From contig JAAEQW010000312.1 in assembly GCA_024231025.1 (NCBI GenBank), positions 3,238 through 67,237 on the forward strand: 64,000 nt of DNA. Reading direction: 5' to 3'. This DNA is from Candidatus Omnitrophota bacterium. GTDB taxonomy: Bacteria > Omnitrophota > Gorgyraeia > Duberdicusellales > 4484-171. The notes under the pieces are model-generated. The model ran no database searches. It saw only the letters and a list, made by a program, of their open reading frames with translations, and was not told where the DNA came from. Position 1 is the first letter of the stretch, and each line of letters starts with the position of its first letter. The translations under genes and the position numbers were made by a program. This document shows positions 1 to 64,000 of this stretch, in pieces.

Positions 1-741
1 TCCCTCTAATGGAACCAACGGCCGCAAATCCGGAGGAATAACCGGCAAGAGATCAAGGACCATCCACTCCGGCTTATTGTCAGAACGCCGTAGATCCTCT
101 ACAATTCCAATTCTTTTAAGCAGGCGCTTATTAGCAGATGCCTTTCCTTTAGCAATCTCAATACGCAAATTCTTACCTACTTTCACCAAATCGACTCTCT
201 TTAGAAGTTCCTTTACCGCAGGTGCACCAATGCCAATTTTTAAATCACTGCCATATTCTTTTAAAGCTTTGCGATACTCATCTTCGTTAAGAAGTTGTTT
301 CTCCTTAAACGGAGAAGAGCCCGGATCAATTACAATATGCTCTTCATAATAAACAACCTTTTCAAGCTCCTTAACGCTCATATCCAAAACCGCACCAATT
401 CGTGAGCTAACAACTTTAAAAAACCAAATATGTGTTACCGGAGCCGCTAAGTCAATGTGCGCCATCCGTTGGCGTCGCACCGAAGAGTGTATTACTTCAA
501 CACCGCAACGATCACACCGTGTACCCTTAAATTTAACACCTTTTAATTTTCCGCAGTGACACTCCCAATCTTTAGTTGGACCAAAAATTCTTTCACAAAA
601 AAGACCATCTTTTTCCGGCTTTAAAGTGCGATAATTTAAAGTTTCTGCCTTCTTTATTTCACCAGAAGACCAGCTTTTCATTACCCCAGGAGAAGCCAAT
701 TTTATGCTTATGCGATCAAAAAAACTTACTTCTTCAACCAT
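1..741 (-). CDS. rpoC: DNA-directed RNA polymerase subunit beta' (N-terminal part, gene runs off window start)
   Basis: Reverse-strand translation from ATG at 741 gives MVEEVSFFDRISIKLASPGVMKSWSSGEIKK...CHCGK...CDRCGVEV, the classic RpoC N-terminus with zinc-binding cysteines. It lies immediately downstream of rpoB. Confidence 0.9.
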   Translation of the reverse strand, partial: MVEEVSFFDRISIKLASPGVMKSWSSGEIKKAETLNYRTLKPEKDGLFCERIFGPTKDWECHCGKLKGVKFKGTRCDRCGVEVIHSSVRRQRMAHIDLAAPVTHIWFFKVVSSRIGAVLDMSVKELEKVVYYEEHIVIDPGSSPFKEKQLLNEDEYRKALKEYGSDLKIGIGAPAVKELLKRVDLVKVGKNLRIEIAKGKASANKRLLKRIGIVEDLRRSDNKPEWMVLDLLPVIPPDLRPLVPLEG

Positions 742-752
742 TAACCACTCCT

Positions 753-3700
753 TTATTTTTTCTCTTTTTCGGCCCTGACATCCAAACCAAGACCTTGCAA
801 TTCTTTAACTAAAACATTAAAAGATTCAGGCACTGAAGGTCTGAACTTCTGTTCACCCCTTACAATCGCCTCATATATGCGCGTTCTACCATCTACGTCA
901 TCACTCTTTACGGTAAGCATCTCTTGTAAACAAAATGCAGCACCATAAGCTTCCAAGGCCCAAACTTCCATTTCACCAAACCGCTGACCACCAAATTGAG
1001 CTTTTCCGCCCAAAGGTTGCTGGGTAATTAGTGAATATGGGCCAATTGCCCGAGCATGAATCTTATCATCAACCATGTGTACAAGTTTCATAATGTACAT
1101 ATATCCAACGCCAACTTTCTGCTCAAAACGTTTACCAGTTTGACCATCGAAAAGCACTACCTTTCCATCATCAGAAAGACCTGATTCTTTCAAAAGGTTC
1201 TTAACCTCAGTCTCAGTTGCTCCATCGAACACTGGCGATACCGCTCTAGCACCTAATCGTCGCGCTGCCCACCCTAAGTGCATTTCCAAAAGCTGCCCAA
1301 CATTCATTCGTGAGGGAACCCCTAAAGGATTAAGCAAAACGTCTACCGGAGTTCCATCTTCTAAATAAGGCATATCCTCTTCCGGTAACACTTTAGAAAT
1401 TACACCCTTATTTCCGTGACGTCCAGAAAGTTTATCACCCATAGAAATCTTTCTTTTCATCGCAACAAAAACAACCACTCTTTTTAAAACTCCAGTTGGA
1501 AGTTCGTCGCCTTTGCGAATTTTTGCAATTTCTAGCTCTCGCTCCATCACCAAATCCCTGAGGCGTTCATCATAAATATCAACCATCGCCTTTGCTTCAT
1601 CATTCTCTTCGCAATCACGAACAGTAATTTTGCTTTCACTTTTACCTAATATAGCTGAAAGGCGTCTACTTTTTTCGCTTTTTAAAATTTCTTCCTCTTC
1701 TTCATAGTATTTTTCAATTTCGCGTAATTTTTTAAGCTCTTCGGTTTTTTCTTTCTTCGACTTTCTTCCCCTGTCTTTACGCTGAAAAACCTCTACATTC
1801 ATTATTACGCCATATACTCCTGGGGGAACGCGCAGTGATGTGTCCTTTACATCGGCTGCTTTTTCGCCAAAAATGGCACGCAAAAGTCTTTCTTCAGGAG
1901 AAAGTTCCTTTTCAGTCTTTGGCGTTACCCGTCCAACTAGAATATCATCAGGCATAATCTCAGCACCAATACGAACCACTCCAGTATCATCTAAATTCTT
2001 TAGCGTTTCTTCGCTAACATTAGGAATATCACGTGTAATCTCTTCATTTCCAAGGCGTGTTTCTCGAGCATCAATTTCAAATTTTTCAACATGGATTGAA
2101 GTAAGAATATCGTCTTTAACTAATCTTTCGCTTATAACAATCGCATCTTCAAAATTGTATCCACGCCAAGGCATGAAAGCAACAAGCAAATTTGTTCCAA
2201 GAGCCAACTCACCATGCTGAGTTGCCATACCTTCAGCAATGATCTGTCCCTTTTTGATGTCTTCACCAACATCAACCAACGGACGCTGATTAACACTAGT
2301 GTCGGCGTTGGAACGCTCAAAAGTCTTTAATTTATAAACAAAACTTCCAATCTTGATGTGCCCTGCGTCAACTTCAATAACCTTGCCCGCCTCCTTAGCG
2401 ATAACAACGGTTCCGCTATCACGCACAATTTTTTCTTCGATCCCTGTACAAACCAATGGCCCCTCCGGAAAAAGAAGTGGCACAGATTGACGCTGCATGT
2501 TAGATCCCATAAGAGCCCGATTAGCATCATCATGTTCAAGAAAAGGAATCAAAGTTGCTGAAACAGAAATAATTTGCTGTGGCGAAACATCCATAAACTC
2601 AATATCTTTGGTCTTCAACTTTGGAAACTTACCTTTATATCGAGCATAAATTTCTTTATCTTTTATTTTTCCATCATCTCCAATATTTGGAGTAACTTGG
2701 GCTATCGCACTATTTTCTTCCTCATCGCTAGAAAAATATTCCGCTTTATCAGAAACAATTCCTTTCTCCACCCTACGATAAGGAGTAGTAAGAAAACCCA
2801 ACGGATTAACCTTTACATAAGTGGTTAGAGAAGAAAGAAGTCCAATATTCGCTCCTTCTGGTGTTTCAATTGGACAAATTCTACCGTAATGAGTAGGATG
2901 AACGTCTCGCACTTCAAAACCAGCTCTTTCTCTGGATAATCCACCGGGACCCATCGCCGACAATCTCCTCTTATGAGTCATTTCGGCTAAAGGATTTGTT
3001 TGATCCATAAACTGTGAAAGCGGTGAACGACCAAAGAAATCCTGAATCTGCGTAGAAAACGCGCGAGAATTAATAAGATGCTGAATTGAAAAATCACTGT
3101 TGGAAGAAACTAACGAATATCTTTCAAGAAAAGTTCTCTCAACGCGTAGCAACCCAACCCGCACTTGGTGTTGCAGTAATTCGCCAATTAATTTCACTCG
3201 TCTATTAGACAAATGATCAATATCATCGGTATCTCTTTTACCAGCTTTAACTTCCAGTAAATTCTTTACAATTGAGATAATTGTTGGTAGATCTATAACT
3301 CTCTTTGTCAAAGGCAAATTCATACCAAGCTTTTTGTTAAGTAAATACCTACCAACTCTCCCTAAATCATAACGGCGCCCATCTAAAAACATTCTACGAA
3401 AAACTTCTTTAGCCGCCTCTAATGTAATCGGTTCAGTGGGTCGCATTTTTTTATAAAAATCAAGAAATGCTTCTTCGGTGCTGGTTGTTGAATCTTTCTT
3501 GATTGTGTTTACCAGTTCAGGGTAAGGTTTATCAGAAAAATGATTATAGATGCTATCGGTACTAGATAGACCCATAATCCTTAAAACCATTGTCGCAGGA
3601 AAAGTTTTCCTTCGATCAATAATGGCTGTTATGGTATCGTTAATGTCTGTTCTAAATTCAAGCCAATAACCACGATAAGGTATGATGCGTGCAAAATAAA

Positions 3701-4175
3701 TTCGTTTACCAGTAGGATGAAGATCCTCTTCAAAAAACACTCCCGGAGAACGCTGTAGCTGATTAACAATACTTCTCTCATCGCCATTAATAATAAAGGA
3801 TGCTACATCAGTCATCAATGGCACATCACCTAAATAAATTTCTTGCTCTCTGATGTCCTTCTCCGGACCAACCAATCTAACACGAACCCTTAAGGGTGCA
3901 GCATAGCTTTGGGATCTTCTTACGCACTCTTCTACGCTATAACGCGAACGCCCTATAGCATAAGAAAGAAATTCTAACCGATACTGCTTGTCAGGGCTTT
4001 CCATTGGAAAAACTTCTTCCATGACCTCCTGTAGACCGACCCTTTTTCTTTTTTCCGGTAAGACATCGGCTTGCAGAAACTCTTTAAAAGAGTGCAGCTG
4101 ATGATCAAGAAGATGGGGCATCGAATGATGACTCTTCTTAACCTTCGCGAAAGATAGTTTTTTTATTTTTTTCAA
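753..4175 (-). CDS. rpoB: DNA-directed RNA polymerase subunit beta
   Basis: 1140 aa ORF with hallmark RpoB segments (FGEMEVWALEAYGAA, GRHGNKGVISKV, NVGQLLE). Conserved rpoB-rpoC order. Confidence 0.95.
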   Translation of the reverse strand: MKKIKKLSFAKVKKSHHSMPHLLDHQLHSFKEFLQADVLPEKRKRVGLQEVMEEVFPMESPDKQYRLEFLSYAIGRSRYSVEECVRRSQSYAAPLRVRVRLVGPEKDIREQEIYLGDVPLMTDVASFIINGDERSIVNQLQRSPGVFFEEDLHPTGKRIYFARIIPYRGYWLEFRTDINDTITAIIDRRKTFPATMVLRIMGLSSTDSIYNHFSDKPYPELVNTIKKDSTTSTEEAFLDFYKKMRPTEPITLEAAKEVFRRMFLDGRRYDLGRVGRYLLNKKLGMNLPLTKRVIDLPTIISIVKNLLEVKAGKRDTDDIDHLSNRRVKLIGELLQHQVRVGLLRVERTFLERYSLVSSNSDFSIQHLINSRAFSTQIQDFFGRSPLSQFMDQTNPLAEMTHKRRLSAMGPGGLSRERAGFEVRDVHPTHYGRICPIETPEGANIGLLSSLTTYVKVNPLGFLTTPYRRVEKGIVSDKAEYFSSDEEENSAIAQVTPNIGDDGKIKDKEIYARYKGKFPKLKTKDIEFMDVSPQQIISVSATLIPFLEHDDANRALMGSNMQRQSVPLLFPEGPLVCTGIEEKIVRDSGTVVIAKEAGKVIEVDAGHIKIGSFVYKLKTFERSNADTSVNQRPLVDVGEDIKKGQIIAEGMATQHGELALGTNLLVAFMPWRGYNFEDAIVISERLVKDDILTSIHVEKFEIDARETRLGNEEITRDIPNVSEETLKNLDDTGVVRIGAEIMPDDILVGRVTPKTEKELSPEERLLRAIFGEKAADVKDTSLRVPPGVYGVIMNVEVFQRKDRGRKSKKEKTEELKKLREIEKYYEEEEEILKSEKSRRLSAILGKSESKITVRDCEENDEAKAMVDIYDERLRDLVMERELEIAKIRKGDELPTGVLKRVVVFVAMKRKISMGDKLSGRHGNKGVISKVLPEEDMPYLEDGTPVDVLLNPLGVPSRMNVGQLLEMHLGWAARRLGARAVSPVFDGATETEVKNLLKESGLSDDGKVVLFDGQTGKRFEQKVGVGYMYIMKLVHMVDDKIHARAIGPYSLITQQPLGGKAQFGGQRFGEMEVWALEAYGAAFCLQEMLTVKSDDVDGRTRIYEAIVRGEQKFRPSVPESFNVLVKELQGLGLDVRAEKEKK

Positions 4176-4335
4176 ATTATCCCCCTAATATATCATCAAG
4201 CACAAACTGGGTTATACCTGATTTCAAGAATTACTAATAGACCGCAAAAACTAAATTGCCGATCATTGCAATCTTTTCTCTAACCTATACAACCAAAGCA
4301 CCTTACTGTATTGTTAATCGTAGGATGTCTAAGGG

Positions 4336-4710
4336 TTACTTCAACTCAACGCTTGCTCCAGCAGCCTCAAGTTTCTTTTTGATTTCTTCGGCTTCTTCCT
4401 TACCAACATTTTCCTTAACTGGCTTCGGAGCAGAATCAACCAACCCTTTAGCTTCTTTCAGACCAAGTTCAGTAATTACTCGAACTTCTTTAATTACTGC
4501 TATTTTGTTTGCGCCCGCACCGGTTAGAACAACTGAAAAAGAAGTTTTTTCCTCGACCTCTTCTTCTGCGCCTGCACCGCCGGCTGCTACAGCAGCAACG
4601 GGTGCGCTAGCTGAAACACCAAACTTTTCTTCACAAGCCTTTACTAATTCCGAAAGCTCTAAAACTGTCATTCCCTCCAATATGCCCATCATTTCTTCTA
4701 CTTTTGACAT
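4336..4710 (-). CDS. rplL: 50S ribosomal protein L7/L12
   Basis: 124 aa, Ala/Glu-rich hinge and C-terminal domain [12 protein letters not shown]. Confidence 0.93.
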
Positions 4711-4774
4711 AACGCCCTCCTAATTTGATCTTTGATTATCTAATTCCTAAAAAACTCGCGCTCTTAAGCATCCT

Positions 4775-5302
4775 TTAGTCTTTCTTTTTTTTAATTTCTT
4801 CCACTGTCCAAACAAACTTTAAAATAACTTGATTCATTGCGGCCATAAAACCCGTTAATGGAGAAGCAATCCCACCTAAGGCTTGCGCTAAAAGCACTTC
4901 CTTAGAAGGAAGTTTAGCTAATGCTGTCATCTCCTTAGAATCAACTTTTTTACTCTTTAAAAACCCACCTTTGATCTCTAAGCGCTCATTCTCTTTTGCA
5001 AAATCAACCAACGTCTTACACGCCCCAACAACATCCTCATCACGAACAAATATAACGCCGGTCTCTTTGCCTAAAAGAGTAGCAGTCTCATCAAAACCTA
5101 AATCGTTAAACGCCTTTTCAAACAATGAGTTCTTTGCAACAAAAACCCTTGCACCAGCTTTTCTCAAATCATTGCGCACTGCACTAAGGGAAGATGCCTT
5201 AACCTTATTGAAATTAATAAAAAAACAAGCATTCGCCCCATCGGCCTTCTCTTTTATTTCCCCAACTATCTGCTCTCTTACTACCAAACCTAAGCTTTTC
5301 AT
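4775..5302 (-). CDS. rplJ: 50S ribosomal protein L10
   Basis: 175 aa, position between rplA and rplL, L10-like sequence. Confidence 0.9.
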   Translation of the reverse strand: MKSLGLVVREQIVGEIKEKADGANACFFINFNKVKASSLSAVRNDLRKAGARVFVAKNSLFEKAFNDLGFDETATLLGKETGVIFVRDEDVVGACKTLVDFAKENERLEIKGGFLKSKKVDSKEMTALAKLPSKEVLLAQALGGIASPLTGFMAAMNQVILKFVWTVEEIKKKKD

Positions 5303-5979
5303 AATAACACCTTCACTGATGGCCCCATCGTGCTAGAGAGAAAAATATTCCTCATCAAATCACCTTTTGCCGATGGTGGCTTTGCGGCATTCAACGCACC
5401 AATGAAAGCATTTATGTTTTCAATTAATGCGTCTTTGGTAAACGAAAGTTTACCTAAGCCAGCATGGATACAACCGAACTTATCCATACGAAAATCTATC
5501 TTACCTCTTTTTGCTTCTTTAATTGCTAAGGTTACATTCGGAGTTACTGATCCTGTCTTCGGAGAAGGCATGAGCCCTCGAGGACCAAGCACTCTTCCCA
5601 TTTTACTCACTTCTTTCATCATCGATGGGGTTGCAATACAATAATCAAATTCGAACCAACCCTCTTTTACGATCTTATCAATTATTTCGCTTGACCCTAT
5701 ATAATCGGCCCCTGCTTCCTTAGCTTCATTTTCTTGATCCGGTTCACAAAAAACCAATACCTTGACTTTCTTACCGATACCATTGGGAAGAACAATCGAG
5801 CCTCTTACCATCTGATCCGACTGCTTAGGGTCAACACTTAATTGACAACTAAACTCCAAAGTTTCATCAAACTTAGCAACCGGCATGCTCTTTAAAGCAT
5901 CAACCGCTGTCTCGACTGAAAAACTCTTATCTTTACCCGCCAATTTTTCTGAGTCTTTATATCTCTTGCTACTTTTCAT
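5299..5979 (-). CDS. rplA: 50S ribosomal protein L1
   Basis: 226 aa, L1 motifs (GPRGLMPSPKTGTV), 4-nt overlap with rplJ. Confidence 0.92.
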   Translation of the reverse strand: MKSSKRYKDSEKLAGKDKSFSVETAVDALKSMPVAKFDETLEFSCQLSVDPKQSDQMVRGSIVLPNGIGKKVKVLVFCEPDQENEAKEAGADYIGSSEIIDKIVKEGWFEFDYCIATPSMMKEVSKMGRVLGPRGLMPSPKTGSVTPNVTLAIKEAKRGKIDFRMDKFGCIHAGLGKLSFTKDALIENINAFIGALNAAKPPSAKGDLMRNIFLSSTMGPSVKVLL

Positions 5980-6015
5980 AACAACCTCATTTCGCCCCGT
6001 AAGGTGCTTACAGGA

Positions 6016-6453
6016 TTATTCCTTAACTTTTATTCCGCAACTACGCGCGGTACCAGCAATAATCTTTGCCGCCATTTCAATATCTACAGTATTCAAATCC
6101 GGCATTTTTTCTTTCGCGATCTCTAAAACCTGCTCTTTTGTGATTTCCCCAATAATTTCCTTGCCAGCTTGTCCGCTAGCTTTGGCCAAATTAGCAGCTC
6201 TTTTAATAAGCACTGCCGCTGGCGGCGTTTTCACTATAAAATCAAATGACTTATCATCATAGACACTGATTACAACCGGAAGAATAACGCCTTCTTTCTG
6301 CTTTGTGGCTTCATTAAAAGCTTTGCAAAACTGCATAATATTAACACCATGCTGACCCAAAGCCGGACCAACTGGCGGCGCAGGATTCGCACTTCCTGCA
6401 GGAATTTGTAATTTTATCAGATTAGCTGGTTTTTTCTTTTTTCTCTTTGCCAT
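6016..6453 (-). CDS. rplK: 50S ribosomal protein L11
   Basis: 145 aa, L11 N-terminal motif [30 protein letters not shown]. Confidence 0.95.
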
Positions 6454-6515
6454 GACTGCCTCTTTCCTTGCAATTTACAAGGGACGTGATAAATCTTGCC
6501 CCTACGCGCAATTTA

Positions 6516-7043
6516 TTAAATTTTTTCTACCTGCCAAAATTCCAGCTCCACAGGAGTAGTTCTGCCGAAGATAGAAACGCTCACTTTTAACTTTCCTTTT
6601 TCAGGGTAAATTTCATCAACAAGACCATTGAAATTAATGAATGGTCCCTCGATAACTCGCACGCTTTCGTTTTTCTCAAAATTAACTTTTGGTGCAGGCT
6701 TAGCCTTACTTTCTTCAGCCCTGCAGAGTATCGTGTCAACCTCATCCTGAGAAACAGGTGACGGCTTACGCTTTGGTCCAATGAAAGTTGTAATGCCTGG
6801 TGTCTTTCTTACAAAAAGCCACGTATCATCATTCATTTCCATATAGATGAGAATATAGCCCGGAAAAAATTTACGTTCTAAGACACGTTTTTTGCCAAGC
6901 TTCACTTCGGTAACTTGCTCTTTAGGAATAACGACTTTTTCAATTAATTCCTGATTACCCTGAGCCTTTATACGAGCATCAAGGTTAGCTTTTGATTTTT
7001 CTTCAGCGCCACTTAACGTGTGTAGAATGTACCACTGTTTCAT
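6516..7043 (-). CDS. nusG: transcription termination/antitermination factor NusG
   Basis: 175 aa, NGN domain (WYILHTLSGAE) and KOW motif (GPFINFNGLVDEI), located between secE and rplK. Confidence 0.92.
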   Translation of the reverse strand: MKQWYILHTLSGAEEKSKANLDARIKAQGNQELIEKVVIPKEQVTEVKLGKKRVLERKFFPGYILIYMEMNDDTWLFVRKTPGITTFIGPKRKPSPVSQDEVDTILCRAEESKAKPAPKVNFEKNESVRVIEGPFINFNGLVDEIYPEKGKLKVSVSIFGRTTPVELEFWQVEKI

Positions 7044-7045
7044 GC

Positions 7046-7240
7046 TTACTTTAATAAGAATTGCACCAGCTTAGAAAATCCTAAATCAATACTGGCTATA
7101 TAGATTGTTAAAAACGTTGACATCACAACCACAAGGATTACCGCGCTAATCAACTCACGCCGAGATGACCAATGCACTTTTTTCAGCTCTTCATGAACTT
7201 CTTTAAAAAATTTCGGGATTTTTTTTAATTTTTTAATCAT
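7046..7240 (-). CDS. secE: preprotein translocase subunit SecE
   Basis: 64 aa single-TM protein (ELKKVHWSSRRELISAVILVVVMSTFLTIYI) immediately upstream of nusG. Confidence 0.85.
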   Translation of the reverse strand: MIKKLKKIPKFFKEVHEELKKVHWSSRRELISAVILVVVMSTFLTIYIASIDLGFSKLVQFLLK

Positions 7241-7268
7241 TTTCTTTCCTATATATGGTTTTAATAAC

Positions 7269-7341
7269 CAGGCGAGGTAGGAATCGAACCTACAACCCTC
7301 GGTTTTGGAGACCGATGCTCTGCCAATTGAGCCACTCGCCT
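7269..7341 (-). tRNA. tRNA-Trp (anticodon CCA)
   Basis: Reverse complement AGGCGAGTGGCTCAATTGGCAGAGCATCGGTCTCCAAAACCGAGGGTTGTAGGTTCGATTCCTACCTCGCCTG has cloverleaf arms, anticodon loop CTCCAAA and T-loop GGTTCGATTCC. Canonical position between secE and rpmG. Confidence 0.9.
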
Positions 7342-7409
7342 ACCAAGTCATAAGTGATAAGTCATAAGCAGTAAAGCAAGCTACAACTTACGACTAAACA
7401 AATTACGAT

Positions 7410-7562
7410 CTAAACCTTCGCTTCTTTGTGAACTATATATTTACGGCAAAAGCGACAAAATTTATTAACTTCCATTTTTTCAGGATGCTTTCTTTTATTC
7501 TTCGTAGAAAAATAATTTTTCCTTTTACACTCGCCACACCGTAATGCAATTAATTCTCTCAT
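7410..7562 (-). CDS. rpmG: 50S ribosomal protein L33
   Basis: Unlisted 50 aa ORF MRELIALRCGECKRKNYFSTKNKRKHPEKMEVNKFCRFCRKYIVHKEAKV with the zinc-ribbon C-x2-C...C-x2-C of L33. Expected location upstream of secE. Confidence 0.85.
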   Translation of the reverse strand: MRELIALRCGECKRKNYFSTKNKRKHPEKMEVNKFCRFCRKYIVHKEAKV

Positions 7563-7693
7563 AATAGGTTAGATAAAGTATAGTAGAAAGAGGTTACAGA
7601 TCCCCCTCCCCACTCATTGTGAGTATTTTGTTTTCCCCTTAATTATTTACATTGTCCGCAACCAGAAACAAATGGCTTCTGCGATAATTAATT

Positions 7694-7766
7694 AGCCTGG
7701 AACGGGAATTGAACCCATGACCTCATCGTTACCAACGATGTGCTCTACCAACTGAGCTATCCAGGC
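7694..7766 (-). tRNA. tRNA-Thr (anticodon GGT)
   Basis: Reverse complement GCCTGGATAGCTCAGTTGGTAGAGCACATCGTTGGTAACGATGAGGTCATGGGTTCAATTCCCGTTCCAGGC, anticodon loop TTGGTAA, 73 nt. Confidence 0.9.
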
Positions 7767-7941
7767 ACCTGATAATGCACACCGTTCTATCAACTAAACT
7801 ATTCAGACGATCATCGTTCAAACACGCATACCGGAAACAGACTGTATAATGATACTATAAAGCCTTTCTTTGTCAAGAAAAAAAATGATTTTTTTTTGAA
7901 AAAAATCGCTGCCCAGAAAGGGACTAACTTCTCATAGATGT

Positions 7942-9987
7942 TCAGGTAGGCCTGAGCCCTACAATGGTTTTAAATTCTTCCTCGTTGACTATGGGAATAT
8001 TCAATTTTTTAGCCTTCGCGTGCTTCGATCCTGGATTTTTACCCACGACTAAGTAATCAACATTTTTACTAATACTCGTTGTACATTTACCGGCTTTCGC
8101 CTCAACCGCTGCTTTTGCATTAGAACGAGAAAAATCAATAAGCTCACCAGTAAAAACAAATACTTTTCCTTTTAAATCGTTGTCGATAATTGTTTTCTCT
8201 GCGGCAACAAGTTTTAATCCCAATTTAGAAAAAAGTTGAATCATTTTTTTTATTTTTGTGGATGAAAAAAATTCCACTATTGAAGCAGCCATAACTGGGC
8301 CGATCTCATCAATGACCTCGAGCTCATTTTTATTCAACCCAAAAAACTTATCAATACTTTTAAATCGATTAGCAAGCAACATGGCAGCTCTCTCACCAAC
8401 ATGTTTTATCCCTAAACCATAGAGAACCTTCGACAACGGCTGTTCTTTACTTTTCTTAATTGCCCTAACTAAATTGTCTGCTCGTTTTTCCTTAAAAAGA
8501 GGCAGCTTTAAAAAATCTGCCTTTTCCAATTTATAAATATCAACAATTTGACCGACCATGCCAATATCCACCAAAGCATCAACTACGCTTTTGCCCATTC
8601 CTTCAATGTCCATTGCCCCACGAGAAGCAAAATGCCATAATGAACGTTTTATTTGAGCTGGACAATCAGGATTAGGACAATAAATGTAAACCCCATAAAA
8701 ACTCTTATCCTTGCCAAGACAAGTATTATCACTTTTTTCTTTTACGCTTAAAGTCTTACAAATCGGACACCTCCGAGGAGCCACAAATTTTACTTCTTTA
8801 CCGGTGCGCTTTGACGTTATCACTTTAACTATCTTAGGAATAACATCGCCCGAACGCTGCAGTAATATTGTATCCCCAATGCGCACATCGAGACGATTAA
8901 CCTCATCAAAGTTGTGCAACGTAGCCCGAGATATCATAACCCCCGCACATTCCACCGGCGTAAGATTCGCAACCGGAGTAAGAATGCCGGTTCTGCCTAC
9001 TTGAATCGATACGCTTACCACTTTCGTGGTGGTTTGATGAGCAGGAAATTTATAAGCTACTGCCCAGCGAGGCGATTTCGATGTAGCCCCCAATTCTTTC
9101 TGTTGATTAAAATCATTTACCTTAACTACCACTCCATCAACTTCATAATCTAAATTATCACGCCGCGTTTGCCAATAAAGACAATACTCTATTACCTCTT
9201 GTATGTTTCTACACACCTTATTCGCCGGATTAACACGCAAGCCCCATGTTTTTATCTTATTCAGAAAATCATTTTGCTTGGCGAAACCGCCGCCCTGCAT
9301 CCATCCAAAAGAATGCATAAAACAATTTAAATTTCTTTCAGGTAAAGACGAACTATCTAAAAGTTTTAAGGATCCGCTTGTAGCATTTCTTGGATTTGCG
9401 AACGGAGGGTCTCCACGCTTACTTCTTTGTCGGTTAAGATTGTTGAAATCAGTTTTCTGCATATATATTTCTCCACGAACCTCAAAAAATTTCGATAGAC
9501 TATCGCCACGAAGTTTTAAAGGAATTGATTTAATCGCACGAATGTTTGCAGTTACATCTTCACCAATTTGACCATCACCTCTGGTAGCACCCAAAATGAG
9601 TGCTCCGTCTTGATAAGTTAGCGAACAACTAACGCCATCAATCTTAAGTTCAACCATATACTCAAACGCCACATCACGCTTTATAGCCCGCTTTATTCTG
9701 CTTTCCCACTCTTTTAGCTCATCTATCGAATAAGTGTTATCTAGTGAGAGCATCTTCTCGCGATGGCTCACGGTAGAAAACCCTTCCAAAACTCCACCGG
9801 AAACTCTCTGCGTAGGAGAGTCATTAGTGATAAATTCCGGATGCTTCTCTTCTAAAGATTGAAGATTTTTGAAAAGTTCGTCATATTCTTTATCAGAAAT
9901 TTCCGGATCACTAATAACATAATAGCGCCAATCGTGATGCCGAATCGATTCCCGCAGTTTTTGTATTTGTTTTTCTACACTATTCAT
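7942..9987 (-). CDS. ligA: NAD-dependent DNA ligase
   Basis: 681 aa, adenylation motif KIDGVSCSLTY (KxDG), Zn-finger cysteines, HhH and C-terminal BRCT region. Confidence 0.93.
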   Translation of the reverse strand: MNSVEKQIQKLRESIRHHDWRYYVISDPEISDKEYDELFKNLQSLEEKHPEFITNDSPTQRVSGGVLEGFSTVSHREKMLSLDNTYSIDELKEWESRIKRAIKRDVAFEYMVELKIDGVSCSLTYQDGALILGATRGDGQIGEDVTANIRAIKSIPLKLRGDSLSKFFEVRGEIYMQKTDFNNLNRQRSKRGDPPFANPRNATSGSLKLLDSSSLPERNLNCFMHSFGWMQGGGFAKQNDFLNKIKTWGLRVNPANKVCRNIQEVIEYCLYWQTRRDNLDYEVDGVVVKVNDFNQQKELGATSKSPRWAVAYKFPAHQTTTKVVSVSIQVGRTGILTPVANLTPVECAGVMISRATLHNFDEVNRLDVRIGDTILLQRSGDVIPKIVKVITSKRTGKEVKFVAPRRCPICKTLSVKEKSDNTCLGKDKSFYGVYIYCPNPDCPAQIKRSLWHFASRGAMDIEGMGKSVVDALVDIGMVGQIVDIYKLEKADFLKLPLFKEKRADNLVRAIKKSKEQPLSKVLYGLGIKHVGERAAMLLANRFKSIDKFFGLNKNELEVIDEIGPVMAASIVEFFSSTKIKKMIQLFSKLGLKLVAAEKTIIDNDLKGKVFVFTGELIDFSRSNAKAAVEAKAGKCTTSISKNVDYLVVGKNPGSKHAKAKKLNIPIVNEEEFKTIVGLRPT

Positions 9988-9989
9988 AA

Positions 9990-10265
9990 TTAAAACAAAA
10001 TCCGAAAATCATCAAGATCACTTAATAAATCCTGCTCATTAACAGAGCAATCAACTATACCTCTACCAAAAACATCTTTTAGATCCTGCAAAAAAACCGC
10101 TAACTTCTTTTGCTCTCCTTTGGCGATAGCCTCAACTCTTCCATCGGGCAAATTTTTTACCCAACCCTTTATGCGATAACGATTAGCCAAATCACGTGTA
10201 GTAAAACGAAAACCAACCCCCTGAACGGCACCGGCAAAAAATATATGATAACACTTATCCATCAT
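9990..10265 (-). CDS. acyP: acylphosphatase
   Basis: Internal Met start ([45 protein letters not shown]) gives about 91 aa matching the acylphosphatase signature VQGVGFR...GWV.N..DG.V. The longer upstream extension in the ORF track is probably not translated. Confidence 0.8.
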
Positions 10266-11196
10266 CAAACTTTTCCTCGGTTTGCATTCGTTGCCCACAA
10301 GCAAAGGAATAAGCATCCATTTCCTTCTTGCCATCCGGCTGCAACCGTTGCACCCGCAGGACCTTATCACCAGTTGCAATATCTATACCATCTTTACTAA
10401 TCTTTACTATTGTTGCCGGTTGGCAATTAGGCGATTGATCAACCAATGCAGTTCGCATAATTTTTATTGTCTTTCCTTTATAGTATGTATAAGCAGATGG
10501 CCAACCCAAGGTAGCTCTAACGAGATTTCTTATCTCCAGCGCACTCCGGCCCCAATTGATCTTACCATCTTTTTTCTCTAGTTTAGCGGCAAAAGAAATA
10601 TTACCTTTTTGAGGTATCAGCTTCGCAGTTCCATCATTCACCGCAGAAATCGATTCATCAAGAAGCAAAGCACCTTCCCTAGCTAATTTAAGCGTCATAG
10701 AGGCTACATCATCTGTATCGGTGATTAAAACTTCTTTTTGACTAATAATATCTCCGCTATCTGTGCCTGTTTCTATCTTAAAAATGCTAACCCCAGTTAC
10801 TTTATCTCCATTGCAGATAGCATAACTTATCGGTGCTGCACCGCGATAACAAGGCAAGAGTGATGGATGCACCCCTAAGGATATCTTCTTAGAAAGCGAA
10901 AACACAACAGATGGTAAAATTTTTCCATAATCAGCAATAATAATAAAATCGGCATTTTCATCCTTTATTCTGCCAACTACATTATCATCTTTTAAACTAT
11001 GCGGCTTAATGCATGTTATATTATTTTTTTCAGCAAAATTAGAAATCTCTGTGGCAGTAATTTTCAAGCCACGACCTTTGGGGCGATTAGGCTGGGTCAC
11101 AATTAAAGATGGGGTTAAACCTCTTAAATGTAGCGTTTCTAAAACTACACGCGAAAATATATCACTGCCAAAATATATAAATTTCACTCGATTCAA
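10255..11196 (-). CDS. fmt: methionyl-tRNA formyltransferase
   Basis: 313 aa, formyltransferase N domain (IIFFGSDIFS-like start, [14 protein letters not shown]) and C-terminal domain. Confidence 0.9.
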
Positions 11197-11203
11197 CCTC
11201 CAA

Positions 11204-12988
11204 TTATCTTATAATAACAGCAATCTTCATGCCCGAAGCTTTAATCGTTTGAAGTTGCTGCTCAATGACATCACGCAAGCCGCTATCCTTTTTCGATCGC
11301 ACAACAAGTGCGTAGCGGTAATAATCTCTTAATTTAAACGGGTACTCTTTAAGTGGGCCATAAACATTTAAGCCATTTTTCTCCAGCTTATTATATAACT
11401 GCTGTGCCCTTTTTAAAAGCAGCATTTCATTTTTAAAACGTAGAACAATCTTTACGACCAATCCAAATGGCGGCAAAGATAATTCCTCACGCAAGAGTAA
11501 TTCTTTATCATAAAATTCACTCCAATCATTTGAAATAGTATCAAACAGATAATGTTCCTTGTTACGGGTAAAAATATATATCTTGTCATTAAAAAACAAA
11601 GAAAGTTTTTTAAAATATACGCCGGCATTAAAAGTTGCATCGTAATTAAGTTGAGAAAGAAAAGAATCTCCATCCAAAACAAAACCAAGATCAAACTTCT
11701 CCTTTTTATAGAGGGTGCTCAATATTTTAGATGTAGAAAGAACAAACTGGGTATTTTCCGTTCGCTGGTCCCATGATGCTATATTGACATCGGTGAAGGT
11801 ACGCCTCAACATTCCTTCGAGACGCTGAATACCAAGCCCAGAAGACTTTACATATCCGCGGTTGCACTGATTGCATATTTTAGGCAAGCTATGCTTACGC
11901 CCGCAAAAAGAACAAATACCAAGCTCCTGACCAGCCAAAAGTCGCAAAAAAGTCGAACAGCGATCGCATTTGAATATATGTCCACACGAAGAACACAAAA
12001 TCACTCTTCCAAGACCAGAGCGCTGCCAAAAAATAACCACACGTTTCTTAGCAGTAATGGCCTTAGTTAATAAGGCTATCAGCAACGGACTAATTAGCTT
12101 TGTTTTTTTATATTGGCCAACACCAACAACTTCGATGTTGCTGGCAGACTCGCTTATACCCTTTAGTTTTACCTTTCCATCCTTTATTTTCTTGTAAGTC
12201 AAAAGCGATGGAAAATCAGCGCTCAAGATCAAATCAATTTTTTTTATTTTTGATAACAAAAATGCAACATCCAGCAAATTATAAAATGGCTTTTCTTCTT
12301 GAGAATAGGACGAATTGTTTTCATCTTCAACAACAAGCAAAGATAAGTCGCTAGGGTAATAAAAAACAGAGACCCTTGTTCCTAAGATAATTGTGTTTTT
12401 CCGGCTATCTTTCCAACTTGAAAACATTTGCTTTTCACTTTGCCGACTATAAATGGTTTTCACTCTGCCGGGAAAATCACGCTCAATTAGTGCTTGCGCC
12501 TGCTTAAGATAGGTAACCTGGGGAAAACAGATAAGCACTGAACCCTCGCAAAGCTTATCGCTGACAATACTTTTCCAAGCATTATACCTTTCAGCAAAGT
12601 TGTCTTGCTTAACAAAAATTTGGCAACCGCCACTTTTTTTCTCTAATTTTGAAGACAAGTCCAAATCCAAATTATGTGGCTTTTTCAAATACGTTGGAAG
12701 AAACATAAATAATAATTCACCCAAACTGTAAGGGTAATGTTTCTTTAACACCATGGCAAAATTTAAATGATCGTCATCTAAAATCGGTACATTGTCAAGA
12801 ATCTTTAGAATTGGCTTTAGCCTGAATTTTCCTGCGTTATCAGCTAAATTAACAACTACCCCTACTCTTTTACGTCGATTAAAATCAACTAAAACCCGCA
12901 TTCCGCGTTTTACATTAAACCCGGGCGGAATAAGATAGTCAAATTGCAGATCTTTTGCAATTGGAAAAACAATTTTAAGTATTTTCAT
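11204..12988 (-). CDS. priA: primosomal protein N' (PriA) homolog with degenerate Walker A / DEEH motifs
   Basis: 594 aa. The Cys-rich zinc region CSSCGH..CDRCS...CSFCG...CNQC is intact and co-linear with PriA. Where GxTGSGKT is expected the sequence reads VKQDNFAER, and the DEEH box reads VEDENNSSY. Confidence 0.7.
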   Translation of the reverse strand: MKILKIVFPIAKDLQFDYLIPPGFNVKRGMRVLVDFNRRKRVGVVVNLADNAGKFRLKPILKILDNVPILDDDHLNFAMVLKKHYPYSLGELLFMFLPTYLKKPHNLDLDLSSKLEKKSGGCQIFVKQDNFAERYNAWKSIVSDKLCEGSVLICFPQVTYLKQAQALIERDFPGRVKTIYSRQSEKQMFSSWKDSRKNTIILGTRVSVFYYPSDLSLLVVEDENNSSYSQEEKPFYNLLDVAFLLSKIKKIDLILSADFPSLLTYKKIKDGKVKLKGISESASNIEVVGVGQYKKTKLISPLLIALLTKAITAKKRVVIFWQRSGLGRVILCSSCGHIFKCDRCSTFLRLLAGQELGICSFCGRKHSLPKICNQCNRGYVKSSGLGIQRLEGMLRRTFTDVNIASWDQRTENTQFVLSTSKILSTLYKKEKFDLGFVLDGDSFLSQLNYDATFNAGVYFKKLSLFFNDKIYIFTRNKEHYLFDTISNDWSEFYDKELLLREELSLPPFGLVVKIVLRFKNEMLLLKRAQQLYNKLEKNGLNVYGPLKEYPFKLRDYYRYALVVRSKKDSGLRDVIEQQLQTIKASGMKIAVIIR

Positions 12989-14036
12989 TAATTAATTCGT
13001 CTATTTTGCACTTAAGTTTCGGACGTATATCGCATAAATTCAGAGGATAATGTTTTGCTAAATCACTGCCTTTTTCTACGAAATATTCTATCGCTTCGAT
13101 CAACTCTAAAGCGCTTTTGGTGCGCTTTCCGACACCACAATTTATAGCAATTTCCATATTACCTTCTTCTTGCCCGGGAATAAAATGCGTAAATACAAAT
13201 GTTTTTTTCTTGCAGACTCCTTCAAAAACAGTGGTCCCGCCAGGCTTTGTAATAATGACAGAGCTTAAGTGTGTTAACTCCCAGATATCCTCATAAAAAG
13301 AAAACATCCTAACCGATGGATTATCCAACTTCTCTAAATATGTTTTTAACCTCTTATTGCGCCCATAAATAACAAAAAAATTATATTTGTTAGACAGCTT
13401 ACTAAGTACTTTCTTAATAAACGGAAAATTGCCGCTAATTGAGGAGACAAATAAAACACAGGGCCTTTGATCAACTGAAAATTTATTGCGCAAGTCACTA
13501 GAGATAAGTTCTTTAAAAAATCCCTCCCTAACAGATGTGTAGCCAGAAATAATTTTGTTCTCGCTAACTCCTTGATTGATTAAATCATTCTTTGTTTCAG
13601 TGAAAGAAGCAAAATAACAATCAACACAAGGATGCACCCATAACGGATACACCTTGGTATCAGTTAAAATAACTATTAGTTTAAAGTTTAACTCACTTTT
13701 AAGCGATGCTAATAAAGGCGCAATAAAAAAATGAGTCGTAACAATCACTTTGGGTTTAGATTCTCTTATATACTTGAAAATAGAGAAAAATATTAAACTG
13801 TTAAGCTTGTTTACGACACGCCCGATCACCTGACTGCGTCCAGATGCAAGAATAAGGTTCCACAACCATATCATATGCTGCGTAAGAAAAAGATACCCGG
13901 TAAAAAATATTTTCTTAAGCACTCCGGGGCAAAACTCTAAAAGATCCTTACATGGCGCCTGTAAAGAATCTTTGAGGCATTCAGCAGCCCGCTTGTGACC
14001 TTCGCCAAAACTAGCATGGATAAGTAGAGTTTTCAT
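12975..14036 (-). CDS. GT28-family glycosyltransferase (MGDG-synthase / UgtP-like diacylglycerol glycosyltransferase)
   Basis: 353 aa; N-terminus MKTLLIHASFGEGHKRAAECL is typical of MGDG-synthase-like enzymes, with a C-terminal GT-B nucleotide-sugar half. Confidence 0.6.
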   Translation of the reverse strand: MKTLLIHASFGEGHKRAAECLKDSLQAPCKDLLEFCPGVLKKIFFTGYLFLTQHMIWLWNLILASGRSQVIGRVVNKLNSLIFFSIFKYIRESKPKVIVTTHFFIAPLLASLKSELNFKLIVILTDTKVYPLWVHPCVDCYFASFTETKNDLINQGVSENKIISGYTSVREGFFKELISSDLRNKFSVDQRPCVLFVSSISGNFPFIKKVLSKLSNKYNFFVIYGRNKRLKTYLEKLDNPSVRMFSFYEDIWELTHLSSVIITKPGGTTVFEGVCKKKTFVFTHFIPGQEEGNMEIAINCGVGKRTKSALELIEAIEYFVEKGSDLAKHYPLNLCDIRPKLKCKIDELINENT

Positions 14037-14038
14037 TT

Positions 14039-14632
14039 TCAGCCGCGGTGCTCACATAAATAGTAAGCTGCTAAGAGGAGATTATCAAAAACATAATCTG
14101 GTTCAAACTCCCAATTTTCTCGATTAGAGATTTTCTCTTTACCGGAAAGAACTAAAACTGATTTTGCTCCAAATGCGCGCGCTGCCTTCATGTCCGTAAA
14201 TGTATCCCCTACAAAAAAAGAAATTTTTGGATCTAAGTTAAACTCCGATACAATATTATGAAGAAGTCCGGGTTTTGGTTTTCGGCAAGTGCAATTATCA
14301 TCGTTAATATGCGTACAATAACGTACTGCATCAACGAAAGCATTGTTTTTCTTTAAACCTTTTATCATGCAACCGGTAATACCATCTAAGTCTTTTTGAG
14401 AATAAAGCCCTTTGGACACTCCTGCCTGGTTAGATACAACGTAAATCTTAAAACCATTTTCATTAAGCTTACGAATTCCCTGAATACTACCTGGTAAAAA
14501 CTCGAACTCTTTTTTACTGGTTACATACCGAGTATCACCTGGATACTTATTAATTACTCCGTCACGGTCAAGAAAGATTATTTTCATATTTTTTATCGTA
14601 ACATTGATTAGGCTATTTGCAAGGGTAATCAC
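14039..14632 (-). CDS. gmhB: HAD-IIIA phosphatase, D,D-heptose 1,7-bisphosphate phosphatase (GmhB)-like
   Basis: 197 aa, motif I IIFLDRDGVIN and GmhB/HisB-N-like downstream motifs (VSNQAGVSKG, CRKPKPGL, FVGD). Confidence 0.65.
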   Translation of the reverse strand: MITLANSLINVTIKNMKIIFLDRDGVINKYPGDTRYVTSKKEFEFLPGSIQGIRKLNENGFKIYVVSNQAGVSKGLYSQKDLDGITGCMIKGLKKNNAFVDAVRYCTHINDDNCTCRKPKPGLLHNIVSEFNLDPKISFFVGDTFTDMKAARAFGAKSVLVLSGKEKISNRENWEFEPDYVFDNLLLAAYYLCEHRG

Positions 14633-14671
14633 AGAATAACAAAAACGTCCCTTATGACGTTTCGTTATTCT

Positions 14672-15370
14672 CTAGCCCAAAGCCTTCAATATCTTAGCTC
14701 TATCAACGACAATGTACTCACCAGGACCTAAAACACCTAACAGGAGCTTTCCTATTCTTACCCTCTTAAGGGATTTTACACCAAAATTAAGACCCCTGAA
14801 TAACCGTCTTAGGTGCCGCTTCTTACCCTCAGCAACAACAACCGAACACTTACTTTCATATTCAGTTTGTTTAATGATTTTTATTCGCTTAACTCTTAAT
14901 AGGTCACCTTCGTTAGTGACACCCGCAATTGCCTTTGCGCAATCATTGGTAGTAAATCTACCTCTTACTGTTAGAACGTACTCCTTTTCTGTAACAAATT
15001 TCGGATGAGTCAACTCAAAACAAAGATCACCATCATTTGTGAGAATAAGAAGACCGGTAGAGTTTTTGTCTAGCCTGCCAACGGGATACAAACTTTTAAA
15101 TTTATTCTCAAGAAAATCAATTACTGTTTTATCAGCAAATTTGTCTTTTCTGGTTGTGGTTACCCCCTTTGGCTTATTAAAAATAATGTAAATTTTATCT
15201 TTACGATCAACCACCTTACCATTGACTAAAACTTTGTCACTTTCAGCAACTCTAAAAAACGGCTCTTTCACCACTTTGCCGTTTACACTAACTTTTCCTT
15301 GCTGGATTAAAAGATCCGCACCTCGTCGAGAAGCAAATCCACTTTTAGCTATGAATAAACTAAGTCGCAT
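14672..15370 (-). CDS. rRNA pseudouridine synthase (RsuA/RluB family)
   Basis: 232 aa, N-terminal S4 domain and catalytic motif PVGRLDKNSTGLLILTNDG. Confidence 0.85.
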   Translation of the reverse strand: MRLSLFIAKSGFASRRGADLLIQQGKVSVNGKVVKEPFFRVAESDKVLVNGKVVDRKDKIYIIFNKPKGVTTTRKDKFADKTVIDFLENKFKSLYPVGRLDKNSTGLLILTNDGDLCFELTHPKFVTEKEYVLTVRGRFTTNDCAKAIAGVTNEGDLLRVKRIKIIKQTEYESKCSVVVAEGKKRHLRRLFRGLNFGVKSLKRVRIGKLLLGVLGPGEYIVVDRAKILKALG

Positions 15371-16646
15371 ATGTTACCCCTTCACTAACCTTTTCAATGC
15401 AAACAGGAATTATTTCACCCAAAGGATAAGTCCCGTTTTTCTGAACCCTCAAATAGTTTTGAGTATAGCCACACACGTAACCGTCTTTTTGCTCTTCAAC
15501 AACCATATTCAGTGTTTTTGCAATAAATCGTTTTCTGTATTCTAATGAGAATTCTTTTGATAACTCATTTAAAACGCCGTAGCGTTCTTTATTTTTTGCG
15601 TAATCGGTCATTTTTAAATCTGAAAATGGGGTTTTCTCTCTTGGAGAAAATGTAAAAATGTGCATCCGCATGGGCTTTACCTGCTTTAGGAAGTCCACTG
15701 TATTAGAAAATGTTGCCTCATCCTCTGCGGGAAAACCAACCATAATATCGCAACTAATCGCGATATCAGGAGAAATCTTTCTAGCCTTATTTATTACGTC
15801 TAGGTACAGCTCTGTTGTTTCTTTTTTGTTCATTGCTTTAAGAATTTTATTGTCACAACTTTGAAATGGAAGATGAAGATGTGGGCAAAGCTTTGGATTA
15901 TTTAAGAAACTAAGTAACCGGTCATTTATTAATATTGGCTCCAAAGAACTTAGTCGCAAGCGTCCGACGTTTAATTCTAAAGTGCTATCTAGAAGATCAA
16001 CCAACGAAGAACCAAAATCACGACCATAAAGCCCCAGGTTAACCCCGCATAAAACTATCTCCCGATGTAAACTAGAAAGCCTCTTAACCTCTCTAAGGAC
16101 ATCATCAAGCTTGCGGCTACGTGATCGACCTCGTATATGAGGTATTTTACAAAACGAACAAAAATGATCACAACCATCCTGCACCTTAACAAACGCTCGC
16201 TGATTAGAAAAACTATTGACTTTGAGCGACCAAATACTTTTTTGGTCAGATTGACGATTTAGCACTATATCCACTAATGAATATTTGTCGTCCTGACTAA
16301 TTAGATAGTCAAAACCAAGGCCTTCTAAAGATGACTGATTAATCTGGACTAAACATCCGCAGATTGCTATCTTTGCGCTTGAATTCTCTTTCCTGATTTT
16401 TGATACCAATTCTTTTGATTTACTATCCGCACGAGCAGTGACACTGCAGCTATTAATTACGTATAGATCTGCAATGCCATCAGTAATAGTGCATCCGGCA
16501 TCAGTAAATTGCTCAATTAAAGCTTGGCTTTCGTATTGGTTTACCTTACAGCCGAGAGTATAGAATTTGATCCTCCTACACCCTTCGGGCTTCGAAGGAC
16601 AGGCTTTAATTGGCTTGTTTGAATTTTGTTCTGATTCTTTTGACAT
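15360..16646 (-). CDS. mtaB: tRNA methylthiotransferase (MiaB/MtaB/RimO family radical SAM)
   Basis: MTTase N domain (FYTLGCKVNQYES), radical SAM CDHFCSFCKIP and TRAM-like C-terminus. Start placed at ATG 16646 (MSKESEQNSNKP...); the track's upstream start is a TTG. Confidence 0.85.
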   Translation of the reverse strand: MSKESEQNSNKPIKACPSKPEGCRRIKFYTLGCKVNQYESQALIEQFTDAGCTITDGIADLYVINSCSVTARADSKSKELVSKIRKENSSAKIAICGCLVQINQSSLEGLGFDYLISQDDKYSLVDIVLNRQSDQKSIWSLKVNSFSNQRAFVKVQDGCDHFCSFCKIPHIRGRSRSRKLDDVLREVKRLSSLHREIVLCGVNLGLYGRDFGSSLVDLLDSTLELNVGRLRLSSLEPILINDRLLSFLNNPKLCPHLHLPFQSCDNKILKAMNKKETTELYLDVINKARKISPDIAISCDIMVGFPAEDEATFSNTVDFLKQVKPMRMHIFTFSPREKTPFSDLKMTDYAKNKERYGVLNELSKEFSLEYRKRFIAKTLNMVVEEQKDGYVCGYTQNYLRVQKNGTYPLGEIIPVCIEKVSEGVTYAT

Positions 16647-16734
16647 ATTGTTTCCGTTGTTTAGCAAGTCCTTACGGTTCTAGTAAATTGTTGTGATATT
16701 ATAACAAAATAAACCTATTTGGAAAGAAATTATC

Positions 16735-16925
16735 TGGCGGCAGGGAAAGATATTAAGGGTTCCCTTCCCTTTTTAGGAGGATGAGGCAAGCGCATCCCGT
16801 AAAAACACTTCACGTTAACGGGACAGGCGCCGGAAGCAACGGATACGCCTCTGGCGTAGCAGTCTGACGACTGCGCTTGCCGAGGGAGGAATTTTGTCTC
16901 TCCTCTGTTATAATTACGATTTTCA
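16735..16925. ncRNA. GC-rich structured non-coding element, candidate ncRNA of unknown class
   Basis: A ~190 nt stretch much more GC-rich than its surroundings. Nested complementary segments: GGAGGAGAG/CTCATCCTCC, GGCAAGCGCA/TGCGCTTGCC (10 bp), ACGCC/GGCGT, TCCCGT/ACGGGA. Plus-strand hairpin GGGAAAG...CCTTCCC followed by TTTTT at 16745-16775. No credible protein; the listed 70 aa ORF is low-complexity. Confidence 0.35.
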
Positions 16926-16956
16926 CTGAAAATAACAAACAAATATTATCTATTTC

Positions 16957-17073
16957 TTAATAGGCGCCAGTATAATCTCTGCACACATCATCCTGAACCT
17001 CAACTACAAACAAACTTACAAAACAAGCAAACACAAAACATAAAATTCCCAAAAATACAACCTTTCTCATCAT
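16957..17073 (-). CDS. small hydrophobic peptide (38 aa), translationally coupled to upstream TPR gene
   Basis: Unlisted ORF MMRKVVFLGILCFVFACFVSLFVVEVQDDVCRDYTGAY. Strong SD AAGGAGAGC overlaps the stop codon of the 17081..18727 gene. Confidence 0.35.
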   Translation of the reverse strand: MMRKVVFLGILCFVFACFVSLFVVEVQDDVCRDYTGAY

Positions 17074-17080
17074 GCTCTCC

Positions 17081-18727
17081 TTAATGCTCTTTTACATCAA
17101 ATATGCCGTCATCAATATAATCATTTAAAGAAACAATTTCTATCTGCCAATCTTGAGTTAAATGTGCTGTATCCTGAATAAAACCTTTTCTTTTTCCCCG
17201 TAACGGAAAATGCAACCCTTCAACCTCCTGCACCGATTTAATAACAGTTTCTGTCGCTAAATCTTCTTTTCGTCCACTCCCAAACACTCCACGCCAATAC
17301 TCACGTTCCATAACTATGAGATTAAATTTAGTATCAATTAAAAACTCTATTCTTACTATTGGTGGCCAATTGTCCTCTTGTGTTTCATTATAGTTAGCAG
17401 TTACCAAATAAAGGCTGGAATTATGTTCAGTATATAAGTCTTTCAACTCTTCAGGGATATTCTCTATTCTTTTAATCCCGCTCAGACGTAATTTTCTAGA
17501 TTCGATATAACCTTCGATGTCTAATTTACGTAGACTCATAAGATAATCAACAGCTCCAGGTTGCATATCATAGGGATCATCCACCTTGTTAGTTCTGCCG
17601 TCAACCATATATAGTTTATTTTCGGTAAAAATACTTATAGCGCGCCTAGTAATGGTCTTTAAATAAAAAGGGCTTTTATAATAGGCCTCTTCAAGCGTTT
17701 CGCTCGTGCTCCCGGAAACTTTCTTATAATGTATTGTTTGAATCCTACCCATGTCATCATTGCAGGTCTTCACTAGTCCGTTTAATGTTTTATCGCTATC
17801 TGAAAGCTGATAAAGGGACGATCGTGATAAGTCATAATTTTCTAGCCTCTTAACTGCCTTATTTTTATATTTTAGTTTCTCGTCTTGTGAGATTCCGTCA
17901 TATAATAGGATTAATTCTGTATCTTCGCCGCTAATAAGCTGCTTCATCATCTCCTTCTGAGATTCACCTCTCTCTAGGACTCTCACTCCAAGCTCAGCAG
18001 CATCATAGTGACCAATAGTTTTTCTCAAAAATTCTAAATATTGCTGATCCTGAGCAATCTCCGAAGATAATTCAAAAGTTTTTTCTAAATGATACATTAT
18101 CCGCAAACATAACTCCTCGGAAAAATACTTCTGCTGTCCAATCTCATTATAACAATCAACTAAGCGATAATGTATTTTTGATAAGTCATTATTCAAAGTT
18201 TGGCGGCCGATTATTTCAGGGTTAGCTAGCATGATATTGATTGCATCTGAAAAATATTTGGTAGCATCAAGGTAACGTTTCTTGTTGTAACAATATTCAC
18301 CCAACCAATAATTAATCTCTGGGTGATTTGGATATTGAGTGTATTTCTCCTGGAGAATCGCTAAGCCCTGTTCAATGTTATCAATCCTCCAATAGTCCAA
18401 TACAACAGCAATCGCCTCTTCTATTTCTCTCATTTCTCTTTGGCTGAAACTGGCTTGTTTCATTGTGCTACTGCTAGAAACCGATCTTTGGGAAATATCT
18501 GTATAATGCCCTATGTCCTGTTCTGTACTTCCTTCTACATAATCAATGTCATCCAAATAATATGTCAAAAGCACGCCATGGATATTAGCCTTTATAAAAT
18601 CTACATTTCTTTCAATAATTTCTCCCTCTACCTTTTTCCCATCCTTTAGATGAATAGTGGCGCAGAAACAAACACTGACAGAAGAACTTGTAATAAATAA
18701 AATCAAAATAAGTATTTTCAAAAACAT
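17081..18727 (-). CDS. secreted TPR-repeat protein with conserved N-terminal beta-rich domain (paralog of 21930..23234)
   Basis: 548 aa, signal peptide MFLKILILILFITSSSVSVCFC. N-domain IHLKDGKKVEGEIIERNVDFIKANIHGVLLTYYLDDIDYVEG, then TPR-like helices. Confidence 0.6.
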   Translation of the reverse strand: MFLKILILILFITSSSVSVCFCATIHLKDGKKVEGEIIERNVDFIKANIHGVLLTYYLDDIDYVEGSTEQDIGHYTDISQRSVSSSSTMKQASFSQREMREIEEAIAVVLDYWRIDNIEQGLAILQEKYTQYPNHPEINYWLGEYCYNKKRYLDATKYFSDAINIMLANPEIIGRQTLNNDLSKIHYRLVDCYNEIGQQKYFSEELCLRIMYHLEKTFELSSEIAQDQQYLEFLRKTIGHYDAAELGVRVLERGESQKEMMKQLISGEDTELILLYDGISQDEKLKYKNKAVKRLENYDLSRSSLYQLSDSDKTLNGLVKTCNDDMGRIQTIHYKKVSGSTSETLEEAYYKSPFYLKTITRRAISIFTENKLYMVDGRTNKVDDPYDMQPGAVDYLMSLRKLDIEGYIESRKLRLSGIKRIENIPEELKDLYTEHNSSLYLVTANYNETQEDNWPPIVRIEFLIDTKFNLIVMEREYWRGVFGSGRKEDLATETVIKSVQEVEGLHFPLRGKRKGFIQDTAHLTQDWQIEIVSLNDYIDDGIFDVKEH

Positions 18728-18766
18728 AATTACTCCCTGAATTTTCGGCTTACGGTTTAACCAAGA

Positions 18767-21121
18767 TTATAGAGAATCTTCCATACCTGCAATCTCGACC
18801 CTCTTAACTTCGGCATTAAAATCACACCTTAATTTTTTTACTTGAGGGTGTTCTAGGGAATATTTGGTTAAAGGTCTCAACAAGACATCCTGTATTGCCC
18901 GATTTAAAAACCGCCCTCCATACTCTACACTAAACCCCTGAGTGATTATATAATTATAAATATCTTCAGAAATTATAATCTCTTTCCCTTTTTCTTTAAG
19001 TCTACCTATTACTTGGTCTATCTTTTGTTTAGCGATTTTTTTAATTACCTCCTCGGAAAGAAAATTAAAATAAAGTATATCGTCTAAACGATTAAGGAAC
19101 TCGGGAGCAAAAAATTTCTTGATTTCCGGCTCGATCTGTACTTTTATATAAGATTGTATCTTGTCAGGATCAATGTTTTTGATATCACTTTCCTTAAGAT
19201 TCTTTACACCTAAATTAGATGTCATAATTATTGTTGCAAAGCTAAATGAAACAGTTTCCCCCTTGGCATCTGTTAATCTTCCATCATCGAACATCTGCAA
19301 AAACAACCTTAAAACATCGGGGTGTGATTTTTCTACCTCATCAAACAAAATAACAGAATAAGGGTTTGCCTTAACAACATTTGTCAATACACCGCCCTCT
19401 TCGCTACCTTGATAACCAGGTGGAGAACCAATCAATTTTGATGCATTATGCTTTTCCATAAATTCAGACATATCAAACCTAAGCAACTGACTTTCGCTGC
19501 CCAGTAATGACTCAGCCAAAGCCTTAGCTAGTTCTGTCTTTCCTGTACCGGTAGAACCAACTATTAAGAAAACACCATCGGGTCGTTGTGGCTTAATATC
19601 CATCTCGTACTTGGTAAGCTGAATAACATCGACTATCCTTCTAATTGCTTCATCCTGACCGTGCACTTTTTTCTTTAGTTTATCTTCTAAATCTAAAAAT
19701 ATCTTTTCCTGAGAAAAAAGAATCTGATTTACCGGAATCCTCATAACATCAGATACAATCTGAGCTATCACATTAGCATCAACATTTTTTCCATCTACCT
19801 CAGATAACGAAACCCTACTTGCAGCCCTGTCTAAAAGAGATAATGCCTTACCCGGCAAACACCTATCTTTAATATACTTTGACGAGATATCAATAGCCGC
19901 TTCTACCGCGTCATTGTCAATTGGAACCTGGTGATATTCACTATATTTTCCTGCTGCATTTTGTAAAATTTTATGAACCGTAGCTATATTTGGCTCATCT
20001 ATTCGTATAACTTCAAAACCTCTAGCTAAAGATGTATCTTTTTCAACTTGTTTTTGATAATCACTTATAGTAGTTGTCCCAATACAACATAGTTGACCTC
20101 GCAATAAAGCTGGCTTAAAAAGATTGGCTGCGCTTGATACACCTTCACCACCTGCCCCAATCATCTGATGTATATCAGAAAGAAAAAGTATTATATTCTC
20201 ATCATCCTTACATTCTTCTAATATTTTCTGAATCCGTTCTTCAAACTGTCCTCGTAATGTAGTTCCAGCGATTAATCCTCCTAAATTAATTTCGATAATC
20301 TTCTTACTCTTTAAACGTTCGGATGCTTTACCCTTCACTATCCTATCCGCTAAACCATCCACGATGGCAGTTTTACCAACCCCTGGCTGACCTATTAAAA
20401 TTACATTATTTTGCCCTTGCCTCAAAAGAACTTCTTCAACCGCGGTAATCTCCTTCTCTCTTCCTACAATTTCAGTAAACTTACCATCCTCGGCTAACAA
20501 ATTTAGGTTACTGCCGTATTTATCTAAAGTTTTTTCCCTAAAATTAGAAAAAGACTTATATGGTTTCGCTTGTTCACACTTCTGAGCTTCTCGAATAGCT
20601 TCTTTCTCAAAGAAGCTCATCGAACTGTCAATTTTTCTATTTTCCATTATGGCGTCAACATGCTTAATGATACGTGCAAACTCAACAAGACATTCCTGCT
20701 TTATGCCAAAAGTATCCTCAAATAATTTCAACACACCGTTATACTTATCTCGATACTTAAATATCGCTCTTAAAATATGCTCCTCACACACCACTACAGA
20801 ATCGCTATCTTTGGCTTCTTTTTCTACATGTTTGAAAAAGATCTCCTCTTTCTTCCAATTTTCTTCTGTAGGCTCATCTTCCTTTGTGTCGTAAATATAA
20901 CCATGTAGTAAGTTTTTCACGGCGGGTGTACATAAAGAAAAACGCCTAGATAACATAATATAGAAAAGATGTTTTAAATCAGCAAAAGCCAAAAAAGTTA
21001 GTTCATAGTTAACTGGTGGATCAACGTGACTAAAAGCTGGTGATAACTTCCTAGCTTTATTAACAATCGTCTCCGCTCCTTTATTAAACTGCATCTCTGT
21101 ACCCTTAACGAAGAATTTCAT
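18767..21121 (-). CDS. ClpA/ClpC-like double-ring AAA+ ATPase (no M-domain, no obvious ClpP-docking IGF/IGL loop)
   Basis: 784 aa. Clp_N-like repeats, D1 Walker A GQPGVGKTA, D2 Walker A GSTGTGKTE, D2 motifs GYQGSEEGGVLT and ILFDEVEKSHPDV...DDGRLTD. D1-D2 spacing is ClpA-like. Confidence 0.7.
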   Translation of the reverse strand: MKFFVKGTEMQFNKGAETIVNKARKLSPAFSHVDPPVNYELTFLAFADLKHLFYIMLSRRFSLCTPAVKNLLHGYIYDTKEDEPTEENWKKEEIFFKHVEKEAKDSDSVVVCEEHILRAIFKYRDKYNGVLKLFEDTFGIKQECLVEFARIIKHVDAIMENRKIDSSMSFFEKEAIREAQKCEQAKPYKSFSNFREKTLDKYGSNLNLLAEDGKFTEIVGREKEITAVEEVLLRQGQNNVILIGQPGVGKTAIVDGLADRIVKGKASERLKSKKIIEINLGGLIAGTTLRGQFEERIQKILEECKDDENIILFLSDIHQMIGAGGEGVSSAANLFKPALLRGQLCCIGTTTISDYQKQVEKDTSLARGFEVIRIDEPNIATVHKILQNAAGKYSEYHQVPIDNDAVEAAIDISSKYIKDRCLPGKALSLLDRAASRVSLSEVDGKNVDANVIAQIVSDVMRIPVNQILFSQEKIFLDLEDKLKKKVHGQDEAIRRIVDVIQLTKYEMDIKPQRPDGVFLIVGSTGTGKTELAKALAESLLGSESQLLRFDMSEFMEKHNASKLIGSPPGYQGSEEGGVLTNVVKANPYSVILFDEVEKSHPDVLRLFLQMFDDGRLTDAKGETVSFSFATIIMTSNLGVKNLKESDIKNIDPDKIQSYIKVQIEPEIKKFFAPEFLNRLDDILYFNFLSEEVIKKIAKQKIDQVIGRLKEKGKEIIISEDIYNYIITQGFSVEYGGRFLNRAIQDVLLRPLTKYSLEHPQVKKLRCDFNAEVKRVEIAGMEDSL

Positions 21122-21169
21122 TCTACCTCACTTTCAAGATATCTTTTCATAAATGGAAAAACACGCATT

Positions 21170-21880
21170 TTAATCCTTTAGTAATTCTTGAGGTACAAAT
21201 TCTTCGATTAATTCTTTCTGAGAAACTGCAGGAGTTGTATATGCTCCGCCTAAATCATAAAGTAAGTTTTCTGCTTCATCATGCTTAAATTCTCTAGCCA
21301 AAGTAACTGCGGTGGCATTATTTTTATCTTTAAAATGTAATTTTGCTCCTTCAGAAAATAGCAATTTAATAACGTCCGTAAAACCTAGACATGCTGCTTC
21401 CATGATAGCAGTTCTCCCGTATTTATTTTGTTTGTTAATATCAACCCCCGCAAAAACAATTAACTTAATGATTTCCAAATTATTCTTATAAACAGCCCAA
21501 ATCAAAGGAGTTTTATCATTATTATCTTCTATACCCAAAATAGCACTATTTTTTATCAACAATTTAACCATATCTTCATGTTCCATCATTACAGCAATCG
21601 CAATTGCTGTTCTCCCATCCTCATTCTTAGCATCAACTTTAGCTCCTCTGGAAATCAATAATTCTGCTATCTCAACATTCCCTTCAGCAGCAGCAAACAT
21701 AAGTGGTGTATCATCGTATTTAAATCTTTTGTTTACATCAAACCCACCATCAACTAATTCTTCTATTTTTGAAACTTTCTTAAGCTTAATGCACTTTATA
21801 AATTCACTATCTATAGATTGAGCCAATACATTAAAGAGTATTCCAAAAGAGATTAATGATAGTATAAATAATTTTAGCAT
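21170..21880 (-). CDS. secreted ankyrin-repeat protein
   Basis: 236 aa, signal peptide MLKLFILSLISFGILFNVLAQS, then about five ANK repeats (TPLMFAAAEGNVEIAELLISRGAKVDAKNEDGRTA...). Confidence 0.75.
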   Translation of the reverse strand: MLKLFILSLISFGILFNVLAQSIDSEFIKCIKLKKVSKIEELVDGGFDVNKRFKYDDTPLMFAAAEGNVEIAELLISRGAKVDAKNEDGRTAIAIAVMMEHEDMVKLLIKNSAILGIEDNNDKTPLIWAVYKNNLEIIKLIVFAGVDINKQNKYGRTAIMEAACLGFTDVIKLLFSEGAKLHFKDKNNATAVTLAREFKHDEAENLLYDLGGAYTTPAVSQKELIEEFVPQELLKD

Positions 21881-21929
21881 AAGTCTCCTTATTAAACCTT
21901 ATGTATTATATCCTCATTACCAACCTATT

Positions 21930-23234
21930 TTACCTTCTTTTTTCTGCCTTGTCTAATATAGCTAATACTTCCTTGGCTAGATCCGAAGAAGGATTTATTT
22001 CTAAAGCCTTATAGATGTCATCTTTGGCTTTATTATAGTCCTTGAGATGAGAATACGCCAATGCACGATCAATTAAAGCAACGAATTTAATTTGAAATGA
22101 TCCCAACTTGATAGCTTTTGTGGCATTTTGGACACTTTGCTCAAAATCATTATCCTCATAATTAACCTGTGCTTTAAATGAATACGGTTCAGAATATCTG
22201 GGTTCAATAGAAATAGCTTCATCCAAATCTTCATACGCATCAGCAATATTTCCTTGCTCTGAAAAAACCTTAGCACGATTTAAACAATACAGGGGATTTC
22301 CTGGATCATATTTTTTTGCCTGACTATATAAAATGAGAGCCTTACTATAATCTCCATTAGCAAAAGCAACAAGCCCTTGAGCATTAAACTTCTCAGCTAA
22401 TATGGCATTTCGATCCCCATTTAAAACCCTCAAAAGTAAACCTTCTTTTTTACTCTTTAAAAAATAATGTTCACCTATGCCAAAGCTACGCCCACCTAAT
22501 TGAACAAAATCTCCTTTTCTAATATCAAACCAGTAATAATTCCTATCATTTAATTTAATCAATCCAAATGAATGTGGGCCTAAACTGTTTTCATCCCACT
22601 CCTTGATACCTTCTCCAATTAGTTGCGCTAAAATAAATTCCAACTTTAGAGCCCGCATAAAAATCCATCCTAATTGTGTAAATCCAACACAATTTATTCT
22701 TCTAGTATCAAAAACTTCACGTAAATCGTAAACACCTATATCATAATCAAAGAGTGATAGAAGTTTATCTTGTATGGACTGTGCAATTTCTATCTCCAAA
22801 TCAACAAGATATTTTTTGTTAGATTCCCCCTCTAATGCTTTCCGTAAATGTTTGAGTTTATCATATTTTTTAATCAAATTTAAAGATCTCGCCATATCTA
22901 TAATCTTATCGCTAACTTCAACATCATATCCTAACTCATCAACATATTTTTTAATTGAACTAACGATATGCTCTTCCGACGAAGAAATAAAAGACTGAAC
23001 TACTATATGTTTTCCATCAATGCTCTCAATATCGTCTAAATAATAAGTTAGAGGCAAACCTTCAATATCAATCTTTATACTCTCATTATTTCGCTCAACA
23101 ATTTCCCCTTCTACAACCTGACCGCTTTTAAGCTTGATGGTTTCAGGATAAGCAAGATAACTTGGCAAAATTAACAACAACAAAATATAAACTATTTTTC
23201 TCATTTTCTTCTCTAATAAAATCTGACTACTCAT
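21930..23234 (-). CDS. secreted TPR-repeat protein with conserved N-terminal domain (paralog of 17081..18727)
   Basis: 434 aa, signal peptide. N-domain IKLKSGQVVEGEIVERNNESIKIDIEGLPLTYYLDDIESIDGK, C-terminal TPR repeats. Confidence 0.65.
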   Translation of the reverse strand: MSSQILLEKKMRKIVYILLLLILPSYLAYPETIKLKSGQVVEGEIVERNNESIKIDIEGLPLTYYLDDIESIDGKHIVVQSFISSSEEHIVSSIKKYVDELGYDVEVSDKIIDMARSLNLIKKYDKLKHLRKALEGESNKKYLVDLEIEIAQSIQDKLLSLFDYDIGVYDLREVFDTRRINCVGFTQLGWIFMRALKLEFILAQLIGEGIKEWDENSLGPHSFGLIKLNDRNYYWFDIRKGDFVQLGGRSFGIGEHYFLKSKKEGLLLRVLNGDRNAILAEKFNAQGLVAFANGDYSKALILYSQAKKYDPGNPLYCLNRAKVFSEQGNIADAYEDLDEAISIEPRYSEPYSFKAQVNYEDNDFEQSVQNATKAIKLGSFQIKFVALIDRALAYSHLKDYNKAKDDIYKALEINPSSDLAKEVLAILDKAEKRR

Positions 23235-23284
23235 TAAATATATATCTATTTATTAGTCACAACAATAGAATTACCACCTAGCAG

Positions 23285-23452
23285 CTATTCCCTCCAATCC
23301 TCAATAATCAACCTTTTCCCTACCTTTTTCACAACTACCTTTTGCTTCAACCTCCACCCCAACTCTTCAATATAATCAGTAGGTATGGTTACATAATATG
23401 TGTATCTTCCTGTTTTTGTGATTTTTCGAATTTGTTTCTTTTTGTTTGGCAT
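23285..23452 (-). CDS. AbrB/MazE/SpoVT-family swapped-hairpin DNA-binding protein (55 aa)
   Basis: Unlisted ORF MPNKKKQIRKITKTGRYTYYVTIPTDYIEELGWRLKQKVVVKKVGKRLIIEDWRE, fitting the G..x..V.IP....ELG...GD.V pattern. SD GGGAGG 5-6 nt upstream of ATG. Confidence 0.6.
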   Translation of the reverse strand: MPNKKKQIRKITKTGRYTYYVTIPTDYIEELGWRLKQKVVVKKVGKRLIIEDWRE

Positions 23453-23535
23453 CTTTACCTCCCATAGTACGTTGTATAGTACGTAGTGTTTTCATTGATA
23501 CGTATTATACTACGTATTGCTAATTTCGGCAAGAT
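23453..23535 (-). promoter_or_regulatory. sigma70-like promoter overlapped by TACGTA-type operator repeats upstream of the AbrB-like gene
   Basis: Minus strand: -35 TTGCCG (23527-23532), 17-nt spacer, -10 TATAAT (23504-23509) embedded in TACGTAgTATAATACGTA. The leader carries ACGTACTAT x2. At least four TACGTA/ACGTAC sites lie within 60 bp. Confidence 0.5.
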
Positions 23536-23779
23536 TTTCCTCCAAAAGTCGCTGATTTAAGAATTCTCCGCTCTTTAATGCCTCCTGCGGATCTTCTTCG
23601 CCTTTTACCACTTAGCAGCGCATTAAGATAACTGAAGAAGCGCCTAGCGACTGGGGGTAATGAGCCAAACGGCAGTGAAGGCAAACAGTGTCACCTATCC
23701 CCGCCCAAGCGGGGCGGTACAGGTTATATTATAAGCAGTGGAAGGATATGTTTGAGCGCTCTGTATAATTCTAACCAAA

Positions 23780-23880
23780 GGTCAGCCGAGAGTAAAGAAT
23801 TTGATCCTTCGACTTCGCTCATGACTTCCTTCGGTCGCCCTAAGTGGCTTGTTTGAATTTTGTTTTTTGTTTTCCGGCAT
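23780..23880 (-). pseudogene. duplicated fragment of the mtaB 5' end (start codon + 32 codons), repeat copy B
   Basis: Minus-strand translation MPENKKQNSNKPLRATEGSHERSRRIKFFTLG* parallels MtaB MSKESEQNSNKPIKACPSKPEGCRRIKFYTLGC. DNA shares GGTCAGCCGAGAGTA.AGAATTTGATCC and GGCTTGTTTGAATTTTGTT with 16549-16630. Confidence 0.8.
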
Positions 23881-23972
23881 TTTTCGAATTTACCCCCTTA
23901 GAAAAACATCGAGCGAATACCCCTCACGCACTTGGTCTTCAGCAGATATGCGGATATAGATTGCGATTTTCA

Positions 23973-24422
23973 TCAAAATAAATCTCTCTCGGGATTTTTT
24001 TCTTTAACTAAACTAACTATTTTCTTAATCAAACTGTCAGCTGTTTCTAAACATGCTTCTGCTTCGCTATGAGTAACGTGATTTTTTGATTCATATATAA
24101 AATCGTGCCTTCTCCTTCTCAGTCTATTAAATTTGCTAACCAAGGTATCGTATTCATGGCCCAATAATAATTTCGTAACCTCAATAATCGTCTTATGCGA
24201 TCTTTTTGTTGTCGGCAGATAACCTCTCGAATACATAAGTGCCCGACCAGCTCTAATCATAGCATGATAGGCAATCGCCAATGACCAAGTTAAGTCAATC
24301 TTAAGATTAGCGTCCGCTGTTTTCAAGTCTTTTAATGATCTTTGCAGCTGCTTATTGACCTGTTTAAAGTCGGGCGTTTGCTTCTTTATAAGCTTATCTC
24401 TTAGAAATTTTTCGTAATTCAC
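23973..24422 (-). CDS. hepT: HEPN-domain toxin (HepT-like)
   Basis: 149 aa, Rx4-6H motif in RLRRRRHDFIY. Overlaps and sits downstream of an MNT gene, the canonical mntA-hepT arrangement. Confidence 0.8.
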   Translation of the reverse strand: MNYEKFLRDKLIKKQTPDFKQVNKQLQRSLKDLKTADANLKIDLTWSLAIAYHAMIRAGRALMYSRGYLPTTKRSHKTIIEVTKLLLGHEYDTLVSKFNRLRRRRHDFIYESKNHVTHSEAEACLETADSLIKKIVSLVKEKNPERDLF

Positions 24423-24972
24423 CTTTATCTCCTATAAGCATTATCTTCTTCTCTTTTAGAATACCTAAAATAAATGGCTCCTCTTCCTTAATCTCTTGAG
24501 CAAACTCTTTCAATTTATAAAACTTATAATTTATCTCCCTTTGCAGTTTCTCTTCTAATTTATCTAACTTTTTGATTAGCTGACTCTCGTCTGGATTACC
24601 AATAATCATAAGATCTATATCGGAAAGGTAGTTCTCTTTACCTTTAGCGTAAGAACCATAAATAAAAGCAACCTTTATGCCCTTAAGCTCTTCTAGTTTT
24701 GCCCTCAGGCTCGCCTCCACGCCGACAGTTTTAAAAGTAATGCTCTTTAGCTCCTTATAAAGAGGGTAACTCTTATTCACCTTAAAATACCTAGCGTTTG
24801 CTTTATGTTCGCTGTTTAAAACACCTTCGCATACTAAATTATTAATGGTCCGTTGAAATACACCCGGCTTTTTGCCTAAAATCCTACCTACCTCCTGCAT
24901 ATAAAAAGATTTCTCAGGATTAGTAAAAAATAACCTTAGTAATTCTGCCCTATTTTTTGTCAGTGGTTTCAT
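24394..24972 (-). CDS. mntA: minimal nucleotidyltransferase antitoxin (MntA-like) with N-terminal wHTH
   Basis: 192 aa, nucleotidyltransferase motif VAFIYGSYAKGKENYLSDIDLMIIG (GS..x..DxD), N-terminal winged-helix region, 29-nt overlap with the HEPN gene. Confidence 0.8.
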   Translation of the reverse strand: MKPLTKNRAELLRLFFTNPEKSFYMQEVGRILGKKPGVFQRTINNLVCEGVLNSEHKANARYFKVNKSYPLYKELKSITFKTVGVEASLRAKLEELKGIKVAFIYGSYAKGKENYLSDIDLMIIGNPDESQLIKKLDKLEEKLQREINYKFYKLKEFAQEIKEEEPFILGILKEKKIMLIGDKGELRKISKR

Positions 24973-25121
24973 GAATACCCCCTCTCATATCTATTACGCA
25001 TATAATTGTATGCAATTTGCATATGCCTGTCAAGATAATTCTTCCTTTCAAATGGTATACCACAAATGCATTTTTGTAGCTATGGGTAACAATTAATTAT
25101 GCTGCATTAGGGTTAAAAAAA

Positions 25122-25186
25122 GGGTCAGCCGAGAGTATAGAATTTGACCCTCCTACGCACTGTTGGCTTCGAAGGACAGGCTTTAA
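25122..25186 (-). pseudogene. duplicated fragment of the mtaB 5' end, repeat copy C
   Basis: Minus-strand translation IKACPSKPTVRRRVKFYTLG* matches MtaB residues PIKACPSKPEGCRRIKFYTLGC. DNA shares GGGTCAGCCGAGAGTATAGAATTTGA.CCTCCTAC and CTTCGAAGGACAGGCTTTAAT with 16549-16612. Abuts the rsmE stop codon. Confidence 0.8.
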
Positions 25187-25894
25187 TCATCTTAATAAAT
25201 CCTTAATTAATCCGACACAAAATATTGCCGCTGTCTCAACTCTTAGAACATTATCTGAAACATTAACAGCCGCGAAGTCATTTTTCGTAAACGCATCTTT
25301 TTCATCAATTGAAAAACCACCCTCCGGACCAACAGCAACAAAAAAGGTTTTAGCATCGCTCCTGACTGCCTTCTTCAGCACTACACCATCTAAATCAGCA
25401 TAAATCTTTGCATCAGAATCAATATTAATTAAATCATCGAATTTAAAAACATTATCTAGCTTAGGAATCCAAAGACGTCCTGATTGCCGAGAAGCATCAA
25501 TAATAATTGAACGCCAGCGATCAAGTTTTTTTGATGAAATTTTAGCGCTCGCTGTCCGTTGACAAATAAACGGTATAAGCCGGTTCACACCAAGCTCAGT
25601 TGCTTTTTGCAAAATAAAATCTATTTTACCTTCTCTGATCAATGGAAATCCCAAAGTAATTTCAATTAAATTCTGGTCTTCGTTTCTTAGAGAGATCTCT
25701 TTTTTTAAAGTTATTGTTGATTTAGCAACAGATTCTATTCGACACCCATACTCTTTTCCCTGTCCATCAAAAACAAGTAACTCATCGTCAACTTTAAGAC
25801 GCAAAACATGCCTTATCTTATGCACTATTTTACCATCGTCAACTTTTATAGAGTTAGCAATTTTCTCCGGCTTAATGTAAATTCTTTCTTTCAT
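25187..25894 (-). CDS. rsmE: 16S rRNA (uracil1498-N3)-methyltransferase
   Basis: 235 aa, RsmE PUA-like N domain and SPOUT C domain (LIREGKIDFILQKATELGVNRLIPF). Confidence 0.85.
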   Translation of the reverse strand: MKERIYIKPEKIANSIKVDDGKIVHKIRHVLRLKVDDELLVFDGQGKEYGCRIESVAKSTITLKKEISLRNEDQNLIEITLGFPLIREGKIDFILQKATELGVNRLIPFICQRTASAKISSKKLDRWRSIIIDASRQSGRLWIPKLDNVFKFDDLINIDSDAKIYADLDGVVLKKAVRSDAKTFFVAVGPEGGFSIDEKDAFTKNDFAAVNVSDNVLRVETAAIFCVGLIKDLLR

Positions 25895-25899
25895 TGTAA

Positions 25900-27351
25900 T
25901 TATTCAGAGTCATTTTCGCCAAAAACAATCGCAGAAAATTTGTAAAGGTCCGCATCGCTACTCTTATAAGCGGTAGGAGGCAATCCAGCCTTCTGGCAAG
26001 TGTGTTCTAGGAATGCTTCTCTTTCCCAACCCCATTCAATGGGCACCTGAGGAAGAAGTAAGCCAGAAGAAAACCCCTTGCGGATCATCAACCCGTGCTT
26101 ACCGACTTTTATTTCTTCGATGTCTTTCACTTTAGTAAAAGGGGTTAGCACTGATATTTCAATCTCAATATCCTCTAACTCCTCGAAAGTTACTCTGGGA
26201 AACCGCGAATCATTAAGTGCAGCGTCTATTGCCTGCTTTGAGATTACCTCATAAAGCGGAATGTCAGCCACAATTCGCCCAATACACCCCCGCAATTGTC
26301 CGTCTTTATTGAGAGTAACAAATGCGCCTCGCTTCTGGGTAATATTACCGGTAATTGACTCAAATTTCGGTATTTTTTTACCCCTCAAATGCGCTTGCAG
26401 TGTTGTGCGGGCGATATTAATTAAAATTTGCTTTTCGTTATCGGATAAACTATACTCGTCCATATTATCCTCCATTTTAGCACATGCTAATGCGCTAAGA
26501 TAACCAACGACCTTATTTTTTTCACTGCTAACATCCCCTGAATTTGCGTATTTTAAAATTTTGATTTCTCCCCCTTTAGCATTCACATAGCGAAGAAGAG
26601 TAACAATCGGCACTAAGCCACAAGCTCTTCCTCCGGCATATGATCGCTGACGCCAAAGAGTCTGAGCATCTTGTGCACCAATTAATTCTATCGTATCTAC
26701 ATCGATTTTTTTTGCATCATTGTATTTATGAAAATGCGAAAGATCACTTGATGCGATGATAGCTATTTTTTTTTCTTTCGAAAGCTTCACCAGCGCAGAA
26801 ACAAGCTCACCCATTTGATCGTAGGTAATGTCACCAAAAACTATTGGAACAATTTTTATCGGACCAAAAGTTTTAAACAAAAACGGAAGCTGAACCTCTA
26901 ATGAGTGCTCACCAGAAAAGTATTTCTCCTCCAAAGAAACACACTCCAGCAAAGAAAGTTTTTTTGCGATATCACCATCAACAGGCAAATTTCCTAATGG
27001 AGTTTGGAAGGACCCTGATGGATAAATGCTCACTCCGCTAAATAAATATTTATGGCTGGGACCTAAGAGAACAATAACATCAAAATCTTCATTTTTAAGC
27101 GCTTTAAAACCGTACCCCGCAACTGATCCAGAAAAAATATAACCAGCATGAGGTGAAATTATACCAAGAATTTCACCGCTAACAGGCGCTTTGGGCGCCG
27201 CCTCTAAAAACGAAGAAACTGTTTGATCTAGCTCTTTCGAATCTCGCGGATAAAATGATCCTGCTACATCGGCTTTTTTCACCTTTTGACAGAGGCCTGT
27301 CGAGGAAAAAACAACAGATGCACTTAACAATAAAAATAATACTTTACGCAT
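25900..27351 (-). CDS. Memo-family (AmmeMemoRadiSam system protein B-like) fused to AMMECR1 domain, with N-terminal signal-peptide-like segment
   Basis: 483 aa. Memo motif GSFYP...ISPHAGYIFSGSVAGYGF. C-terminal AMMECR1 motif GAFVTLNKDGQLRGCIGRI. N-terminus MRKVLFLLLSASVVFSSTGLC. Confidence 0.75.
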   Translation of the reverse strand: MRKVLFLLLSASVVFSSTGLCQKVKKADVAGSFYPRDSKELDQTVSSFLEAAPKAPVSGEILGIISPHAGYIFSGSVAGYGFKALKNEDFDVIVLLGPSHKYLFSGVSIYPSGSFQTPLGNLPVDGDIAKKLSLLECVSLEEKYFSGEHSLEVQLPFLFKTFGPIKIVPIVFGDITYDQMGELVSALVKLSKEKKIAIIASSDLSHFHKYNDAKKIDVDTIELIGAQDAQTLWRQRSYAGGRACGLVPIVTLLRYVNAKGGEIKILKYANSGDVSSEKNKVVGYLSALACAKMEDNMDEYSLSDNEKQILINIARTTLQAHLRGKKIPKFESITGNITQKRGAFVTLNKDGQLRGCIGRIVADIPLYEVISKQAIDAALNDSRFPRVTFEELEDIEIEISVLTPFTKVKDIEEIKVGKHGLMIRKGFSSGLLLPQVPIEWGWEREAFLEHTCQKAGLPPTAYKSSDADLYKFSAIVFGENDSE

Positions 27352-27384
27352 TGCGACACCTTCCTGCGTTAGTAAAGCTGGCGT

Positions 27385-27460
27385 TGGTGGACCGAAGCGG
27401 AGTCGAACCGCCGACCTCCTCGTTGCGAACGAGGCGTTCTCCCAACTGAACTACCGGCCC
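27385..27460 (-). tRNA. tRNA-Ala (anticodon CGC)
   Basis: Reverse complement GGGCCGGTAGTTCAGTTGGGAGAACGCCTCGTTCGCAACGAGGAGGTCGGCGGTTCGACTCCGCTTCGGTCCACCA has a G3:U70 pair (Ala identity), anticodon loop TTCGCAA, encoded CCA. Confidence 0.9.
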
Positions 27461-27462
27461 AT

Positions 27463-27592
27463 AAAATTTACGAAGTAAATTTTAGAGCATTGGAGCATTC
27501 GATCATTAGAGCATTAGAAAAATGCAACAATGCGGTCAAATGTTCTAATGTTCACATTTAAAATAACCCGTAAAATTTACGAAGTAAATTTT
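27463..27592. repeat. two copies of a 21-bp AT palindrome (AAAATTTACGAAGTAAATTTT) plus GC hairpin GTCCCGAAACTTCGGGAC
   Basis: Copies at 27463-27483 and 27572-27592; AGAGCATT repeated three times between them; GTCCCGAA/TTCGGGAC hairpin at about 27596-27613. Confidence 0.6.
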
Positions 27593-27666
27593 AAAGTCCC
27601 GAAACTTCGGGACGATCTATTGCTCAATTGTTCTATTTTCACTCTACCAAATCATCTAAATAAAAA

Positions 27667-27716
27667 GGGACGGACACCTTTTTAAAATCTTTTCACAGAA
27701 AAGTGTCTGTCCCCTT
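27667..27716 (-). terminator. rho-independent terminator of the pilX-like/exbBD operon (bidirectional-looking)
   Basis: GGGACGGACAC...GTGTCTGTCCC 11-bp stem (one G:U), followed by TTTTTA on the minus strand right after the stop codon at 27717. Confidence 0.65.
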
Positions 27717-28040
27717 TTAATAATTTACATCAATCGTAAGTGTATCCGTACCATCAACCCCCGTACCAGAAGTTCGACTAGCGTTTACTGGGATTCCCGC
27801 ACCGTAGCCAAGAACTCCCGAACCAAACGTATTCAAATTAGATGTAGTATCACTTCGTCGCAACGTTTCTAGATTATGGACCATTCCTGCTTGGGCAGCA
27901 AAAAAAGCCCGCAACCTTTTTATCTTATGTTCAGCAATACGCGACTCCTGAGTCATAAGGGATAATGCAGCAACAACCAAGGTAGAAACCACCAACAACA
28001 CACCTAAAACGGTAATTAAAACCATCGCCTTGCGCTGCAT
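27717..28040 (-). CDS. PilX_N-like / pseudopilin-like membrane-anchored protein
   Basis: Start at internal Met (MQRKAMVLITVLGVLLVVSTLVVAALSLMTQESRIAEHKIKRLRAFFAAQAGM). An N-terminal TM helix followed by ...E.R.A.N...A..AEAG resembles PilX N-domains. Gly/Thr-rich C-terminus. Confidence 0.45.
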   Translation of the reverse strand: MQRKAMVLITVLGVLLVVSTLVVAALSLMTQESRIAEHKIKRLRAFFAAQAGMVHNLETLRRSDTTSNLNTFGSGVLGYGAGIPVNASRTSGTGVDGTDTLTIDVNY

Positions 28041-28042
28041 AA

Positions 28043-28255
28043 TTAATTTGCGATTGTTTCTCTTAGGGAGATCGTGTAAGTATCGGCTTCGATCAAGACT
28101 TTTACATGCCCCTCTCTGGCTAGCCATCCCAAACTCATAAGAACCATCTCCCGCGGTTTATCTATATCCTCAACAAGACAAGCGAGTGTTATCTCGCCTC
28201 TCTTGTCCAATACGTGCCAAATCTCCCCAGCAATAATTCCGATTTCAGTAATCAT
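28043..28255 (-). CDS. small winged-helix protein (DUF2582-like)
   Basis: 70 aa MITEIGIIAGEIWHVLDKRGEITLACLVEDIDKPREMVLMSLGWLAREGHVKV, matching my recollection of the DUF2582 wHTH family (IG.IAG.IW..L...GE.....L......A.GWLARE.K). Confidence 0.5.
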   Translation of the reverse strand: MITEIGIIAGEIWHVLDKRGEITLACLVEDIDKPREMVLMSLGWLAREGHVKVLIEADTYTISLRETIAN

Positions 28256-28382
28256 TATTAAAATTGTAACACCCGCCTTATCCTTGTCCAGATAAATTTA
28301 CCCCTCAGGCAATTACCCAACCCATTAATGCATTCATAAACACGTAAAATACCCTTTAAATTAAGGAATAATTGCCATATTT

Positions 28383-28781
28383 TCATTCTGCGTAAGTAGT
28401 AGCAATTCCTATTTTTTCTACCCCGGATTTCTTGCAAATATCCCAAATTCCAACAACTCCTCCAACGCTGGCGTCTCTATCGGCTTTTATAAAAATTGAA
28501 CTATATTTGTCTTTAGCCATTACGGCTCCTACTTCCTCTAGAGTTCTAGGCTCACCTTGAAAATAAATTATATCCTCACTCGATACAACAATTGTCAAAG
28601 TCCGCGCGTTAACTTCTTCTGATGTAATTGCCTTAGGTAGTTTTATATTAATTCCCGGTATAACGATAAAACTGGATGTAAGCATAAAAAATATCAGAAG
28701 CAGGAAAACACAATCAATGAGCGGAGCAATGTCAATTTGGCACAATCCCGCCTCAACTTTAACTCGTTTTTTAAACCTCAC
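28383..28781 (-). CDS. exbD: biopolymer transport protein ExbD/TolR
   Basis: 132 aa, N-terminal TM plus periplasmic domain (DIAPLIDCVFLLLIFFMLTSSF...). Confidence 0.85.
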   Translation of the reverse strand: MRFKKRVKVEAGLCQIDIAPLIDCVFLLLIFFMLTSSFIVIPGINIKLPKAITSEEVNARTLTIVVSSEDIIYFQGEPRTLEEVGAVMAKDKYSSIFIKADRDASVGGVVGIWDICKKSGVEKIGIATTYAE

Positions 28782-29412
28782 CGGAATACCTTCGTTGAGA
28801 CAGTGCCTCTAATAATTCGGTCGCGCCTCTTTCGGTGTCTAAAACAGCCATATTTACGCGATGAACAAAGTAATTATAAGCAATATATGTGGGTATTGCT
28901 ACACACAGCCCCACAACTGTGGTAAGTAAAGCTTCCCATATTCCTCCTGCTAAATCTGAAGGGTTAACCAAACCAACACTCGCGGCTTTTTGCTCAATAA
29001 CATAAAAACATTTAACTAACCCCACAACCGTTCCTAAAAGGCCCAAAAGAGGAGAAATGTGAGCAATTGTACCTAAAAAATTAAGATTTTTTTCCAGTTT
29101 TGGTATTTCATAAAGTGATGCATCCTCCATCGCTTCTTTTATGATCTCTTTTGGCGCATCACAGCGAAACAAACCCGCTTTTACGATGTTGGTTACGTGA
29201 AAGGGTTTCGCTTTGCAAATATTAATTGCTTCAGTAATTCGATTTTTTTTAACAGCTTCTAATATTTTTGGCATAATCGAGGATGTCACGGATCGGTTAC
29301 TCGTGCTAAAAAAATAAAAAAACATGCGCTCCAGCATAATTGCCAGTGAAAAAAACGAACACGCCCCTATTGGCACCATCAGCCAACCACCTCTTGCAAT
29401 CAAATCCCACAT
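28771..29412 (-). CDS. exbB: MotA/TolQ/ExbB proton-channel protein
   Basis: 213 aa, three TM helices with conserved TolQ/ExbB C-terminal region (LGLLGTVVGLVKCF). Confidence 0.85.
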   Translation of the reverse strand: MWDLIARGGWLMVPIGACSFFSLAIMLERMFFYFFSTSNRSVTSSIMPKILEAVKKNRITEAINICKAKPFHVTNIVKAGLFRCDAPKEIIKEAMEDASLYEIPKLEKNLNFLGTIAHISPLLGLLGTVVGLVKCFYVIEQKAASVGLVNPSDLAGGIWEALLTTVVGLCVAIPTYIAYNYFVHRVNMAVLDTERGATELLEALSQRRYSGEV

Positions 29413-29454
29413 ATTACCTCCTCAATAATTATCCGATTCTGTCAAAATTACAAG

Positions 29455-29600
29455 ACACAAGCTACAAACAAATCCCCCGCCTGCCGGCGGGCAGGCAATT
29501 CCAAATGTTCAAAATATCAAACAAAATAAGACATTATTGTTTTGATCATTTGGTTTTTGGTAATTGAAAATTGTTTGTGGTTTGAAATTTGTCATTTGTA
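29455..29600. repeat. intergenic repeat family R2, degenerate copy with GC hairpin CGCCTGCCGGCGGGCAGGC
   Basis: ACAAGACACAAG...CCCGCCTGCCGGCGGGCAGGCAA...GGTAATTGAAAATTGTTTGTGGTTTGAAATTTGT shares the hairpin and flank motifs with 42163-42268 and 44333-44473. Confidence 0.6.
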
Positions 29601-29670
29601 ATTTCATTTTTTTATAAGATCTTGACGCTATAAATTACCAATATATTGCACATCACCTATCAAATTAACA

Positions 29671-30591
29671 TTATTTAAAGGTTTCGTCTGCCCCTCTAAT
29701 CAAACCGGAAGGAATAGTAATACCTAAAAACTTGGCAGTTTTCAAGTTTAATACATAACCCACTTTGCGCGGTGAAGCAATCGCTATTTTACCGGCGTCT
29801 TTACCGTCTAAAACCTTACCAATCAGCTCACCAGTCTGCTTACCAACATCCTTATAATCATAAGTATAACTTACCAGCGCTCCTGCCTTAACAAGATATG
29901 GAGTGAAACCTATCGCTGGAATTTTATTTTTCAACGTAAAATTCAAAATAAGCGGCAAAGTATCTTTCGTGCAAACTTTAGAATCAGTCATAATCCAAAG
30001 AGAATCAATTTTACCAACTAAAGTGCGCAAGGTTTTGGGTACTTGTGTAGAAACAGCTACCTCAACGGCCACTATTTCTATGCCTAATGAACTCGCAATT
30101 TTTTTAGCATCAGCAATCATCGCAGCGCTTCCAGGACTATACATAACACCTACTTTCTTTATACTCGGTGCTATCCTCTTAAATAGTTCTAATTGAGGTT
30201 TTGCAGCAATGTCTAAAGATGCACCAGTTATATTTTGACCAGAAGGGCCAAGATTGCTAATAATTTTAGATTTCACTGCACCCAAAATCATTGTAAATAC
30301 TATTGGTGTGTCTGTTATAGCGTTCTTAACCTTTCTTGTCGCATTTGTACCAACAGGGCAAATAACATCATACTTCTTAGCCTTGAGTTTGTTTAAAAAT
30401 TCAGGATCTTTATAATCATAAATATCAGCCGTAATTCCATAACCACTGGTGAGAAGATACTTTTTAGCGGTATCTACAGCCTCGGTAAAAGTAGGTATTT
30501 TCGCATTAGAAATAAATGCTATATTTTCAGCATAACCCCTAACACAGAAAAAACACAAAAATAAAATTAATAATTTCGTACACTTTCTCAT
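29671..30591 (-). CDS. periplasmic substrate-binding protein of the uncharacterised ABC-type transport / signalling family (COG2984-like)
   Basis: 306 aa, signal peptide, type-I periplasmic binding fold. Immediately downstream of and co-directional with the MCP gene. Confidence 0.55.
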   Translation of the reverse strand: MRKCTKLLILFLCFFCVRGYAENIAFISNAKIPTFTEAVDTAKKYLLTSGYGITADIYDYKDPEFLNKLKAKKYDVICPVGTNATRKVKNAITDTPIVFTMILGAVKSKIISNLGPSGQNITGASLDIAAKPQLELFKRIAPSIKKVGVMYSPGSAAMIADAKKIASSLGIEIVAVEVAVSTQVPKTLRTLVGKIDSLWIMTDSKVCTKDTLPLILNFTLKNKIPAIGFTPYLVKAGALVSYTYDYKDVGKQTGELIGKVLDGKDAGKIAIASPRKVGYVLNLKTAKFLGITIPSGLIRGADETFK

Positions 30592-30600
30592 AATATTCTT

Positions 30601-32439
30601 CTATAACTTAAACTTAGCCGATGAATCTCTCAAGTTCTCGGCAATCTTCTTTAAATTTTCAATTGAAGCTGATATCTCTTCAAAAGTAGCAACCTGTTCT
30701 TCAGTTGAAGCACTTGCTTCTTCTGCATTCGCAGTGGTTTCTTCAAAAGATGCAGCAATGCCTTCAACCTGGGAGGCAATATCTTTTGCCGCCTTAGTAA
30801 TATCTTTAAAACTCTTTCCGGCCTCATGACTAACATTAGTCGATTCACCAACCTCTGTTGCTACTGTTTCAACAGCAGTAACCACCCGGGTCGTCTCAAC
30901 CTGCACTTCACGAATTAATTGAGCAATTTCACCGGCGCTATGCGCACTACCTTCGGCAAGTTTTCTAACCTCACCGGCAACAACAGCAAAACCTCTACCA
31001 GCTTCTCCAGCACGAGCAGCTTCAATTGTCGCGTTTAGAGATAGTAAATTAGTCTGATCCGCAACTTTAGTTATGTAATTAATAATGTCACCAATTTGCA
31101 TTGAGCACTTACCCAAATTATTAATTAACTCCACAGTTTGAAAAGCGCTCTCTTTGGAATGTGAAACCTTATCGATAACAATACTAATCGTTTCATCACC
31201 AGCCTGAGCAAGAGCCGATGTTCTCTGAGCAACCGAAGCTACAGCTTGAGTCGCGCTTGAAATCTTTGTAATTGAACTAGATATCTGGTTAACATTTGAA
31301 GCCATCTGAGATACTGTTTCACTAGACGCCGTAGAAAGAGAAGCCATTTCATTAGCACGAGAATGGATTTGGCCACTTGAATCTTGAATTTGTGAAATTA
31401 GGTCTTTTAGTCCCATGATCATCGTCGATAAGGCATTACCAAAAACATCATTCGTTGAGCGAGGTTTTACTTCAGCGGTTAAATTACCTTGGGCAACTAA
31501 TTGAGCAATTTTTGCCATATCCCTCAGATAAGTAACCATTTCCTTAAAAGCTTCCCCTAATTCATCCTTATCGGAACGGGGGTGTATTTCAACATTCAAA
31601 TCGCCCTGAGAAATTGACAAAGCATGACCAGTGGTTTCACCCAAATAACCTACCATTTGATTAAAGGCAGTAGCAAAATCACCGATTTCATCATGAGTTT
31701 TAATCTTGACTGGATCTTGCGATTCTCCACGGCAAATTCTTTGCATCTTTGTAATAATCTGCTTCAGAGGACTCAACATTCGATGCGACATAATAATAAT
31801 CGCACCTATGCCAAGTAGCGCTATAAGTATAGTAACAAGAAAAATATTTCTTTTTATTTCCTGCAGTTCCCCGCCAATTCGAACTGTTGACATAGTTACC
31901 TGAATAATGCCGATATCTTCCTGTGTGAATTCGGTAGCGGATAATTCTTCTTCGGGCTCTTCTTCACCAAAACCCATCATCGCCTCAAAGCCGCCCATTT
32001 CTTCAGCTGGTGCGGTCTGGGCTATTTTACTAACAACCGGAATAGATATGATAATTGTACTTTCCCCGATGTATTGAATCATTTTACCGGCTAAGCCATT
32101 CTCTTCGACAGAGCTTTCAACTATTGATCCAGCCTTATCCTCAAGACTATGAGCCAAAATTCTGCCATCTTTGGTGATAATCGCCACTTTAGTCACATCT
32201 TTTTCGGTCATCGCCCCTTCTACAAACCCCTTAAGGCTCGAAATATCCTCAGCTAGAATGCTAAATTGACAGTTACTAGCAATCCCATGGGCAACGGTTT
32301 GGCCTCGTTCTTCTAAAGCAGCTAAAAGTAAGGTGCGTTGACGCTCAATCAAATAGTAGCTGAATACCGAGGCCATAATAATTATTAGGACCGCGGTATA
32401 GATAATTAACTTATATTGTAAACCAATTCGTATTTTCAT
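30601..32439 (-). CDS. methyl-accepting chemotaxis protein with periplasmic sensor and HAMP domains
   Basis: 612 aa, two TM segments, HAMP, MCP signalling domain ([34 protein letters not shown]). Confidence 0.85.
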
Positions 32440-32566
32440 AATTCCTCCTTATTATATGTAACTTTATAGTTTAAAGACATAAATATTCTATATAAATTAA
32501 GGATGATTGTCAATTAAACTAACAACAATGATTCAGTGATAAGAATTAAGAATTAAAGATTACGTA

Positions 32567-32720
32567 GGGGCACAGCACGCTGTGCCCCCTTTATTGTTTT
32601 CATTATCGTTAATCCAATTTATGGGATTATTGATAATATATTTACGGATTTTAATTGCGGATTTGGTAACGAGGTATTATTTAATGAAATTGTCCACAAG
32701 GGCACAGCACGCTGTGCCCC
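32567..32720. terminator. pair of identical 22-bp GC palindromic hairpins (GGGGCACAGCACGCTGTGCCCC) 112 bp apart
   Basis: Copies at 32567-32588 (followed by CTTTATTGTTTTC on plus) and 32700-32720 (immediately 3' of the 32743..35157 gene on minus). Confidence 0.5.
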
Positions 32721-32742
32721 TACTTACAACTAAACCAACGGT

Positions 32743-35157
32743 CTATGGTCTTAGGTGTTTTATTTTTTCTTTGGCGATTTTCGCTTCTTTTGTACCGAGC
32801 TTAATTATTTCTCGATAAATTCTCTCTGCCTCTTTATTCTGATTTTGCTTTTCATGAATACGTGCAATACGAAAATACGATTTAACTTTAAAATCATTAT
32901 CGCTAGATGTACTAATTATTTTAAGATACTGTTTTATCGCTTCCTGCTCATTACTCACTTTCTCTAGGCAACTCGCCAAAGCAAAAATTACATTCGATGA
33001 ATCGTTGCCATTTTCTATTACTCGATTAAAAAGCTTTATTGCTTTGTCGTATTCTTTTTCTTGTTTATAAATATGTGCCTTATCTAATAAGGCCAGTAGA
33101 ACAATCGACGCGTCAGTTGCAATTAACTCATCATAAATTTTTATTGCTGCTTGCGTTTCCCCTTCGAGCTTATTTATTTTGGCCAAATACAGCCTCGCCT
33201 TTAGAAAGAAATCCGTGTCATGTTCAGTCACTTTGCTTAAATATCTGCGAGCCTCATTTAAATTTCCTTTTCGCCAATAAAGATGGCCCAAAGAAAAAAG
33301 CGCTTCGCCTCTTAATTGAGAATTTTTAAAATTCCCTAAGGCAATCTTGTAATGCTTAACAGCTTTTTTATAATTTTCCTCCATTTCATATAAATCACCT
33401 AAATACAGTGCCACTAACCCACTATACTCAGACCGAGGAAAGCTGCGTAAAAAGCCTTTCCATGTTTTTTTTGCCTCATTAAATAACGATAAGTTAAAAT
33501 AAGCATTTCCTAAGTCGATGCGAACCAACATAGCAATTTCTTTATCTTGGGCTACTCGCCCTTTAAGCATTTTTACTGTTTTTTTAAAAATATCTACCGC
33601 GCTACTGTAATCTTTTTGATTAAAGAAACATTTTCCATAAAGATAATACACACTTACCAGAAGACTATCGTCAGAAAATTTTTCCGTAAAATCTTTCAAC
33701 AAAATCCCTGCTTGAGCATATTCTTCACGACTGAAATACACCATTGCCAAATAGTACTGCGTTTGGGGTATAAGTTTTGAATTAGGGAAATTTTTCTTTA
33801 GATTTTCGAAAGTGAGTGCTGCTCTATCGAATTTCTTTGTTTTAAGAAAAATATTACCAACTTGGAATTGAATATAATCAGCATAGATCGTCTTTGAGTC
33901 AGATTTTAATATCCTGTTATAAATATCCAACGCGGCCTTGTATTCTTTTGCCTCTTGATAAGCATCAGCAATCTGAATTTGCGAACTTATTTTGACTACA
34001 GAATTATCGGTGTATTCTAAGATATTTTTGAATTCCGTTATTGCCCTTTTAAATTCGCCGTTTTTAAGATAGCACCAAGCTAAACCATAATAAGCACTGT
34101 TGGTAGTCTCCGCACGTTCAGAAGTAGAAAATTCCTCGATTACATATGCATACATCGAAAGAGAATCGTTAATGCGGCCCATTTCGTATAAAACATCAGC
34201 TTTTTTTAAATAAACTGCTGCTTTAAATTCACTGTTTTTAAATTTTTTTAGAAATGATTCCAACAGGCCTAACGCTTTAACGTATTGCTTTGTTTTAAAA
34301 TAATATATTGCCTCAGCCAAAAGGCGAAGCTCATTGCTCTTTATGCCGTTGATTCTTATCTTAGCTTGCTTTTTTTGCCCATTAGCTAAGAATGTAAGCA
34401 TCATGTTGTGATGGATTGAATCATTACGACTGCCATCGCCTACACTCAATGCCTTGTGATACCAAGCTAAAGCTTTATCAAAGTTCTGCCCGAGGCGATT
34501 GCTTTCGGCGATATAATAATAAATCTTCCCTTTAAGCGGCCCAAAGGGATATTTTCTTATATAATCTTGCCCCAAGGCCTCCATCGCAGAATAATTGCCA
34601 TTTTTAAAGTATATTGGTAACAGCTTGGTGTAAGAATTTTTGCTAATCTCCTCATCGGATGTATTTTTGATTATTTTCTCAAAAATTGTTTCTGCTTTTT
34701 TACTTTGCCCAAGCTCATAAAAGTTGCTGGCAGATAAGTAGTTGGCTAGCGATATAAATTTTGATTGAGGGTATTTCTCTAGGACTTTTTCGGAGAACTT
34801 AAGTGATTCTTCATACTCTTTCTTTTTGAAATAAACTTGTGAAAACCAACAATAAATCTCATCTAAAATAGTTTCTGATTTGCGATTACTAGCAACATCA
34901 CTAAGAATGCTTAGCGCCTTGGAATAATCTTTCTTAAAATAATGGGATTTAGCAAGATACAATTTTGCTTGTGATGTTTTTTCGCTTTCTGGAAAACTTT
35001 CTATAAAGCGCTCAAACAAAGACACTCCGGCTTCATAAAAACCATCAGAAAACGCTTCAGATGCAAGAAGAAAGCTCTCATCTTCTTTATTTGAAGAAAA
35101 AACAGAACTAGCCAATAATAAAAAAAATATAAATTGTATTAGAAATTTCTTTAACAT
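32743..35157 (-). CDS. large secreted TPR-repeat protein
   Basis: 804 aa, signal peptide, more than 15 TPR-like repeats. Confidence 0.7.
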   Translation of the reverse strand: MLKKFLIQFIFFLLLASSVFSSNKEDESFLLASEAFSDGFYEAGVSLFERFIESFPESEKTSQAKLYLAKSHYFKKDYSKALSILSDVASNRKSETILDEIYCWFSQVYFKKKEYEESLKFSEKVLEKYPQSKFISLANYLSASNFYELGQSKKAETIFEKIIKNTSDEEISKNSYTKLLPIYFKNGNYSAMEALGQDYIRKYPFGPLKGKIYYYIAESNRLGQNFDKALAWYHKALSVGDGSRNDSIHHNMMLTFLANGQKKQAKIRINGIKSNELRLLAEAIYYFKTKQYVKALGLLESFLKKFKNSEFKAAVYLKKADVLYEMGRINDSLSMYAYVIEEFSTSERAETTNSAYYGLAWCYLKNGEFKRAITEFKNILEYTDNSVVKISSQIQIADAYQEAKEYKAALDIYNRILKSDSKTIYADYIQFQVGNIFLKTKKFDRAALTFENLKKNFPNSKLIPQTQYYLAMVYFSREEYAQAGILLKDFTEKFSDDSLLVSVYYLYGKCFFNQKDYSSAVDIFKKTVKMLKGRVAQDKEIAMLVRIDLGNAYFNLSLFNEAKKTWKGFLRSFPRSEYSGLVALYLGDLYEMEENYKKAVKHYKIALGNFKNSQLRGEALFSLGHLYWRKGNLNEARRYLSKVTEHDTDFFLKARLYLAKINKLEGETQAAIKIYDELIATDASIVLLALLDKAHIYKQEKEYDKAIKLFNRVIENGNDSSNVIFALASCLEKVSNEQEAIKQYLKIISTSSDNDFKVKSYFRIARIHEKQNQNKEAERIYREIIKLGTKEAKIAKEKIKHLRP

Positions 35158-37946
35158 TTCTTTAGTTTGCTTTTTAAAAACTGACCGGTGTACGAAGCTT
35201 TACATCTAACGATTTCCTCCGGCGAACCGCTCACAACAAGCTTACCCCCGCACTCGCCCCCTCCGGGTCCTAAATCAACTACGTAATCTGAACATTTTAT
35301 TACATCAAGATTATGCTCGATAACTAAAAGTGTATTTTTTTTGTCTACTAACCTTTGCAAAACTGAAAGAAGTTTTTTAACATCCTCAAAATGAAGCCCG
35401 GTAGTCGGCTCATCAAGAATATAAAGAGTTTTGCCGGTAGCTCTTTTCCTTAGTTGTGAAGCAAGCTTAATACGTTGCGCTTCACCACCGGATAAAGTTG
35501 TAGCAGATTGGCCCAAGGCAATATAGCCAAGTCCAACATCACATAGTGTTTGTAAAATATTTCGTATTTTAGGGAAATTTTCAAATAAATCAAAAGCGAA
35601 ATCAACACTCATGCCAAGAACATCCGAAATGTTCTTTCCTTTAAATTTAACCTCCATAGTCTGCTTGTTAAACCTGGCGCCATTGCAAATCTGACAATTA
35701 ACATGTACGTCCGGAAGAAAGTGCATTTCAATTTTTTTGGTTCCATCACCACAACACGATTCGCACCGGCCACCTGATACATTAAAACTAAATCGTGCCG
35801 GCTTATATCCACGCCTGCGGGATTCAGGCAGCTGACTAAATAGCTCTCTTATGTAAGTGAACATTCCAGTATAAGTTGCCGGATTGGAACGCGGAGTTCT
35901 GCCAATCGGTGATTGGTCAACGATTACAACCTTATCGATTAAATCAATACCTTTTACTGAAGTATGTTTTCCGGGTTTAATTTTCGAATCATAAATATTT
36001 CTTGCTAAAGCTTTATAAAGTATGTCCTCTACTAATGTTGACTTTCCCGAACCTGACACTCCAGTTACGCAAACAAAATTCCCCAAAGGAATAGTCACAT
36101 TTATATTTTTTAAATTATGTTCTTTTGCTCCTCTAATAATTAGCGATGTTTTTTTGTTTTGCGGTCTTCTTTTGCTGGGAAGATTTATTTTTTCCTTACC
36201 AGTTAAATACTTAGACGTAAGAGTTTTAGCTTTCAAAACATCTTTTCTGTTTCCTGAATAAACTATCTCCCCACCTTTAGTACCCGCCCCGGGCCCCAGA
36301 TCGATGATCCAGTCAGCAATCTTTATCATCTGTTCATCATGTTCAACAACGATAACCGTATTGCCTAAATTTTTTAAATCAACTAAAGTCTTGATTAATT
36401 TTTTATCATCTCGAGGATGAAGACCAATGGTTGGTTCATCAAGAATATAAATAACACCACTCAATGATGATCCCACTTGAGTAGCAAGCCTAATACGCTG
36501 CACTTCACCACCGGAAAGAGTAGAGCTAAACCGATCCAAAGAAAGATAATTTAAGCCTACATCGATACAAAATTTAAGACGTTTTTTAATTTCTTTTATA
36601 ACGTGATGAGCAATCTTTTCTTCATGCGCACTTAAATGCAGCTTTGAGAAAAATTTGAAGGCTCGTTCAATATCCATCGTCACTACATCCCAAATGGATT
36701 TGCCACCAACGTATACTGTTAAACTCTCTTTTCTAAGCCGGGCCCCTTTACATTGAGGACACGGTAATTTTGACATATATTTAGCAATTTGCTCTCGGCG
36801 ATAATCACTATCAGTTGTGCGAAACAAGCGCTCTGAATTTGGAATAACTCCTTCATATGGCCTACCCCAAACATGAATTTGATCACTCCCGTAAAGAATG
36901 TCTTTTTGGTTTTTCTTAGATAAGCGACAAAATGGAGTATCAATTGAAATATCAAGCTCCCTGGCAACTTGACGCAATAATGCCCGATAATACATAGTGT
37001 AGCCGCGCGAACCAGTTCGCCAAATTTGGATTACACCTTCTTTTAGCGAACGGTTCTTATCCGCAATAATTAAGTCAGAATCTAACTCTAATTTTGTACC
37101 CAATCCGTTACAGGCAGAACATGCCCCGTAAGGAGAATTAAAAGAAAACATCCGTGGTGTAAGCTCGCTTAAGGAAATTCCGCACTCAGAACAACTTAGG
37201 CGACTATTAAAAAGTTTTTCGCTGGAGCCGGTTTCATCACAAACCAATACTAAACCATCTGAATATTTTAAAGCAGTTTCAATTGAATCCGAAATTCGTT
37301 TCTTATATTCCCGAGAAACTTTTATCCGATCAACAACGATCTCAATATTATGCGTTTTATATTTAGCAAGCTTAATTTCTTCCTGTAAGTCATATATATT
37401 ACCGTTAACTCGAACGCGGACGAACCCTTCCTTCAAAAGACGGCTAAATAGTGCTTGGTACTGACCTTTTTTACCTTTTACAATGGGTGATAAGATATAA
37501 ATCTTATGATTTTTAGGCATAGTCAATACTTTATCAATGATCTCCTGGGAACTCTGTTTGTGTATTGGCTTTAAGCATTTATAGCAATGAGGGCGCCCGA
37601 TACGGGCAAAAAGCAAACGCAAATAATCATAAATTTCAGTTTGAGTAGCAACAATCGAACGCGGAGACCCCCCTGCGGTGCGCTGCTCGATAGCAATTGC
37701 CGGAGATAAACCTTCAATATGCTCAACATCAGGTTTTTGGAGTTGTTGAAGAAACTGACGAGCATAGCTCGATAAACTTTCCACATAGCGGCGCTGACCC
37801 TCGGCAAAAATTGTATCAAAGGCAAGCGATGATTTGCCCGAGCCTGAAAGCCCGGTGATAACGGTGAGTTTATTTTTGGGAATTTTTACATTGATGTTCT
37901 TTAAATTATGCTCCTTGGCGCCTTGAATAACAATGTAATCATTCAT
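35151..37946 (-). CDS. uvrA: excinuclease ABC subunit A
   Basis: 931 aa, two ABC ATPase modules ([25 protein letters not shown]), zinc fingers, LSGGE signatures. Confidence 0.95.
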
Positions 37947-37948
37947 TT

Positions 37949-38758
37949 TTAGTTTCCTATTTTCAACGAAGAAAAAATCTTTTTCAGCATATACTGTGCC
38001 GAAAGTATAGCAAGGGTGCTGGTTTTAGGATTAACTGACGACGGAACATTCGCCACTTCAACGCAAATTTTTGCCTCTTTAGCATTAATTTCTATGCGAT
38101 GAGTATTTCTTTTTATTTTGGGATCAGCCTTAATGCAAACATTAACTTTACTGAAATTTGACACCAAAAGCAAGATTGCGGCAACATTTATATTTTTTGG
38201 AAAATGTTTTATCGCTTCGTTAACACTGCCATTGAATACAACTTTTTCTTTTTTCAAATTATTTAAATCTATTTTTTTATTCTTTAGATAGTCCGCGCCG
38301 ATCAATCCCTTTGGCGGTTTAGATGTAATCAGCGATATATCCTTTATATTGGCAACGCTTAGCGCACCTAAGCCATCGACCCCGCAAATCGCACCAGAAG
38401 GTATGTAAATATTGATTCCACACGCATCGGCTTTCTTGATTAACGCCTTATTCTCGATTAATGCTCCAACGCTTAAAATCATGACGTCTTTTTTATATTT
38501 GATCGCCTTAGCCAAAGTGAGCTTTGCCGCCTCTTTTGATGCCACCTCAACAATTAAATCAGCGCTCTTAATAAGGTCATCAAGCCCTAGAACTTTCGGA
38601 TGCGCTTTAAGTTTCTTTTTAAGAACGCATGCCTTTTCTGAATCAACATCACAAATCGCATAAATAAAAACTTTATCCTTTAGATTTTTGTCAACGAAAC
38701 AAGCTACCCCTGTGCCAATTCCTCCACAGCCAACAATACCAATTTTTGTTTTTTTCAT
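37949..38758 (-). CDS. nadX: L-aspartate dehydrogenase
   Basis: 269 aa, Rossmann IGIVGCGGIG plus segments PSGAICGVDGL, TSKPPKGL, VVFNGSVNEAIKHFPKNINVA, NVPSSVNPKTS co-linear with Thermotoga-type NadX as I recall it. Confidence 0.75.
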   Translation of the reverse strand: MKKTKIGIVGCGGIGTGVACFVDKNLKDKVFIYAICDVDSEKACVLKKKLKAHPKVLGLDDLIKSADLIVEVASKEAAKLTLAKAIKYKKDVMILSVGALIENKALIKKADACGINIYIPSGAICGVDGLGALSVANIKDISLITSKPPKGLIGADYLKNKKIDLNNLKKEKVVFNGSVNEAIKHFPKNINVAAILLLVSNFSKVNVCIKADPKIKRNTHRIEINAKEAKICVEVANVPSSVNPKTSTLAILSAQYMLKKIFSSLKIGN

Positions 38759-38777
38759 TTTGCTCTCCTGTTGTTGA

Positions 38778-39608
38778 TCATATTATTACGTTATCAATTA
38801 GACGAGTTTTTCCAATGTAAACCGCAATCGCAACTAATACCTTAGCCTCTACCTTTTTTATTTCCTGTAAATTGATAACATCAACTATTTTTACATAATC
38901 AATTTTGGCATTTTTTTTGGAAACAATTATTCTTTTCATCTCGGCAATGATTTTTTTAGGATCGCGAATGCCTCCTTTTACTAGAATTTTGGCTTGCTTC
39001 AAACTGGAATATAAGACTGCTGCGTCAGCGCGTTCTTTTTTGTTTAGGTACTGATTGCGCGAACTCATGGCTAAGCCGTCAACCTCTCTGACTATTGGTA
39101 AAACTTTTATTTTCAGGTCAAAATTCAAATCACGCACCATTTTTTTTATAATGCATGCCTGTTGATAATCCTTCTGACCAAAATAAGCAACATCGGCGCT
39201 AACGATATTAAAGAGCTTAGCAACAATTGTGCAGACACCTCCAAAATGATCCGGACGCGAATGTCCACACAAAACAGCACTTAGACCTTTGGGGTAAATA
39301 TAGGTTGAAAAATTATCCGGATAAATTTCTTTCGCCGATGGGCAAAAAATGACATCAACTTTTTCGCTCTTCAAGAGTTTTTTATCTTTTGCGAAATCTT
39401 TAGGGTATTTACTATAATCCTCACCAGGTCCAAACTGGGTAGGATTAACAAAAATGCTAACCACAACAAATCCGCACTCACGGCGACTGCGGCGCACCAA
39501 AGAAAGATGCCCTTGATGCAATGCACCCATTGTGGGTATAAAACCTACTGTTTTTTTGTTTTTACTGAGAATTTGCCTTAACTTTTGAGTAGTTTTTACA
39601 ACAATCAT
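38778..39608 (-). CDS. panC: pantoate--beta-alanine ligase
   Basis: 276 aa, PTMGALHQGHLSL HIGH-like motif, typical PanC length. Confidence 0.9.
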   Translation of the reverse strand: MIVVKTTQKLRQILSKNKKTVGFIPTMGALHQGHLSLVRRSRRECGFVVVSIFVNPTQFGPGEDYSKYPKDFAKDKKLLKSEKVDVIFCPSAKEIYPDNFSTYIYPKGLSAVLCGHSRPDHFGGVCTIVAKLFNIVSADVAYFGQKDYQQACIIKKMVRDLNFDLKIKVLPIVREVDGLAMSSRNQYLNKKERADAAVLYSSLKQAKILVKGGIRDPKKIIAEMKRIIVSKKNAKIDYVKIVDVINLQEIKKVEAKVLVAIAVYIGKTRLIDNVII

Positions 39609-40041
39609 TTAGGAGTTTGCTAATTTTTGGTTCTATTTCACGTAACGGAATCATCACAAAATCACGCTCAGCCATTCTAGGATGAGGAACTTTCAAGTTC
39701 GAATGATTGATTATTGTATCACCGTATAAAAGAATGTCCAAGTCAATTGTTCGAGGCCCATTTTTGATTAGCCGCTTACGCCCCAATCTTGCTTCAACGC
39801 TCTGCAAATAGCTTAATAAATCACCAGCAGATAAGGTTGTATTGATTTTGATAGCACCGTTTAGAAATTTGTTTTGCGGCGGTCCGCCTTGCGGTTCGCT
39901 TTCAATCAGGCGAGAGACTTTAACAATATCTATCTCTTTATTCTCTTCTAAAAACCTTAGCGCGCTAGCAATATTCTTATTGCGATCACCTAGGTTAGAG
40001 CCAACTCCAATAAAAACCTTTACGCATTCTTCCATCATCAA
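39562..40041 (-). CDS. folK: 2-amino-4-hydroxy-6-hydroxymethyldihydropteridine pyrophosphokinase
   Basis: 159 aa, HPPK motifs (VFIGVGSNLGDR, GPRTIDLDIL). Confidence 0.88.
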   Translation of the reverse strand: MMMEECVKVFIGVGSNLGDRNKNIASALRFLEENKEIDIVKVSRLIESEPQGGPPQNKFLNGAIKINTTLSAGDLLSYLQSVEARLGRKRLIKNGPRTIDLDILLYGDTIINHSNLKVPHPRMAERDFVMIPLREIEPKISKLLNDCCKNYSKVKANSQ

Positions 40042-40103
40042 TTAAATCATTTCTCACTTCCCACCCGAGGCGAACAAGCAAGATCTGACCCCGTTATTCT
40101 CTT

Positions 40104-40586
40104 TCAAGGGCTGACTCTGTTATCTTCGAAGTCCTCCAGTAAAGAAGAAACTTTCCCTAAACGCTTATCTATTTCCTTATCAATAAAATAATCTGGATCT
40201 TGACGCATTCTTTTTAACTCGATTATTCTCTTTTCTAGATTGCTGATCTTACTGTCTAAATTAGAGATTTTATTTTCATTTTTTATGTATTTCTTTATAA
40301 ATGGACGTAGTTGAGATTTCGCAACGTCATAAGGAATAGATTTCCTGTGATATTTAGCAACTATCTCGGATATCTGACCTCGAAGCTTTTTTCGCTCTAA
40401 AACTTTTTGATATTTATCTGGATTTTGTTTTTTTAGTGCTTCAAGATGCTTCTTTTCAATATCCTCAGCTTGTTGTTTCATCGCTCTAAACATTTTATTG
40501 GTATCAGATGTGCCAGTTGCTTGAGGGAAACAAACTGTGCAATAGCACGAGCAAAACACTAAAATAAAAAATGCTATTTTTGCCAT
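40104..40586 (-). CDS. secreted coiled-coil protein of unknown function
   Basis: 160 aa, signal peptide, Lys/Glu-rich helical repeats. Confidence 0.45.
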   Translation of the reverse strand: MAKIAFFILVFCSCYCTVCFPQATGTSDTNKMFRAMKQQAEDIEKKHLEALKKQNPDKYQKVLERKKLRGQISEIVAKYHRKSIPYDVAKSQLRPFIKKYIKNENKISNLDSKISNLEKRIIELKRMRQDPDYFIDKEIDKRLGKVSSLLEDFEDNRVSP

Positions 40587-40616
40587 ATCAATCTACCTTT
40601 CTTTTAGGATACCAGT

Positions 40617-42107
40617 TCAACGCTCTAACATTTTTAGCCTTTTCTCAATACTTGCTATACTCCTTCTTAACTCTTCATTCTCGGTCTCTAATCTTCCTAT
40701 TTCCTTATCTTTTTCAACTTTTAATTCTTGAATCGCTTCAGCCAAAATTGGAGTAAGCATGCCATAATCAAGACCATAATAACTCACTTCATCATTGGGG
40801 AAATCAACTACTTCCGGAATTATTTTCTTTACGTCTTGGGCTATAAAACCAATATTTTTTCCAACACCATCGTCCAATGATTTCCACTCAAAAGCAACCC
40901 CCTCTAAGGCAAGAGTTTTCTTTAAGCTATTCTTTATTGGTGTAATATTCTTTTTTTGCCTCCTGTCGGAAGGATAAGTTATTGCCACCACGCGAATTGG
41001 TTTATCTGTCCTCAAGCCATAATTTGATCCAGCAATCCAAGTAGTTGTAGCACCACCAGCAAGATTAGTCCAATCGAACCTTCCTCCATAAGCAGTACCT
41101 ATCCCAAGAATGCCTGTAAGACCATACCCAACAACACCAGTTGTAGGACCATACCCAATAACACCTTTATCGTTATTGCCAAGACCTGTAACACCGGCAG
41201 TATCACCAACGCCTGAAACGCCAGCCGCAATACCAGTTCCCATAATAGCGACATTATCAGTCGAAACAACATGGAGTTTACATCCTGGATCGGATTTATT
41301 AATACCGACATCGCCATCACCAGTTATCCTCATGCTTTCAGCACCATTAGTAGCAAACCTAAGTGGTCGATCACCATAAGACCACACCCCCGCACTAGCA
41401 TTGCTAGAATAAAAGTCTACATAATCAAAACCACTACGTTGGAGTCTTATATCAGCAGTAGCACCATTTCGTACAATGTGTAATTCTTGACCAGGAGTTA
41501 TTGTTCCAATACCAACATTACCGTTTCCTCTATTTATTGTTAGTGCAGCCACGCCAACAGCGCTATTGCTATGGCGCATTATGTTAAAAGAAAAATTAGT
41601 CAAACCGGTCATATTCGCTCCAGGAAATATTGCACTATTATTACTCTCATAAACAAGAGAAAAGCCATCTCTTCGATTATCATCTTCTTTAAAAAATATT
41701 CTTGAGCTTGTTCTGTCTGAGCTAGTACGATAAGTATGAAACTCCAGCCCTTCAGTATCACTAGCAGAAGCATATAAATTAAAATTAGCACCTTGAGGAA
41801 CGTTACTAATAGGACCAGTGGCAGTTAGTACCGCACTATCCACACCTCTAACGTGGAGTTGCGCGCTAGGAGCCGTTAGACCAATACCAGCCCTTCCCTC
41901 TACCACTAAGTCCGCATCATTGTTTATTGTTCCGCCCCAATCATTTTGGTTCTCATCAAAATAGGTATCTCCAATAGCCATCTTTTTGGAACGCAGCTCG
42001 TTGTAAACACCATACGGTGCCGGATAATAAGTTGTAATTGTCAGAGTTTCAGCAAATAAAATAATCGGCACGCATAAAAGGACTAAACATAAAAACATTT
42101 TTTTCAT
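40617..42107 (-). CDS. secreted phage-tail-fibre-like protein with C-terminal intramolecular chaperone (peptidase S74-like) domain and terminal coiled coil
   Basis: 496 aa, signal peptide. Repeated VGIGT..P...LHV beta-helix motifs and a Gly-rich stretch. C-terminal SDRRQKKNITPI...LEGVAFEW...GFIAQDV...P..V matches the self-cleaving chaperone-of-endosialidase signature SD.R.K.NI. Confidence 0.65.
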   Translation of the reverse strand: MKKMFLCLVLLCVPIILFAETLTITTYYPAPYGVYNELRSKKMAIGDTYFDENQNDWGGTINNDADLVVEGRAGIGLTAPSAQLHVRGVDSAVLTATGPISNVPQGANFNLYASASDTEGLEFHTYRTSSDRTSSRIFFKEDDNRRDGFSLVYESNNSAIFPGANMTGLTNFSFNIMRHSNSAVGVAALTINRGNGNVGIGTITPGQELHIVRNGATADIRLQRSGFDYVDFYSSNASAGVWSYGDRPLRFATNGAESMRITGDGDVGINKSDPGCKLHVVSTDNVAIMGTGIAAGVSGVGDTAGVTGLGNNDKGVIGYGPTTGVVGYGLTGILGIGTAYGGRFDWTNLAGGATTTWIAGSNYGLRTDKPIRVVAITYPSDRRQKKNITPIKNSLKKTLALEGVAFEWKSLDDGVGKNIGFIAQDVKKIIPEVVDFPNDEVSYYGLDYGMLTPILAEAIQELKVEKDKEIGRLETENEELRRSIASIEKRLKMLER

Positions 42108-42162
42108 AACTACCTCCTAAAATTACAATCTAAAGTCGCTTAAGAATCACACAGCAATAATC

Positions 42163-42268
42163 AAGATACAAGACACAATAACCAAACAATGACCAATAAC
42201 CAAATTCAAATAACCAAGCGGTTTGGTAATTGAATATTGAAATTTGTTTGTATCTTGTAACTTGTATC
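42163..42268. repeat. intergenic repeat family R2, copy b
   Basis: CAAGATACAAGACACAATAACCAAACAATGACCAATAACCAAATTCAAATAACCAAGCGGTTTGGTAATTGAATATTGAAATTTGT...TTGTATCTTGTAACTTGTATCTTG is virtually identical to the reverse complement of 44333-44473. Confidence 0.8.
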
Positions 42269-42370
42269 TTGTTTCTTATATCCCTATCTTTTTCGCCACC
42301 TTATTTATACCATTAAATCAACTTATAATCAAGTTGCGTAATCGGTCAAAAACTCTTATTTCATAAGAGA

Positions 42371-43522
42371 TTATAACAAATTAATCGCCTCTTTAAGGCA
42401 CTTTACATCCACCGTAAGCGCAAAGCGAATATACCCTTCACCGTACTTACCAAATCCTAATCCCGGAGTGGCAACAATACCCTTTTTCATGAGCTCTTTC
42501 GCGAAATCTATTGAAGACTTATTACCTTTGGGTAATTTCGCCCAAACATAAAACGTGCTATCGGCGTGTATATCCTTAAATCCTTTTGCCCGTAAACCTT
42601 TTACAAAGACATCTCTTCTGTTTTTAATAGTTTTTCTCAAACGATTAACATAATCGGCCTCATTAGAAAGAGCATAAGCCGCGGCATCTTGAACCGCGCT
42701 GAATATTCCTGAATCAAGGTTAGCCTTTACTTTCGCCAGCCCTTTAATCAGCTCGCTACCTCCACATGCCCATCCAACACGAAAACCAGTCATGCAAAAT
42801 GTTTTAGAATGTGAATGAAACCCAACCGCCACCTCTTTAGCGCCTTTCACCTCAAAAATACTGTGCGGCTTCTTATCAAAATAAACTTCCGAGTAGGCAT
42901 TGTCATAAGCAATAATAATTCCATACTTTGCACAAAATTTAACCACCTTGCGTAAAAAACTTAGTGGCGCAATCGCAGTTGTCGGATTATTAGGATAATT
43001 TAGGTAAATAAGCTTTGCTTTATTTCTTACTTTAAGAGGAATCTTATCTAAATCAGGAAGAAAGTTGTTTTCAGCTAAAAGCGGCACTTCATATGCATTA
43101 GCACCGGCAAAAAGTGCAGCGCTTCGATACCCCGGATATCCGGGCGAAGGAATTAAAACATAATCCCCTGGATTAACAAACCCTAGCGGAAAATGCACCA
43201 ATCCTTCTTTTGAACCAATAAGCGGTAGAATTTCGCTATCGACATCTAAAGAAACATTAAATCTTTTTTTAAACCAACTTTTAATTGTTTTTTTGAATTC
43301 CGGCTTACCCTGATCAAGCGCATACTTCTGATTAGCCTTAATTTTTGCTGAATCATACAGAACCTTATTCACCTGCTTCGGCGCCAATATGTCTGGATCA
43401 CCAATACTTAAGTCAATAAAGTTAACTTTCTTTTTCCTTAATTCACCCTTTTTTCTGTCGATTTCTGCGAATAAATACGGCGGTAAATCTTGCAATCTCT
43501 TCGACCATTGAAACTTTCCCAT
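42371..43522 (-). CDS. dapL: PLP-dependent aminotransferase, probably LL-diaminopimelate aminotransferase (DapL-type)
   Basis: 383 aa class-I aminotransferase (SHSKTFCMTGFRVGW lysine region), N-terminal LPPYLFAEID reminiscent of DapL, adjacent to dapB. Confidence 0.55.
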   Translation of the reverse strand: MGKFQWSKRLQDLPPYLFAEIDRKKGELRKKKVNFIDLSIGDPDILAPKQVNKVLYDSAKIKANQKYALDQGKPEFKKTIKSWFKKRFNVSLDVDSEILPLIGSKEGLVHFPLGFVNPGDYVLIPSPGYPGYRSAALFAGANAYEVPLLAENNFLPDLDKIPLKVRNKAKLIYLNYPNNPTTAIAPLSFLRKVVKFCAKYGIIIAYDNAYSEVYFDKKPHSIFEVKGAKEVAVGFHSHSKTFCMTGFRVGWACGGSELIKGLAKVKANLDSGIFSAVQDAAAYALSNEADYVNRLRKTIKNRRDVFVKGLRAKGFKDIHADSTFYVWAKLPKGNKSSIDFAKELMKKGIVATPGLGFGKYGEGYIRFALTVDVKCLKEAINLL

Positions 43523-43574
43523 AATACTCCTTTCCTAAAACCACGTTACCTTTGGGGTTTGGTAACGGGGTTAA

Positions 43575-44291
43575 TTAATTTGAATCGAATAGAACGTTTT
43601 GCATTGAATATAATCCAGGTTGCTTGTTGATAAGCCATTTTGCCGCTGTAATTGCGCCTTTGGCAAAAATATCGCGTGTTTTTGCTGAGTGAAAAAGTTC
43701 GATTTTATCAACATCACTTTCAAAAGTAACTTTATGATCTCCGATTATCTCTCCTTCTCTAATTGCTGAAATATCAGGGGTTCTTATGCTAAAGCCCTGA
43801 TCGTTTATAACTTGGGCAATCTTTTTTGCCGTTCCCGACGGAGAATCTTTTTTGTGAATATGATGAGCTTCTTCAATCGCAACGCTATATCCAGAAAGCG
43901 CAGCGGCTGCGTCTTTCAATAGTTTAAAAAGTATGTTTACCCCAACGCTCATGTTTGGCGAATAAACAATGGGTATACTTTTTGCCGCCTGCTCAATCAT
44001 TGTGCCTTCATCAGTTTTAAGTCCGGTTGTACCAATAACAACCGGAACTTTGTACTTAACGAAATAATCTAAATGATCTAAAGTTGCCTGAGGTGAAGTA
44101 AACTCAATAAAACATTCGCATTTTTCTACGTCTTTAAGGTCACAAGTAATCGCTATGCCTTGTGACTTTCCTACATCAGGATGGTCAGCGCTTTCCAGAC
44201 CTACAACAACATCGCAAGAAGGGTCCTCATTAGCTAAATGAAGAATTCTCATTCCCATTTTACCGCATACACCGCTTATTCCTAACTTCAT
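43575..44291 (-). CDS. dapB: 4-hydroxy-tetrahydrodipicolinate reductase
   Basis: 238 aa, N-terminal GxxGxxG (GISGVCGKMG), conserved EAHHIHKKDSPSGTA motif. Confidence 0.9.
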   Translation of the reverse strand: MKLGISGVCGKMGMRILHLANEDPSCDVVVGLESADHPDVGKSQGIAITCDLKDVEKCECFIEFTSPQATLDHLDYFVKYKVPVVIGTTGLKTDEGTMIEQAAKSIPIVYSPNMSVGVNILFKLLKDAAAALSGYSVAIEEAHHIHKKDSPSGTAKKIAQVINDQGFSIRTPDISAIREGEIIGDHKVTFESDVDKIELFHSAKTRDIFAKGAITAAKWLINKQPGLYSMQNVLFDSN

Positions 44292-44332
44292 TATTATCCT
44301 CCTGGTACAATATGTTTGTTAAATAATTAAGT

Positions 44333-44473
44333 TACAAGATACAAGTTACAAGATACCCGCCTGCCGGCGGGCAGGCAAACAAATTACAAATTTCAATATT
44401 CAATTACCAAACCGCTTGGTTATTTGAATTTGGTTATTGGTCATTGTTTGGTTATTGTGTCTTGTGTCTTGGT
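44333..44473. repeat. intergenic repeat family R2, copy c (inverted relative to copy b, carries the GC hairpin insertion)
   Basis: Reverse complement matches 42163-42268 nearly base for base, plus inserted CCCGCCTGCCGGCGGGCAGGC hairpin segment. Confidence 0.8.
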
Positions 44474-44490
44474 TATTTTTATATCGCTTC

Positions 44491-46281
44491 TCACTGCATA
44501 TTATTATTTTTCAGTATTGCTACTCCAAATTCATTACTCGTAAATGGAAACGGTCCGATTACTTTTTCGGATGAATAATTTTTCATTATCCACTTAAAAA
44601 GATCCGTTCCATAGTCAAGACCAAAACGAGACGCCCCATGTTCAGATGTAATGCGCTGAACAATAACAACGTAGTCAGCACTAGATTTGATAAAATCTCC
44701 AATAACATCTTTTTCATCAACAATCGAAAAAAGTGCAGGCGTAAACGACACATGTCGCATGGGATTCATGCGCTTGGAAAGATAATTTATTCCTGCACCT
44801 TCTGGAACAACTACCACTGTAGCATCTCTTGGTGTATTTTTCAATAAATATACTATCGCACTTAGCGTGCGAAAATTAAGCATATCTTCCTGTACCGTAA
44901 CAACATTATCGCCATCGCGCATAACCAAATTTCTACTTAAATATAAACTATGCGATACTCTCCACCAGGAAAGCGCACTCATCGCACAGATAAAAATCAG
45001 CACGAACGAAAAAAATCTTCTAGGAACATCAGGGAAATACCGCTTTAAAATAACATCAAAACCCTTAAAGAAAAATATATAATAAGCCGCCAAGGAAATC
45101 GGCACTAAGTAAAATCCATAATGATGTGCGGTAATATGGAAAATAACTCGAATTAACAAAGCTAGTGACACCAAGCACAACGCGAATAACACCATCCACT
45201 TCGGATGGTTTAGGCGAAAAATCCCGATCAGAGAAACAACTGCACCAATAATCAAAAAGATCTGCATTGGTAAAAACTGAAAGCTTCTCACCGCAATAAC
45301 GCCCATTACCTGCTCAATAACAACAAAACCTATTAAAACTAACGGTAAAAGAAAATAGAATGCCTTTCGCCCACAAGAAAAAAAAGGCGTAATCCAGCAA
45401 GTAAATAATGCCAACGCTATAAATACTATATAGAAAATAAACGATTGGGCTATGTTAGCGCAACTATTTTTGAAATCCGTCAAACCCATTATTTCAGCCA
45501 CAAACGAACTATTTTTTGTAGCAAGAATATGATCGATGATCGCCTCTTTAAATCCGCTAAAACTACCGGTAAAAATCATAAATACCGAATAACCCACTAA
45601 AGCAAAAATTATTGGCGCAAACAGAATAAAAACGATTTTCCACTCTTTTCTATTCTTGATAGCATATACCAACCCTGAAATTAAAAAAGCTCCCCAAACC
45701 AATAGCGGCAAAAGAATACGGCAGGAAAAAGCAAAAAACATAAAAATGGCCCACGCAAAAAGATAATTTTTTCTTTGAGTTAATAAGAACTTTAAGAAAA
45801 AATATAGCGCATAAATGGTAAATACGATAAAGGTAGTTGAGGCAAAACTATACGGTAATATAAAATTAAAGATGCCGTGGTAACAATATTGCCCGAAAGC
45901 AAAAACAAAGAGAAAATTAACTACAAGAACCGTTGAGACAACCCTATCCAGAAACAATCGTGATATCCTATAAAGAGCTACCGAAAAAGCCAACGTTAAA
46001 ATAATCCCATAAAAAACAAAAACCGCCAAATGATTGCCAAGTAAACCTACAAATGCCGCCAAAAGATACGGCGGCAGAATACCATATTCATATAAGATGT
46101 CACGGTACAAAACCGAACCATTAAGTATTTTTGTTGCTATTAGTGGATCACGGAAGGTATCAACTAAAATATTACCCCATCGCGAGAAAGAAACCGAAAA
46201 AAGATAAATAAAAGACTGCAAAATTATAATCGGCGGCAATATTCTGGGACTTACTTTAACCTCTTTACTGAAAAAACTCAT
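44491..46281 (-). CDS. polytopic membrane protein, putative GT-C-fold glycosyltransferase (ArnT/PMT/oligosaccharyltransferase-like architecture)
   Basis: 596 aa, about 12 predicted TM helices, soluble ~150 aa C-terminal domain; first gene-side neighbour of the sugar cluster. Confidence 0.4.
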   Translation of the reverse strand: MSFFSKEVKVSPRILPPIIILQSFIYLFSVSFSRWGNILVDTFRDPLIATKILNGSVLYRDILYEYGILPPYLLAAFVGLLGNHLAVFVFYGIILTLAFSVALYRISRLFLDRVVSTVLVVNFLFVFAFGQYCYHGIFNFILPYSFASTTFIVFTIYALYFFLKFLLTQRKNYLFAWAIFMFFAFSCRILLPLLVWGAFLISGLVYAIKNRKEWKIVFILFAPIIFALVGYSVFMIFTGSFSGFKEAIIDHILATKNSSFVAEIMGLTDFKNSCANIAQSFIFYIVFIALALFTCWITPFFSCGRKAFYFLLPLVLIGFVVIEQVMGVIAVRSFQFLPMQIFLIIGAVVSLIGIFRLNHPKWMVLFALCLVSLALLIRVIFHITAHHYGFYLVPISLAAYYIFFFKGFDVILKRYFPDVPRRFFSFVLIFICAMSALSWWRVSHSLYLSRNLVMRDGDNVVTVQEDMLNFRTLSAIVYLLKNTPRDATVVVVPEGAGINYLSKRMNPMRHVSFTPALFSIVDEKDVIGDFIKSSADYVVIVQRITSEHGASRFGLDYGTDLFKWIMKNYSSEKVIGPFPFTSNEFGVAILKNNNMQ

Positions 46282-47288
46282 AAAACATCATTAACGCATT
46301 CGTCCTGATTGTAAAAAATAATTTGGCTGCCTAAATTTTCAAATCGAAACGGCACATACAAAAGAGGTTTCAATTTTTCTTTTATTTTTTCACGCAGTTC
46401 GGGTTTTGAGAAAATCAGCATAAATCCTCCACCTCCGGCACCAAGCAGTTTCCCCCCCAATGCCCCGGCACTCAACGCGGTACTATACGCCTGGTCAACA
46501 TCAGAATTAGTAATTTTTTGCGTTAAGGTGCGTTTTATTTTCCAGTTTTCATCAAGAAGCTTTCCAAATTCATCAAGGCTCGTGGCGTCATCGGCTAAAG
46601 CATTAATAGCGTGTTCGGTCATTTGCATCAGGCGCTTAAGCGAGCTGGTGTTATTAGGAATATTCTCGATCTGTTCTTTCGCCAAAACAGATGCCCGGCG
46701 CGGAAAGCCAACAAAAAACAACATTAAATGCTTTTGCAGTTCAGCCAATTTATTAGCATTCATAATCAGCGGCTCCACTTCAAAACCTTGTTGTTTATTA
46801 AACGTTACCTTATTAAAACCGCCAAAAGAAGCAATTGTTTGATCTTGAGAGCCAACACTTTCGCCAATCAAATTCTGCTCAACGTGTATCGCGTCTTTTG
46901 CAAGTTGACGGCGAGTAATCATTTTGCCCCGCAAAGCATAAAGCGCTTGCAAAAGGCCAACTGAAAATGACGAACTCGAACCGAGCCCGCTCATTGCCGG
47001 TAAATCGGCATTATGCTGCACCTCTACTCCGCGATCAATTTTTAGAAATTTTAAACATTCTCGCACAGAAGGATGTTTTATTTGATCAATCGTTTCAGTT
47101 TCTTCGCGCACGCTATAACGAATTCTAAATTTATAATCAAAAAAAGGAGGTAAATAGCGGCAAGTGATATATCCGTACTTATCAATTGAAGTAGTTAGCA
47201 CAACACCTCCGTGCTCATTGTACCAATCGGGATAATCGGTACCACCGCCAAAAAATGACACTCTAAAAGGGGTTCTAACAATAATCAT
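46278..47288 (-). CDS. GHMP-family sugar kinase (D-glycero-D-manno-heptose 7-phosphate kinase HddA-like)
   Basis: 336 aa, N-terminus IVRTPFRVSFFGGGTDYPDW and GHMP ATP-binding loop PAMSGLGSSSSF. Confidence 0.65.
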   Translation of the reverse strand: MIIVRTPFRVSFFGGGTDYPDWYNEHGGVVLTTSIDKYGYITCRYLPPFFDYKFRIRYSVREETETIDQIKHPSVRECLKFLKIDRGVEVQHNADLPAMSGLGSSSSFSVGLLQALYALRGKMITRRQLAKDAIHVEQNLIGESVGSQDQTIASFGGFNKVTFNKQQGFEVEPLIMNANKLAELQKHLMLFFVGFPRRASVLAKEQIENIPNNTSSLKRLMQMTEHAINALADDATSLDEFGKLLDENWKIKRTLTQKITNSDVDQAYSTALSAGALGGKLLGAGGGGFMLIFSKPELREKIKEKLKPLLYVPFRFENLGSQIIFYNQDECVNDVL

Positions 47289-47529
47289 ACATCTTCTCCT
47301 GATATAGATTTATTAAAAATAACTAATAGCTAAAAACGAAAAACTTAAAACCATATCTCAAAACTTAAAATTTCTCCGAAAATTCTTGAAATCCATCAAG
47401 ACCTTAACCGTTTTTAACTTTACGCTATGGTTTTACGGTTTACGCTCTCAGTTTCACGTTTTATTACTTAATTGCAAGAAACATCCGGCAAAAAAAGTAA
47501 AAACACTTTTTTACTTCTTATCTCTGTCC

Positions 47530-48927
47530 TCAACGTTTATTACTAATTTTGCGATACTTTTTAGGTAACTTAAAAATCTTATTCATTATATAGTAATTAT
47601 AGAGAATCTGTTTAATTTTTTTGTAAAATTTATTCGGCTTACTATTTTTTATTATAAATAAGCCAAGGTTGTAAAGCGGCCCCTTAAGTTTAGAGACCAA
47701 GCAACCCAAAAGAAAAATATTATAGCGAATGTCCTTTTCTTTCTCACTAAAACAACTTAAAGTTGAACGCCTAACGCATCCGGTCATATCATCGTTATAG
47801 TTTGATTTAATGCAGCCGTGTTTAATTGAATAATCATAAAGAGCAGTACCTTTCATCGGCACTGTAGTTGAAAAGTTTGAATAAGTAACTTTGGCCTGCT
47901 TGCTCATCTTTATTGTGTTTAAGTCATCTTCTAAGGTTGACTCCGGCGCAGCAAGCATATAATTTACCCAGGTATTTATTCCATAACTCTGTATCTTTCG
48001 TAAGGTCTCTACAATATTAATCTTACGCATTCGCCTTCCTAATACTTTCTCGCGTATGCGCTCTGAAACACTGTCAACCGAAAGATGCACCGAATAACAC
48101 CCAGCCTGCTTTAATAAGTTAAGAAGTTCATCGTCTACCGTATCCAAACGCAAAAAGCAATTAAATGGCAGGTTGATACGTTTTGCGTATTTTTGGCTGA
48201 ATTCCACAAACCATGAATCAGCCTTCATCGTAAAAAGATCGTCGCCAAACTTAATAAAAGTTGTTCGATAATTATTTTTTACTGACTCGATCTCCCGAAT
48301 AAGATTCTCAACCGGAAACCTGCGCACAATCGCCCCTTTACCTTTATAAAGATCATGGTAGTAATTATTACAGCAGTAAGAACACGTAAAAGGACAGCCC
48401 CTAGTTGCATAAAAAGTTTTCTTTGGTGTGTCTTTTAAAAAAGAATTAGATAAAACCAACTCTCGATCTGGACTAGGTAAAGTTGCCAAATCATCAATCA
48501 ATGGACGCACAGAGTTAGAAGCATTTTTTGTAATTAAGTTGGCAATATCATCAAATGGTTGGTTATTAATTACTCTTTGCAAGAAATCGCTAAACGCGCC
48601 TTCTCCTTCACCAACGCAATAAGCATCAACTCCCGATTCAGAAAAAGTCCAAGGGGAAAACGTCGGATGAGGACCACCCATAATCGATATAAAACTATTG
48701 CTTTCAATCGCTTTTTTATGAGCAGCAACAATATCCGAAAACCCCTGTATATTCACCGAATAAGCAACCACATCAGGTTTAATACGGGCAGCCTCTTTTG
48801 AAAGATCAGACGAATCTAGTGAGCAGAAAAATGTCTCACAATTAACGTTCTTGGCAACCGCCGATAAATAAGAAATCGCGATATGATCGGCAAAATCAAG
48901 TTGGGCAATACAAAATAATACTTTCAT
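47530..48927 (-). CDS. cobalamin-binding (class B) radical SAM enzyme, likely methyltransferase
   Basis: 465 aa, N-terminal B12-binding-like domain, radical SAM cluster motif ATRGCPFTCSYCCN. Confidence 0.75.
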   Translation of the reverse strand: MKVLFCIAQLDFADHIAISYLSAVAKNVNCETFFCSLDSSDLSKEAARIKPDVVAYSVNIQGFSDIVAAHKKAIESNSFISIMGGPHPTFSPWTFSESGVDAYCVGEGEGAFSDFLQRVINNQPFDDIANLITKNASNSVRPLIDDLATLPSPDRELVLSNSFLKDTPKKTFYATRGCPFTCSYCCNNYYHDLYKGKGAIVRRFPVENLIREIESVKNNYRTTFIKFGDDLFTMKADSWFVEFSQKYAKRINLPFNCFLRLDTVDDELLNLLKQAGCYSVHLSVDSVSERIREKVLGRRMRKINIVETLRKIQSYGINTWVNYMLAAPESTLEDDLNTIKMSKQAKVTYSNFSTTVPMKGTALYDYSIKHGCIKSNYNDDMTGCVRRSTLSCFSEKEKDIRYNIFLLGCLVSKLKGPLYNLGLFIIKNSKPNKFYKKIKQILYNYYIMNKIFKLPKKYRKISNKR

Positions 48928-48929
48928 TA

Positions 48930-49646
48930 TTAAAACTTAAGAATTTTGTCTAAAAAAGTAGAGGGCAAATGAAAAAACTCTTCAATTACGATTGAGAGTT
49001 CATTAAAGCCATTTTTGATGATACTTCGGCAACTCTTTCCGCCAATACGCGCGGGCTCATCTCCGCCAATTTCTGCTATCTTTAAACCATACGTAATTGC
49101 ACGAATATATGTTCGCGTTTCAACCGGACGACTTATAATCTTAATGTCAAGACGACTGTGTATATCTTTGCGAAAAGCACGATATATTCCCAAAAGATCG
49201 GTGCATTGCGCCTTAAACAGTGCCCGCACCAGCGCGCTAAACATCCAATTGCCAAAGCCGCTAATCAGAGTGTCGTCTTCACTTTTTGCCCCATCTTTAT
49301 ACCTTGAACAAACCACCATATCGTAGCCCTCTTTCATTTTAGCAATTAGCTGAGGGATTTTTTCCGGCAGGCAATTTCCATCGGGAGTGAAAAGTATAGT
49401 CACATCGCTAGTCACCGCCGCTAATCCTTCTTTATACCCGGCCATAACCCCTTTGCCCTTTTGAATTGTTACCTGATAACCTAAACTTTGAGCATACTCA
49501 ATACTGCCATCGGTTGAAGCACCATCAATAAAAATTATTTCATCCAACCACTCTTTTTTTATCCGCGGCAAAATCACCCTTAAGGCTTCTATTTCATTAA
49601 ACGATAAGATCACCAATGAAAATGTCATAACCTGCTCCGGTACCAT
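48930..49646 (-). CDS. GT2-family glycosyltransferase (dolichol/polyprenol-phosphate sugar synthase-like)
   Basis: 238 aa, GT-A N-terminus LVILSFNEIEALRVILPRI...IDGASTDGS, DxD-type region. Confidence 0.7.
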   Translation of the reverse strand: MVPEQVMTFSLVILSFNEIEALRVILPRIKKEWLDEIIFIDGASTDGSIEYAQSLGYQVTIQKGKGVMAGYKEGLAAVTSDVTILFTPDGNCLPEKIPQLIAKMKEGYDMVVCSRYKDGAKSEDDTLISGFGNWMFSALVRALFKAQCTDLLGIYRAFRKDIHSRLDIKIISRPVETRTYIRAITYGLKIAEIGGDEPARIGGKSCRSIIKNGFNELSIVIEEFFHLPSTFLDKILKF

Positions 49647-50581
49647 TCAATTGTCTTGGCAATTCCATCTTTAAGCGAAGTTTTTGCTTTAAAACCTAGC
49701 TTCTCTGCTTTTGATGTATCGATCAATCTTTTTGAAATCATCGTCGGCTTATCTTTATTAAAAACAATATTTGCTTTGAAACCTTCGACTTCTACAATAA
49801 TATCTAACGCCTGCCTTATTGAAACCGCCGTGGCAGTTGCAATATTTATCGGATCAAAACAGTCAATCTTCTCCATCGCGATAAGCGCACCATCAATGAA
49901 ATCATCAATAAAAATAAGGTCTTTTATGTCGCTGCCATCGCCCCACACCTCAACCGGATCGTGACGTTCAATAACTTTTCGCATCAGTGCCGGCAAGACA
50001 TGTGAGGTTTCCCACGCAAAATCATCAAACGGACCATAAATATTCGCCGGGCGTAAAACAACAACTTTCATTGGATTTTTAATTTTCTCAGCGTACATTC
50101 TGCACAAAACTTCACTAAACTGTTTCATCCACGCAACGCAATAATATTTTTCAAACACATCGCCGAAAACCATCTCTTCTTCTTTAACCGGATGCTCCAG
50201 CGCCGGATAAACAGTATTGCTGCTTATCCACAAAAATTTCTTAACACCCGCCTGATAAGCGCCGTCAAGCAATAGTGTGTTCATAATAATATTTGGAGTA
50301 ACATGCACCAGCGGAGTTTTTGCCATTACCCCCGCACCGGAAGTATTTGCCGCACACATAAAAACATAATCAACACCAGCGGTAACTCGTGCGCAATCAT
50401 CGCTTTTTGTTAGATCACAATTAACAACCTCGATCGCGGCATCGTGTATTTGCAAATCTCGATTGTGCCGAGTCACACGAACACGAGCACCACAATCAAT
50501 TAAACGCTTGGTTAAATTTGTACCAACAAACCCCGCTCCACCGGCAACTAATACTTTTTTATCTTTAAACATCTCCACCAT
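49625..50581 (-). CDS. NAD(P)-dependent epimerase/dehydratase family protein (sugar-nucleotide 4-reductase/epimerase)
   Basis: 318 aa, Rossmann KVLVAGGAGFVGTNL, SDR YxxxK region. Confidence 0.7.
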   Translation of the reverse strand: MVEMFKDKKVLVAGGAGFVGTNLTKRLIDCGARVRVTRHNRDLQIHDAAIEVVNCDLTKSDDCARVTAGVDYVFMCAANTSGAGVMAKTPLVHVTPNIIMNTLLLDGAYQAGVKKFLWISSNTVYPALEHPVKEEEMVFGDVFEKYYCVAWMKQFSEVLCRMYAEKIKNPMKVVVLRPANIYGPFDDFAWETSHVLPALMRKVIERHDPVEVWGDGSDIKDLIFIDDFIDGALIAMEKIDCFDPINIATATAVSIRQALDIIVEVEGFKANIVFNKDKPTMISKRLIDTSKAEKLGFKAKTSLKDGIAKTIEWYRSRL

Positions 50582-51122
50582 CTCTTTTTGAAAGTATTGG
50601 ATTCTCTAGCGGCCAGGTAATATTAAATCTTTTATCGTTCCACGCATAGGTAAATTGACTCTCTCGATTGTAATATGTAGTTTGCTTATAGTGAAAAATC
50701 ACTTTCTCTGTTAAGGCCAAATGAGCGTTGCCATATTTTGGCGGCACTAACACTTGCTGTCGATTGCTCCCAGAAAGCACAAACGACTGCCACTTACCGA
50801 AACTCTCTGATGCGCTATCGCAATTAACTACAACAAAATAAAATTCACCATAAAGGCATGATACAAGCTTATACGTTTTATCGTCGCCGTGAATCCCGCG
50901 TAATACTTTTCTTTTCGAAACTGAAATATCATCCTGAATAAACTCAACATCAATACCGTGCTCTTTATAAAGTCCTTTATTGAAAATTTCAACATAATGA
51001 CCGCGATGATCAACAAAAGCATCCGGCTCGATTAATAGCACTCCATCTAACTCAGTTTTTGATATTTTAATCATCTTTAAAATAATTTTTCTTAAACTTA
51101 TATTCGTCTTGATTTTTAACAA
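50565..51122 (-). CDS. RmlC-like cupin sugar-nucleotide 3,5-epimerase
   Basis: 185 aa dTDP-4-dehydrorhamnose 3,5-epimerase-fold signature (LLIEPDAFVDHRGHYVEIFN...RGIHGDD...). Confidence 0.75.
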   Translation of the reverse strand: MLKIKTNISLRKIILKMIKISKTELDGVLLIEPDAFVDHRGHYVEIFNKGLYKEHGIDVEFIQDDISVSKRKVLRGIHGDDKTYKLVSCLYGEFYFVVVNCDSASESFGKWQSFVLSGSNRQQVLVPPKYGNAHLALTEKVIFHYKQTTYYNRESQFTYAWNDKRFNITWPLENPILSKRDGGDV

Positions 51123-52050
51123 ACCACTCCCAGGTTTGTTTCAATCCATCCAATAGCGACGTAGAAGGTTGATAGCCGATTAGTTTTTGAGCAAGTGAAA
51201 TATCCATAACTCTTTTTGGAAAACCGCCTTTTTTTGATACATCAAACTCATAGTTAAAATCTAAAAAGCTTGCCAGCGCTTGAACCAACTCCTTTATTGA
51301 ATACCCTTTTCCGCTGCCTAAATTAACAAATCCCGACTTTGTGCCATGATATAGTGCCAAAATAACGCCTTCTGCAACATCTCGACTATAGGCAAAATCA
51401 CGAATCGCACTGCCATCACCCCAAACCATTACCGGATCGCACTTATTATATATCTTACTCATTAATGATGGTATAACCATTGCATTGTCTGGATCAAAAT
51501 TGTCACCGGGCCCATAAACGTTGCACGGTCTAACAATTGAGAAATTATTCAAGCCATATTGAATTTGATAAGCTTTTACCTGCAATTCAGCCATACGCTT
51601 GGCCCAACCGGGAAACATGTCCATTGGAGGGCCGGTGGCTTCTTCTTCTTTAAAGACTTCGGCACTGGCATAGGCCCCAATTGAACTTGTATAAACTGTT
51701 TTTTTAACATTGCTAATTCGACAAGCTTCCAAAACGTTTGCATTCAGCATTAAAAGCGGCACAAAAAAGCTTGCGGGCTTATTTCTGGTTACATCGATTG
51801 AACCTTTGATTCCCGCTAAGTGAAAAACAAAATCAAAGTCACGAATCACTTTTTTGCAAAATGAAAAATCGGTTAAATCGCCAATAATATGTTCGACGCA
51901 ATTATTTACCTTTAACTCATCTAAAGAAATAATTACAACGCATGCGCCGCTACCAACAAGGATATCAACAACTTGCCGACCGATTAGCCCGGTACCGCCG
52001 GTAACTAAAACATTTTTGCCTGAAAAACTACTTAAAATTTCTTCTTTCAT
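51067..52050 (-). CDS. NAD(P)-dependent epimerase/dehydratase family protein
   Basis: 327 aa, Rossmann NVLVTGGTGLIG, SDR catalytic YxxxK (YASAEVFKEE region). Confidence 0.7.
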   Translation of the reverse strand: MKEEILSSFSGKNVLVTGGTGLIGRQVVDILVGSGACVVIISLDELKVNNCVEHIIGDLTDFSFCKKVIRDFDFVFHLAGIKGSIDVTRNKPASFFVPLLMLNANVLEACRISNVKKTVYTSSIGAYASAEVFKEEEATGPPMDMFPGWAKRMAELQVKAYQIQYGLNNFSIVRPCNVYGPGDNFDPDNAMVIPSLMSKIYNKCDPVMVWGDGSAIRDFAYSRDVAEGVILALYHGTKSGFVNLGSGKGYSIKELVQALASFLDFNYEFDVSKKGGFPKRVMDISLAQKLIGYQPSTSLLDGLKQTWEWFVKNQDEYKFKKNYFKDD

Positions 52051-52052
52051 TA

Positions 52053-52814
52053 TTACTCAACAATAAAATAAGATACTCGTGAAGCATATAAGCAACGCTT
52101 CAGAGAAATATTGTTCAATCCGAAAACTTCCATTAATGCTTTCGTTTCACCGGGAGAATCATGGTCATTAAGCTCATCAAAACCAATAACACTACCTTTA
52201 ACCAAGCGCGGCTTTATTGCCTCAAGGCAAGCCTTAGTTGGCTCATATAAATCAAAATCAAAATAGGCCAAAGCAACGATTGTTTCAGGATATTCTTTTA
52301 GATAATCAACAATTCCGCCAATCGCATCACCAACAACAAAATCATACTTCTTAATGTGACTTAAGGGATTGTCACCCTCTTGGCAATCCATAATTTGAGT
52401 TAAATACTCAAGATAATTATCGCTAACTCCAACGTTACCGGCTTTAATCATCTCTGAATTACCATCTTCTTTGGCAACGCCAGGAAACCCTTTAAATGTG
52501 TCGAAGCCAATAATTTTTTTATGTCGGTTATATGGCTCATAAATGGCCCGCATTGCTGCAAACAAAGACATATTTTGCCCCCAACGAGTACCGAAATCCA
52601 TAACTACACCTTGCACGTCCACAGCTTGACGATACAAAAAGTCCATAAATAAAATGCGTGACAAGACCTTTGAATTAAGAAATAACCCAAGATTTGGCAT
52701 TATTGCATCATCCGGTAATGGGCTTTTTTTGAAAAGTTCTACAAATTTTTGCCTTACTGTATTTTCGTGTTCACTCGCGTAATTCATTCCGCCATAAGTA
52801 ACCTGCTGTGCCAT
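52053..52814 (-). CDS. TylF/MycF-family SAM-dependent sugar O-methyltransferase
   Basis: 253 aa, motifs GVVMDFGTRWGQ and GFDTFKGFP characteristic of macrocin-O-methyltransferase-like enzymes. Confidence 0.65.
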   Translation of the reverse strand: MAQQVTYGGMNYASEHENTVRQKFVELFKKSPLPDDAIMPNLGLFLNSKVLSRILFMDFLYRQAVDVQGVVMDFGTRWGQNMSLFAAMRAIYEPYNRHKKIIGFDTFKGFPGVAKEDGNSEMIKAGNVGVSDNYLEYLTQIMDCQEGDNPLSHIKKYDFVVGDAIGGIVDYLKEYPETIVALAYFDFDLYEPTKACLEAIKPRLVKGSVIGFDELNDHDSPGETKALMEVFGLNNISLKRCLYASRVSYFIVE

Positions 52815-52824
52815 TGTTCCTCCC

Positions 52825-53748
52825 TTATTTAAAAAAATTATTCGCTTCTTCTTTTATGCTTTCAAAGCCAAGACCGAAATTATCTCTAATAATTTCACGC
52901 CCGCCATACTTATAACAACTTTCATACCCCGCTCTTGCGTTTAAGCCCAATCTTTTTACGGAAATTTTTATATCACAATCGTTAAACAACTCACACACCG
53001 CACTGCCCATCCCTCCGGCAAGAAAATGCTCCTCAAGAGTAATTATTTTTTCAACTCCGTTAATTGCCTCAATAAACGCCTCTCGATTAATTGGTATCTG
53101 AAAAAGATCAATAACGCCATAGTCGCTAGCGGCAATTTCGCAAGCACTATGCACCATTGCCCCAGTTGCAACAATCATTTTGCGCCCTTCTTTAATTTTA
53201 TTTAATCCACTTGAAAAATCAGCTCCCGCTGAATAAACATCATCATGGAAATCCTTATCTAGACGTATATAATTTGTTACGCTGGAATTAGCAGCAATAC
53301 TAACCAAAGAAGCGGCCATGATGTTGTCGGTTGTATTAAGTATATTAATCCCTGGAAAACTGCGCATTATCGCAACATCTTCGATCAAATGATGAGTTGG
53401 GCCATCGCTATGATAACCTAATCCAACCCCCATACCAACAATCGTTATTGGAATTTCATTAATACAGCTATTAACCCTAATCTGCTCAAGACAGCGCAAA
53501 GTAATAAACGGTGCTATCGCATAACAAAAAACTTTCTTACCTTCTTTAGCAAGCCCTGATGCAATAAGAATTGCGTTTTGCTCGGCAATACCAACATTAA
53601 CAAACTGCATAGGTAAATCACGGCGAAATTTATCAAGTGCCGGAGCGCTCATATCGGCCGAAACAATGATGACGTCTCGATCGACTCTTGCTAATTCATA
53701 TACTCGATCAAAAAATACATCGCGTTGTGTTTTATTGGCCATCTTCAT
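52825..53748 (-). CDS. transketolase, C-terminal (pyrimidine-binding) subunit of a split transketolase
   Basis: 307 aa, Pyr plus C-terminal domains (GIAEQNAILIASGLA, ITLEEHFLAGGMGSAV). Confidence 0.8.
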   Translation of the reverse strand: MKMANKTQRDVFFDRVYELARVDRDVIIVSADMSAPALDKFRRDLPMQFVNVGIAEQNAILIASGLAKEGKKVFCYAIAPFITLRCLEQIRVNSCINEIPITIVGMGVGLGYHSDGPTHHLIEDVAIMRSFPGINILNTTDNIMAASLVSIAANSSVTNYIRLDKDFHDDVYSAGADFSSGLNKIKEGRKMIVATGAMVHSACEIAASDYGVIDLFQIPINREAFIEAINGVEKIITLEEHFLAGGMGSAVCELFNDCDIKISVKRLGLNARAGYESCYKYGGREIIRDNFGLGFESIKEEANNFFK

Positions 53749-54640
53749 ACCTCCTCTTTAAGTCGGCAATACATTGGGTAGCGACTTTATTGCCAGGAGC
53801 ACAGCCATGCCATAGCGGATCGTAACACAAACTTTTAACCCCCTTACCCTTAACTGTATCGGCAATAATTACCGTCGGTTTAGCAGAACTATGCGAGCGA
53901 AGCGGTTCAATCGCTGCTAAAATTTCTTCAAAACAATGGCCGTTAATGCGAATGACGCCGAATCCAAATGATTTCCACTTATCTTCCATCGGCTCAAGCG
54001 CAACCAAATCTTCCGTAAAATCAGTAACACACAAGAAGTTTCGATCAACTATCGTAATAAGATTATTAAGATTATTGTGACTGGCAAACATTGCGGTTTC
54101 CCAAATTGAACCCTCATAACACTCACCATCACCTAAAATAGCAAACACATTGTGCAACTCTCTATTCATTTTGGCACTTAAAGCCATGCCCGCAGCTACA
54201 CCATAGCCCTGACCCAACGAACCAACAGTAAGTTCCACCCCAGGCACACTTTTTTGCAAATGTACCGCGAGCTTACCGTCAAGCTTGGTAAAGCCCTTTA
54301 AGTCCGCCTTATCAAAAAACCCAAGATCAGCTAAAATCGTATAAAGCGCAGGACTCGCTTGCCCCTTGCTTAATACTAGCCGATCTCGATTAAAAGAGTC
54401 CGGGCATTTTGCATCAAAGCGCATAAGATCCGCATAATAAAGCGCAACTAAAATGTCAACGCACGAAAGGCAAGACGTAACATGCCCCTTACCGGCGTTA
54501 ATGCACATCTCAAGCATTGCTTTACGGATTTCAAAAGACTTAGCGTAAAGACGACTGTTTTTCTTTTCTTTTCGGTTAAAAAGGCCCTTTAAATTTATTT
54601 TCATAAGTGTAAAAATCCTCTCCCGATAAATCGGTTTCAT
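53732..54640 (-). CDS. transketolase, N-terminal (TPP-binding) subunit of a split transketolase
   Basis: 302 aa (start may be the internal Met near 54604), GKGHVTSCLS and GDGECYEGSIWE TPP-binding motifs. Confidence 0.8.
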   Translation of the reverse strand: MKPIYRERIFTLMKINLKGLFNRKEKKNSRLYAKSFEIRKAMLEMCINAGKGHVTSCLSCVDILVALYYADLMRFDAKCPDSFNRDRLVLSKGQASPALYTILADLGFFDKADLKGFTKLDGKLAVHLQKSVPGVELTVGSLGQGYGVAAGMALSAKMNRELHNVFAILGDGECYEGSIWETAMFASHNNLNNLITIVDRNFLCVTDFTEDLVALEPMEDKWKSFGFGVIRINGHCFEEILAAIEPLRSHSSAKPTVIIADTVKGKGVKSLCYDPLWHGCAPGNKVATQCIADLKRRYEDGQ

Positions 54641-55610
54641 CTATTGCCAATTTTTCTTCGATAGCGCGAATAATATTAACCGCGTTAGGATAAAAACGAT
54701 CCTCCAACGGACGAGCGCACGGACAAGGCGAAAAAGCAAAACCAATTCGCTTAACCGGACTTTTCAAATTATCAAAAGACTTTTCACTAATTACCGCGGC
54801 CAGCTCAGCACCAAAACCGCAATGAACCCAATCGTTATCGGCAACAATGCAATGACCCGTTTTATTTACTGAATCGATGAGTGTTTGTTCGTCTAACGGA
54901 GTTAAGGTAATTGGATCAACTACTTCAACTTCAATGCCTCGTTTTTGTAAAATTTCTGCCGCTTTTATGGCTTCAACATTCATCCATGAAGTCGCGATAA
55001 CGCTAATGTCTTTGCCACAACGCAGGACCTTTGCTTTCCCTAAAGACGATTGATGATCATTAATTGGACCGCATATATCATAAAGCCAGCGATGTTCAAA
55101 AATAATAACCGGACTATCATCACGAATCGCCGCAATCAATGTATGTTTTGCATCGTTTGGCGTTGAGGGCATCGCTACCTTTAGCCCCGGAATATGGGCA
55201 AAACACGAATGCATAGATTTGCTATGCTGAAAAGCCTGCCCCCAGCCTCTGCCAATAATTGCTCGTATAACCATCGGTACTTTTAAGGTACCATTAGTCG
55301 CGTATCGATAGCTTGAAACCATGTTTGCCAACTGATTCATTGCAAGAAGCAAAAAATCAACCCGCATATGAGTGTGAATTGGACGCAATCCACACAAAGC
55401 CGCGCCCAATCCAAAGCCAGTCATCGCATCCTCCGATAAAGGCGTGCTAAAGCAGCGCTTTGGCCCAAACTTATCAAGTATTCCTTTTGTGCTACCGAAA
55501 ATGTTTTTATGGTCGGCAACATCAATACCATAAGTAAAAACCGAAGGATCGCGTTCCATCTCGCTAAACAATGCCTCATTTATTGCTTCGCGATAAGTTA
55601 ACTCTCTCAC
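54576..55610 (-). CDS. 2-oxoacid dehydrogenase E1 component beta-subunit homolog (TPP enzyme, transketolase-like Pyr/C domains)
   Basis: 344 aa, E1-beta-like N-terminus MRELTYREAINEALFSEMERDP...GIDVA. Confidence 0.8.
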   Translation of the reverse strand: MRELTYREAINEALFSEMERDPSVFTYGIDVADHKNIFGSTKGILDKFGPKRCFSTPLSEDAMTGFGLGAALCGLRPIHTHMRVDFLLLAMNQLANMVSSYRYATNGTLKVPMVIRAIIGRGWGQAFQHSKSMHSCFAHIPGLKVAMPSTPNDAKHTLIAAIRDDSPVIIFEHRWLYDICGPINDHQSSLGKAKVLRCGKDISVIATSWMNVEAIKAAEILQKRGIEVEVVDPITLTPLDEQTLIDSVNKTGHCIVADNDWVHCGFGAELAAVISEKSFDNLKSPVKRIGFAFSPCPCARPLEDRFYPNAVNIIRAIEEKLAIDETDLSGEDFYTYENKFKGPF

Positions 55611-56539
55611 TATACCACTTCCTTTAGCAAAATGTCATCGCTGGGAAATGGACTTTGCTTTGACTTTTTAATTGATTCCTCCACCTGAATATCGATTTCT
55701 TTTTCGATCAGTTCTGGCGCAGTTATTTTTTTTCTTTGCAACAATATTGGATCTCGCTTCTGCCAACTTTCGAAATCTTCGCGCTTTCGATATCCGGCAT
55801 CGAAATCTTCATTTACACCAACGTGCTCAAGATAGCGATAGTATTTTAAATGAAGAAAACACGGCAACTGCTTTTCATTAGAAAGCTTAATTGCCTCTAG
55901 TGTTAATTTATAAATAACTTCAGCATCGGTAGAATCACTTGATAAAACAACGCAATTAAATTGCGAAACAATATTGGTAATTTTATCATAACCGCAGCGA
56001 CTAGCACTCGGAGTATGGACAGCAAAACCGTTGTCTTCGCAAACAAAAAGAATTGGTAATTTCATAAGGCAGGCAACATTTAGGCTCTCCCAGAATACCC
56101 CTTCATCAATTGCACCATCACCAAAAAACACTGCTGTTTTTTTATTACTATTAGCATACTTATTAGCAAATTCAGCACCGACCGCAACCGGAATAATACT
56201 TGCAACAATTGCCGAAGTCCCCATAACCCCTTTAGACGGCGCACAAAGATGCATTGAACCGCCCTTGCCTTGCAACAAAGCTGATCCTCTGCCATATATT
56301 TCAGCAAAAAAATCATCGCTATTGCCGGTTTTAGCCAAATAAAGAGCGTGCGAACGATAAGTGCCGAACACCTGAGCATTATCGCCTAAAGCAAGGCACA
56401 CACCCGCTGAGATTGCCTCTGCCCCCATCGACATATGCATTGGCGTTTTCATAGCATCATCACCGTAGTCATCGATGATCCTCTGTTCACAACGCCGAAT
56501 TAAATAAAGTTTTTTATAAAGAAGGGTGTTTACGTCCAT
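55610..56539 (-). CDS. 2-oxoacid dehydrogenase E1 component alpha-subunit homolog (TPP-binding)
   Basis: 309 aa, TPP motif GDGAIDEGVFWESLN; no E2/E3 genes nearby. Confidence 0.8.
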   Translation of the reverse strand: MDVNTLLYKKLYLIRRCEQRIIDDYGDDAMKTPMHMSMGAEAISAGVCLALGDNAQVFGTYRSHALYLAKTGNSDDFFAEIYGRGSALLQGKGGSMHLCAPSKGVMGTSAIVASIIPVAVGAEFANKYANSNKKTAVFFGDGAIDEGVFWESLNVACLMKLPILFVCEDNGFAVHTPSASRCGYDKITNIVSQFNCVVLSSDSTDAEVIYKLTLEAIKLSNEKQLPCFLHLKYYRYLEHVGVNEDFDAGYRKREDFESWQKRDPILLQRKKITAPELIEKEIDIQVEESIKKSKQSPFPSDDILLKEVV

Positions 56540-56542
56540 AAA

Positions 56543-57532
56543 CTATTTAACAATGGTTACTGCCTTCCAAGGTGATACTTCTAGTTCCTTTCGCCAAAAT
56601 TGGAGCATGTCTTCGGCAGTTTTCTCGGGAGAAATCTGAGGGCTCCAGCCTGTAATGCTGGTAAATTTGTCAATGCATGGGATTTGTGAAGTAACATCAC
56701 TTGGCCTTAGCAAATTAGGATCAACCTTGATCTCGCACTTTACTTTAGCATGGGCCAATAACATATCTAAAACTTCGCCAACTTTCATAGTTCTGTTGCC
56801 ACCAATATTATAAACATCTCCTGCCGTACACTTATTAACCAAAAGCCAATAGGCCTTTACCGCGTCTCTAACGTCGCAAATCGTTCTTACTGAATCTAGA
56901 TTGCCAACAGAAATAACCGGATCCTTTAATTTTAGCTCTGAGGCAGCAATTTGTTTGGCAAAAAATGATGCAAAAAATACATCACCCCTGCGCGGTCCGG
57001 TATGCGTAAACATTCTAGTTCTAATTGTTTTTAATTTATGAGTTAGCCAATACTGCAAAGCAATCATGTCCTCGCCCACTTTACTTACTGCATACGGTGA
57101 TGCCGGACGAAATGGACAATCTTCAGTTATTGGCACGTTTTCCTTTGCTACCTGGCCGTACACTTCCGAAGATGAACACACATGAATGATCGGATCAATT
57201 CCGTTGATGCGCACAGCCTCTAAGAGGTTTGTTGTGCCGATAACATTAGTCCAAAGGGTTTGCGTCGGTGCGTTAAAACTACTTAGCACATAGCTTTGTG
57301 CGGCCAAATGAAAAATTACATCAGGTTTGATCGCATCAATTTGACGAATAAGCGAACCCAAATCACTTAAATCGGCATCAAAAAGATTAATTTTATCATA
57401 TACCTGCGATAAATTTTCACGATTACTGCGCCAACGACAAAGCCCAAAAATCTCATGATCACCTAATGACAGCAAATACTCTGCCAAATGGCTCCCAACA
57501 AATCCAGTTACACCGGTTATCAGAATTTTCAT
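56543..57532 (-). CDS. NDP-sugar 4,6-dehydratase (GDP-mannose/GDP-heptose 4,6-dehydratase Gmd/DmhA-like)
   Basis: 329 aa, Rossmann ILITGVTGFVGSHL, NVIGTTNLLEAVR, and Gmd-like FTHTGPRRGDVF..SFFAKQI segment (compare NHESPRRGETFVTRKI). Confidence 0.65.
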   Translation of the reverse strand: MKILITGVTGFVGSHLAEYLLSLGDHEIFGLCRWRSNRENLSQVYDKINLFDADLSDLGSLIRQIDAIKPDVIFHLAAQSYVLSSFNAPTQTLWTNVIGTTNLLEAVRINGIDPIIHVCSSSEVYGQVAKENVPITEDCPFRPASPYAVSKVGEDMIALQYWLTHKLKTIRTRMFTHTGPRRGDVFFASFFAKQIAASELKLKDPVISVGNLDSVRTICDVRDAVKAYWLLVNKCTAGDVYNIGGNRTMKVGEVLDMLLAHAKVKCEIKVDPNLLRPSDVTSQIPCIDKFTSITGWSPQISPEKTAEDMLQFWRKELEVSPWKAVTIVK

Positions 57533-58407
57533 AGCAGTTTATATCTCTTTAGTATTTTCTTAAAACTAGCAAGATTATTCGCGCTCATCTTATAAAGCGG
57601 CAAGCGCATGTTAAGCTCGATTAATCCCATTAGTGACATCGCGGTTTTAACCGGAATTGGATTAGTCTCCATAAACAAAGCCTTGATTAAGTCATACAAA
57701 TGCAATTGCATTTTTTTAGCTTTTTCGACATCTCCATTTAAATAAGCATGAATCATTGATGCGTTTTCCTTAGGCACAATATTTGCGGAAACCGAAATCA
57801 CACCACGACAACCAATTGACATTAAAGGGATCGTTACTTCATCACAACCAGAAATAAGCAAGAACTTGCTATCTACTCGGCTCATAAGTTTAGTGGCTTG
57901 ATCAAGCGATCCGCTTGCCTCTTTTATACCAATTATGTTTTTACATGATTTATATGCACGCGCAACAGTTTCCGGTAAAATGTTGCTTCCCGTTCTTGAT
58001 GGAACATTGTAAATAATAATTGGAATTGAAACCCGCGATGCAATCTTTTTAAAATGCTGGTAAAGCCCTTCTTGAGTGGGCTTATTGTAGTAAGGCGTAA
58101 TCACCAATGCTGCATCGGCTTTTACCTTTTTTGCATGCAAAGTTAAATCCAGCGCCTCTTTTGTTGAATTAGAGCCCGCTCCGGCAATAATCGGCACTCT
58201 CCCTCTTGCCTCCTCTACTGCAATCTGAACAAGATACTTATGCTCTGAATGAGAAAGCGTCGCGCTCTCGCCGGTTGTTCCGCAAACCAATATTGCATCA
58301 GTTTTATTTTTAATCTGCCAATTAATCAAAAAACGTACCTTCTCTTCGTTAATGTCTCCATTTTTTTTCATCGGCGTAACTAGCGCAACCATACTTCCTT
58401 TTAGCAT
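57529..58407 (-). CDS. dapA: 4-hydroxy-tetrahydrodipicolinate synthase
   Basis: 292 aa DapA signature (GTTGESATLS, active-site Lys region), 4-nt overlap with upstream dehydratase gene. Confidence 0.92.
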   Translation of the reverse strand: MLKGSMVALVTPMKKNGDINEEKVRFLINWQIKNKTDAILVCGTTGESATLSHSEHKYLVQIAVEEARGRVPIIAGAGSNSTKEALDLTLHAKKVKADAALVITPYYNKPTQEGLYQHFKKIASRVSIPIIIYNVPSRTGSNILPETVARAYKSCKNIIGIKEASGSLDQATKLMSRVDSKFLLISGCDEVTIPLMSIGCRGVISVSANIVPKENASMIHAYLNGDVEKAKKMQLHLYDLIKALFMETNPIPVKTAMSLMGLIELNMRLPLYKMSANNLASFKKILKRYKLL

Positions 58408-59207
58408 AAGATCTCTCCTTTGTATATTTGTGATGCCTTACCACCTAACCAAACACTATTTTGCTGTTTATCAAAATACACGGTAATTGTTTCACCGCTT
58501 TTATTTTTAACCCTAACTTTGAATTTAGCATCTTTGCTTGTGAAAAAACGACTTGAAATAATTGCCGAAGCAACCATCCCCGTACCACAGGCAAGAGTTT
58601 CCGCTTCGACTCCGCGTTCATAAGTGCGCAACTCGATTGAATTTGGCCCGGTAAGTTCCACAAAATTCACGTTCACTCCGGCTGGAGCAAATTTCTTATG
58701 AAAGCGAATCTCACGCCCAATCGCGTTAACATCTATACTGGCAAGGGCCTGCACTAAAACAACAGCGTGAGGAACACCAGTGTTGATAAAATTAACCTTT
58801 AGGCCACGGGAATACACCTTTAAAGGTATGTTATGCTTTTCACCAAATGGATTTGGCAATTTTACTTTAACACCGCGATCCACCTTTTCCGACTCAACAA
58901 TACCGGCAATAGTGTCGAAGTGAATAATTTTTTTGTCGGTTATGTTTTTTCGTGCCCATAACACAACACATCGGGCACCATTGCCGCACATTTCAGCTTC
59001 ACTACCGTCGGAATTAAAAATTCGCATCTTAAATAAAGCTTTCATTGAAGATTCGATCACCAATAGTCCATCGGCCCCAACCCCAAGATGGCGCTGGCAA
59101 TATTTCTTAGCAAATTGTTTATAATTTATTCCTTTGCTTTTTCTTGCATCGAGAAGAATAAAATCATTGCCTGACGCCTGAACTTTGCAAAACGCTACTT
59201 TTTTCAT
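58401..59207 (-). CDS. dapF: diaminopimelate epimerase
   Basis: 268 aa, catalytic Cys motifs (MCGNGARC, LACGTG). Confidence 0.9.
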   Translation of the reverse strand: MKKVAFCKVQASGNDFILLDARKSKGINYKQFAKKYCQRHLGVGADGLLVIESSMKALFKMRIFNSDGSEAEMCGNGARCVVLWARKNITDKKIIHFDTIAGIVESEKVDRGVKVKLPNPFGEKHNIPLKVYSRGLKVNFINTGVPHAVVLVQALASIDVNAIGREIRFHKKFAPAGVNVNFVELTGPNSIELRTYERGVEAETLACGTGMVASAIISSRFFTSKDAKFKVRVKNKSGETITVYFDKQQNSVWLGGKASQIYKGEILC

Positions 59208-60445
59208 ATGATTTCCTTTTGAATTAAATCTTTATAGCTCTCTCTTTTTCTGATAATCCTTGCCTCTTTGCCGTTGACTAGAACCTCTGCGGCTCTTGGG
59301 CGAGAATTATAATTTGAACTCATCGCAAAGCCATACGCCCCGGCTCCCAAAACTGCTATATAATCATTTTCACCAACGTCTAACGCGCGCGCCTTACCAA
59401 GGAAATCACCACTTTCGCAAACCGGGCCAACTATATCAGACAACTTACTGCTTTTATATTTGACTTTTTTCACCGGTAGAATTGTATGATATGCTTCATA
59501 TAACGACGGCCTAAGCAAGTCATTCATTGCTGCATCGACAATTACAAATCGCTTAAATGGAGTTTCTTTTATATAAGTAGTTTTGGCAATCAATGCACCG
59601 GCATTACCAACTATAAAACGTCCCGGCTCTAAAACAATTTTGAGCCCACTTTTTTTAAGCAATGGAATAACTTTTTTAGCAAAATCACTCGCGGTTTGAG
59701 GCGTTTCTTTGTTGTAAATTATTCCAAGCCCTCCACCAATATTTAAATGCTCTAAGATTATCCCTTTGCCACGCAACACATCAATAAGCTTGTTTACTCG
59801 TTTAATTGCGGCAATAAACGGTGACGATTTAGTAATTTGCGAACCAATATGAATGTGAATGCCAACAATTTTTAAATTGGGATATTTAGCGCCATTTAAG
59901 AAAATGTTGCGCACCGTTGCGATGTCCATGCCGAATTTTGTATCTTTTTTACCCGTTGTGATGTAATCGTGGGTCATAGCTTCAACATCAGGGTTAACCC
60001 GAAGGGCAACTTTAACATTTTTATGCATCGATGCGGCTATCGCGTTTATTCGAGCGAGCTCAGGAGAAGATTCAACATTAAACATAAGTATTCCGTAATT
60101 GATTGCCTCTTTTATCTCCTTAGTGGTTTTACCAACCGAAGCATAAACAATTTTCTTACCCGAGCAAACAACCTTTTGCGCACGATACAGCTCTCCACCG
60201 GAAACAATATCCAGCCCCGATCCATCCTTAACCAAAACTTTAAGGATCGCAAGGTTGGAATTCGCCTTAACGGAATAACAAATCAAGGGATTAAGCGCAG
60301 TAAAAGCTTTTTTTATTTTACGAAAATGATCCAACAGTGTGGCTTGGCTGTAAACATAAAGAGGCGTGGCAAATTTATTTGCCAAATCAGAAACCAACAT
60401 TTCTTCACAGTACAAATCGTTTTTTTTGTAGTTAAAATAATGCAT
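59204..60445 (-). CDS. lysA: diaminopimelate decarboxylase
   Basis: 413 aa fold-III PLP decarboxylase (YSVKANSNLAIL, GGGLGI). Confidence 0.9.
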   Translation of the reverse strand: MHYFNYKKNDLYCEEMLVSDLANKFATPLYVYSQATLLDHFRKIKKAFTALNPLICYSVKANSNLAILKVLVKDGSGLDIVSGGELYRAQKVVCSGKKIVYASVGKTTKEIKEAINYGILMFNVESSPELARINAIAASMHKNVKVALRVNPDVEAMTHDYITTGKKDTKFGMDIATVRNIFLNGAKYPNLKIVGIHIHIGSQITKSSPFIAAIKRVNKLIDVLRGKGIILEHLNIGGGLGIIYNKETPQTASDFAKKVIPLLKKSGLKIVLEPGRFIVGNAGALIAKTTYIKETPFKRFVIVDAAMNDLLRPSLYEAYHTILPVKKVKYKSSKLSDIVGPVCESGDFLGKARALDVGENDYIAVLGAGAYGFAMSSNYNSRPRAAEVLVNGKEARIIRKRESYKDLIQKEII

Positions 60446-60446
60446 A

Positions 60447-61811
60447 TTAATGTAGTTTTAATTTTGGAATCTTACTTTTTGCGGTTTTCTTAGACAAAAC
60501 CGCATATTTTGGATTCATCACTTTGGTTAATATTTTTTTATTTAAATCCTTGTGGAAAGTTGAAAGAAGCTTATCAGAAATATTCTGAATTTTTACTTTT
60601 TTCTCTTCAGAGTGACGAATAAGCTTGCCTACAATATCATGGGCATCTTTAAAGGCAACACCTTTCTTCATCACAAGAAACTCGGCAATCTCGGTTGCAT
60701 AAAGATGCTCGTCTTTTAAGGCGTTATCAATGTTGTCTTTTTTGAGTTTAAGTTTTTTGATAAACTTTGCCATAATCGTAAGTTCATCTTTTACGGTTTC
60801 GACCGAAGCAAAAAGAGGCTCTTTATCAAGCTGCATATCGCGATTATAAGCAAGAGGCAACCCTTTCATTGTGGTTAACACCGAAAACAGACTACCGTAG
60901 ACCTTGCCGGTGCTGCCACGAACAAGCTCAAGAAAATCAGCATTCTTTTTGTGTGGCATCAGCGAAGATCCCGTACAAAACTCTTCCGGTAAATCAAGAT
61001 AATCAAATTCTCTTGTTGAATACATAATCATATCTTCAGACATACGTGATAAGTGCATTTGGATAATTGCCAATATACTTAAAAATTCAATCACAAAATC
61101 CCGGCTTGAGACGTGATCCATTGGGCTTGATAACTCTCCAAAATGTTTTCTAATTACACCGGATATTGATATTGCACGACGGTAGTAGTCGGGGCTCAAT
61201 GGACTCCCGGCAAGTGCGCCAGCACCAATATGAATCTTGAGTCCTTCTTCAAACTTAACTAACCGATCATAGTCACGCATCAGCATTTGCCCATAAGCCA
61301 AAATATAGTCGCTAAAATATACTACCTGGGCGCGCTGAGTGTGAGTATAACCAATAAAATATCGTTTTTCGTAATCCTGAGATTTTTTAAATATTTCTTC
61401 AAGCAAATTACTCAACAATTTAATTGTTTCAATATATTGAGTTAAAACGTACATCTTTTCATCAAAAACAACCTGATCATTGCGTGAACGCAAAGTGTGC
61501 AGCTTTAGGGCCGCTTTTCCGGCTTTTTCTTTCACTTTGTTTTGGATATCGCTATGAATATCTTCACATTCGGGGTCAAATTTAAACTTGCCCTTTTTTA
61601 TTTGAGAAAGAATCTCGCGTAACGCCCCAACAAGCGCATCCTCTTCGTCCTTACTTAAAATTTCTGCTGCGGCAAGCGCCCCAACATGAATTAAAGAGTG
61701 ATACACATCATATTCAGCAAGCTTATGATCGTAATTAATAGATTTTTGAAACTCAAAGAAATCTTTATCAATCTCTTTTTTAAAACGTCCACCCCACATT
61801 TTTTTATCCAT
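60447..61811 (-). CDS. argH: argininosuccinate lyase
   Basis: 454 aa fumarase/aspartase-family lyase signature (GSSLMPHKKNAD). Confidence 0.92.
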   Translation of the reverse strand: MDKKMWGGRFKKEIDKDFFEFQKSINYDHKLAEYDVYHSLIHVGALAAAEILSKDEEDALVGALREILSQIKKGKFKFDPECEDIHSDIQNKVKEKAGKAALKLHTLRSRNDQVVFDEKMYVLTQYIETIKLLSNLLEEIFKKSQDYEKRYFIGYTHTQRAQVVYFSDYILAYGQMLMRDYDRLVKFEEGLKIHIGAGALAGSPLSPDYYRRAISISGVIRKHFGELSSPMDHVSSRDFVIEFLSILAIIQMHLSRMSEDMIMYSTREFDYLDLPEEFCTGSSLMPHKKNADFLELVRGSTGKVYGSLFSVLTTMKGLPLAYNRDMQLDKEPLFASVETVKDELTIMAKFIKKLKLKKDNIDNALKDEHLYATEIAEFLVMKKGVAFKDAHDIVGKLIRHSEEKKVKIQNISDKLLSTFHKDLNKKILTKVMNPKYAVLSKKTAKSKIPKLKLH

Positions 61812-61814
61812 AAA

Positions 61815-62990
61815 TTATCTCCTTTGTGCGTATGGCATTGCGAATATATCAATGAACCCTTTAGCGTCATCACGATTAAACTCATCCTTAGCGCCATAAG
61901 TTGCTAGTTCTTTGCGATAGAGAGAGTTTTTAGAGCATCGTTTTGATATTAGAATATTTCCTTTATAAAGTTTCAAGGTTATTTTACCGGTCACTGGTTT
62001 TTGCGTACTATTAACAAAAGAATCAAGACTCATCTTTAATTTAGAAAACCATAGCCCCTGGTAAAGGAGTTGCGAATAGCGCAATGCGACAATCTCTTTA
62101 AAATAAATCACGTCCTTATCAAGCACTACAGATTCAAGCTCTTTGTGCGCTTTAATCAAAATCCAAGCCGCCGGAGCCTCATAAACTTCACGAGATTTTA
62201 TACCGACGGTGCGATCCTCAACCAAATCACTGCGACCAATGCAGTGCTTGCCTCCGATTTTATTTAATTTTTCAATCATCGAAAGAAAATCCATTTTCTT
62301 ATTATTAAGCGCAACCGGCACACCACTGGTAAATTCGATTGTTACGCTCTCTGCTTTGTTGGGTGCTTTAGCCAGGCTTTGAGTGAAAATATATGGATCT
62401 TCTTTGGGCTCGTTTTCTAAATCCTCTAAAATACCGGCCTCGATGCTAACACCCCAAATGTTCTTATCAATGCTGTAAATTTTTTCTTTAGTTGTTTTAA
62501 TCGGCAGCCGTTTATTTTTTGCATATTCTATTTCCGACTCACGTGAGGTTAACTCCCACTCACGCAGTGGTGCAATAATCTTTAATTTTGGATTAAGCAT
62601 TTTCACCGCAACATCGATTCGCACCTGATCATTGCCTTTGGCAGTACAGCCATGGGCAACGAAACTTGCTTTTTCTTTGCGAGCAACATCAACTAAGTGT
62701 TTGGCAATTAAAGGGCGTCCCAACGCAGTTGATAGAACATACTTGTCCTCATAAATTGCTCCTGCTTTTAATGCTGGCAGAATGTAGTCTTTGGCAAATT
62801 CTTTTTGCAAGTCTAAAACATAAATTTTTGATGCACCTGTTTTTTTTGCCCGCTTGTGTAAATCCTGTGGTGAAAATTCACTACCTAAATTCGCTGAAAA
62901 ACATACAACATCGTAACCGCGCTCCTTCAACCAAGGAATACAACACGTAGTGTCTAAGCCGCCGGAATAAGCCAATATAACTTTTTTCAT
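61815..62990 (-). CDS. argG: argininosuccinate synthase
   Basis: 391 aa, PP-loop AYSGGLDTT. Confidence 0.93.
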   Translation of the reverse strand: MKKVILAYSGGLDTTCCIPWLKERGYDVVCFSANLGSEFSPQDLHKRAKKTGASKIYVLDLQKEFAKDYILPALKAGAIYEDKYVLSTALGRPLIAKHLVDVARKEKASFVAHGCTAKGNDQVRIDVAVKMLNPKLKIIAPLREWELTSRESEIEYAKNKRLPIKTTKEKIYSIDKNIWGVSIEAGILEDLENEPKEDPYIFTQSLAKAPNKAESVTIEFTSGVPVALNNKKMDFLSMIEKLNKIGGKHCIGRSDLVEDRTVGIKSREVYEAPAAWILIKAHKELESVVLDKDVIYFKEIVALRYSQLLYQGLWFSKLKMSLDSFVNSTQKPVTGKITLKLYKGNILISKRCSKNSLYRKELATYGAKDEFNRDDAKGFIDIFAMPYAQRR

Positions 62991-63002
62991 TTTTATTCTC
63001 CT

Positions 63003-63932
63003 TTATTTATGACGGGTCTGACCCCGTAGAATAAGTGAAGCGAATATCGCTTTTGCAGCATATAGGCGATTTTCTGCCTGAGTAAACACAACCGATTGCT
63101 TTCCATCTAAAACACTGTCGGTGATCTCCTCGCCGCGATGAGCAGGAAGGCAATGCATCACAATGCAATTCTTTTTGGCTGTTTTAAGAAGATTGTCATT
63201 TACCTGAAAACCGCCAAAAGCTTTTTTGCGTTTGCTTCTTTGCGCCTCGTCACCCATTGAAACCCAAACATCTGTGTATAAAACATCTGCATCTTTTGCA
63301 GCTTGTTTTGGATTATTTACGATTGTAATATTACCTTTCATTTGAGAGTTAGATGCAATATCCTTAAACACTTTAGTCGAAGGCATATACCCCTTAGGAG
63401 ACGCAATATGCAAATCTCCTCCTAAAATTGCCAAAGCGTACATAAGTGAATGACAAACATTATTGCCATCGCCAATATAGGCAACTTTTATTTTTTTAAT
63501 ATTTTTTTTATACTCATTAATTGTTAGCACATCAGCTAAAACCTGCGACGGATGCAGAATGTCGCTTAGCCCATTTACTACCGGAACCGACGAATATTTT
63601 GCAAACTCAACAATATCGGAGTGATGAAACGTCCGCATTACAACTCCATCCAAATAACGCGACATCGTGCGTGATGCATCGCAAATACGTTCACGTTTGC
63701 CAAGGCGAACCTCATCAGGAGAGTAATAAATAACATTGGCCCCTAACTGCATCGCGCCAACGCAAAAGGCGGTTTTTGTGCGCAGAGAAGGTTTCTGAAA
63801 TAAAATCCCTACCGTCTTGCCTTTTAAAACCTTCGTATACTTGAGATGATTAATCTTCATGTCGTAAGAAAGCTTAACCATTGCGTTAATTTGTTTGGCT
63901 GTAAAATCTTTTAACTCTATAAAATGATTCAT
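63003..63932 (-). CDS. argF: ornithine carbamoyltransferase
   Basis: 309 aa, carbamoyl-phosphate-binding S.RT region, HCLPAHRGEE. Confidence 0.9.
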   Translation of the reverse strand: MNHFIELKDFTAKQINAMVKLSYDMKINHLKYTKVLKGKTVGILFQKPSLRTKTAFCVGAMQLGANVIYYSPDEVRLGKRERICDASRTMSRYLDGVVMRTFHHSDIVEFAKYSSVPVVNGLSDILHPSQVLADVLTINEYKKNIKKIKVAYIGDGNNVCHSLMYALAILGGDLHIASPKGYMPSTKVFKDIASNSQMKGNITIVNNPKQAAKDADVLYTDVWVSMGDEAQRSKRKKAFGGFQVNDNLLKTAKKNCIVMHCLPAHRGEEITDSVLDGKQSVVFTQAENRLYAAKAIFASLILRGQTRHK

Positions 63933-64000
63933 TTTTTTCCAACCTCTTTAAATATTTCCTCTAAAATTTTAAGGCCGCTGTCTATCTCGGATTTATTAAC
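63929..64000 (-). CDS. argD: C-terminal end of an upstream gene, probably acetylornithine aminotransferase (runs off window end)
   Basis: Minus-strand tail ...VNKSEIDSGLKILEEIFKEVGKK* ending in TGA that overlaps the argF ATG (ATGA). Position in an arg cluster. Confidence 0.4.
   Translation of the reverse strand, partial: VNKSEIDSGLKILEEIFKEVGKK

Follow-up and report, generated by a model that had tools for sequence, protein, structure and literature searches.

To our knowledge, the 'four helix bundle protein' PF05635 is among the commonest unexplained small genes in bacterial annotation. [quoted passage not shown] Four-helix-bundle proteins have no known transposase activity. The short tandemly repeated repetitive (STRR) heptamers of cyanobacteria were reportedly described by Mazel and colleagues in 1990, with units such as CCCCAAT/CCCCAGT and TTGGTCA. 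The canonical units are CCCCAGT, TTGGTCA, and CAACAGT, and we know of STRRs only in (heterocystous) cyanobacteria, where they were described as arrays of unknown function. A search of the literature found no link between STRRs and PF05635.

In Coxiella, the intervening sequence (IVS) of 23S rRNA forms a terminal inverted-repeat stem of 28 bp with an S23p ORF in its loop; it also contains tandem GACAGAT heptamers, in numbers that differ from strain to strain, and RNase III excises it (PMC4990558). CPR bacteria also have IVSs in 16S rRNA (PMC11270868). For small IVSs, copies outside rRNA genes were generally not seen in earlier surveys (PMC2672173).

Here, we describe three intergenic hairpins built of inverted heptamer arrays in a member of the Omnitrophota. 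They share some properties with the TAACTGA heptamers of Beggiatoaceae, cyanobacteria, and Bacteroidetes, which are also concentrated in intergenic DNA just upstream of start codons, recur in distantly related phyla, and lack a known function. However, TAACTGA heptamers are repeated directly and keep a single orientation with respect to the gene downstream, with no inverted hairpin arrays and no link to PF05635 (PMC4679880).

Results

We analysed a 64-kb stretch of DNA from a Candidatus Omnitrophota MAG (the window, to which all positions refer). Three related elements, copies A, B, and C, lie between its protein-coding genes (Table 1). Copy A is between the dapL stop codon (42371) and the start of a gene encoding a Peptidase_S74 domain (42107); copy B separates dapB, which starts at 44291, from a 596-aa gene with its stop codon at 44491; and copy C is between exbB and an ABC substrate-binding gene. 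In an inverted-repeat search, A and B matched over 92 nt that are 98% complementary (42156-42247 / 44386-44477) and over a second stretch of 29 nt at 93% (42250-42278 / 44328-44356). Direct reading and alignment showed two differences: B has a cleanly inserted stretch of 20 nt, which is a GC palindrome absent from A, and one added heptamer. Copy C is ~70-76% identical to A and B and contains the same palindrome. The original prediction was that near-identical inverted copies flank dapL-dapB, that the second contains an added GC palindrome, and that a third, degenerate copy with the same hairpin lies elsewhere; all of this was borne out, together with the gene context.

Table 1. Positions of the hairpin elements, their parts, and the bracketed genes in the window
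Feature	Position	Strand	Description and basis
Copy A	42153-42284	.	ORF-less heptamer-armed hairpin; inverted-repeat search, RNA fold, nhmmer
Copy A, 5′ arm	~42156-42216		AC-rich, CAA every 7 nt
Copy A, loop	~42217-42221		
Copy A, 3′ arm	~42222-42278		GT-rich, TTG every 7 nt
Copy B	44324-44480	.	Same element as A, inverted relative to A; repeat search, alignment, fold, nhmmer
Additional heptamer ACAAATT in B relative to A	44386-44392	.	One-unit copy-number change; alignment
GC palindrome in B	44357-44376	.	CCGCCTGCCGGCGGGCAGGC; 7-bp stem GCCTGCC/GGCAGGC, loop GGCG
Copy C	29445-29607	.	Diverged family member, oriented as B; nhmmer score 35.6, E 2.5e-9
GC palindrome in C	29477-29496	.	Identical to that in B; on the - (coding) strand followed by GGGATTTGTT; terminator-like in lenient scan
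dapL	42371-43522	-	LL-diaminopimelate aminotransferase; bracketed gene; protein matches one from a Candidatus Omnitrophota MAG in NCBI at 100% identity
dapB	43575-44291	-	Dihydrodipicolinate reductase; bracketed gene

Each copy is a long imperfect palindrome of 132-163 nt that is AT-rich and contains no ORF. The outer arms are complementary (ACAAG/CTTGT), and each copy consists of a 5′ arm that is a run of (N4-CAA) heptamers and a 3′ arm that is a run of (TTG-N4). TRF detected period-7 arrays at 42248-42282 in A, 44329-44356 in B, and 29581-29604 in C. With up to 2 mismatches, the heptamer motif ACAAGATACAAG is present 19 times in the window (6.3 expected), and 13 of these occurrences are inside A, B, or C. 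RNA folding gave z = -3.1 to -5.6 for the three copies on both strands, with stems that cover nearly the whole element.

Rfam contained no family for A, B, or C at either gathering or permissive thresholds, and only three tRNAs passed in the window; the best sub-threshold match, on B, was to lactis-plasmid RNA (30.8 bits vs. a threshold of 70). A blastn comparison of copy A with PLSDB plasmids returned no match, and searches of literature text with the raw element sequence yielded only chance primer matches. Genes for PF05635 proteins, reverse transcriptases, transposases, and RNase III are absent from the 64-kb window, and no RAYT or Y1 transposase was found among its ORFs. Target-site duplications, for which the original prediction had suggested a check at the copy ends, are lacking: no direct repeats were seen when we read the flanks of A (AATAAT...TTTCTT) and B (AATAACC...TAACTT).

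The three copies belong to a dispersed family. A scan with an 18-mer listed at least 118 loci (~70 expected by chance), and iterated nhmmer recovered 65 full hairpins in many phyla, at loci with 33-69% GC. Hosts include Omnitrophota, Patescibacteria, Ratteibacteria, Acidobacteriota, Gammaproteobacteria, and others, and most of the data are from MAGs. Among 52 classifiable elements, 40 are positioned stop-to-start between co-directional genes, usually ≤30 nt from each neighbour, and family elements nearly fill these short gaps. In an alignment of 26 elements, CAA and TTG recur every 7 nt over the whole element. Median identity is 0.71 between genomes and 0.77 within genomes, with part of the cross-phylum identity arising because the arms are of low complexity and follow the heptamer consensus.

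Because the heptamer arrays slip out of register in alignments, RNAalifold identified 8 consensus pairs only, and an arm-swap duplex test was used in place of alignment-based covariation. After normalisation, pairing between an element's own 5′ and 3′ arms was better than pairing with foreign arms by -5.85 kcal/mol (Mann-Whitney p = 2.4e-5). Folding was not significantly biased toward sense or antisense relative to the flanking genes (13 vs. 24, p = 0.11), a result that does not positively favour an RNA function tied to one strand.

Two other ideas were examined and rejected. Phages are doubtful vectors, as the 18-mer was present in only 8 viral contigs, and most of these were termite-gut contigs with half-elements. 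A role as promoters was suggested by TTGTAT/TTGTAA, which could be -35 boxes, and by elements that abut start codons at some loci. We found 9 promoter-like sites, with 9.3 expected, and the location of most elements inside co-directional strings also disfavours this reading.

A minority of family members contain an ORF, which a hairpin may have captured or the ORF-less forms may have lost. In this form, the stem encloses a four-helix-bundle protein of ~115-130 aa (PF05635 / TIGR02436), which is the only recurrent enclosed ORF across the family. The loop ORF is a PF05635 member in L009, L046, L065, and L072 (E 6e-14 to 2e-43), and L106, L060, L240, and L212 likewise carry a PF05635 ORF. When PF05635 genes were fetched independently (L253, L261, L271, L272, and L275), all five were bracketed by CAA/TTG heptamer arms. 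The arms of L271, an Omnitrophota cassette, are identical to copy A at 51/55 and 57/62 positions (92-93%); as judged by sequence, the arms of A are nearly those of a PF05635 cassette. Rfam detected no rRNA in 12 cassette loci, and none of the cassettes is inside an rRNA gene.

The same architecture is present in plasmids of cultured cyanobacteria, where tandem heptamers in inverted orientation, such as (AATTCGC)4...(GCGAATT)4 and CCCCAAT, stand on either side of four-helix-bundle genes. Median flank duplex energy was -55.4 kcal/mol for these genes, whereas 40 neighbouring genes gave -32.1 kcal/mol (p = 7.6e-5). Plasmids of Planktothrix and Nostoc have STRR-type heptamers in this position, and the bracketing is exactly that of the Omnitrophota cassettes. 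A, B, and C resemble STRRs in being intergenic tandem heptamers, which in STRRs too are often inverted, hairpin-forming arrays, and the interior units of A and B (GGTCATT/GGTTATT) are similar to the STRR2 unit TTGGTCA. They differ in that the host is not a cyanobacterium, the outer unit is ACAAGNT, and the canonical units are absent, with only the inner units resembling TTGGTCA.

The 20-nt GC palindrome is a separate mini-module outside the family core. In the window it is found in B and C only (0 expected). Relative to A, the palindrome of B is a clean indel; apart from what may be a single C, its flanks are not duplicated. The identical 20-mer is present in at least 120 metagenome contigs in unrelated contexts and in none of the 126 loci first fetched, and only a minority of its occurrences in AT contexts are nested in larger hairpins. 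The view that the palindrome belongs to the family is rejected on these grounds. Its degenerate-loop form is GCCTGCCNNNNGGCAGGC. GTAG-like tags adjoin the palindrome in GC-rich metagenome contigs, and no GTAG/CGTC tag is beside it in B or C. As a second, independent mini-module, it may have entered the B/C lineage by insertion, or A may have lost it. Elhai and colleagues are said to have described, in 2008, small dispersed repeats (SDR) of 21-27 nt in Nostoc punctiforme. These are reportedly also very small hairpin units that insert cleanly in heptamer arrays and MITE-like hairpins and are dispersed in many contexts, but their sequence and hosts are different.

At the orthologous dapB/dapL site, the presence of an element is sporadic among Omnitrophota relatives. 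The dapB/dapL junctions of L129-L132 are 8-52 nt long and contain neither the element nor a hairpin, and in L127 the hairpin found upstream of dapB is built of heptamers but is not the same one. No empty-site/filled-site pair was found. Since gene order and orientation at dapL-dapB match those of relatives, no inversion has been fixed. The proposal that the inverted copies are a substrate for inversion of this segment stands as a possibility.

Discussion

We conclude that A, B, and C are probably ORF-less, MITE-like members of a widespread group of heptamer-array hairpin cassettes, the gene-bearing form of which encloses a PF05635 ORF, and that these cassettes are of the IVS type and extra-ribosomal. 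Their architecture is that of the ORF-containing 23S rRNA IVSs, although it is sited between protein-coding genes. Features common to the IVSs of Coxiella burnetii and Leptospira (PMC4990558) and to our family are terminal inverted repeats that form a long stem-loop, as in A, B, and C; tandem heptamers of variable number in the stem; an optional four-helix-bundle ORF in the loop; short ORF-less forms; and a sporadic distribution, with horizontal transfer suspected. Unlike IVSs, which sit in helix 9/25/45 of 23S rRNA, A, B, C, and the cassettes that we examined are between protein-coding genes, and Rfam detected no rRNA in the window. The loops of A, B, and C contain no PF05635 ORF; homologous arms enclose such ORFs elsewhere. 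IVSs are also defined by RNase III excision, and for A, B, and C cleavage would follow by analogy only.

Because A, B, and C sit within co-directional gene strings, they are probably co-transcribed with their neighbours. The transcript would fold into an imperfect RNA stem of 45-60 bp, which RNase III may cut as it does in rRNA IVSs, and such a cut could uncouple the flanking cistrons. The 98% identity of A and B, compared to ~73% for C, implies that recent copying or gene conversion probably took place, in agreement with what was first proposed. This intragenomic event may have been transposition-like or a gene conversion, and a four-helix-bundle protein acting in trans may be needed for copying. 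Mobility is something that we only infer, since we found neither a target-site duplication nor an empty/filled-site pair.

It is unlikely that the elements are immobile hairpins that evolved in place under host selection, as intercistronic terminators, attenuators, or mRNA stabilisers, with A and B alike through gene conversion. Their location between co-directional genes near stop and start codons fits such a role, but folding is without strand bias relative to the flanking genes. The GC palindromes of B and C are on the coding strand before a T-rich arm, and that of C is terminator-like; A entirely lacks this hairpin. Heptamer arrays could grow in place by slippage, yet the interior of A is 92-93% identical to cassette arms at an unrelated locus in another MAG (L271), the same arms enclose a gene elsewhere, and the orthologous junctions of L129-L132 are without a hairpin. 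An intrinsic terminator pair was rejected, as such terminators have a GC-rich stem that, on the coding strand, runs immediately into a U tract: A has no GC stem, B was unflagged, only the palindrome of C passes a lenient scan, and there is no orientation bias.

A REP/REPIN-type origin, in which a palindromic doublet is mobilised as single-stranded DNA by a RAYT or an IS200-like Y1 transposase, is improbable. Both REPs and our elements are multi-copy, extragenic palindromic hairpins without target-site duplication, as expected of HUH/Y1 systems, and REPs, which often share a transcript with the genes beside them, are considered to be mobile DNA of a non-autonomous kind (PMC3116915, PMC3733652). 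However, REPs are short (20-40 nt), GC-rich palindromes that are tagged with GTAG/CGTC and have a Y1 transposase partner (PMC3733652), whereas A, B, and C are 130-160 nt long, AT-rich, heptamer-periodic, and untagged. A Y1_Tnp gene ~0.9 kb downstream of the L275 cassette and the GTAG-like tags beside the GC palindrome in metagenome contigs favour REPs; the lack of a Y1 transposase among the window ORFs and the identity of the recurrent partner gene, PF05635 rather than RAYT, argue against them.

Quite improbable, too, is a classical MITE, a deletion derivative of a DDE-transposase IS that moves by cut-and-paste via its terminal inverted repeats. The elements are short and non-coding with inverted termini, near-identical copies occur within one genome (A and B; the L083 pair, at 0.94 identity), and orthologous sites are occupied sporadically. 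Against this stand the absence of direct duplications flanking A or B and the fact that tandem heptamers make the entire element, not its ends alone, palindromic. Among ~290 loci, none was a relative with a transposase; the gene-bearing relatives, which we considered as the autonomous partner of a MITE, encode a four-helix-bundle protein. As summarised in PMC3733652, the Correia/NEMIS, ERIC, and Nezha MITEs are likewise 70-300-nt, non-coding, inverted-repeat elements that lie next to genes, are co-transcribed, and form strong stems that are possible RNase III or RNase E targets; those MITEs have 15-30-bp terminal inverted repeats, target-site duplications, and cognate DDE transposases, none of which we saw here. 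Of the suggestion that A and B are a MITE/REP-like element, the dispersed, non-coding, hairpin-forming, and ORF-less character stands, while assignment to REPs or to DDE-type MITEs does not. The sequences also do not represent a terminator pair specific to this locus, given the many phyla in which full hairpins were found and their sporadic presence at the orthologous site.

Very improbable is the independent origin of microsatellite-like (STRR-type) arrays by polymerase slippage and template switching, without common ancestry: in many bacteria, no long simple-repeat unit is commoner than the heptamer (reviewed in PMC4679880), unit number varies between near-identical copies (B vs. A; the L083 pair), and units differ between loci (e.g., ACAAATT, GAAAATT, AATTCGC), but non-repetitive interior stretches such as CAATGACCAATAACCAAATTCAAATAACCAA are common to the window, L083, L102, L017, L271, and L275, and slippage alone does not predict a tie to one protein family across phyla.

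The reading of A, B, and C as extra-ribosomal, IVS-type cassettes can be extended, tentatively and with considerable doubt. PF05635 (Avd-like) cassettes and ORF-less hairpins might form one pan-bacterial class of mobile elements, with heptamer stems as recognition sites of the pentameric protein, possibly on RNase III-released RNA and with a reverse transcriptase, as for Avd in DGRs. The 23S rRNA IVSs, the cyanobacterial STRR hairpins, and the intergenic hairpins of Omnitrophota and CPR bacteria would then be the same thing in different targets. If true, this would explain the origin of rRNA IVSs and STRRs together.

The origin of 23S rRNA IVSs and the nature of the cyanobacterial STRR heptamer hairpins have been puzzles for >30 years. 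On the present evidence, IVSs, STRRs, and PF05635 genes are linked by a single architecture, in which heptamer arrays are inverted and a four-helix-bundle ORF may or may not be enclosed. Outside rRNA this architecture is frequent: it occurs in Omnitrophota, CPR bacteria, and further phyla, for the most part as hairpins that lack a gene and lie within one transcription unit, between its genes. Questions that become testable are whether the protein binds the heptamer stem, whether RNase III cuts the stem within mRNAs, and whether the cassettes move. Heptamer hairpins are a source of assembly breaks, and in streamlined genomes they may be sites of operon processing and recombination.

Three inverted or diverged copies of one hairpin

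The original prediction held that near-identical inverted copies of an intergenic repeat bracket the dapL-dapB pair, that one of them carries an extra GC palindrome with a 7-bp stem, and that a degenerate third copy shares this small hairpin. Repeat finding and direct reading of the sequence bore out all three points. Copies A and B form an inverted repeat in two segments (see table), interrupted by a clean 20-nt block in B, CCGCCTGCCGGCGGGCAGGC, with a GCCTGCC/GGCAGGC stem and a GGCG loop. In alignment, B also contains one extra unit of the heptamer ACAAATT relative to A. Copy C, which is diverged and oriented as B, carries an identical palindrome. Within the window the palindrome is found in B and C only (0 expected by chance), and the heptamer motif is over-represented (19 matches vs 6.3 expected), with 13 of the 19 lying within the three copies. 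All genes in this region are on the minus strand.

Each copy is a long imperfect palindrome on its own, and RNA folding of A, B, and C beats shuffled controls on both strands (z -3.1 to -5.6). Whichever strand is read, A and C dominate the 5′ arm, and G and T the 3′ arm. An alignment of 26 family members revealed periodicity over the whole element, with CAA every 7 nt along the 5′ arm and TTG every 7 nt along the 3′ arm; 5′ arm units are ACAAGNT in the outer part and, for example, AATAACC or AATGACC in the inner part. The consensus fold from the family alignment yields only 8 pairs, because the repeat arrays align out of register. As a way round this slippage, we used an arm-swap test comparing each element's own 3′ arm with those of foreign elements. 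The 5′ arms favored their own 3′ arm (residual -5.85 kcal/mol, p = 2.4e-5), and the native partner ranked first in 7 of 45 cases.

Features of the window, with positions in window coordinates
Feature	Position	Description
Copy A	42153-42284	Flanked by dapL stop and start of Peptidase_S74-domain gene
Copy B	44324-44480	Flanked by 596-aa gene stop and dapB start
Copy C	29445-29607	Flanked by ABC substrate-binding gene and exbB
A/B repeat, arms	42156-42247 / 44386-44477	92 nt, 98% complementary
A/B repeat, second segment	42250-42278 / 44328-44356	29 nt, 93%
GC palindrome in B	44357-44376	
GC palindrome in C	29477-29496	
Sugar-nucleotide/polysaccharide genes	44491-57532	~13 kb
MiaB/RimO-like radical-SAM gene	15360-16667	
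MiaB/RimO-like fragments	23783-23883, 25126-25187	61-90% DNA similarity to gene
HEPN-nucleotidyltransferase pair	23973-24972	Toxin-antitoxin-like
GC-rich stretch	16720-16900	Structured-looking
GC palindrome GGGGCACAGCACGCTGTGCCCC, twice	32561-32587, 32700-32726	112 nt apart; TPR-MCP gene gap; strong stem
Weaker long hairpin	47318-47467	z ~-2.2; GHMP-kinase/radical-SAM gene gap
AAGTCAT repeat	7345-7368	x3.4; adjoins tRNA-Trp
Repeats adjoining tRNA-Ala	27458-27596	30-nt repeat (93% identical, 109 nt apart) and TTAGAGCA x4.6

A and B border a conserved gene core

By Pfam annotation, the genes run argF-argG-argH-lysA-dapF-dapA, ~13 kb of sugar/polysaccharide genes, the 596-aa gene, B, dapB, dapL, A, the Peptidase_S74 protein, a 160-aa ORF, and folK-panC-aspDH-uvrA-TPR. 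The same annotation, covering essentially all ORFs, detected no transposase, reverse transcriptase, RNase III, or PF05635 genes in the window. DapL is 100% identical to a Candidatus Omnitrophota MAG protein, and its next relatives are only ~73% identical. Relatives have dapB-dapL-...-folK-panC-aspDH-uvrA in the same order and orientation; therefore, the A-B segment is not inverted in this genome. The inverted pair remains a potential substrate for inversion of dapL-dapB, as proposed, but there is no sign that inversion occurred.

In four relatives (L129-L132), the orthologous junctions measure 8-52 nt and lack any hairpin. L127 and L128 have a different heptamer hairpin (unit ACAAATT) upstream of dapB and a further G/T-heptamer hairpin between dapB and dapL. 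Presence is therefore sporadic. The positions of A and B are the borders of a conserved dapB-dapL core with variable neighbors. Compared with L127, which reads dapA-hairpin-dapB, the window has the sugar-nucleotide/polysaccharide genes between dapA and dapB; a variable gene with the Peptidase_S74 (phage tail-fiber chaperone) domain lies between dapL and folK, and A and B are exactly at these variable junctions.

The window contains other repeats. The 5′ end of the MiaB/RimO-like gene (MSKESEQNSNKPIKACPSKPEGCRRIKFYTLGC) recurs in two short fragments that have stop codons at their ends and flank the HEPN-nucleotidyltransferase pair, an arrangement that looks like target duplication by cassette insertion. 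The GC-rich stretch lies upstream of the MiaB/RimO-like gene, in an intergenic gap of 413 nt; it has no Rfam match at the gathering threshold and may be an undescribed RNA or leader. The GGGGCACAGCACGCTGTGCCCC pair may act as a tandem terminator or belong to another family of GC mini-palindromes. The weaker hairpin, in which a T-rich arm follows an A-rich one and period-7/21 repeats occur (AACTAAA; TTTACGCTATAGTTTCACGG), may be a fourth, unrelated heptamer hairpin.

The hairpin family is widely dispersed

The family extends beyond the dapL-dapB locus. An exact scan for ACAAGAYACAAGYTACAA, covering one genome per species, returned at least 118 loci, with ~70 expected by chance; most matches are not due to chance, since 65 are full hairpins with a complementary arm and a match to the whole-element profile. 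Hosts include Omnitrophota, many Patescibacteria, Ratteibacteria, Acidobacteriota, Gammaproteobacteria, Chloroflexia, and others, and only 8 viral contigs contain the seed. Some loci are 57-69% GC, making the AT-rich hairpin conspicuous. The similarity extends to the less repetitive interior: copy A is 0.90 identical to an element in another Omnitrophota MAG (L083), and L102 and L017 contain 56-63-nt blocks at 87-93% identity.

Most classifiable elements (40 of 52) run from stop to start between co-directional genes; divergent starts account for 8 and convergent stops for 4, and the element usually reaches within 30 nt of the gap edges. The sense transcript showed no tendency to fold better (13 vs 24, p = 0.11), and thus orientation is apparently free. 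GC-rich contigs L121 and L125 (IMG/VR, sample 3300006226) and L071 (Oscillospiraceae MAG, same termite-gut study) have many closely spaced half-elements, AGTTACTAG units then CTTGTAACTTGTATCTTGTAAC, interleaved with GC-rich repeats, an arrangement unlike the hairpins of other loci.

Heptamer arms enclose four-helix-bundle genes

For some apparently solo arms, the partner arm was 350-410 nt distant. In L009, L046, L065, and L072, the "loop" is a PF05635/TIGR02436 four-helix-bundle ORF (E 6e-14 to 2e-43), of the 23S rRNA intervening sequence (IVS) protein family, with weak matches to the DGR accessory protein Avd. A profile built from these ORFs and searched against the collected loci identified four more, each bracketed by inverted tandem repeats of ~7 nt: L106, with arms of ACAAG units; L060, which follows rpsI in a gammaproteobacterium of 62% GC, with arms ATACAAGAGGAAAGTACAAGATACAAG...CTTGTATCTTTACTCTTGTAT; L240, with GAAAATT units and the GC palindrome inside an arm; and L212, with one purine-rich and one pyrimidine-rich arm. 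The L106 protein has >7,500 homologues, with ~70% identity across Omnitrophota, Patescibacteria, and WS5.

All five genes that we fetched independently (L253, L261, L271, L272, and L275) sit between heptamer arms of the CAA/TTG type. Copy A agrees with the arms of L271, an Omnitrophota cassette, at 51/55 and 57/62 positions, and the 5′ arm of L275 is very similar to B's. No rRNA was found in the cassette loci. A Y1_Tnp (IS200/RAYT-type) gene (L275:2436-3023) lies ~0.9 kb downstream of the L275 cassette, itself from Omnitrophota and the one with the B-like 5′ arm; this is a single case and possibly a coincidence.

Finished genomes gave the same picture. A PLSDB tblastn search retrieved 18 plasmids, all cyanobacterial; of 10 that we inspected, 8 or 9 have a four-helix-bundle gene bracketed by inverted tandem heptamers. 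In Nostoc punctiforme and N. flagelliforme, for example, the arrays are (AATTCGC)4...(GCGAATT)4; Dolichospermum and Nostoc C052 have (AATTCGT)4, pNPUN01 has GTCGGAG/GTCGGAA, and Planktothrix combines CCCCAAT with AATCGTA. CCCCAAT is the classical unit of STRR1, a cyanobacterial tandem heptamer repeat (Mazel et al., 1990). For 15 genes (the 10 plasmid genes and the five fetched independently), the median flank duplex energy was -55.4 kcal/mol vs -32.1 kcal/mol for 40 neighboring controls (p = 7.6e-5). In plasmids of cultured cyanobacteria, the cassettes recur inside defense loci (CRISPR adaptation modules, DISARM/BREX) and mobile-element loci: between cas2 and cas1 (L280, L284), before cas1 (L282), between DISARM drmD and BREX pglX (L281), and adjoining a TnsA/Mu-type transposase and XisH/XisI (L287).

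The GC palindrome is a separate layer

The 20-nt palindrome and the heptamer hairpin family are distinct layers. None of the first 126 loci of the hairpin-family search contains the exact 20-mer, and at least 120 metagenome contigs do. About half of those listed are AT-rich settings, typically ...(T)CC[palindrome]AA...; examples are L165, which is another heptamer hairpin, an arm of the four-helix-bundle cassette L240, and a repeat from termite gut. Of 37 distinct AT-rich contexts with full flanks, only some are within larger hairpins. Two other GC mini-hairpins occupy the equivalent point in L021, an element from Omnitrophota. In a lenient terminator scan of the coding strand, C's palindrome passes and B's fails. 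In L137, L141, L148, L149, and ~25 more termite-gut contigs (JGI24700J35501), the palindrome is inside a longer conserved GC-rich repeat, AAAACCGTGGGGCGCTGCCCC[palindrome]ACACCCCGCAAGGAGCGCGCCCCTTGACCCGC, often at contig ends, as expected of a high-copy repeat that breaks assemblies.

Relation to intervening sequences

The Coxiella 23S rRNA IVS, described as a selfish element, has a 28-bp terminal inverted-repeat stem, a loop holding an S23p (PF05635) ORF, and tandem GACAGAT heptamers of strain-dependent number, and is excised by RNase III (PMC4990558). Insertions in CPR bacterial rRNA also bear PF05635 ORFs, and classical IVS sites host short insertions without an ORF (PMC11270868). In structure, PF05635 is the Avd family (PMC10053308). 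Earlier surveys for the most part detected no extra-ribosomal copies of small IVSs (PMC2672173), and in the openly accessible literature we found no report tying PF05635 genes to STRRs or to heptamer hairpins dispersed between genes.

The best reading of copies A, B, and C is that they are MITE-like elements with no ORF, related to a cassette of IVS type living outside rRNA. They have a periodic hairpin structure, belong to the family, occupy orthologous sites sporadically, and differ in heptamer copy number, and the arms of A are near-identical to those of a PF05635 cassette. The original MITE/REP-like label holds in that they are non-autonomous, hairpin-forming, and apparently recently copied, but is wrong in kind. 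No target-site duplication or empty site was found for the window's elements. The copies would be transcribed together with flanking genes, and by analogy with rRNA IVSs, RNase III may cut the 45-60-bp stem. The A/B identity probably reflects recent intragenomic copying or gene conversion, and the elements may depend on a four-helix-bundle protein acting in trans. The interest of the finding lies in the wider connection that joins intergenic hairpins and STRRs to IVSs and four-helix-bundle genes, for which the sampling is consistent but modest (~25 cassettes and 65 hairpins).

What the first reader, a model, noticed from the sequence alone, without database searches (positions are those of the whole stretch)
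44491..57532. Unusual 13-kb sugar-modification cluster with two TPP-dependent C2-transfer modules and a B12-radical-SAM enzyme, wedged inside a dap/lys operon
Twelve co-directional genes sit in one cluster. They encode:
- a GT-C-like polytopic membrane protein, an HddA-like GHMP kinase, a cobalamin radical SAM enzyme and a GT2;
- two SDR epimerase/reductases, an RmlC-like 3,5-epimerase and a TylF-type O-methyltransferase;
- a split transketolase (N and C subunits) and E1-alpha/E1-beta homologs with no E2/E3;
- a Gmd/DmhA-like NDP-sugar 4,6-dehydratase.

From established knowledge, dehydratase, 3,5-epimerase, 4-reductase and O-methyltransferase is the logic of 6-deoxyhexose/6-deoxyheptose pathways such as Campylobacter capsule deoxyheptoses. 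E1 alpha/beta homologs (for example AviB1/AviB2 in avilamycin) and transketolase-like enzymes are used to graft two-carbon branches onto sugars. A B12-radical-SAM enzyme suggests C-methylation at an unactivated carbon.

Combining both TPP modules with the radical SAM enzyme in one locus is not a pathway I can name. The inference is a heavily modified glycan: a branched and/or C-methylated, O-methylated deoxy-heptose or deoxy-hexose made for lipid or protein glycosylation.

The cluster separates dapL-dapB from dapA-dapF-lysA, with an R2 repeat at its left edge (44333-44473). Its right edge is translationally coupled to dapA, so it is not a fresh insertion.
Basis: partly seen in the sequence, partly recalled or inferred. 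Interest (0 to 1): 0.8.

Follow-up and report, generated by a model that had tools for sequence, protein, structure and literature searches.

The report
Conserved branched-heptose sugar cassette, variable glycan locus
The 13 genes are real and probably build an undescribed modified seven-carbon surface sugar, but the gene set recurs across many phyla of uncultured anaerobes and here fills a variable glycan slot between dapA and dapB in Omnitrophota genomes.

Summary
There are 13 co-directional minus-strand genes (not 12) at 44491-57532, and every predicted domain was confirmed. The nearest solved structures for the dehydratase and the epimerase are Campylobacter GDP-heptose enzymes. [quoted passage not shown]

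The cluster is not unique. A core of SDR, B12-radical-SAM, RmlC-like, SDR and GHMP genes, plus a dehydratase, is conserved at 50-79% identity in 36 species-level genomes of about ten phyla. Only one is cultured (Trichlorobacter thiogenes). The core always comes with an E1 alpha/beta module, a split-transketolase/O-methyltransferase module, or both.

No E2/E3 lies in the window, and both TPP pairs score below housekeeping thresholds. This fits known or proposed acetyl and hydroxyacetyl sugar branching.

The radical SAM role is unresolved. Its nearest structure is the diol dehydratase AprD4, followed by cobalamin methylases.

The dap position is a conserved hypervariable slot in Omnitrophota: dapA, variable glycan genes, GT-C, dapB.

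The window lacks a sugar-1-phosphate nucleotidyltransferase. I found no publication describing this cassette. Verdict: an uncharacterised variant of nucleotide-sugar tailoring.

The parts
56543..57532 (-). NDP-sugar 4,6-dehydratase, DmhA/Gmd-like (called DH46 here). Its start overlaps the dapA stop by 4 nt.
   Evidence: PF16363 at 242 bits. Best PDB hit is 7us5, a GDP-D-glycero-D-manno-heptose 4,6-dehydratase, at E 2e-79. The SSSE and YAVSK motifs are visible in the translation. Homologs at 47-65% identity lie in most related loci.
55610..56539 (-). E1 alpha-type ThDP subunit (alpha-keto acid dehydrogenase-2 type), candidate acetyl-branching enzyme
   Evidence: PF00676 at 155 bits. TIGR03182 scores 224, below its 394 cutoff. 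The GDG...N ThDP motif starts at residue 140. Homologs at 51-61% identity sit in 18 E1-only cassettes. No E2/E3 lies in the window.
54576..55610 (-). E1 beta-type subunit (GTG start)
   Evidence: Transket_pyr at 118 bits and Transketolase_C at 111 bits. PRK09212 scores 298.5, below its 321 cutoff. Homologs reach 60-75% identity in related cassettes.
53732..54640 (-). Split transketolase, N-terminal (PP-domain) subunit. The listed start overlaps the E1 beta gene by 65 nt, so the true start is probably an internal Met.
   Evidence: PF00456 at 115.6 bits. PRK05899 scores 260, below its 488 cutoff. The GDG...DRN motif is present in the translation. Identity is 68-71% to L001, L012 and L020.
52825..53748 (-). 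Split transketolase, C-terminal (Pyr plus C domain) subunit
   Evidence: Transket_pyr at 86 bits and Transketolase_C at 36 bits. It is always adjacent to the N-terminal subunit in related loci.
52053..52814 (-). CalS11/TylF-type nucleotide-sugar O-methyltransferase
   Evidence: PDB 4gf5/3tos (CalS11, TDP-rhamnose 3'-O-methyltransferase) at E 2e-59. The TylF Pfam model reaches only E 0.004. It occurs together with the transketolase pair in every related locus where both can be assessed.
51067..52050 (-). Extended SDR 'SDR_B', the best-conserved core protein, with an atypical active site (PGWAK where YxxxK is expected)
   Evidence: PF01370 at 160 bits. Alignments to PDB SDRs place Pro or Gly at the catalytic Tyr position. 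The sequence 'PMDxFPGWAKRMAE' is conserved in 35 family members. Identity is 59-76% across related loci. An SDR gene lies next to the radical SAM gene for 24 of 40 radical SAM genes.
50565..51122 (-). RmlC-like cupin C3/C5 epimerase. The true start is probably the internal Met near 51074.
   Evidence: PF00908 at 160 bits. TIGR01221 scores 147.5, below its 155.75 cutoff. The top PDB hits are GDP-4-keto-heptose 3,5-epimerases 8dco, 8dcl and 8db5 at about E 2e-39.
49625..50581 (-). Extended SDR 'SDR_A', GDP-fucose-synthase-like, candidate C4 reductase
   Evidence: PF01370 at 149 bits. GDPFucSynFcl scores 165 bits. PDB GDP-L-fucose synthases match at E 1.5e-32. The invariant residues are Y146...W151-x-K153, which is not the canonical spacing.
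48930..49646 (-). Short GT2, candidate polyprenyl-phosphate sugar synthase
   Evidence: PF00535 at 69 bits. Best NCBIfam models are AglJ (86 bits), dolichyl-phosphate hexose transferase, ArnC and PpgS, all below cutoff. An ortholog sits at the same position in Omnitrophota locus L005 (61% identity).
47530..48927 (-). B12-binding-domain radical SAM enzyme, the signature gene of the conserved cassette
   Evidence: PF02310 at 50.5 bits and PF04055 at 65.8 bits. CPFTCSYC lies at residue 178 and is invariant in all 40 family members examined. No NCBIfam model scores above 80 bits. More than 120 homologs share 59-67% identity across phyla. The AF2 model has pLDDT 81. Its top fold matches are AprD4, MgmA, TsrM, CysS and TokK.
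47289..47529 (-). 242-nt intergenic gap with an A/U-rich hairpin followed by a U-run just after the radical SAM stop. It may mark a transcription-unit boundary.
   Evidence: Sequence and fold (z-score -1.7, weak). No significant Rfam match (E 0.37).
46278..47288 (-). GHMP sugar kinase, HddA-like
   Evidence: GHMP_kinases_N and _C domains. Best NCBIfam model is HddA at 134 bits, far below its 600 cutoff. In at least 21 related loci it is followed by an HddC-like guanylyltransferase.
44491..46281 (-). GT-C fold membrane glycosyltransferase (GT39/ArnT-like), the conserved anchor next to dapB in Omnitrophota
   Evidence: PMT_2 reaches only E 0.0035. It has 83 homologs, mostly Omnitrophota, many carrying PF13231. 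The AF2 model has pLDDT 88 and pTM 0.90. The top 25 Foldseek PDB hits are all GT-C enzymes (STT3, AglB, PglB, DPY19, ArnT, AftA, ALG9). D41 in the first loop is invariant. Orthologs lie immediately upstream of dapB in L043, L044 and L045.
44334..44473 (-). Its inverted partner lies at about 42140-42272 (+).
   Evidence: Exact 26-nt and 21-nt matches occur only at these two places, against 0 expected. The alignment covers about 125 nt.
57529..58407 (-). dapA, the upstream boundary of the variable slot
   Evidence: DHDPS at 338 bits. The same backbone occurs in L045.
42371..44291 (-). dapB plus an LL-diaminopimelate aminotransferase, the downstream boundary of the slot
   Evidence: DapB_N and DapB_C domains. 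TIGR03540 scores 500 bits, below its 593 cutoff. Synteny is conserved in L043-L045.
14039..14632 (-). GmhB-like heptose-1,7-bisphosphate phosphatase, 30 kb away. It may supply the pathway.
   Evidence: PRK08942 scores 175.2 against a cutoff of 178. Homologs are embedded in cassettes L009 and L034.

Best explanation
**What it is.** The 13 genes form a nucleotide-sugar tailoring and delivery cassette for a cell-surface glycan. It sits in a hypervariable glycan locus between dapA and dapB.

**Most likely route**
1. [quoted passage not shown] A guanylyltransferase encoded outside the window is needed as well.
2. A DmhA-like enzyme performs 4,6-dehydration, giving a 4-keto-6-deoxy intermediate.
3. 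An RmlC-like cupin epimerises the intermediate.
4. ThDP enzymes use its ketone as an electrophile. The E1 alpha/beta pair would add an acetyl unit from pyruvate. The split transketolase would add a hydroxyacetyl unit.
5. Fucose-synthase-like SDRs, a CalS11-type O-methyltransferase and a B12-domain radical SAM enzyme tailor the product. The radical SAM step is either C-methylation or an AprD4-like radical dehydration.
6. The short GT2 loads the finished sugar onto polyprenyl phosphate, and the GT-C enzyme transfers it to an extracytoplasmic acceptor.

**Shown:** the gene content, the family assignments, the conservation of the cassette, the GT-C fold, and the synteny of the slot.

**Inferred:** the substrate, the order of steps, the branching chemistry, the radical SAM reaction and the acceptor.
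For: **Family assignments:**

**Heptose line**
- The dehydratase is closest to 7us5, a GDP-heptose 4,6-dehydratase (270 bits, against about 130 bits for Gmd enzymes).
- The epimerase is closest to GDP-4-keto-heptose epimerases.
- The kinase's best model is HddA.
- In related cassettes the next gene is HddC-like (202-214 bits).
- L009 and L034 carry GmhA and GmhB inside the cassette. In L009, GmhB scores 187, above its 178 cutoff.

**Cassette conservation**
- 36 genome loci and more than 120 radical SAM homologs at 59-67% identity.
- Conserved gene order.

**ThDP modules behave as sugar-pathway parts**
- No E2/E3 lies in 64 kb.
- Scores are below housekeeping cutoffs.
- ThDP motifs are intact.
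- The E1 pair travels with a methyltransferase-like protein and a short-chain reductase in 16 of 18 E1-only loci.
- The transketolase pair travels with an aldo-keto reductase and the CalS11-like methyltransferase.
- This mirrors AviB1/B2 and Pau11/12 with the Pau7 ketoreductase (PMC4753412) and the alpha-KADH2 and split-transketolase precedents (PMC12247030).

**Delivery**
- The GT2 resembles AglJ, Dol-P-hexose transferase and ArnC.
- The GT-C fold is confirmed.
- GT-C homologs sit beside other sugar cassettes.

**Slot:** the argH-lysA-dapF-dapA-[variable]-GT-C-dapB-dapL-...-panC-uvrA backbone is conserved in L043-L045.
Against: - No NTP_transferase lies in the cluster or anywhere in the window, nor in Omnitrophota loci L005, L007, L008 and L011. 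Activation therefore depends on an unseen gene.
- No GmhA lies in the window.
- The kinase and guanylyltransferase scores are far below the HddA and HddC equivalog cutoffs, and one guanylyltransferase scores better as mannose-1-P guanylyltransferase. A hexose precursor is not excluded.
- SDR_B lacks the catalytic Tyr and SDR_A has odd motif spacing, so the reductase roles are uncertain.
- The window lacks the dedicated ketoreductases seen next to the ThDP modules in other loci.
- Ketone branching by a split transketolase has never been shown in vitro (PMC12247030).
- No flippase was identified.
- Nothing here is biochemical.
Confidence: 0.65

Rival explanations
1. The logic is the same but the precursor is a hexose. 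GDP-mannose, or another GDP-hexose salvaged by the GHMP kinase, is dehydrated to GDP-4-keto-6-deoxymannose and then branched and methylated. The product would be a branched 6-deoxyhexose of the yersiniose or paulomycose type, not a heptose.
For: - The dehydratase also matches the GDP-6-deoxy-D-lyxo-4-hexulose reductase Rmd (227 bits) and Gmd enzymes.
- The SDRs are closest to GDP-L-fucose synthases.
- The L020 nucleotidyltransferase scores higher as mannose-1-P guanylyltransferase (156.5 against 129).
- The kinase also matches fucokinase (97 bits).
- The O-methyltransferase homolog CalS11 acts on a 6-deoxyhexose.
- No GmhA lies in the window.
Against: - The best dehydratase and epimerase matches are the heptose-specific Campylobacter enzymes.
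- GmhA and GmhB are embedded in two cassettes.
- HddC is the best model for the L001 and L026 transferases.
- A GmhB-like gene lies in the window.
Confidence: 0.2
2. The B12-domain radical SAM enzyme is not a C-methyltransferase. It is an AprD4-like radical 1,2-diol dehydratase, or another rearranging enzyme, and the adjacent SDR_B completes a deoxygenation. The product would then be an extra-deoxy sugar, not a C-methyl sugar.
For: - AprD4 is the top hit by sequence (6fd2, E 7e-14) and by fold (TM 0.64-0.66, E 1e-16).
- AprD4 acts on a sugar diol.
- The radical SAM gene is adjacent to an SDR gene for 24 of 40 radical SAM genes, which recalls the AprD4/AprD3 dehydratase-reductase pairing (my recollection of the apramycin pathway, not checked here).
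Against: - Identity to AprD4 is only about 15%.
- The cobalamin methylases MgmA, TsrM, CysS and TokK match almost as well.
- The Pfam B12-binding domain passes its cutoff (50.5 against 32.1).
- NCBIfam AprD4 scores 67 against a cutoff of 500, similar to the scores for PhpK, HpnJ and ladderane-type enzymes.
- SDR_B lacks the catalytic Tyr expected of a simple ketoreductase.
Confidence: 0.35
3. The cluster is a mixed metabolic operon. The E1 alpha/beta pair and the transketolase halves are housekeeping acetoin or pyruvate dehydrogenase and pentose-phosphate enzymes that merely sit next to sugar genes.
For: Both pairs belong to the same superfamilies as the housekeeping enzymes. E1 beta scores 298.5, close to the 321 cutoff of a PDH E1 beta subfamily model. 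Split transketolases serve as primary enzymes in some prokaryotes (general knowledge).
Against: - No E2/E3, lipoyl or Pyr_redox protein lies in 64 kb.
- All four proteins fall below their NCBIfam cutoffs.
- Orthologs at 50-75% identity are embedded in the same sugar cassette in 33 related loci of distant phyla, flanked by the dehydratase and SDR genes.
- Some cassettes carry two E1 pairs (L003) or two transketolase pairs (L001).
Confidence: 0.03
4. The cassette makes the sugar moiety of a diffusible secondary metabolite, such as a nucleoside or aminoglycoside-like antibiotic, rather than a surface glycan.
For: All characterised E1-type and proposed transketolase-type sugar-branching enzymes come from antibiotic gene clusters (PMC12247030, PMC4753412). 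AprD4 and CalS11 are antibiotic-pathway enzymes.
Against: - In the window and in L005 the cassette feeds a GT2 plus GT-C pair, which is typical of extracytoplasmic glycoconjugate modification.
- In T. thiogenes the cassette is followed by GT2 and GT4-GT2-TPR glycosyltransferases and FkbM methyltransferases, as in polysaccharide loci.
- No PKS, NRPS or aglycone genes were seen in any locus.
- The position is a hypervariable locus, like O-antigen and capsule loci.
Confidence: 0.07

Closest known systems
Campylobacter jejuni capsular GDP-heptose modification pathways (GmhA/HddA/GmhB/HddC, C4,6-dehydratase, C3/C5 epimerases, C4 reductases; PMC10680097)
   Same: The nearest solved homologs of the dehydratase (7us5) and the epimerase (8dco, 8dcl, 8db5) belong to these pathways. 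The kinase is HddA-like. Related cassettes carry HddC-, GmhA- and GmhB-like genes. The SDRs are fucose-synthase-like, as the C4 reductases are.
   Different: The Campylobacter pathways have no ThDP enzymes and no radical SAM enzyme. The SDRs here have non-canonical active-site motifs. All scores fall below equivalog cutoffs. The window lacks HddC and GmhA. The hosts are uncultured anaerobes of unrelated phyla.
alpha-Keto acid dehydrogenase-2 type sugar C-branching enzymes (AviB1/AviB2, Pau11/Pau12, KbDH-alpha/beta, aldgamycin enzymes; PMC12247030, PMC4753412)
   Same: It is a stand-alone E1 alpha/beta pair with no E2/E3, encoded beside a 4,6-dehydratase that makes a keto sugar. In sister cassettes a dedicated ketoreductase and a methyltransferase-like protein follow, matching the acetyl-branch-then-reduce logic of Pau7.
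   Different: The known examples are actinomycete antibiotic clusters acting on TDP- or NDP-deoxyhexoses. Here the setting is a probable GDP-heptose surface-glycan cassette in Gram-negative-type anaerobes, combined with a second ThDP module and a radical SAM enzyme. The activity is untested.
Split-gene transketolases proposed for hydroxyacetyl branching in miharamycin and amipurimycin biosynthesis (PMC12247030)
   Same: The N-terminal and C-terminal subunits are separate genes inside a sugar-tailoring cluster. An aldo-keto reductase and an O-methyltransferase follow in sister loci, consistent with a hydroxyacetyl branch being processed further.
   Different: The review reports that the 13 predicted branching transketolases all come from Streptomycetes and that none has been assayed. 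The ones here occur in Omnitrophota, Planctomycetota, Nitrospirota, Desulfobacterota, Elusimicrobiota and Acidobacteriota.
Class B (cobalamin-domain) radical SAM enzymes: methylases TsrM, TokK, CysS, MgmA, and the non-methylase diol dehydratase AprD4
   Same: It has an N-terminal Rossmann B12-type domain plus a radical SAM core with CxxxCxxC, and its predicted fold matches all of these.
   Different: It shares only 13-17% identity with any of them, and no NCBIfam subfamily fits (all below 80 bits). I found no description of a class B radical SAM enzyme acting in a nucleotide-sugar surface-glycan pathway. The reaction type is unknown.
Three-component polyprenyl-phosphate-sugar/GT-C glycosylation systems (GtrA/GtrB/GtrC, ArnC/ArnT, CsbB/YfhO, PpgS/Rv3779) (general knowledge)
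   Same: A small GT2 resembling Dol-P/Und-P sugar synthases lies in the same cluster as a GT-C fold enzyme with an invariant Asp in its first external loop.
   Different: No GtrA-type flippase was found. The GT2 is short (238 aa) and has no obvious C-terminal membrane anchor. The acceptor is unknown. The GT-C family is essentially restricted to Omnitrophota.
Hypervariable surface-polysaccharide loci flanked by conserved housekeeping genes (for example the O-antigen locus between galF and gnd in E. coli) (general knowledge)
   Same: The flanks are conserved (dapA on one side, GT-C-dapB-dapL on the other), while the sugar-biosynthesis content differs completely between related genomes.
   Different: The flanks are lysine-biosynthesis genes, co-directional and translationally coupled with the glycan genes. 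The conserved anchor is a GT-C transferase, not a polymerase or ligase.

Membership tests
GDP-heptose (GMH) synthesis and modification pathway, C. jejuni type | The four GMH-forming enzymes: GmhA, HddA, GmhB, HddC | tested here: not met
   In the window, only an HddA-like kinase (134 bits against a cutoff of 600) and a distant GmhB-like gene (175.2 against 178) are present. No HddC-like or GmhA-like gene lies in 64 kb. In related cassettes, HddC-like genes occur in at least 21 loci, and GmhA plus GmhB occur in L009 and L034.
GDP-heptose (GMH) synthesis and modification pathway, C. jejuni type | C4,6-dehydratase of the DmhA type | tested here: met
   Best PDB hit is 7us5 at E 2e-79 and 270 bits, roughly double the score against Gmd enzymes. 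This is sequence-level evidence only; substrate was not tested.
GDP-heptose (GMH) synthesis and modification pathway, C. jejuni type | Cupin C3/C5 epimerase | tested here: met
   The top PDB hits are GDP-4-keto-heptose 3- and 3,5-epimerases at E about 2e-39.
GDP-heptose (GMH) synthesis and modification pathway, C. jejuni type | SDR C4-reductase with a Ser/Tyr/Lys triad | tested here: inconclusive
   Both SDRs are fucose-synthase-like. SDR_B has PGWAK in place of YxxxK, and SDR_A has Y...WxK spacing.
alpha-KADH2 sugar C-branching enzymes (AviB1/B2 type) | E1 alpha plus E1 beta pair without E2/E3, with an intact ThDP motif, encoded with keto-sugar-forming enzymes | tested here: met
   See for the families, for GDG...N, for the absence of E2/E3, and for the adjacent dehydratase.
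alpha-KADH2 sugar C-branching enzymes (AviB1/B2 type) | Pyruvate-dependent acetyl transfer to an NDP-keto sugar | not testable with these tools
   This needs an enzyme assay.
Split-gene branching transketolases (miharamycin/amipurimycin type) | Separate N- and C-terminal subunit genes inside a sugar-tailoring cluster | tested here: met
   
Split-gene branching transketolases (miharamycin/amipurimycin type) | [quoted passage not shown] | not testable with these tools
   This has not been demonstrated even for the precedent enzymes (PMC12247030).
Class B cobalamin-dependent radical SAM methyltransferases | CxxxCxxC cluster motif plus an N-terminal B12-binding domain | tested here: met
   PF04055 and PF02310 both score above their cutoffs. 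The motif is invariant in the family. The predicted fold matches TsrM, TokK, CysS and MgmA.
Class B cobalamin-dependent radical SAM methyltransferases | Cobalamin binding and methyl transfer | tested here: inconclusive
   The nearest relative by sequence and by fold is AprD4, a diol dehydratase. As I recall, AprD4 works without cobalamin, but I did not check that here. No subfamily model fits.
TylF/CalS11 sugar O-methyltransferases | Homology to characterised NDP-sugar O-methyltransferases across the whole domain | tested here: met
   CalS11 matches at E 2e-59 over residues 14-239. The Pfam TylF model itself is sub-threshold (17 bits against 23).
GT-C glycosyltransferases | Polytopic GT-C fold with an acidic residue in the first external loop | tested here: met
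   The AF2 model has pLDDT 88. The top 25 PDB fold hits are all GT-C, with probability 1.0 and TM 0.35-0.52. D41 is invariant. A sequence profile finds no PDB relative.
Three-component Pren-P-sugar glycosylation systems (Gtr/Arn type) | Pren-P sugar synthase GT2, plus a flippase, plus a GT-C | tested here: inconclusive
   A GT2 (AglJ/ArnC-like, below cutoffs) and a GT-C are present.

The most novel reading that the evidence does not exclude
The conserved cassette makes an undescribed family of GDP-activated higher-carbon sugars (C9-C11). A 6-deoxy-4-keto-heptose receives one or two ThDP-grafted C2 branches: acetyl through the E1 alpha/beta pair and hydroxyacetyl through the split transketolase. 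A cobalamin-domain radical SAM enzyme then acts directly on the nucleotide sugar. This would be the first such enzyme in a primary surface-glycan pathway and the first branching transketolases outside Streptomycetes. In Omnitrophota the product would be one allele of a hypervariable surface-glycan locus anchored by a lineage-specific GT-C next to dapB.
Probability: 0.4. Interest if true: 0.75.

Novelty: new variant of a known kind. Interest (0 to 1): 0.6.

Why it matters
- **Reach of sugar branching.** If the inference holds, ThDP-dependent sugar C-branching is not confined to antibiotic clusters of actinomycetes. It would be a widespread part of surface-glycan synthesis in anaerobic, mostly uncultured bacteria from at least ten phyla.
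- **A new radical SAM setting.** A strongly conserved B12-domain radical SAM family (about 60-67% identity across phyla) would have a nucleotide-sugar pathway as its home.
- **A testable system.** The cassette occurs in a cultured organism, Trichlorobacter thiogenes ATCC BAA-34, and the Campylobacter enzymes can supply GDP-heptose substrates. The chemistry can therefore be tested directly.
- **A diversifying locus.** The dapA/dapB slot gives a defined place to study surface-glycan diversification in Omnitrophota, a phylum of very small and possibly host-dependent cells.

Tried and rejected
- **Exact-sequence look-ups.** Look-ups of the window's radical SAM and GT-C proteins found no contig on record. 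The rest of the 81-kb source contig could not be read, so the missing nucleotidyltransferase could not be sought there.
- **Literature.** Searches combining radical SAM with transketolase, thiamine, heptose, GDP, cobalamin, nucleotide sugar, O-antigen or Omnitrophica returned nothing relevant. Krug et al. 2024 (Angew. Chem., doi 10.1002/anie.202403535), the bioinformatic survey of branching ThDP enzymes, is not held.
- **GT-C by sequence.** A sequence profile of the GT-C family finds no PDB relative. Only the fold search worked.
- **RNA elements.** Rfam finds three tRNAs elsewhere in the window and no riboswitch in or near the cluster.
- **Promoters and terminators.** Scan counts do not exceed shuffled controls. 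The hairpin after the radical SAM gene is weak (z -1.7).
- **dap genes next to the cassette elsewhere.** None of the 40 loci fetched through the radical SAM gene has them. The link to dap appeared only when starting from dapB and GT-C homologs.
- **Recent horizontal insertion.** This is not supported by composition. GC and GC skew in the cluster resemble the flanks.
- **Housekeeping reading of the E1 and transketolase genes.** Rejected; see the rival explanations.
- **ORF-based locus classification.** The classification mislabels three loci (L016, L023, L028) because of wrong-strand ORF calls. The tblastn table was used for the counts.

Full report

Every ORF of 80 aa or more that is not nested inside a longer gene between 39.5 kb and 63 kb lies on the minus strand. 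Between dapA (57529-58407) and dapB (43575-44291) there are 13 genes.

Pfam, NCBIfam and PDB sequence searches confirm each predicted domain. In transcription order the genes are:
- a GDP-mannose-dehydratase-family enzyme (56543-57532, "DH46");
- E1 alpha (55610-56539) and E1 beta (54576-55610);
- a transketolase N-terminal subunit (53732-54640) and C-terminal subunit (52825-53748);
- a 253-aa protein with no Pfam hit at E<=0.001, which matches the TDP-rhamnose 3'-O-methyltransferase CalS11 at E 2e-59 (52053-52814);
- an extended SDR (51067-52050, "SDR_B");
- an RmlC-like cupin (50565-51122);
- a second SDR (49625-50581, "SDR_A");
- a 238-aa GT2 (48930-49646);
- a B12-binding-domain radical SAM enzyme (47530-48927);
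- a GHMP kinase (46278-47288);
- a 596-aa polytopic membrane protein (44491-46281).

For the membrane protein, the Pfam PMT_2 match is weak (E 0.0035). An AlphaFold model built on 25 homologs is confident (pLDDT 88, pTM 0.90). Its 25 best PDB fold matches are all GT-C glycosyltransferases: STT3, AglB, PglB, DPY19, ArnT, AftA and ALG9. Asp41 in the first loop is invariant.

The dapA stop and the dehydratase start overlap by 4 nt. The "R2" repeat at the left edge is real.

**2. What organism, and is the cluster unique?**

The radical SAM, GT-C and DapB proteins are 100% identical to entries from one 81-kb contig of a Candidatus Omnitrophica MAG. The cluster is not unique.

The radical SAM protein has more than 120 homologs at 59-67% identity. 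They come from Omnitrophota, Thermodesulfovibrionales, Chloroflexota, Verrucomicrobiota, Elusimicrobiota, Desulfobacterales and others. A scan of one genome per species found 36 loci. Only one belongs to a cultured organism, Trichlorobacter thiogenes ATCC BAA-34.

A tblastn search of the 13 window proteins, followed by clustering of all ORFs in these loci, shows a conserved cassette.
- **Core.** SDR_B, the radical SAM gene, the RmlC-like gene, SDR_A and the GHMP kinase, at 50-76% identity to the window. The dehydratase usually lies upstream. In at least 21 loci an NTP_transferase follows the kinase.
- **E1-only loci (18).** E1 alpha/beta is nearly always followed by a 311-aa methyltransferase-like protein and a short-chain dehydrogenase.
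- **Transketolase-only loci (10).** The split transketolase is followed by an aldo-keto reductase and the CalS11-like O-methyltransferase.
- **Loci with both modules (5, plus the window).**
- **Doubled modules.** Some cassettes carry two transketolase pairs (L001) or two E1 pairs (L003).

Having two ThDP modules plus the radical SAM enzyme is therefore a recurrent design, not an accident of this window.

**3. Precursor.**

The evidence points to a GDP-heptose.
- The dehydratase's best solved relative is the C. jejuni GDP-D-glycero-D-manno-heptose 4,6-dehydratase 7us5 (E 2e-79, 270 bits). GDP-mannose dehydratases score about 130 bits.
- The cupin's best relatives are GDP-4-keto-heptose 3- and 3,5-epimerases.
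- The kinase's best NCBIfam model is HddA.
- The nucleotidyltransferases of L001 and L026 are best matched by HddC (202 and 214 bits). The L020 enzyme matches mannose-1-P guanylyltransferase better. All are guanylyltransferase types.
- Two cassettes carry GmhA and GmhB next to the kinase. In L009, GmhA scores 215 bits and GmhB scores 187, above its 178 cutoff. L034 has both as well.
- The window has a GmhB-like gene 30 kb away (14039-14632, 175.2 against a cutoff of 178).

This matches the enzyme set described for Campylobacter capsular heptoses (PMC10680097).

There are caveats. All scores are below equivalog cutoffs. The window and the other Omnitrophota loci with this cassette lack the guanylyltransferase. 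A hexose precursor remains possible; I give it about 0.2.

**4. The ThDP modules.**

- No E2, E3, lipoyl or related protein lies anywhere in the 64 kb. The rest of the window is housekeeping: rpoB, ribosomal proteins, ligA, priA, uvrA, panC and similar genes.
- All four ThDP subunits fall below their NCBIfam cutoffs.
- Their closest relatives are the cassette-embedded orthologs in other phyla.
- The ThDP-binding motifs are intact.

Published precedent separates two chemistries.
- Stand-alone E1 alpha/beta pairs (AviB1/B2, Pau11/12, KbDH-alpha/beta) add an acetyl unit from pyruvate to a C3 or C4 keto sugar. The branch ketone is then often reduced or otherwise modified (PMC4753412, PMC12247030).
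- Split-gene transketolases have been proposed, but never shown, to add a hydroxyacetyl unit in miharamycin and amipurimycin biosynthesis. The 13 predicted examples are all from Streptomycetes (PMC12247030).

The accessory genes tied to each module in sister cassettes fit a "graft C2, reduce, methylate" logic. These are a reductase plus a methyltransferase-like protein with E1, and an aldo-keto reductase plus the O-methyltransferase with the transketolase. That logic is my inference.

The window has both ThDP modules but only the CalS11-like methyltransferase and no dedicated branch reductase.

**5. The radical SAM enzyme and the SDRs.**

The radical SAM protein has an invariant CxxxCxxC motif and a Pfam B12-binding domain that scores above its cutoff. 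No NCBIfam subfamily scores above 80 bits.

By sequence, its only PDB relatives are AprD4 (E 7e-14) and TokK. By fold (model pLDDT 81), the best match is again the sugar 1,2-diol dehydratase AprD4 (TM 0.64-0.66). The methylases MgmA, TsrM, CysS and TokK follow closely. C-methylation is therefore plausible but not established. An AprD4-like radical dehydration is a serious rival.

SDR_B is the best-conserved protein of the cassette. An SDR gene sits next to the radical SAM gene for 24 of 40 radical SAM genes. SDR_B carries a conserved PGWAK where the catalytic YxxxK should be. SDR_A has an invariant Tyr at non-canonical spacing. Their assignment as plain 4-reductases is uncertain.

**6. Delivery.**

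The GT2's best models are AglJ, dolichyl-phosphate hexose transferase, ArnC and PpgS, all below cutoff. Together with the GT-C enzyme, this suggests transfer of the sugar to polyprenyl phosphate and then to an extracytoplasmic acceptor. No flippase was identified.

The GT-C family has only 83 detectable homologs, almost all from Omnitrophota. In other lineages the cassette is joined to other glycosyltransferases. In T. thiogenes these are a GT2, a 1066-aa GT4-GT2-TPR protein and FkbM-type methyltransferases. This is what one expects of a portable nucleotide-sugar supply module.

**7. Why between dapA and dapB?**

None of the 40 loci found through the radical SAM gene has dap genes nearby. Starting instead from DapB homologs, three other Omnitrophota contigs show the same backbone. 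It runs argH-lysA-dapF-dapA, then a variable block, then a GT-C ortholog (35-42% identity). After that come dapB, the LL-DAP aminotransferase, a second variable ORF, then HPPK-panC-AspDH-uvrA-TPR-ExbBD.

The variable block differs in each contig:
- L045: GT2, LPG_synthase_TM, a sulfotransferase and a GT1.
- L043: E1 alpha/beta, four SDRs, a GHMP kinase, a nucleotidyltransferase and a DegT aminotransferase.
- L044: two B12-radical-SAM genes, another radical SAM gene, a GT9 and a methyltransferase.

The position is therefore a conserved hypervariable glycan locus anchored by the GT-C gene, and the window's cassette is one of its alleles.

Composition gives no sign of recent insertion. The cassette does look mosaic, though. 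Its transketolase and O-methyltransferase genes are closest to Planctomycetota and Nitrospirota versions (58-79% identity). They are more distant from the other Omnitrophota copy, L005 (43-60%). E1 beta, the epimerase, SDR_A, the kinase and the GT2 are closest to L005.

**8. Verdict.**

The finding is real and its biochemical reading is largely sound. It needs five corrections:
1. There are 13 genes, not 12.
2. The cassette is widespread, not singular.
3. The role of the radical SAM enzyme is open.
4. The SDRs have atypical active sites.
5. The activating nucleotidyltransferase is missing from the window.

I found no description of this cassette in the searchable literature. I class it as a new variant of a known kind: nucleotide-sugar tailoring with ThDP branching. 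Interest is 0.6.

Noticed in passing
window 44334-44473 (-) and about 42140-42272 (+); weaker copy at 29450-29620: A repeat of about 125 nt occurs as an inverted pair that brackets dapB-dapL. The copy upstream of dapB is interrupted by a GC-rich hairpin of about 30 nt (GCCTGCCCGCCGGCAGGCGGG). A degenerate third copy with a similar GC hairpin lies in the intergenic region at 29.5 kb. In L043-L045 the GT-C-dapB spacer is only 27-39 nt, so the element is an addition in this genome.
   Followed up: partly
window 40617-42107 (-): A 496-aa protein carries a Peptidase_S74 (endosialidase chaperone) domain, typical of phage tailspike or fibre proteins. It occupies a second variable position just after the aminotransferase gene. 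L043, L044 and L045 have unrelated ORFs there: a 608-aa unknown, a second PMT_2 GT-C, and a 240-aa unknown.
   Followed up: partly
window 51067-52050 (-) and its family in L001-L040: SDR_B has a conserved 'PMDxFPGWAKRMAE' segment, so the catalytic Tyr of the SDR YxxxK motif is replaced. The NAD-binding TGGTGxIG motif is kept. It is the best-conserved cassette protein (59-76% identity across phyla) and usually sits next to the radical SAM gene.
   Followed up: partly
window 12975-14632 (-): A GmhB-like heptose bisphosphate phosphatase (14039-14632) lies directly upstream of an MGDG-synthase/diglucosyl-diacylglycerol-synthase-like glycosyltransferase (12975-14036).
   Followed up: partly
L041, L042, L044, L001, L003 (related loci): Glycan clusters in Omnitrophota and other anaerobes often carry several different B12-domain radical SAM paralogs, two or three per locus. 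They sit next to GHMP kinase, nucleotidyltransferase, DegT and glycosyltransferase genes. The use of such enzymes in sugar loci seems general in these lineages.
   Followed up: no
window 16549-16649, 23783-23883, 25126-25187: A second intergenic repeat family of about 60-100 nt is present. The copies at 16.5 kb and 25.1 kb are 90% identical over the 62-nt repeat unit.
   Followed up: no
window 23973-24972 (-): Adjacent HEPN-domain and minimal nucleotidyltransferase genes look like a HEPN/MNT toxin-antitoxin pair.
   Followed up: no
window 25900-27351 (-): A fused Memo-like plus AMMECR1 protein (483 aa) lies next to a tRNA gene (27388-27460).
   Followed up: no
window 17081-18727 (-) and 40104-40586 (-): ORFs of 548 aa and 160 aa have no Pfam match at E<=0.001.
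   Followed up: no
window 47289-47529: The only sizeable gap inside the cluster (242 nt) starts with an A/U-rich hairpin followed by a U-run. GHMP-GT-C, and perhaps dapB-dapL, may therefore be transcribed separately from dapA...radical SAM. In L005 the same junction is only 78 nt.
   Followed up: partly
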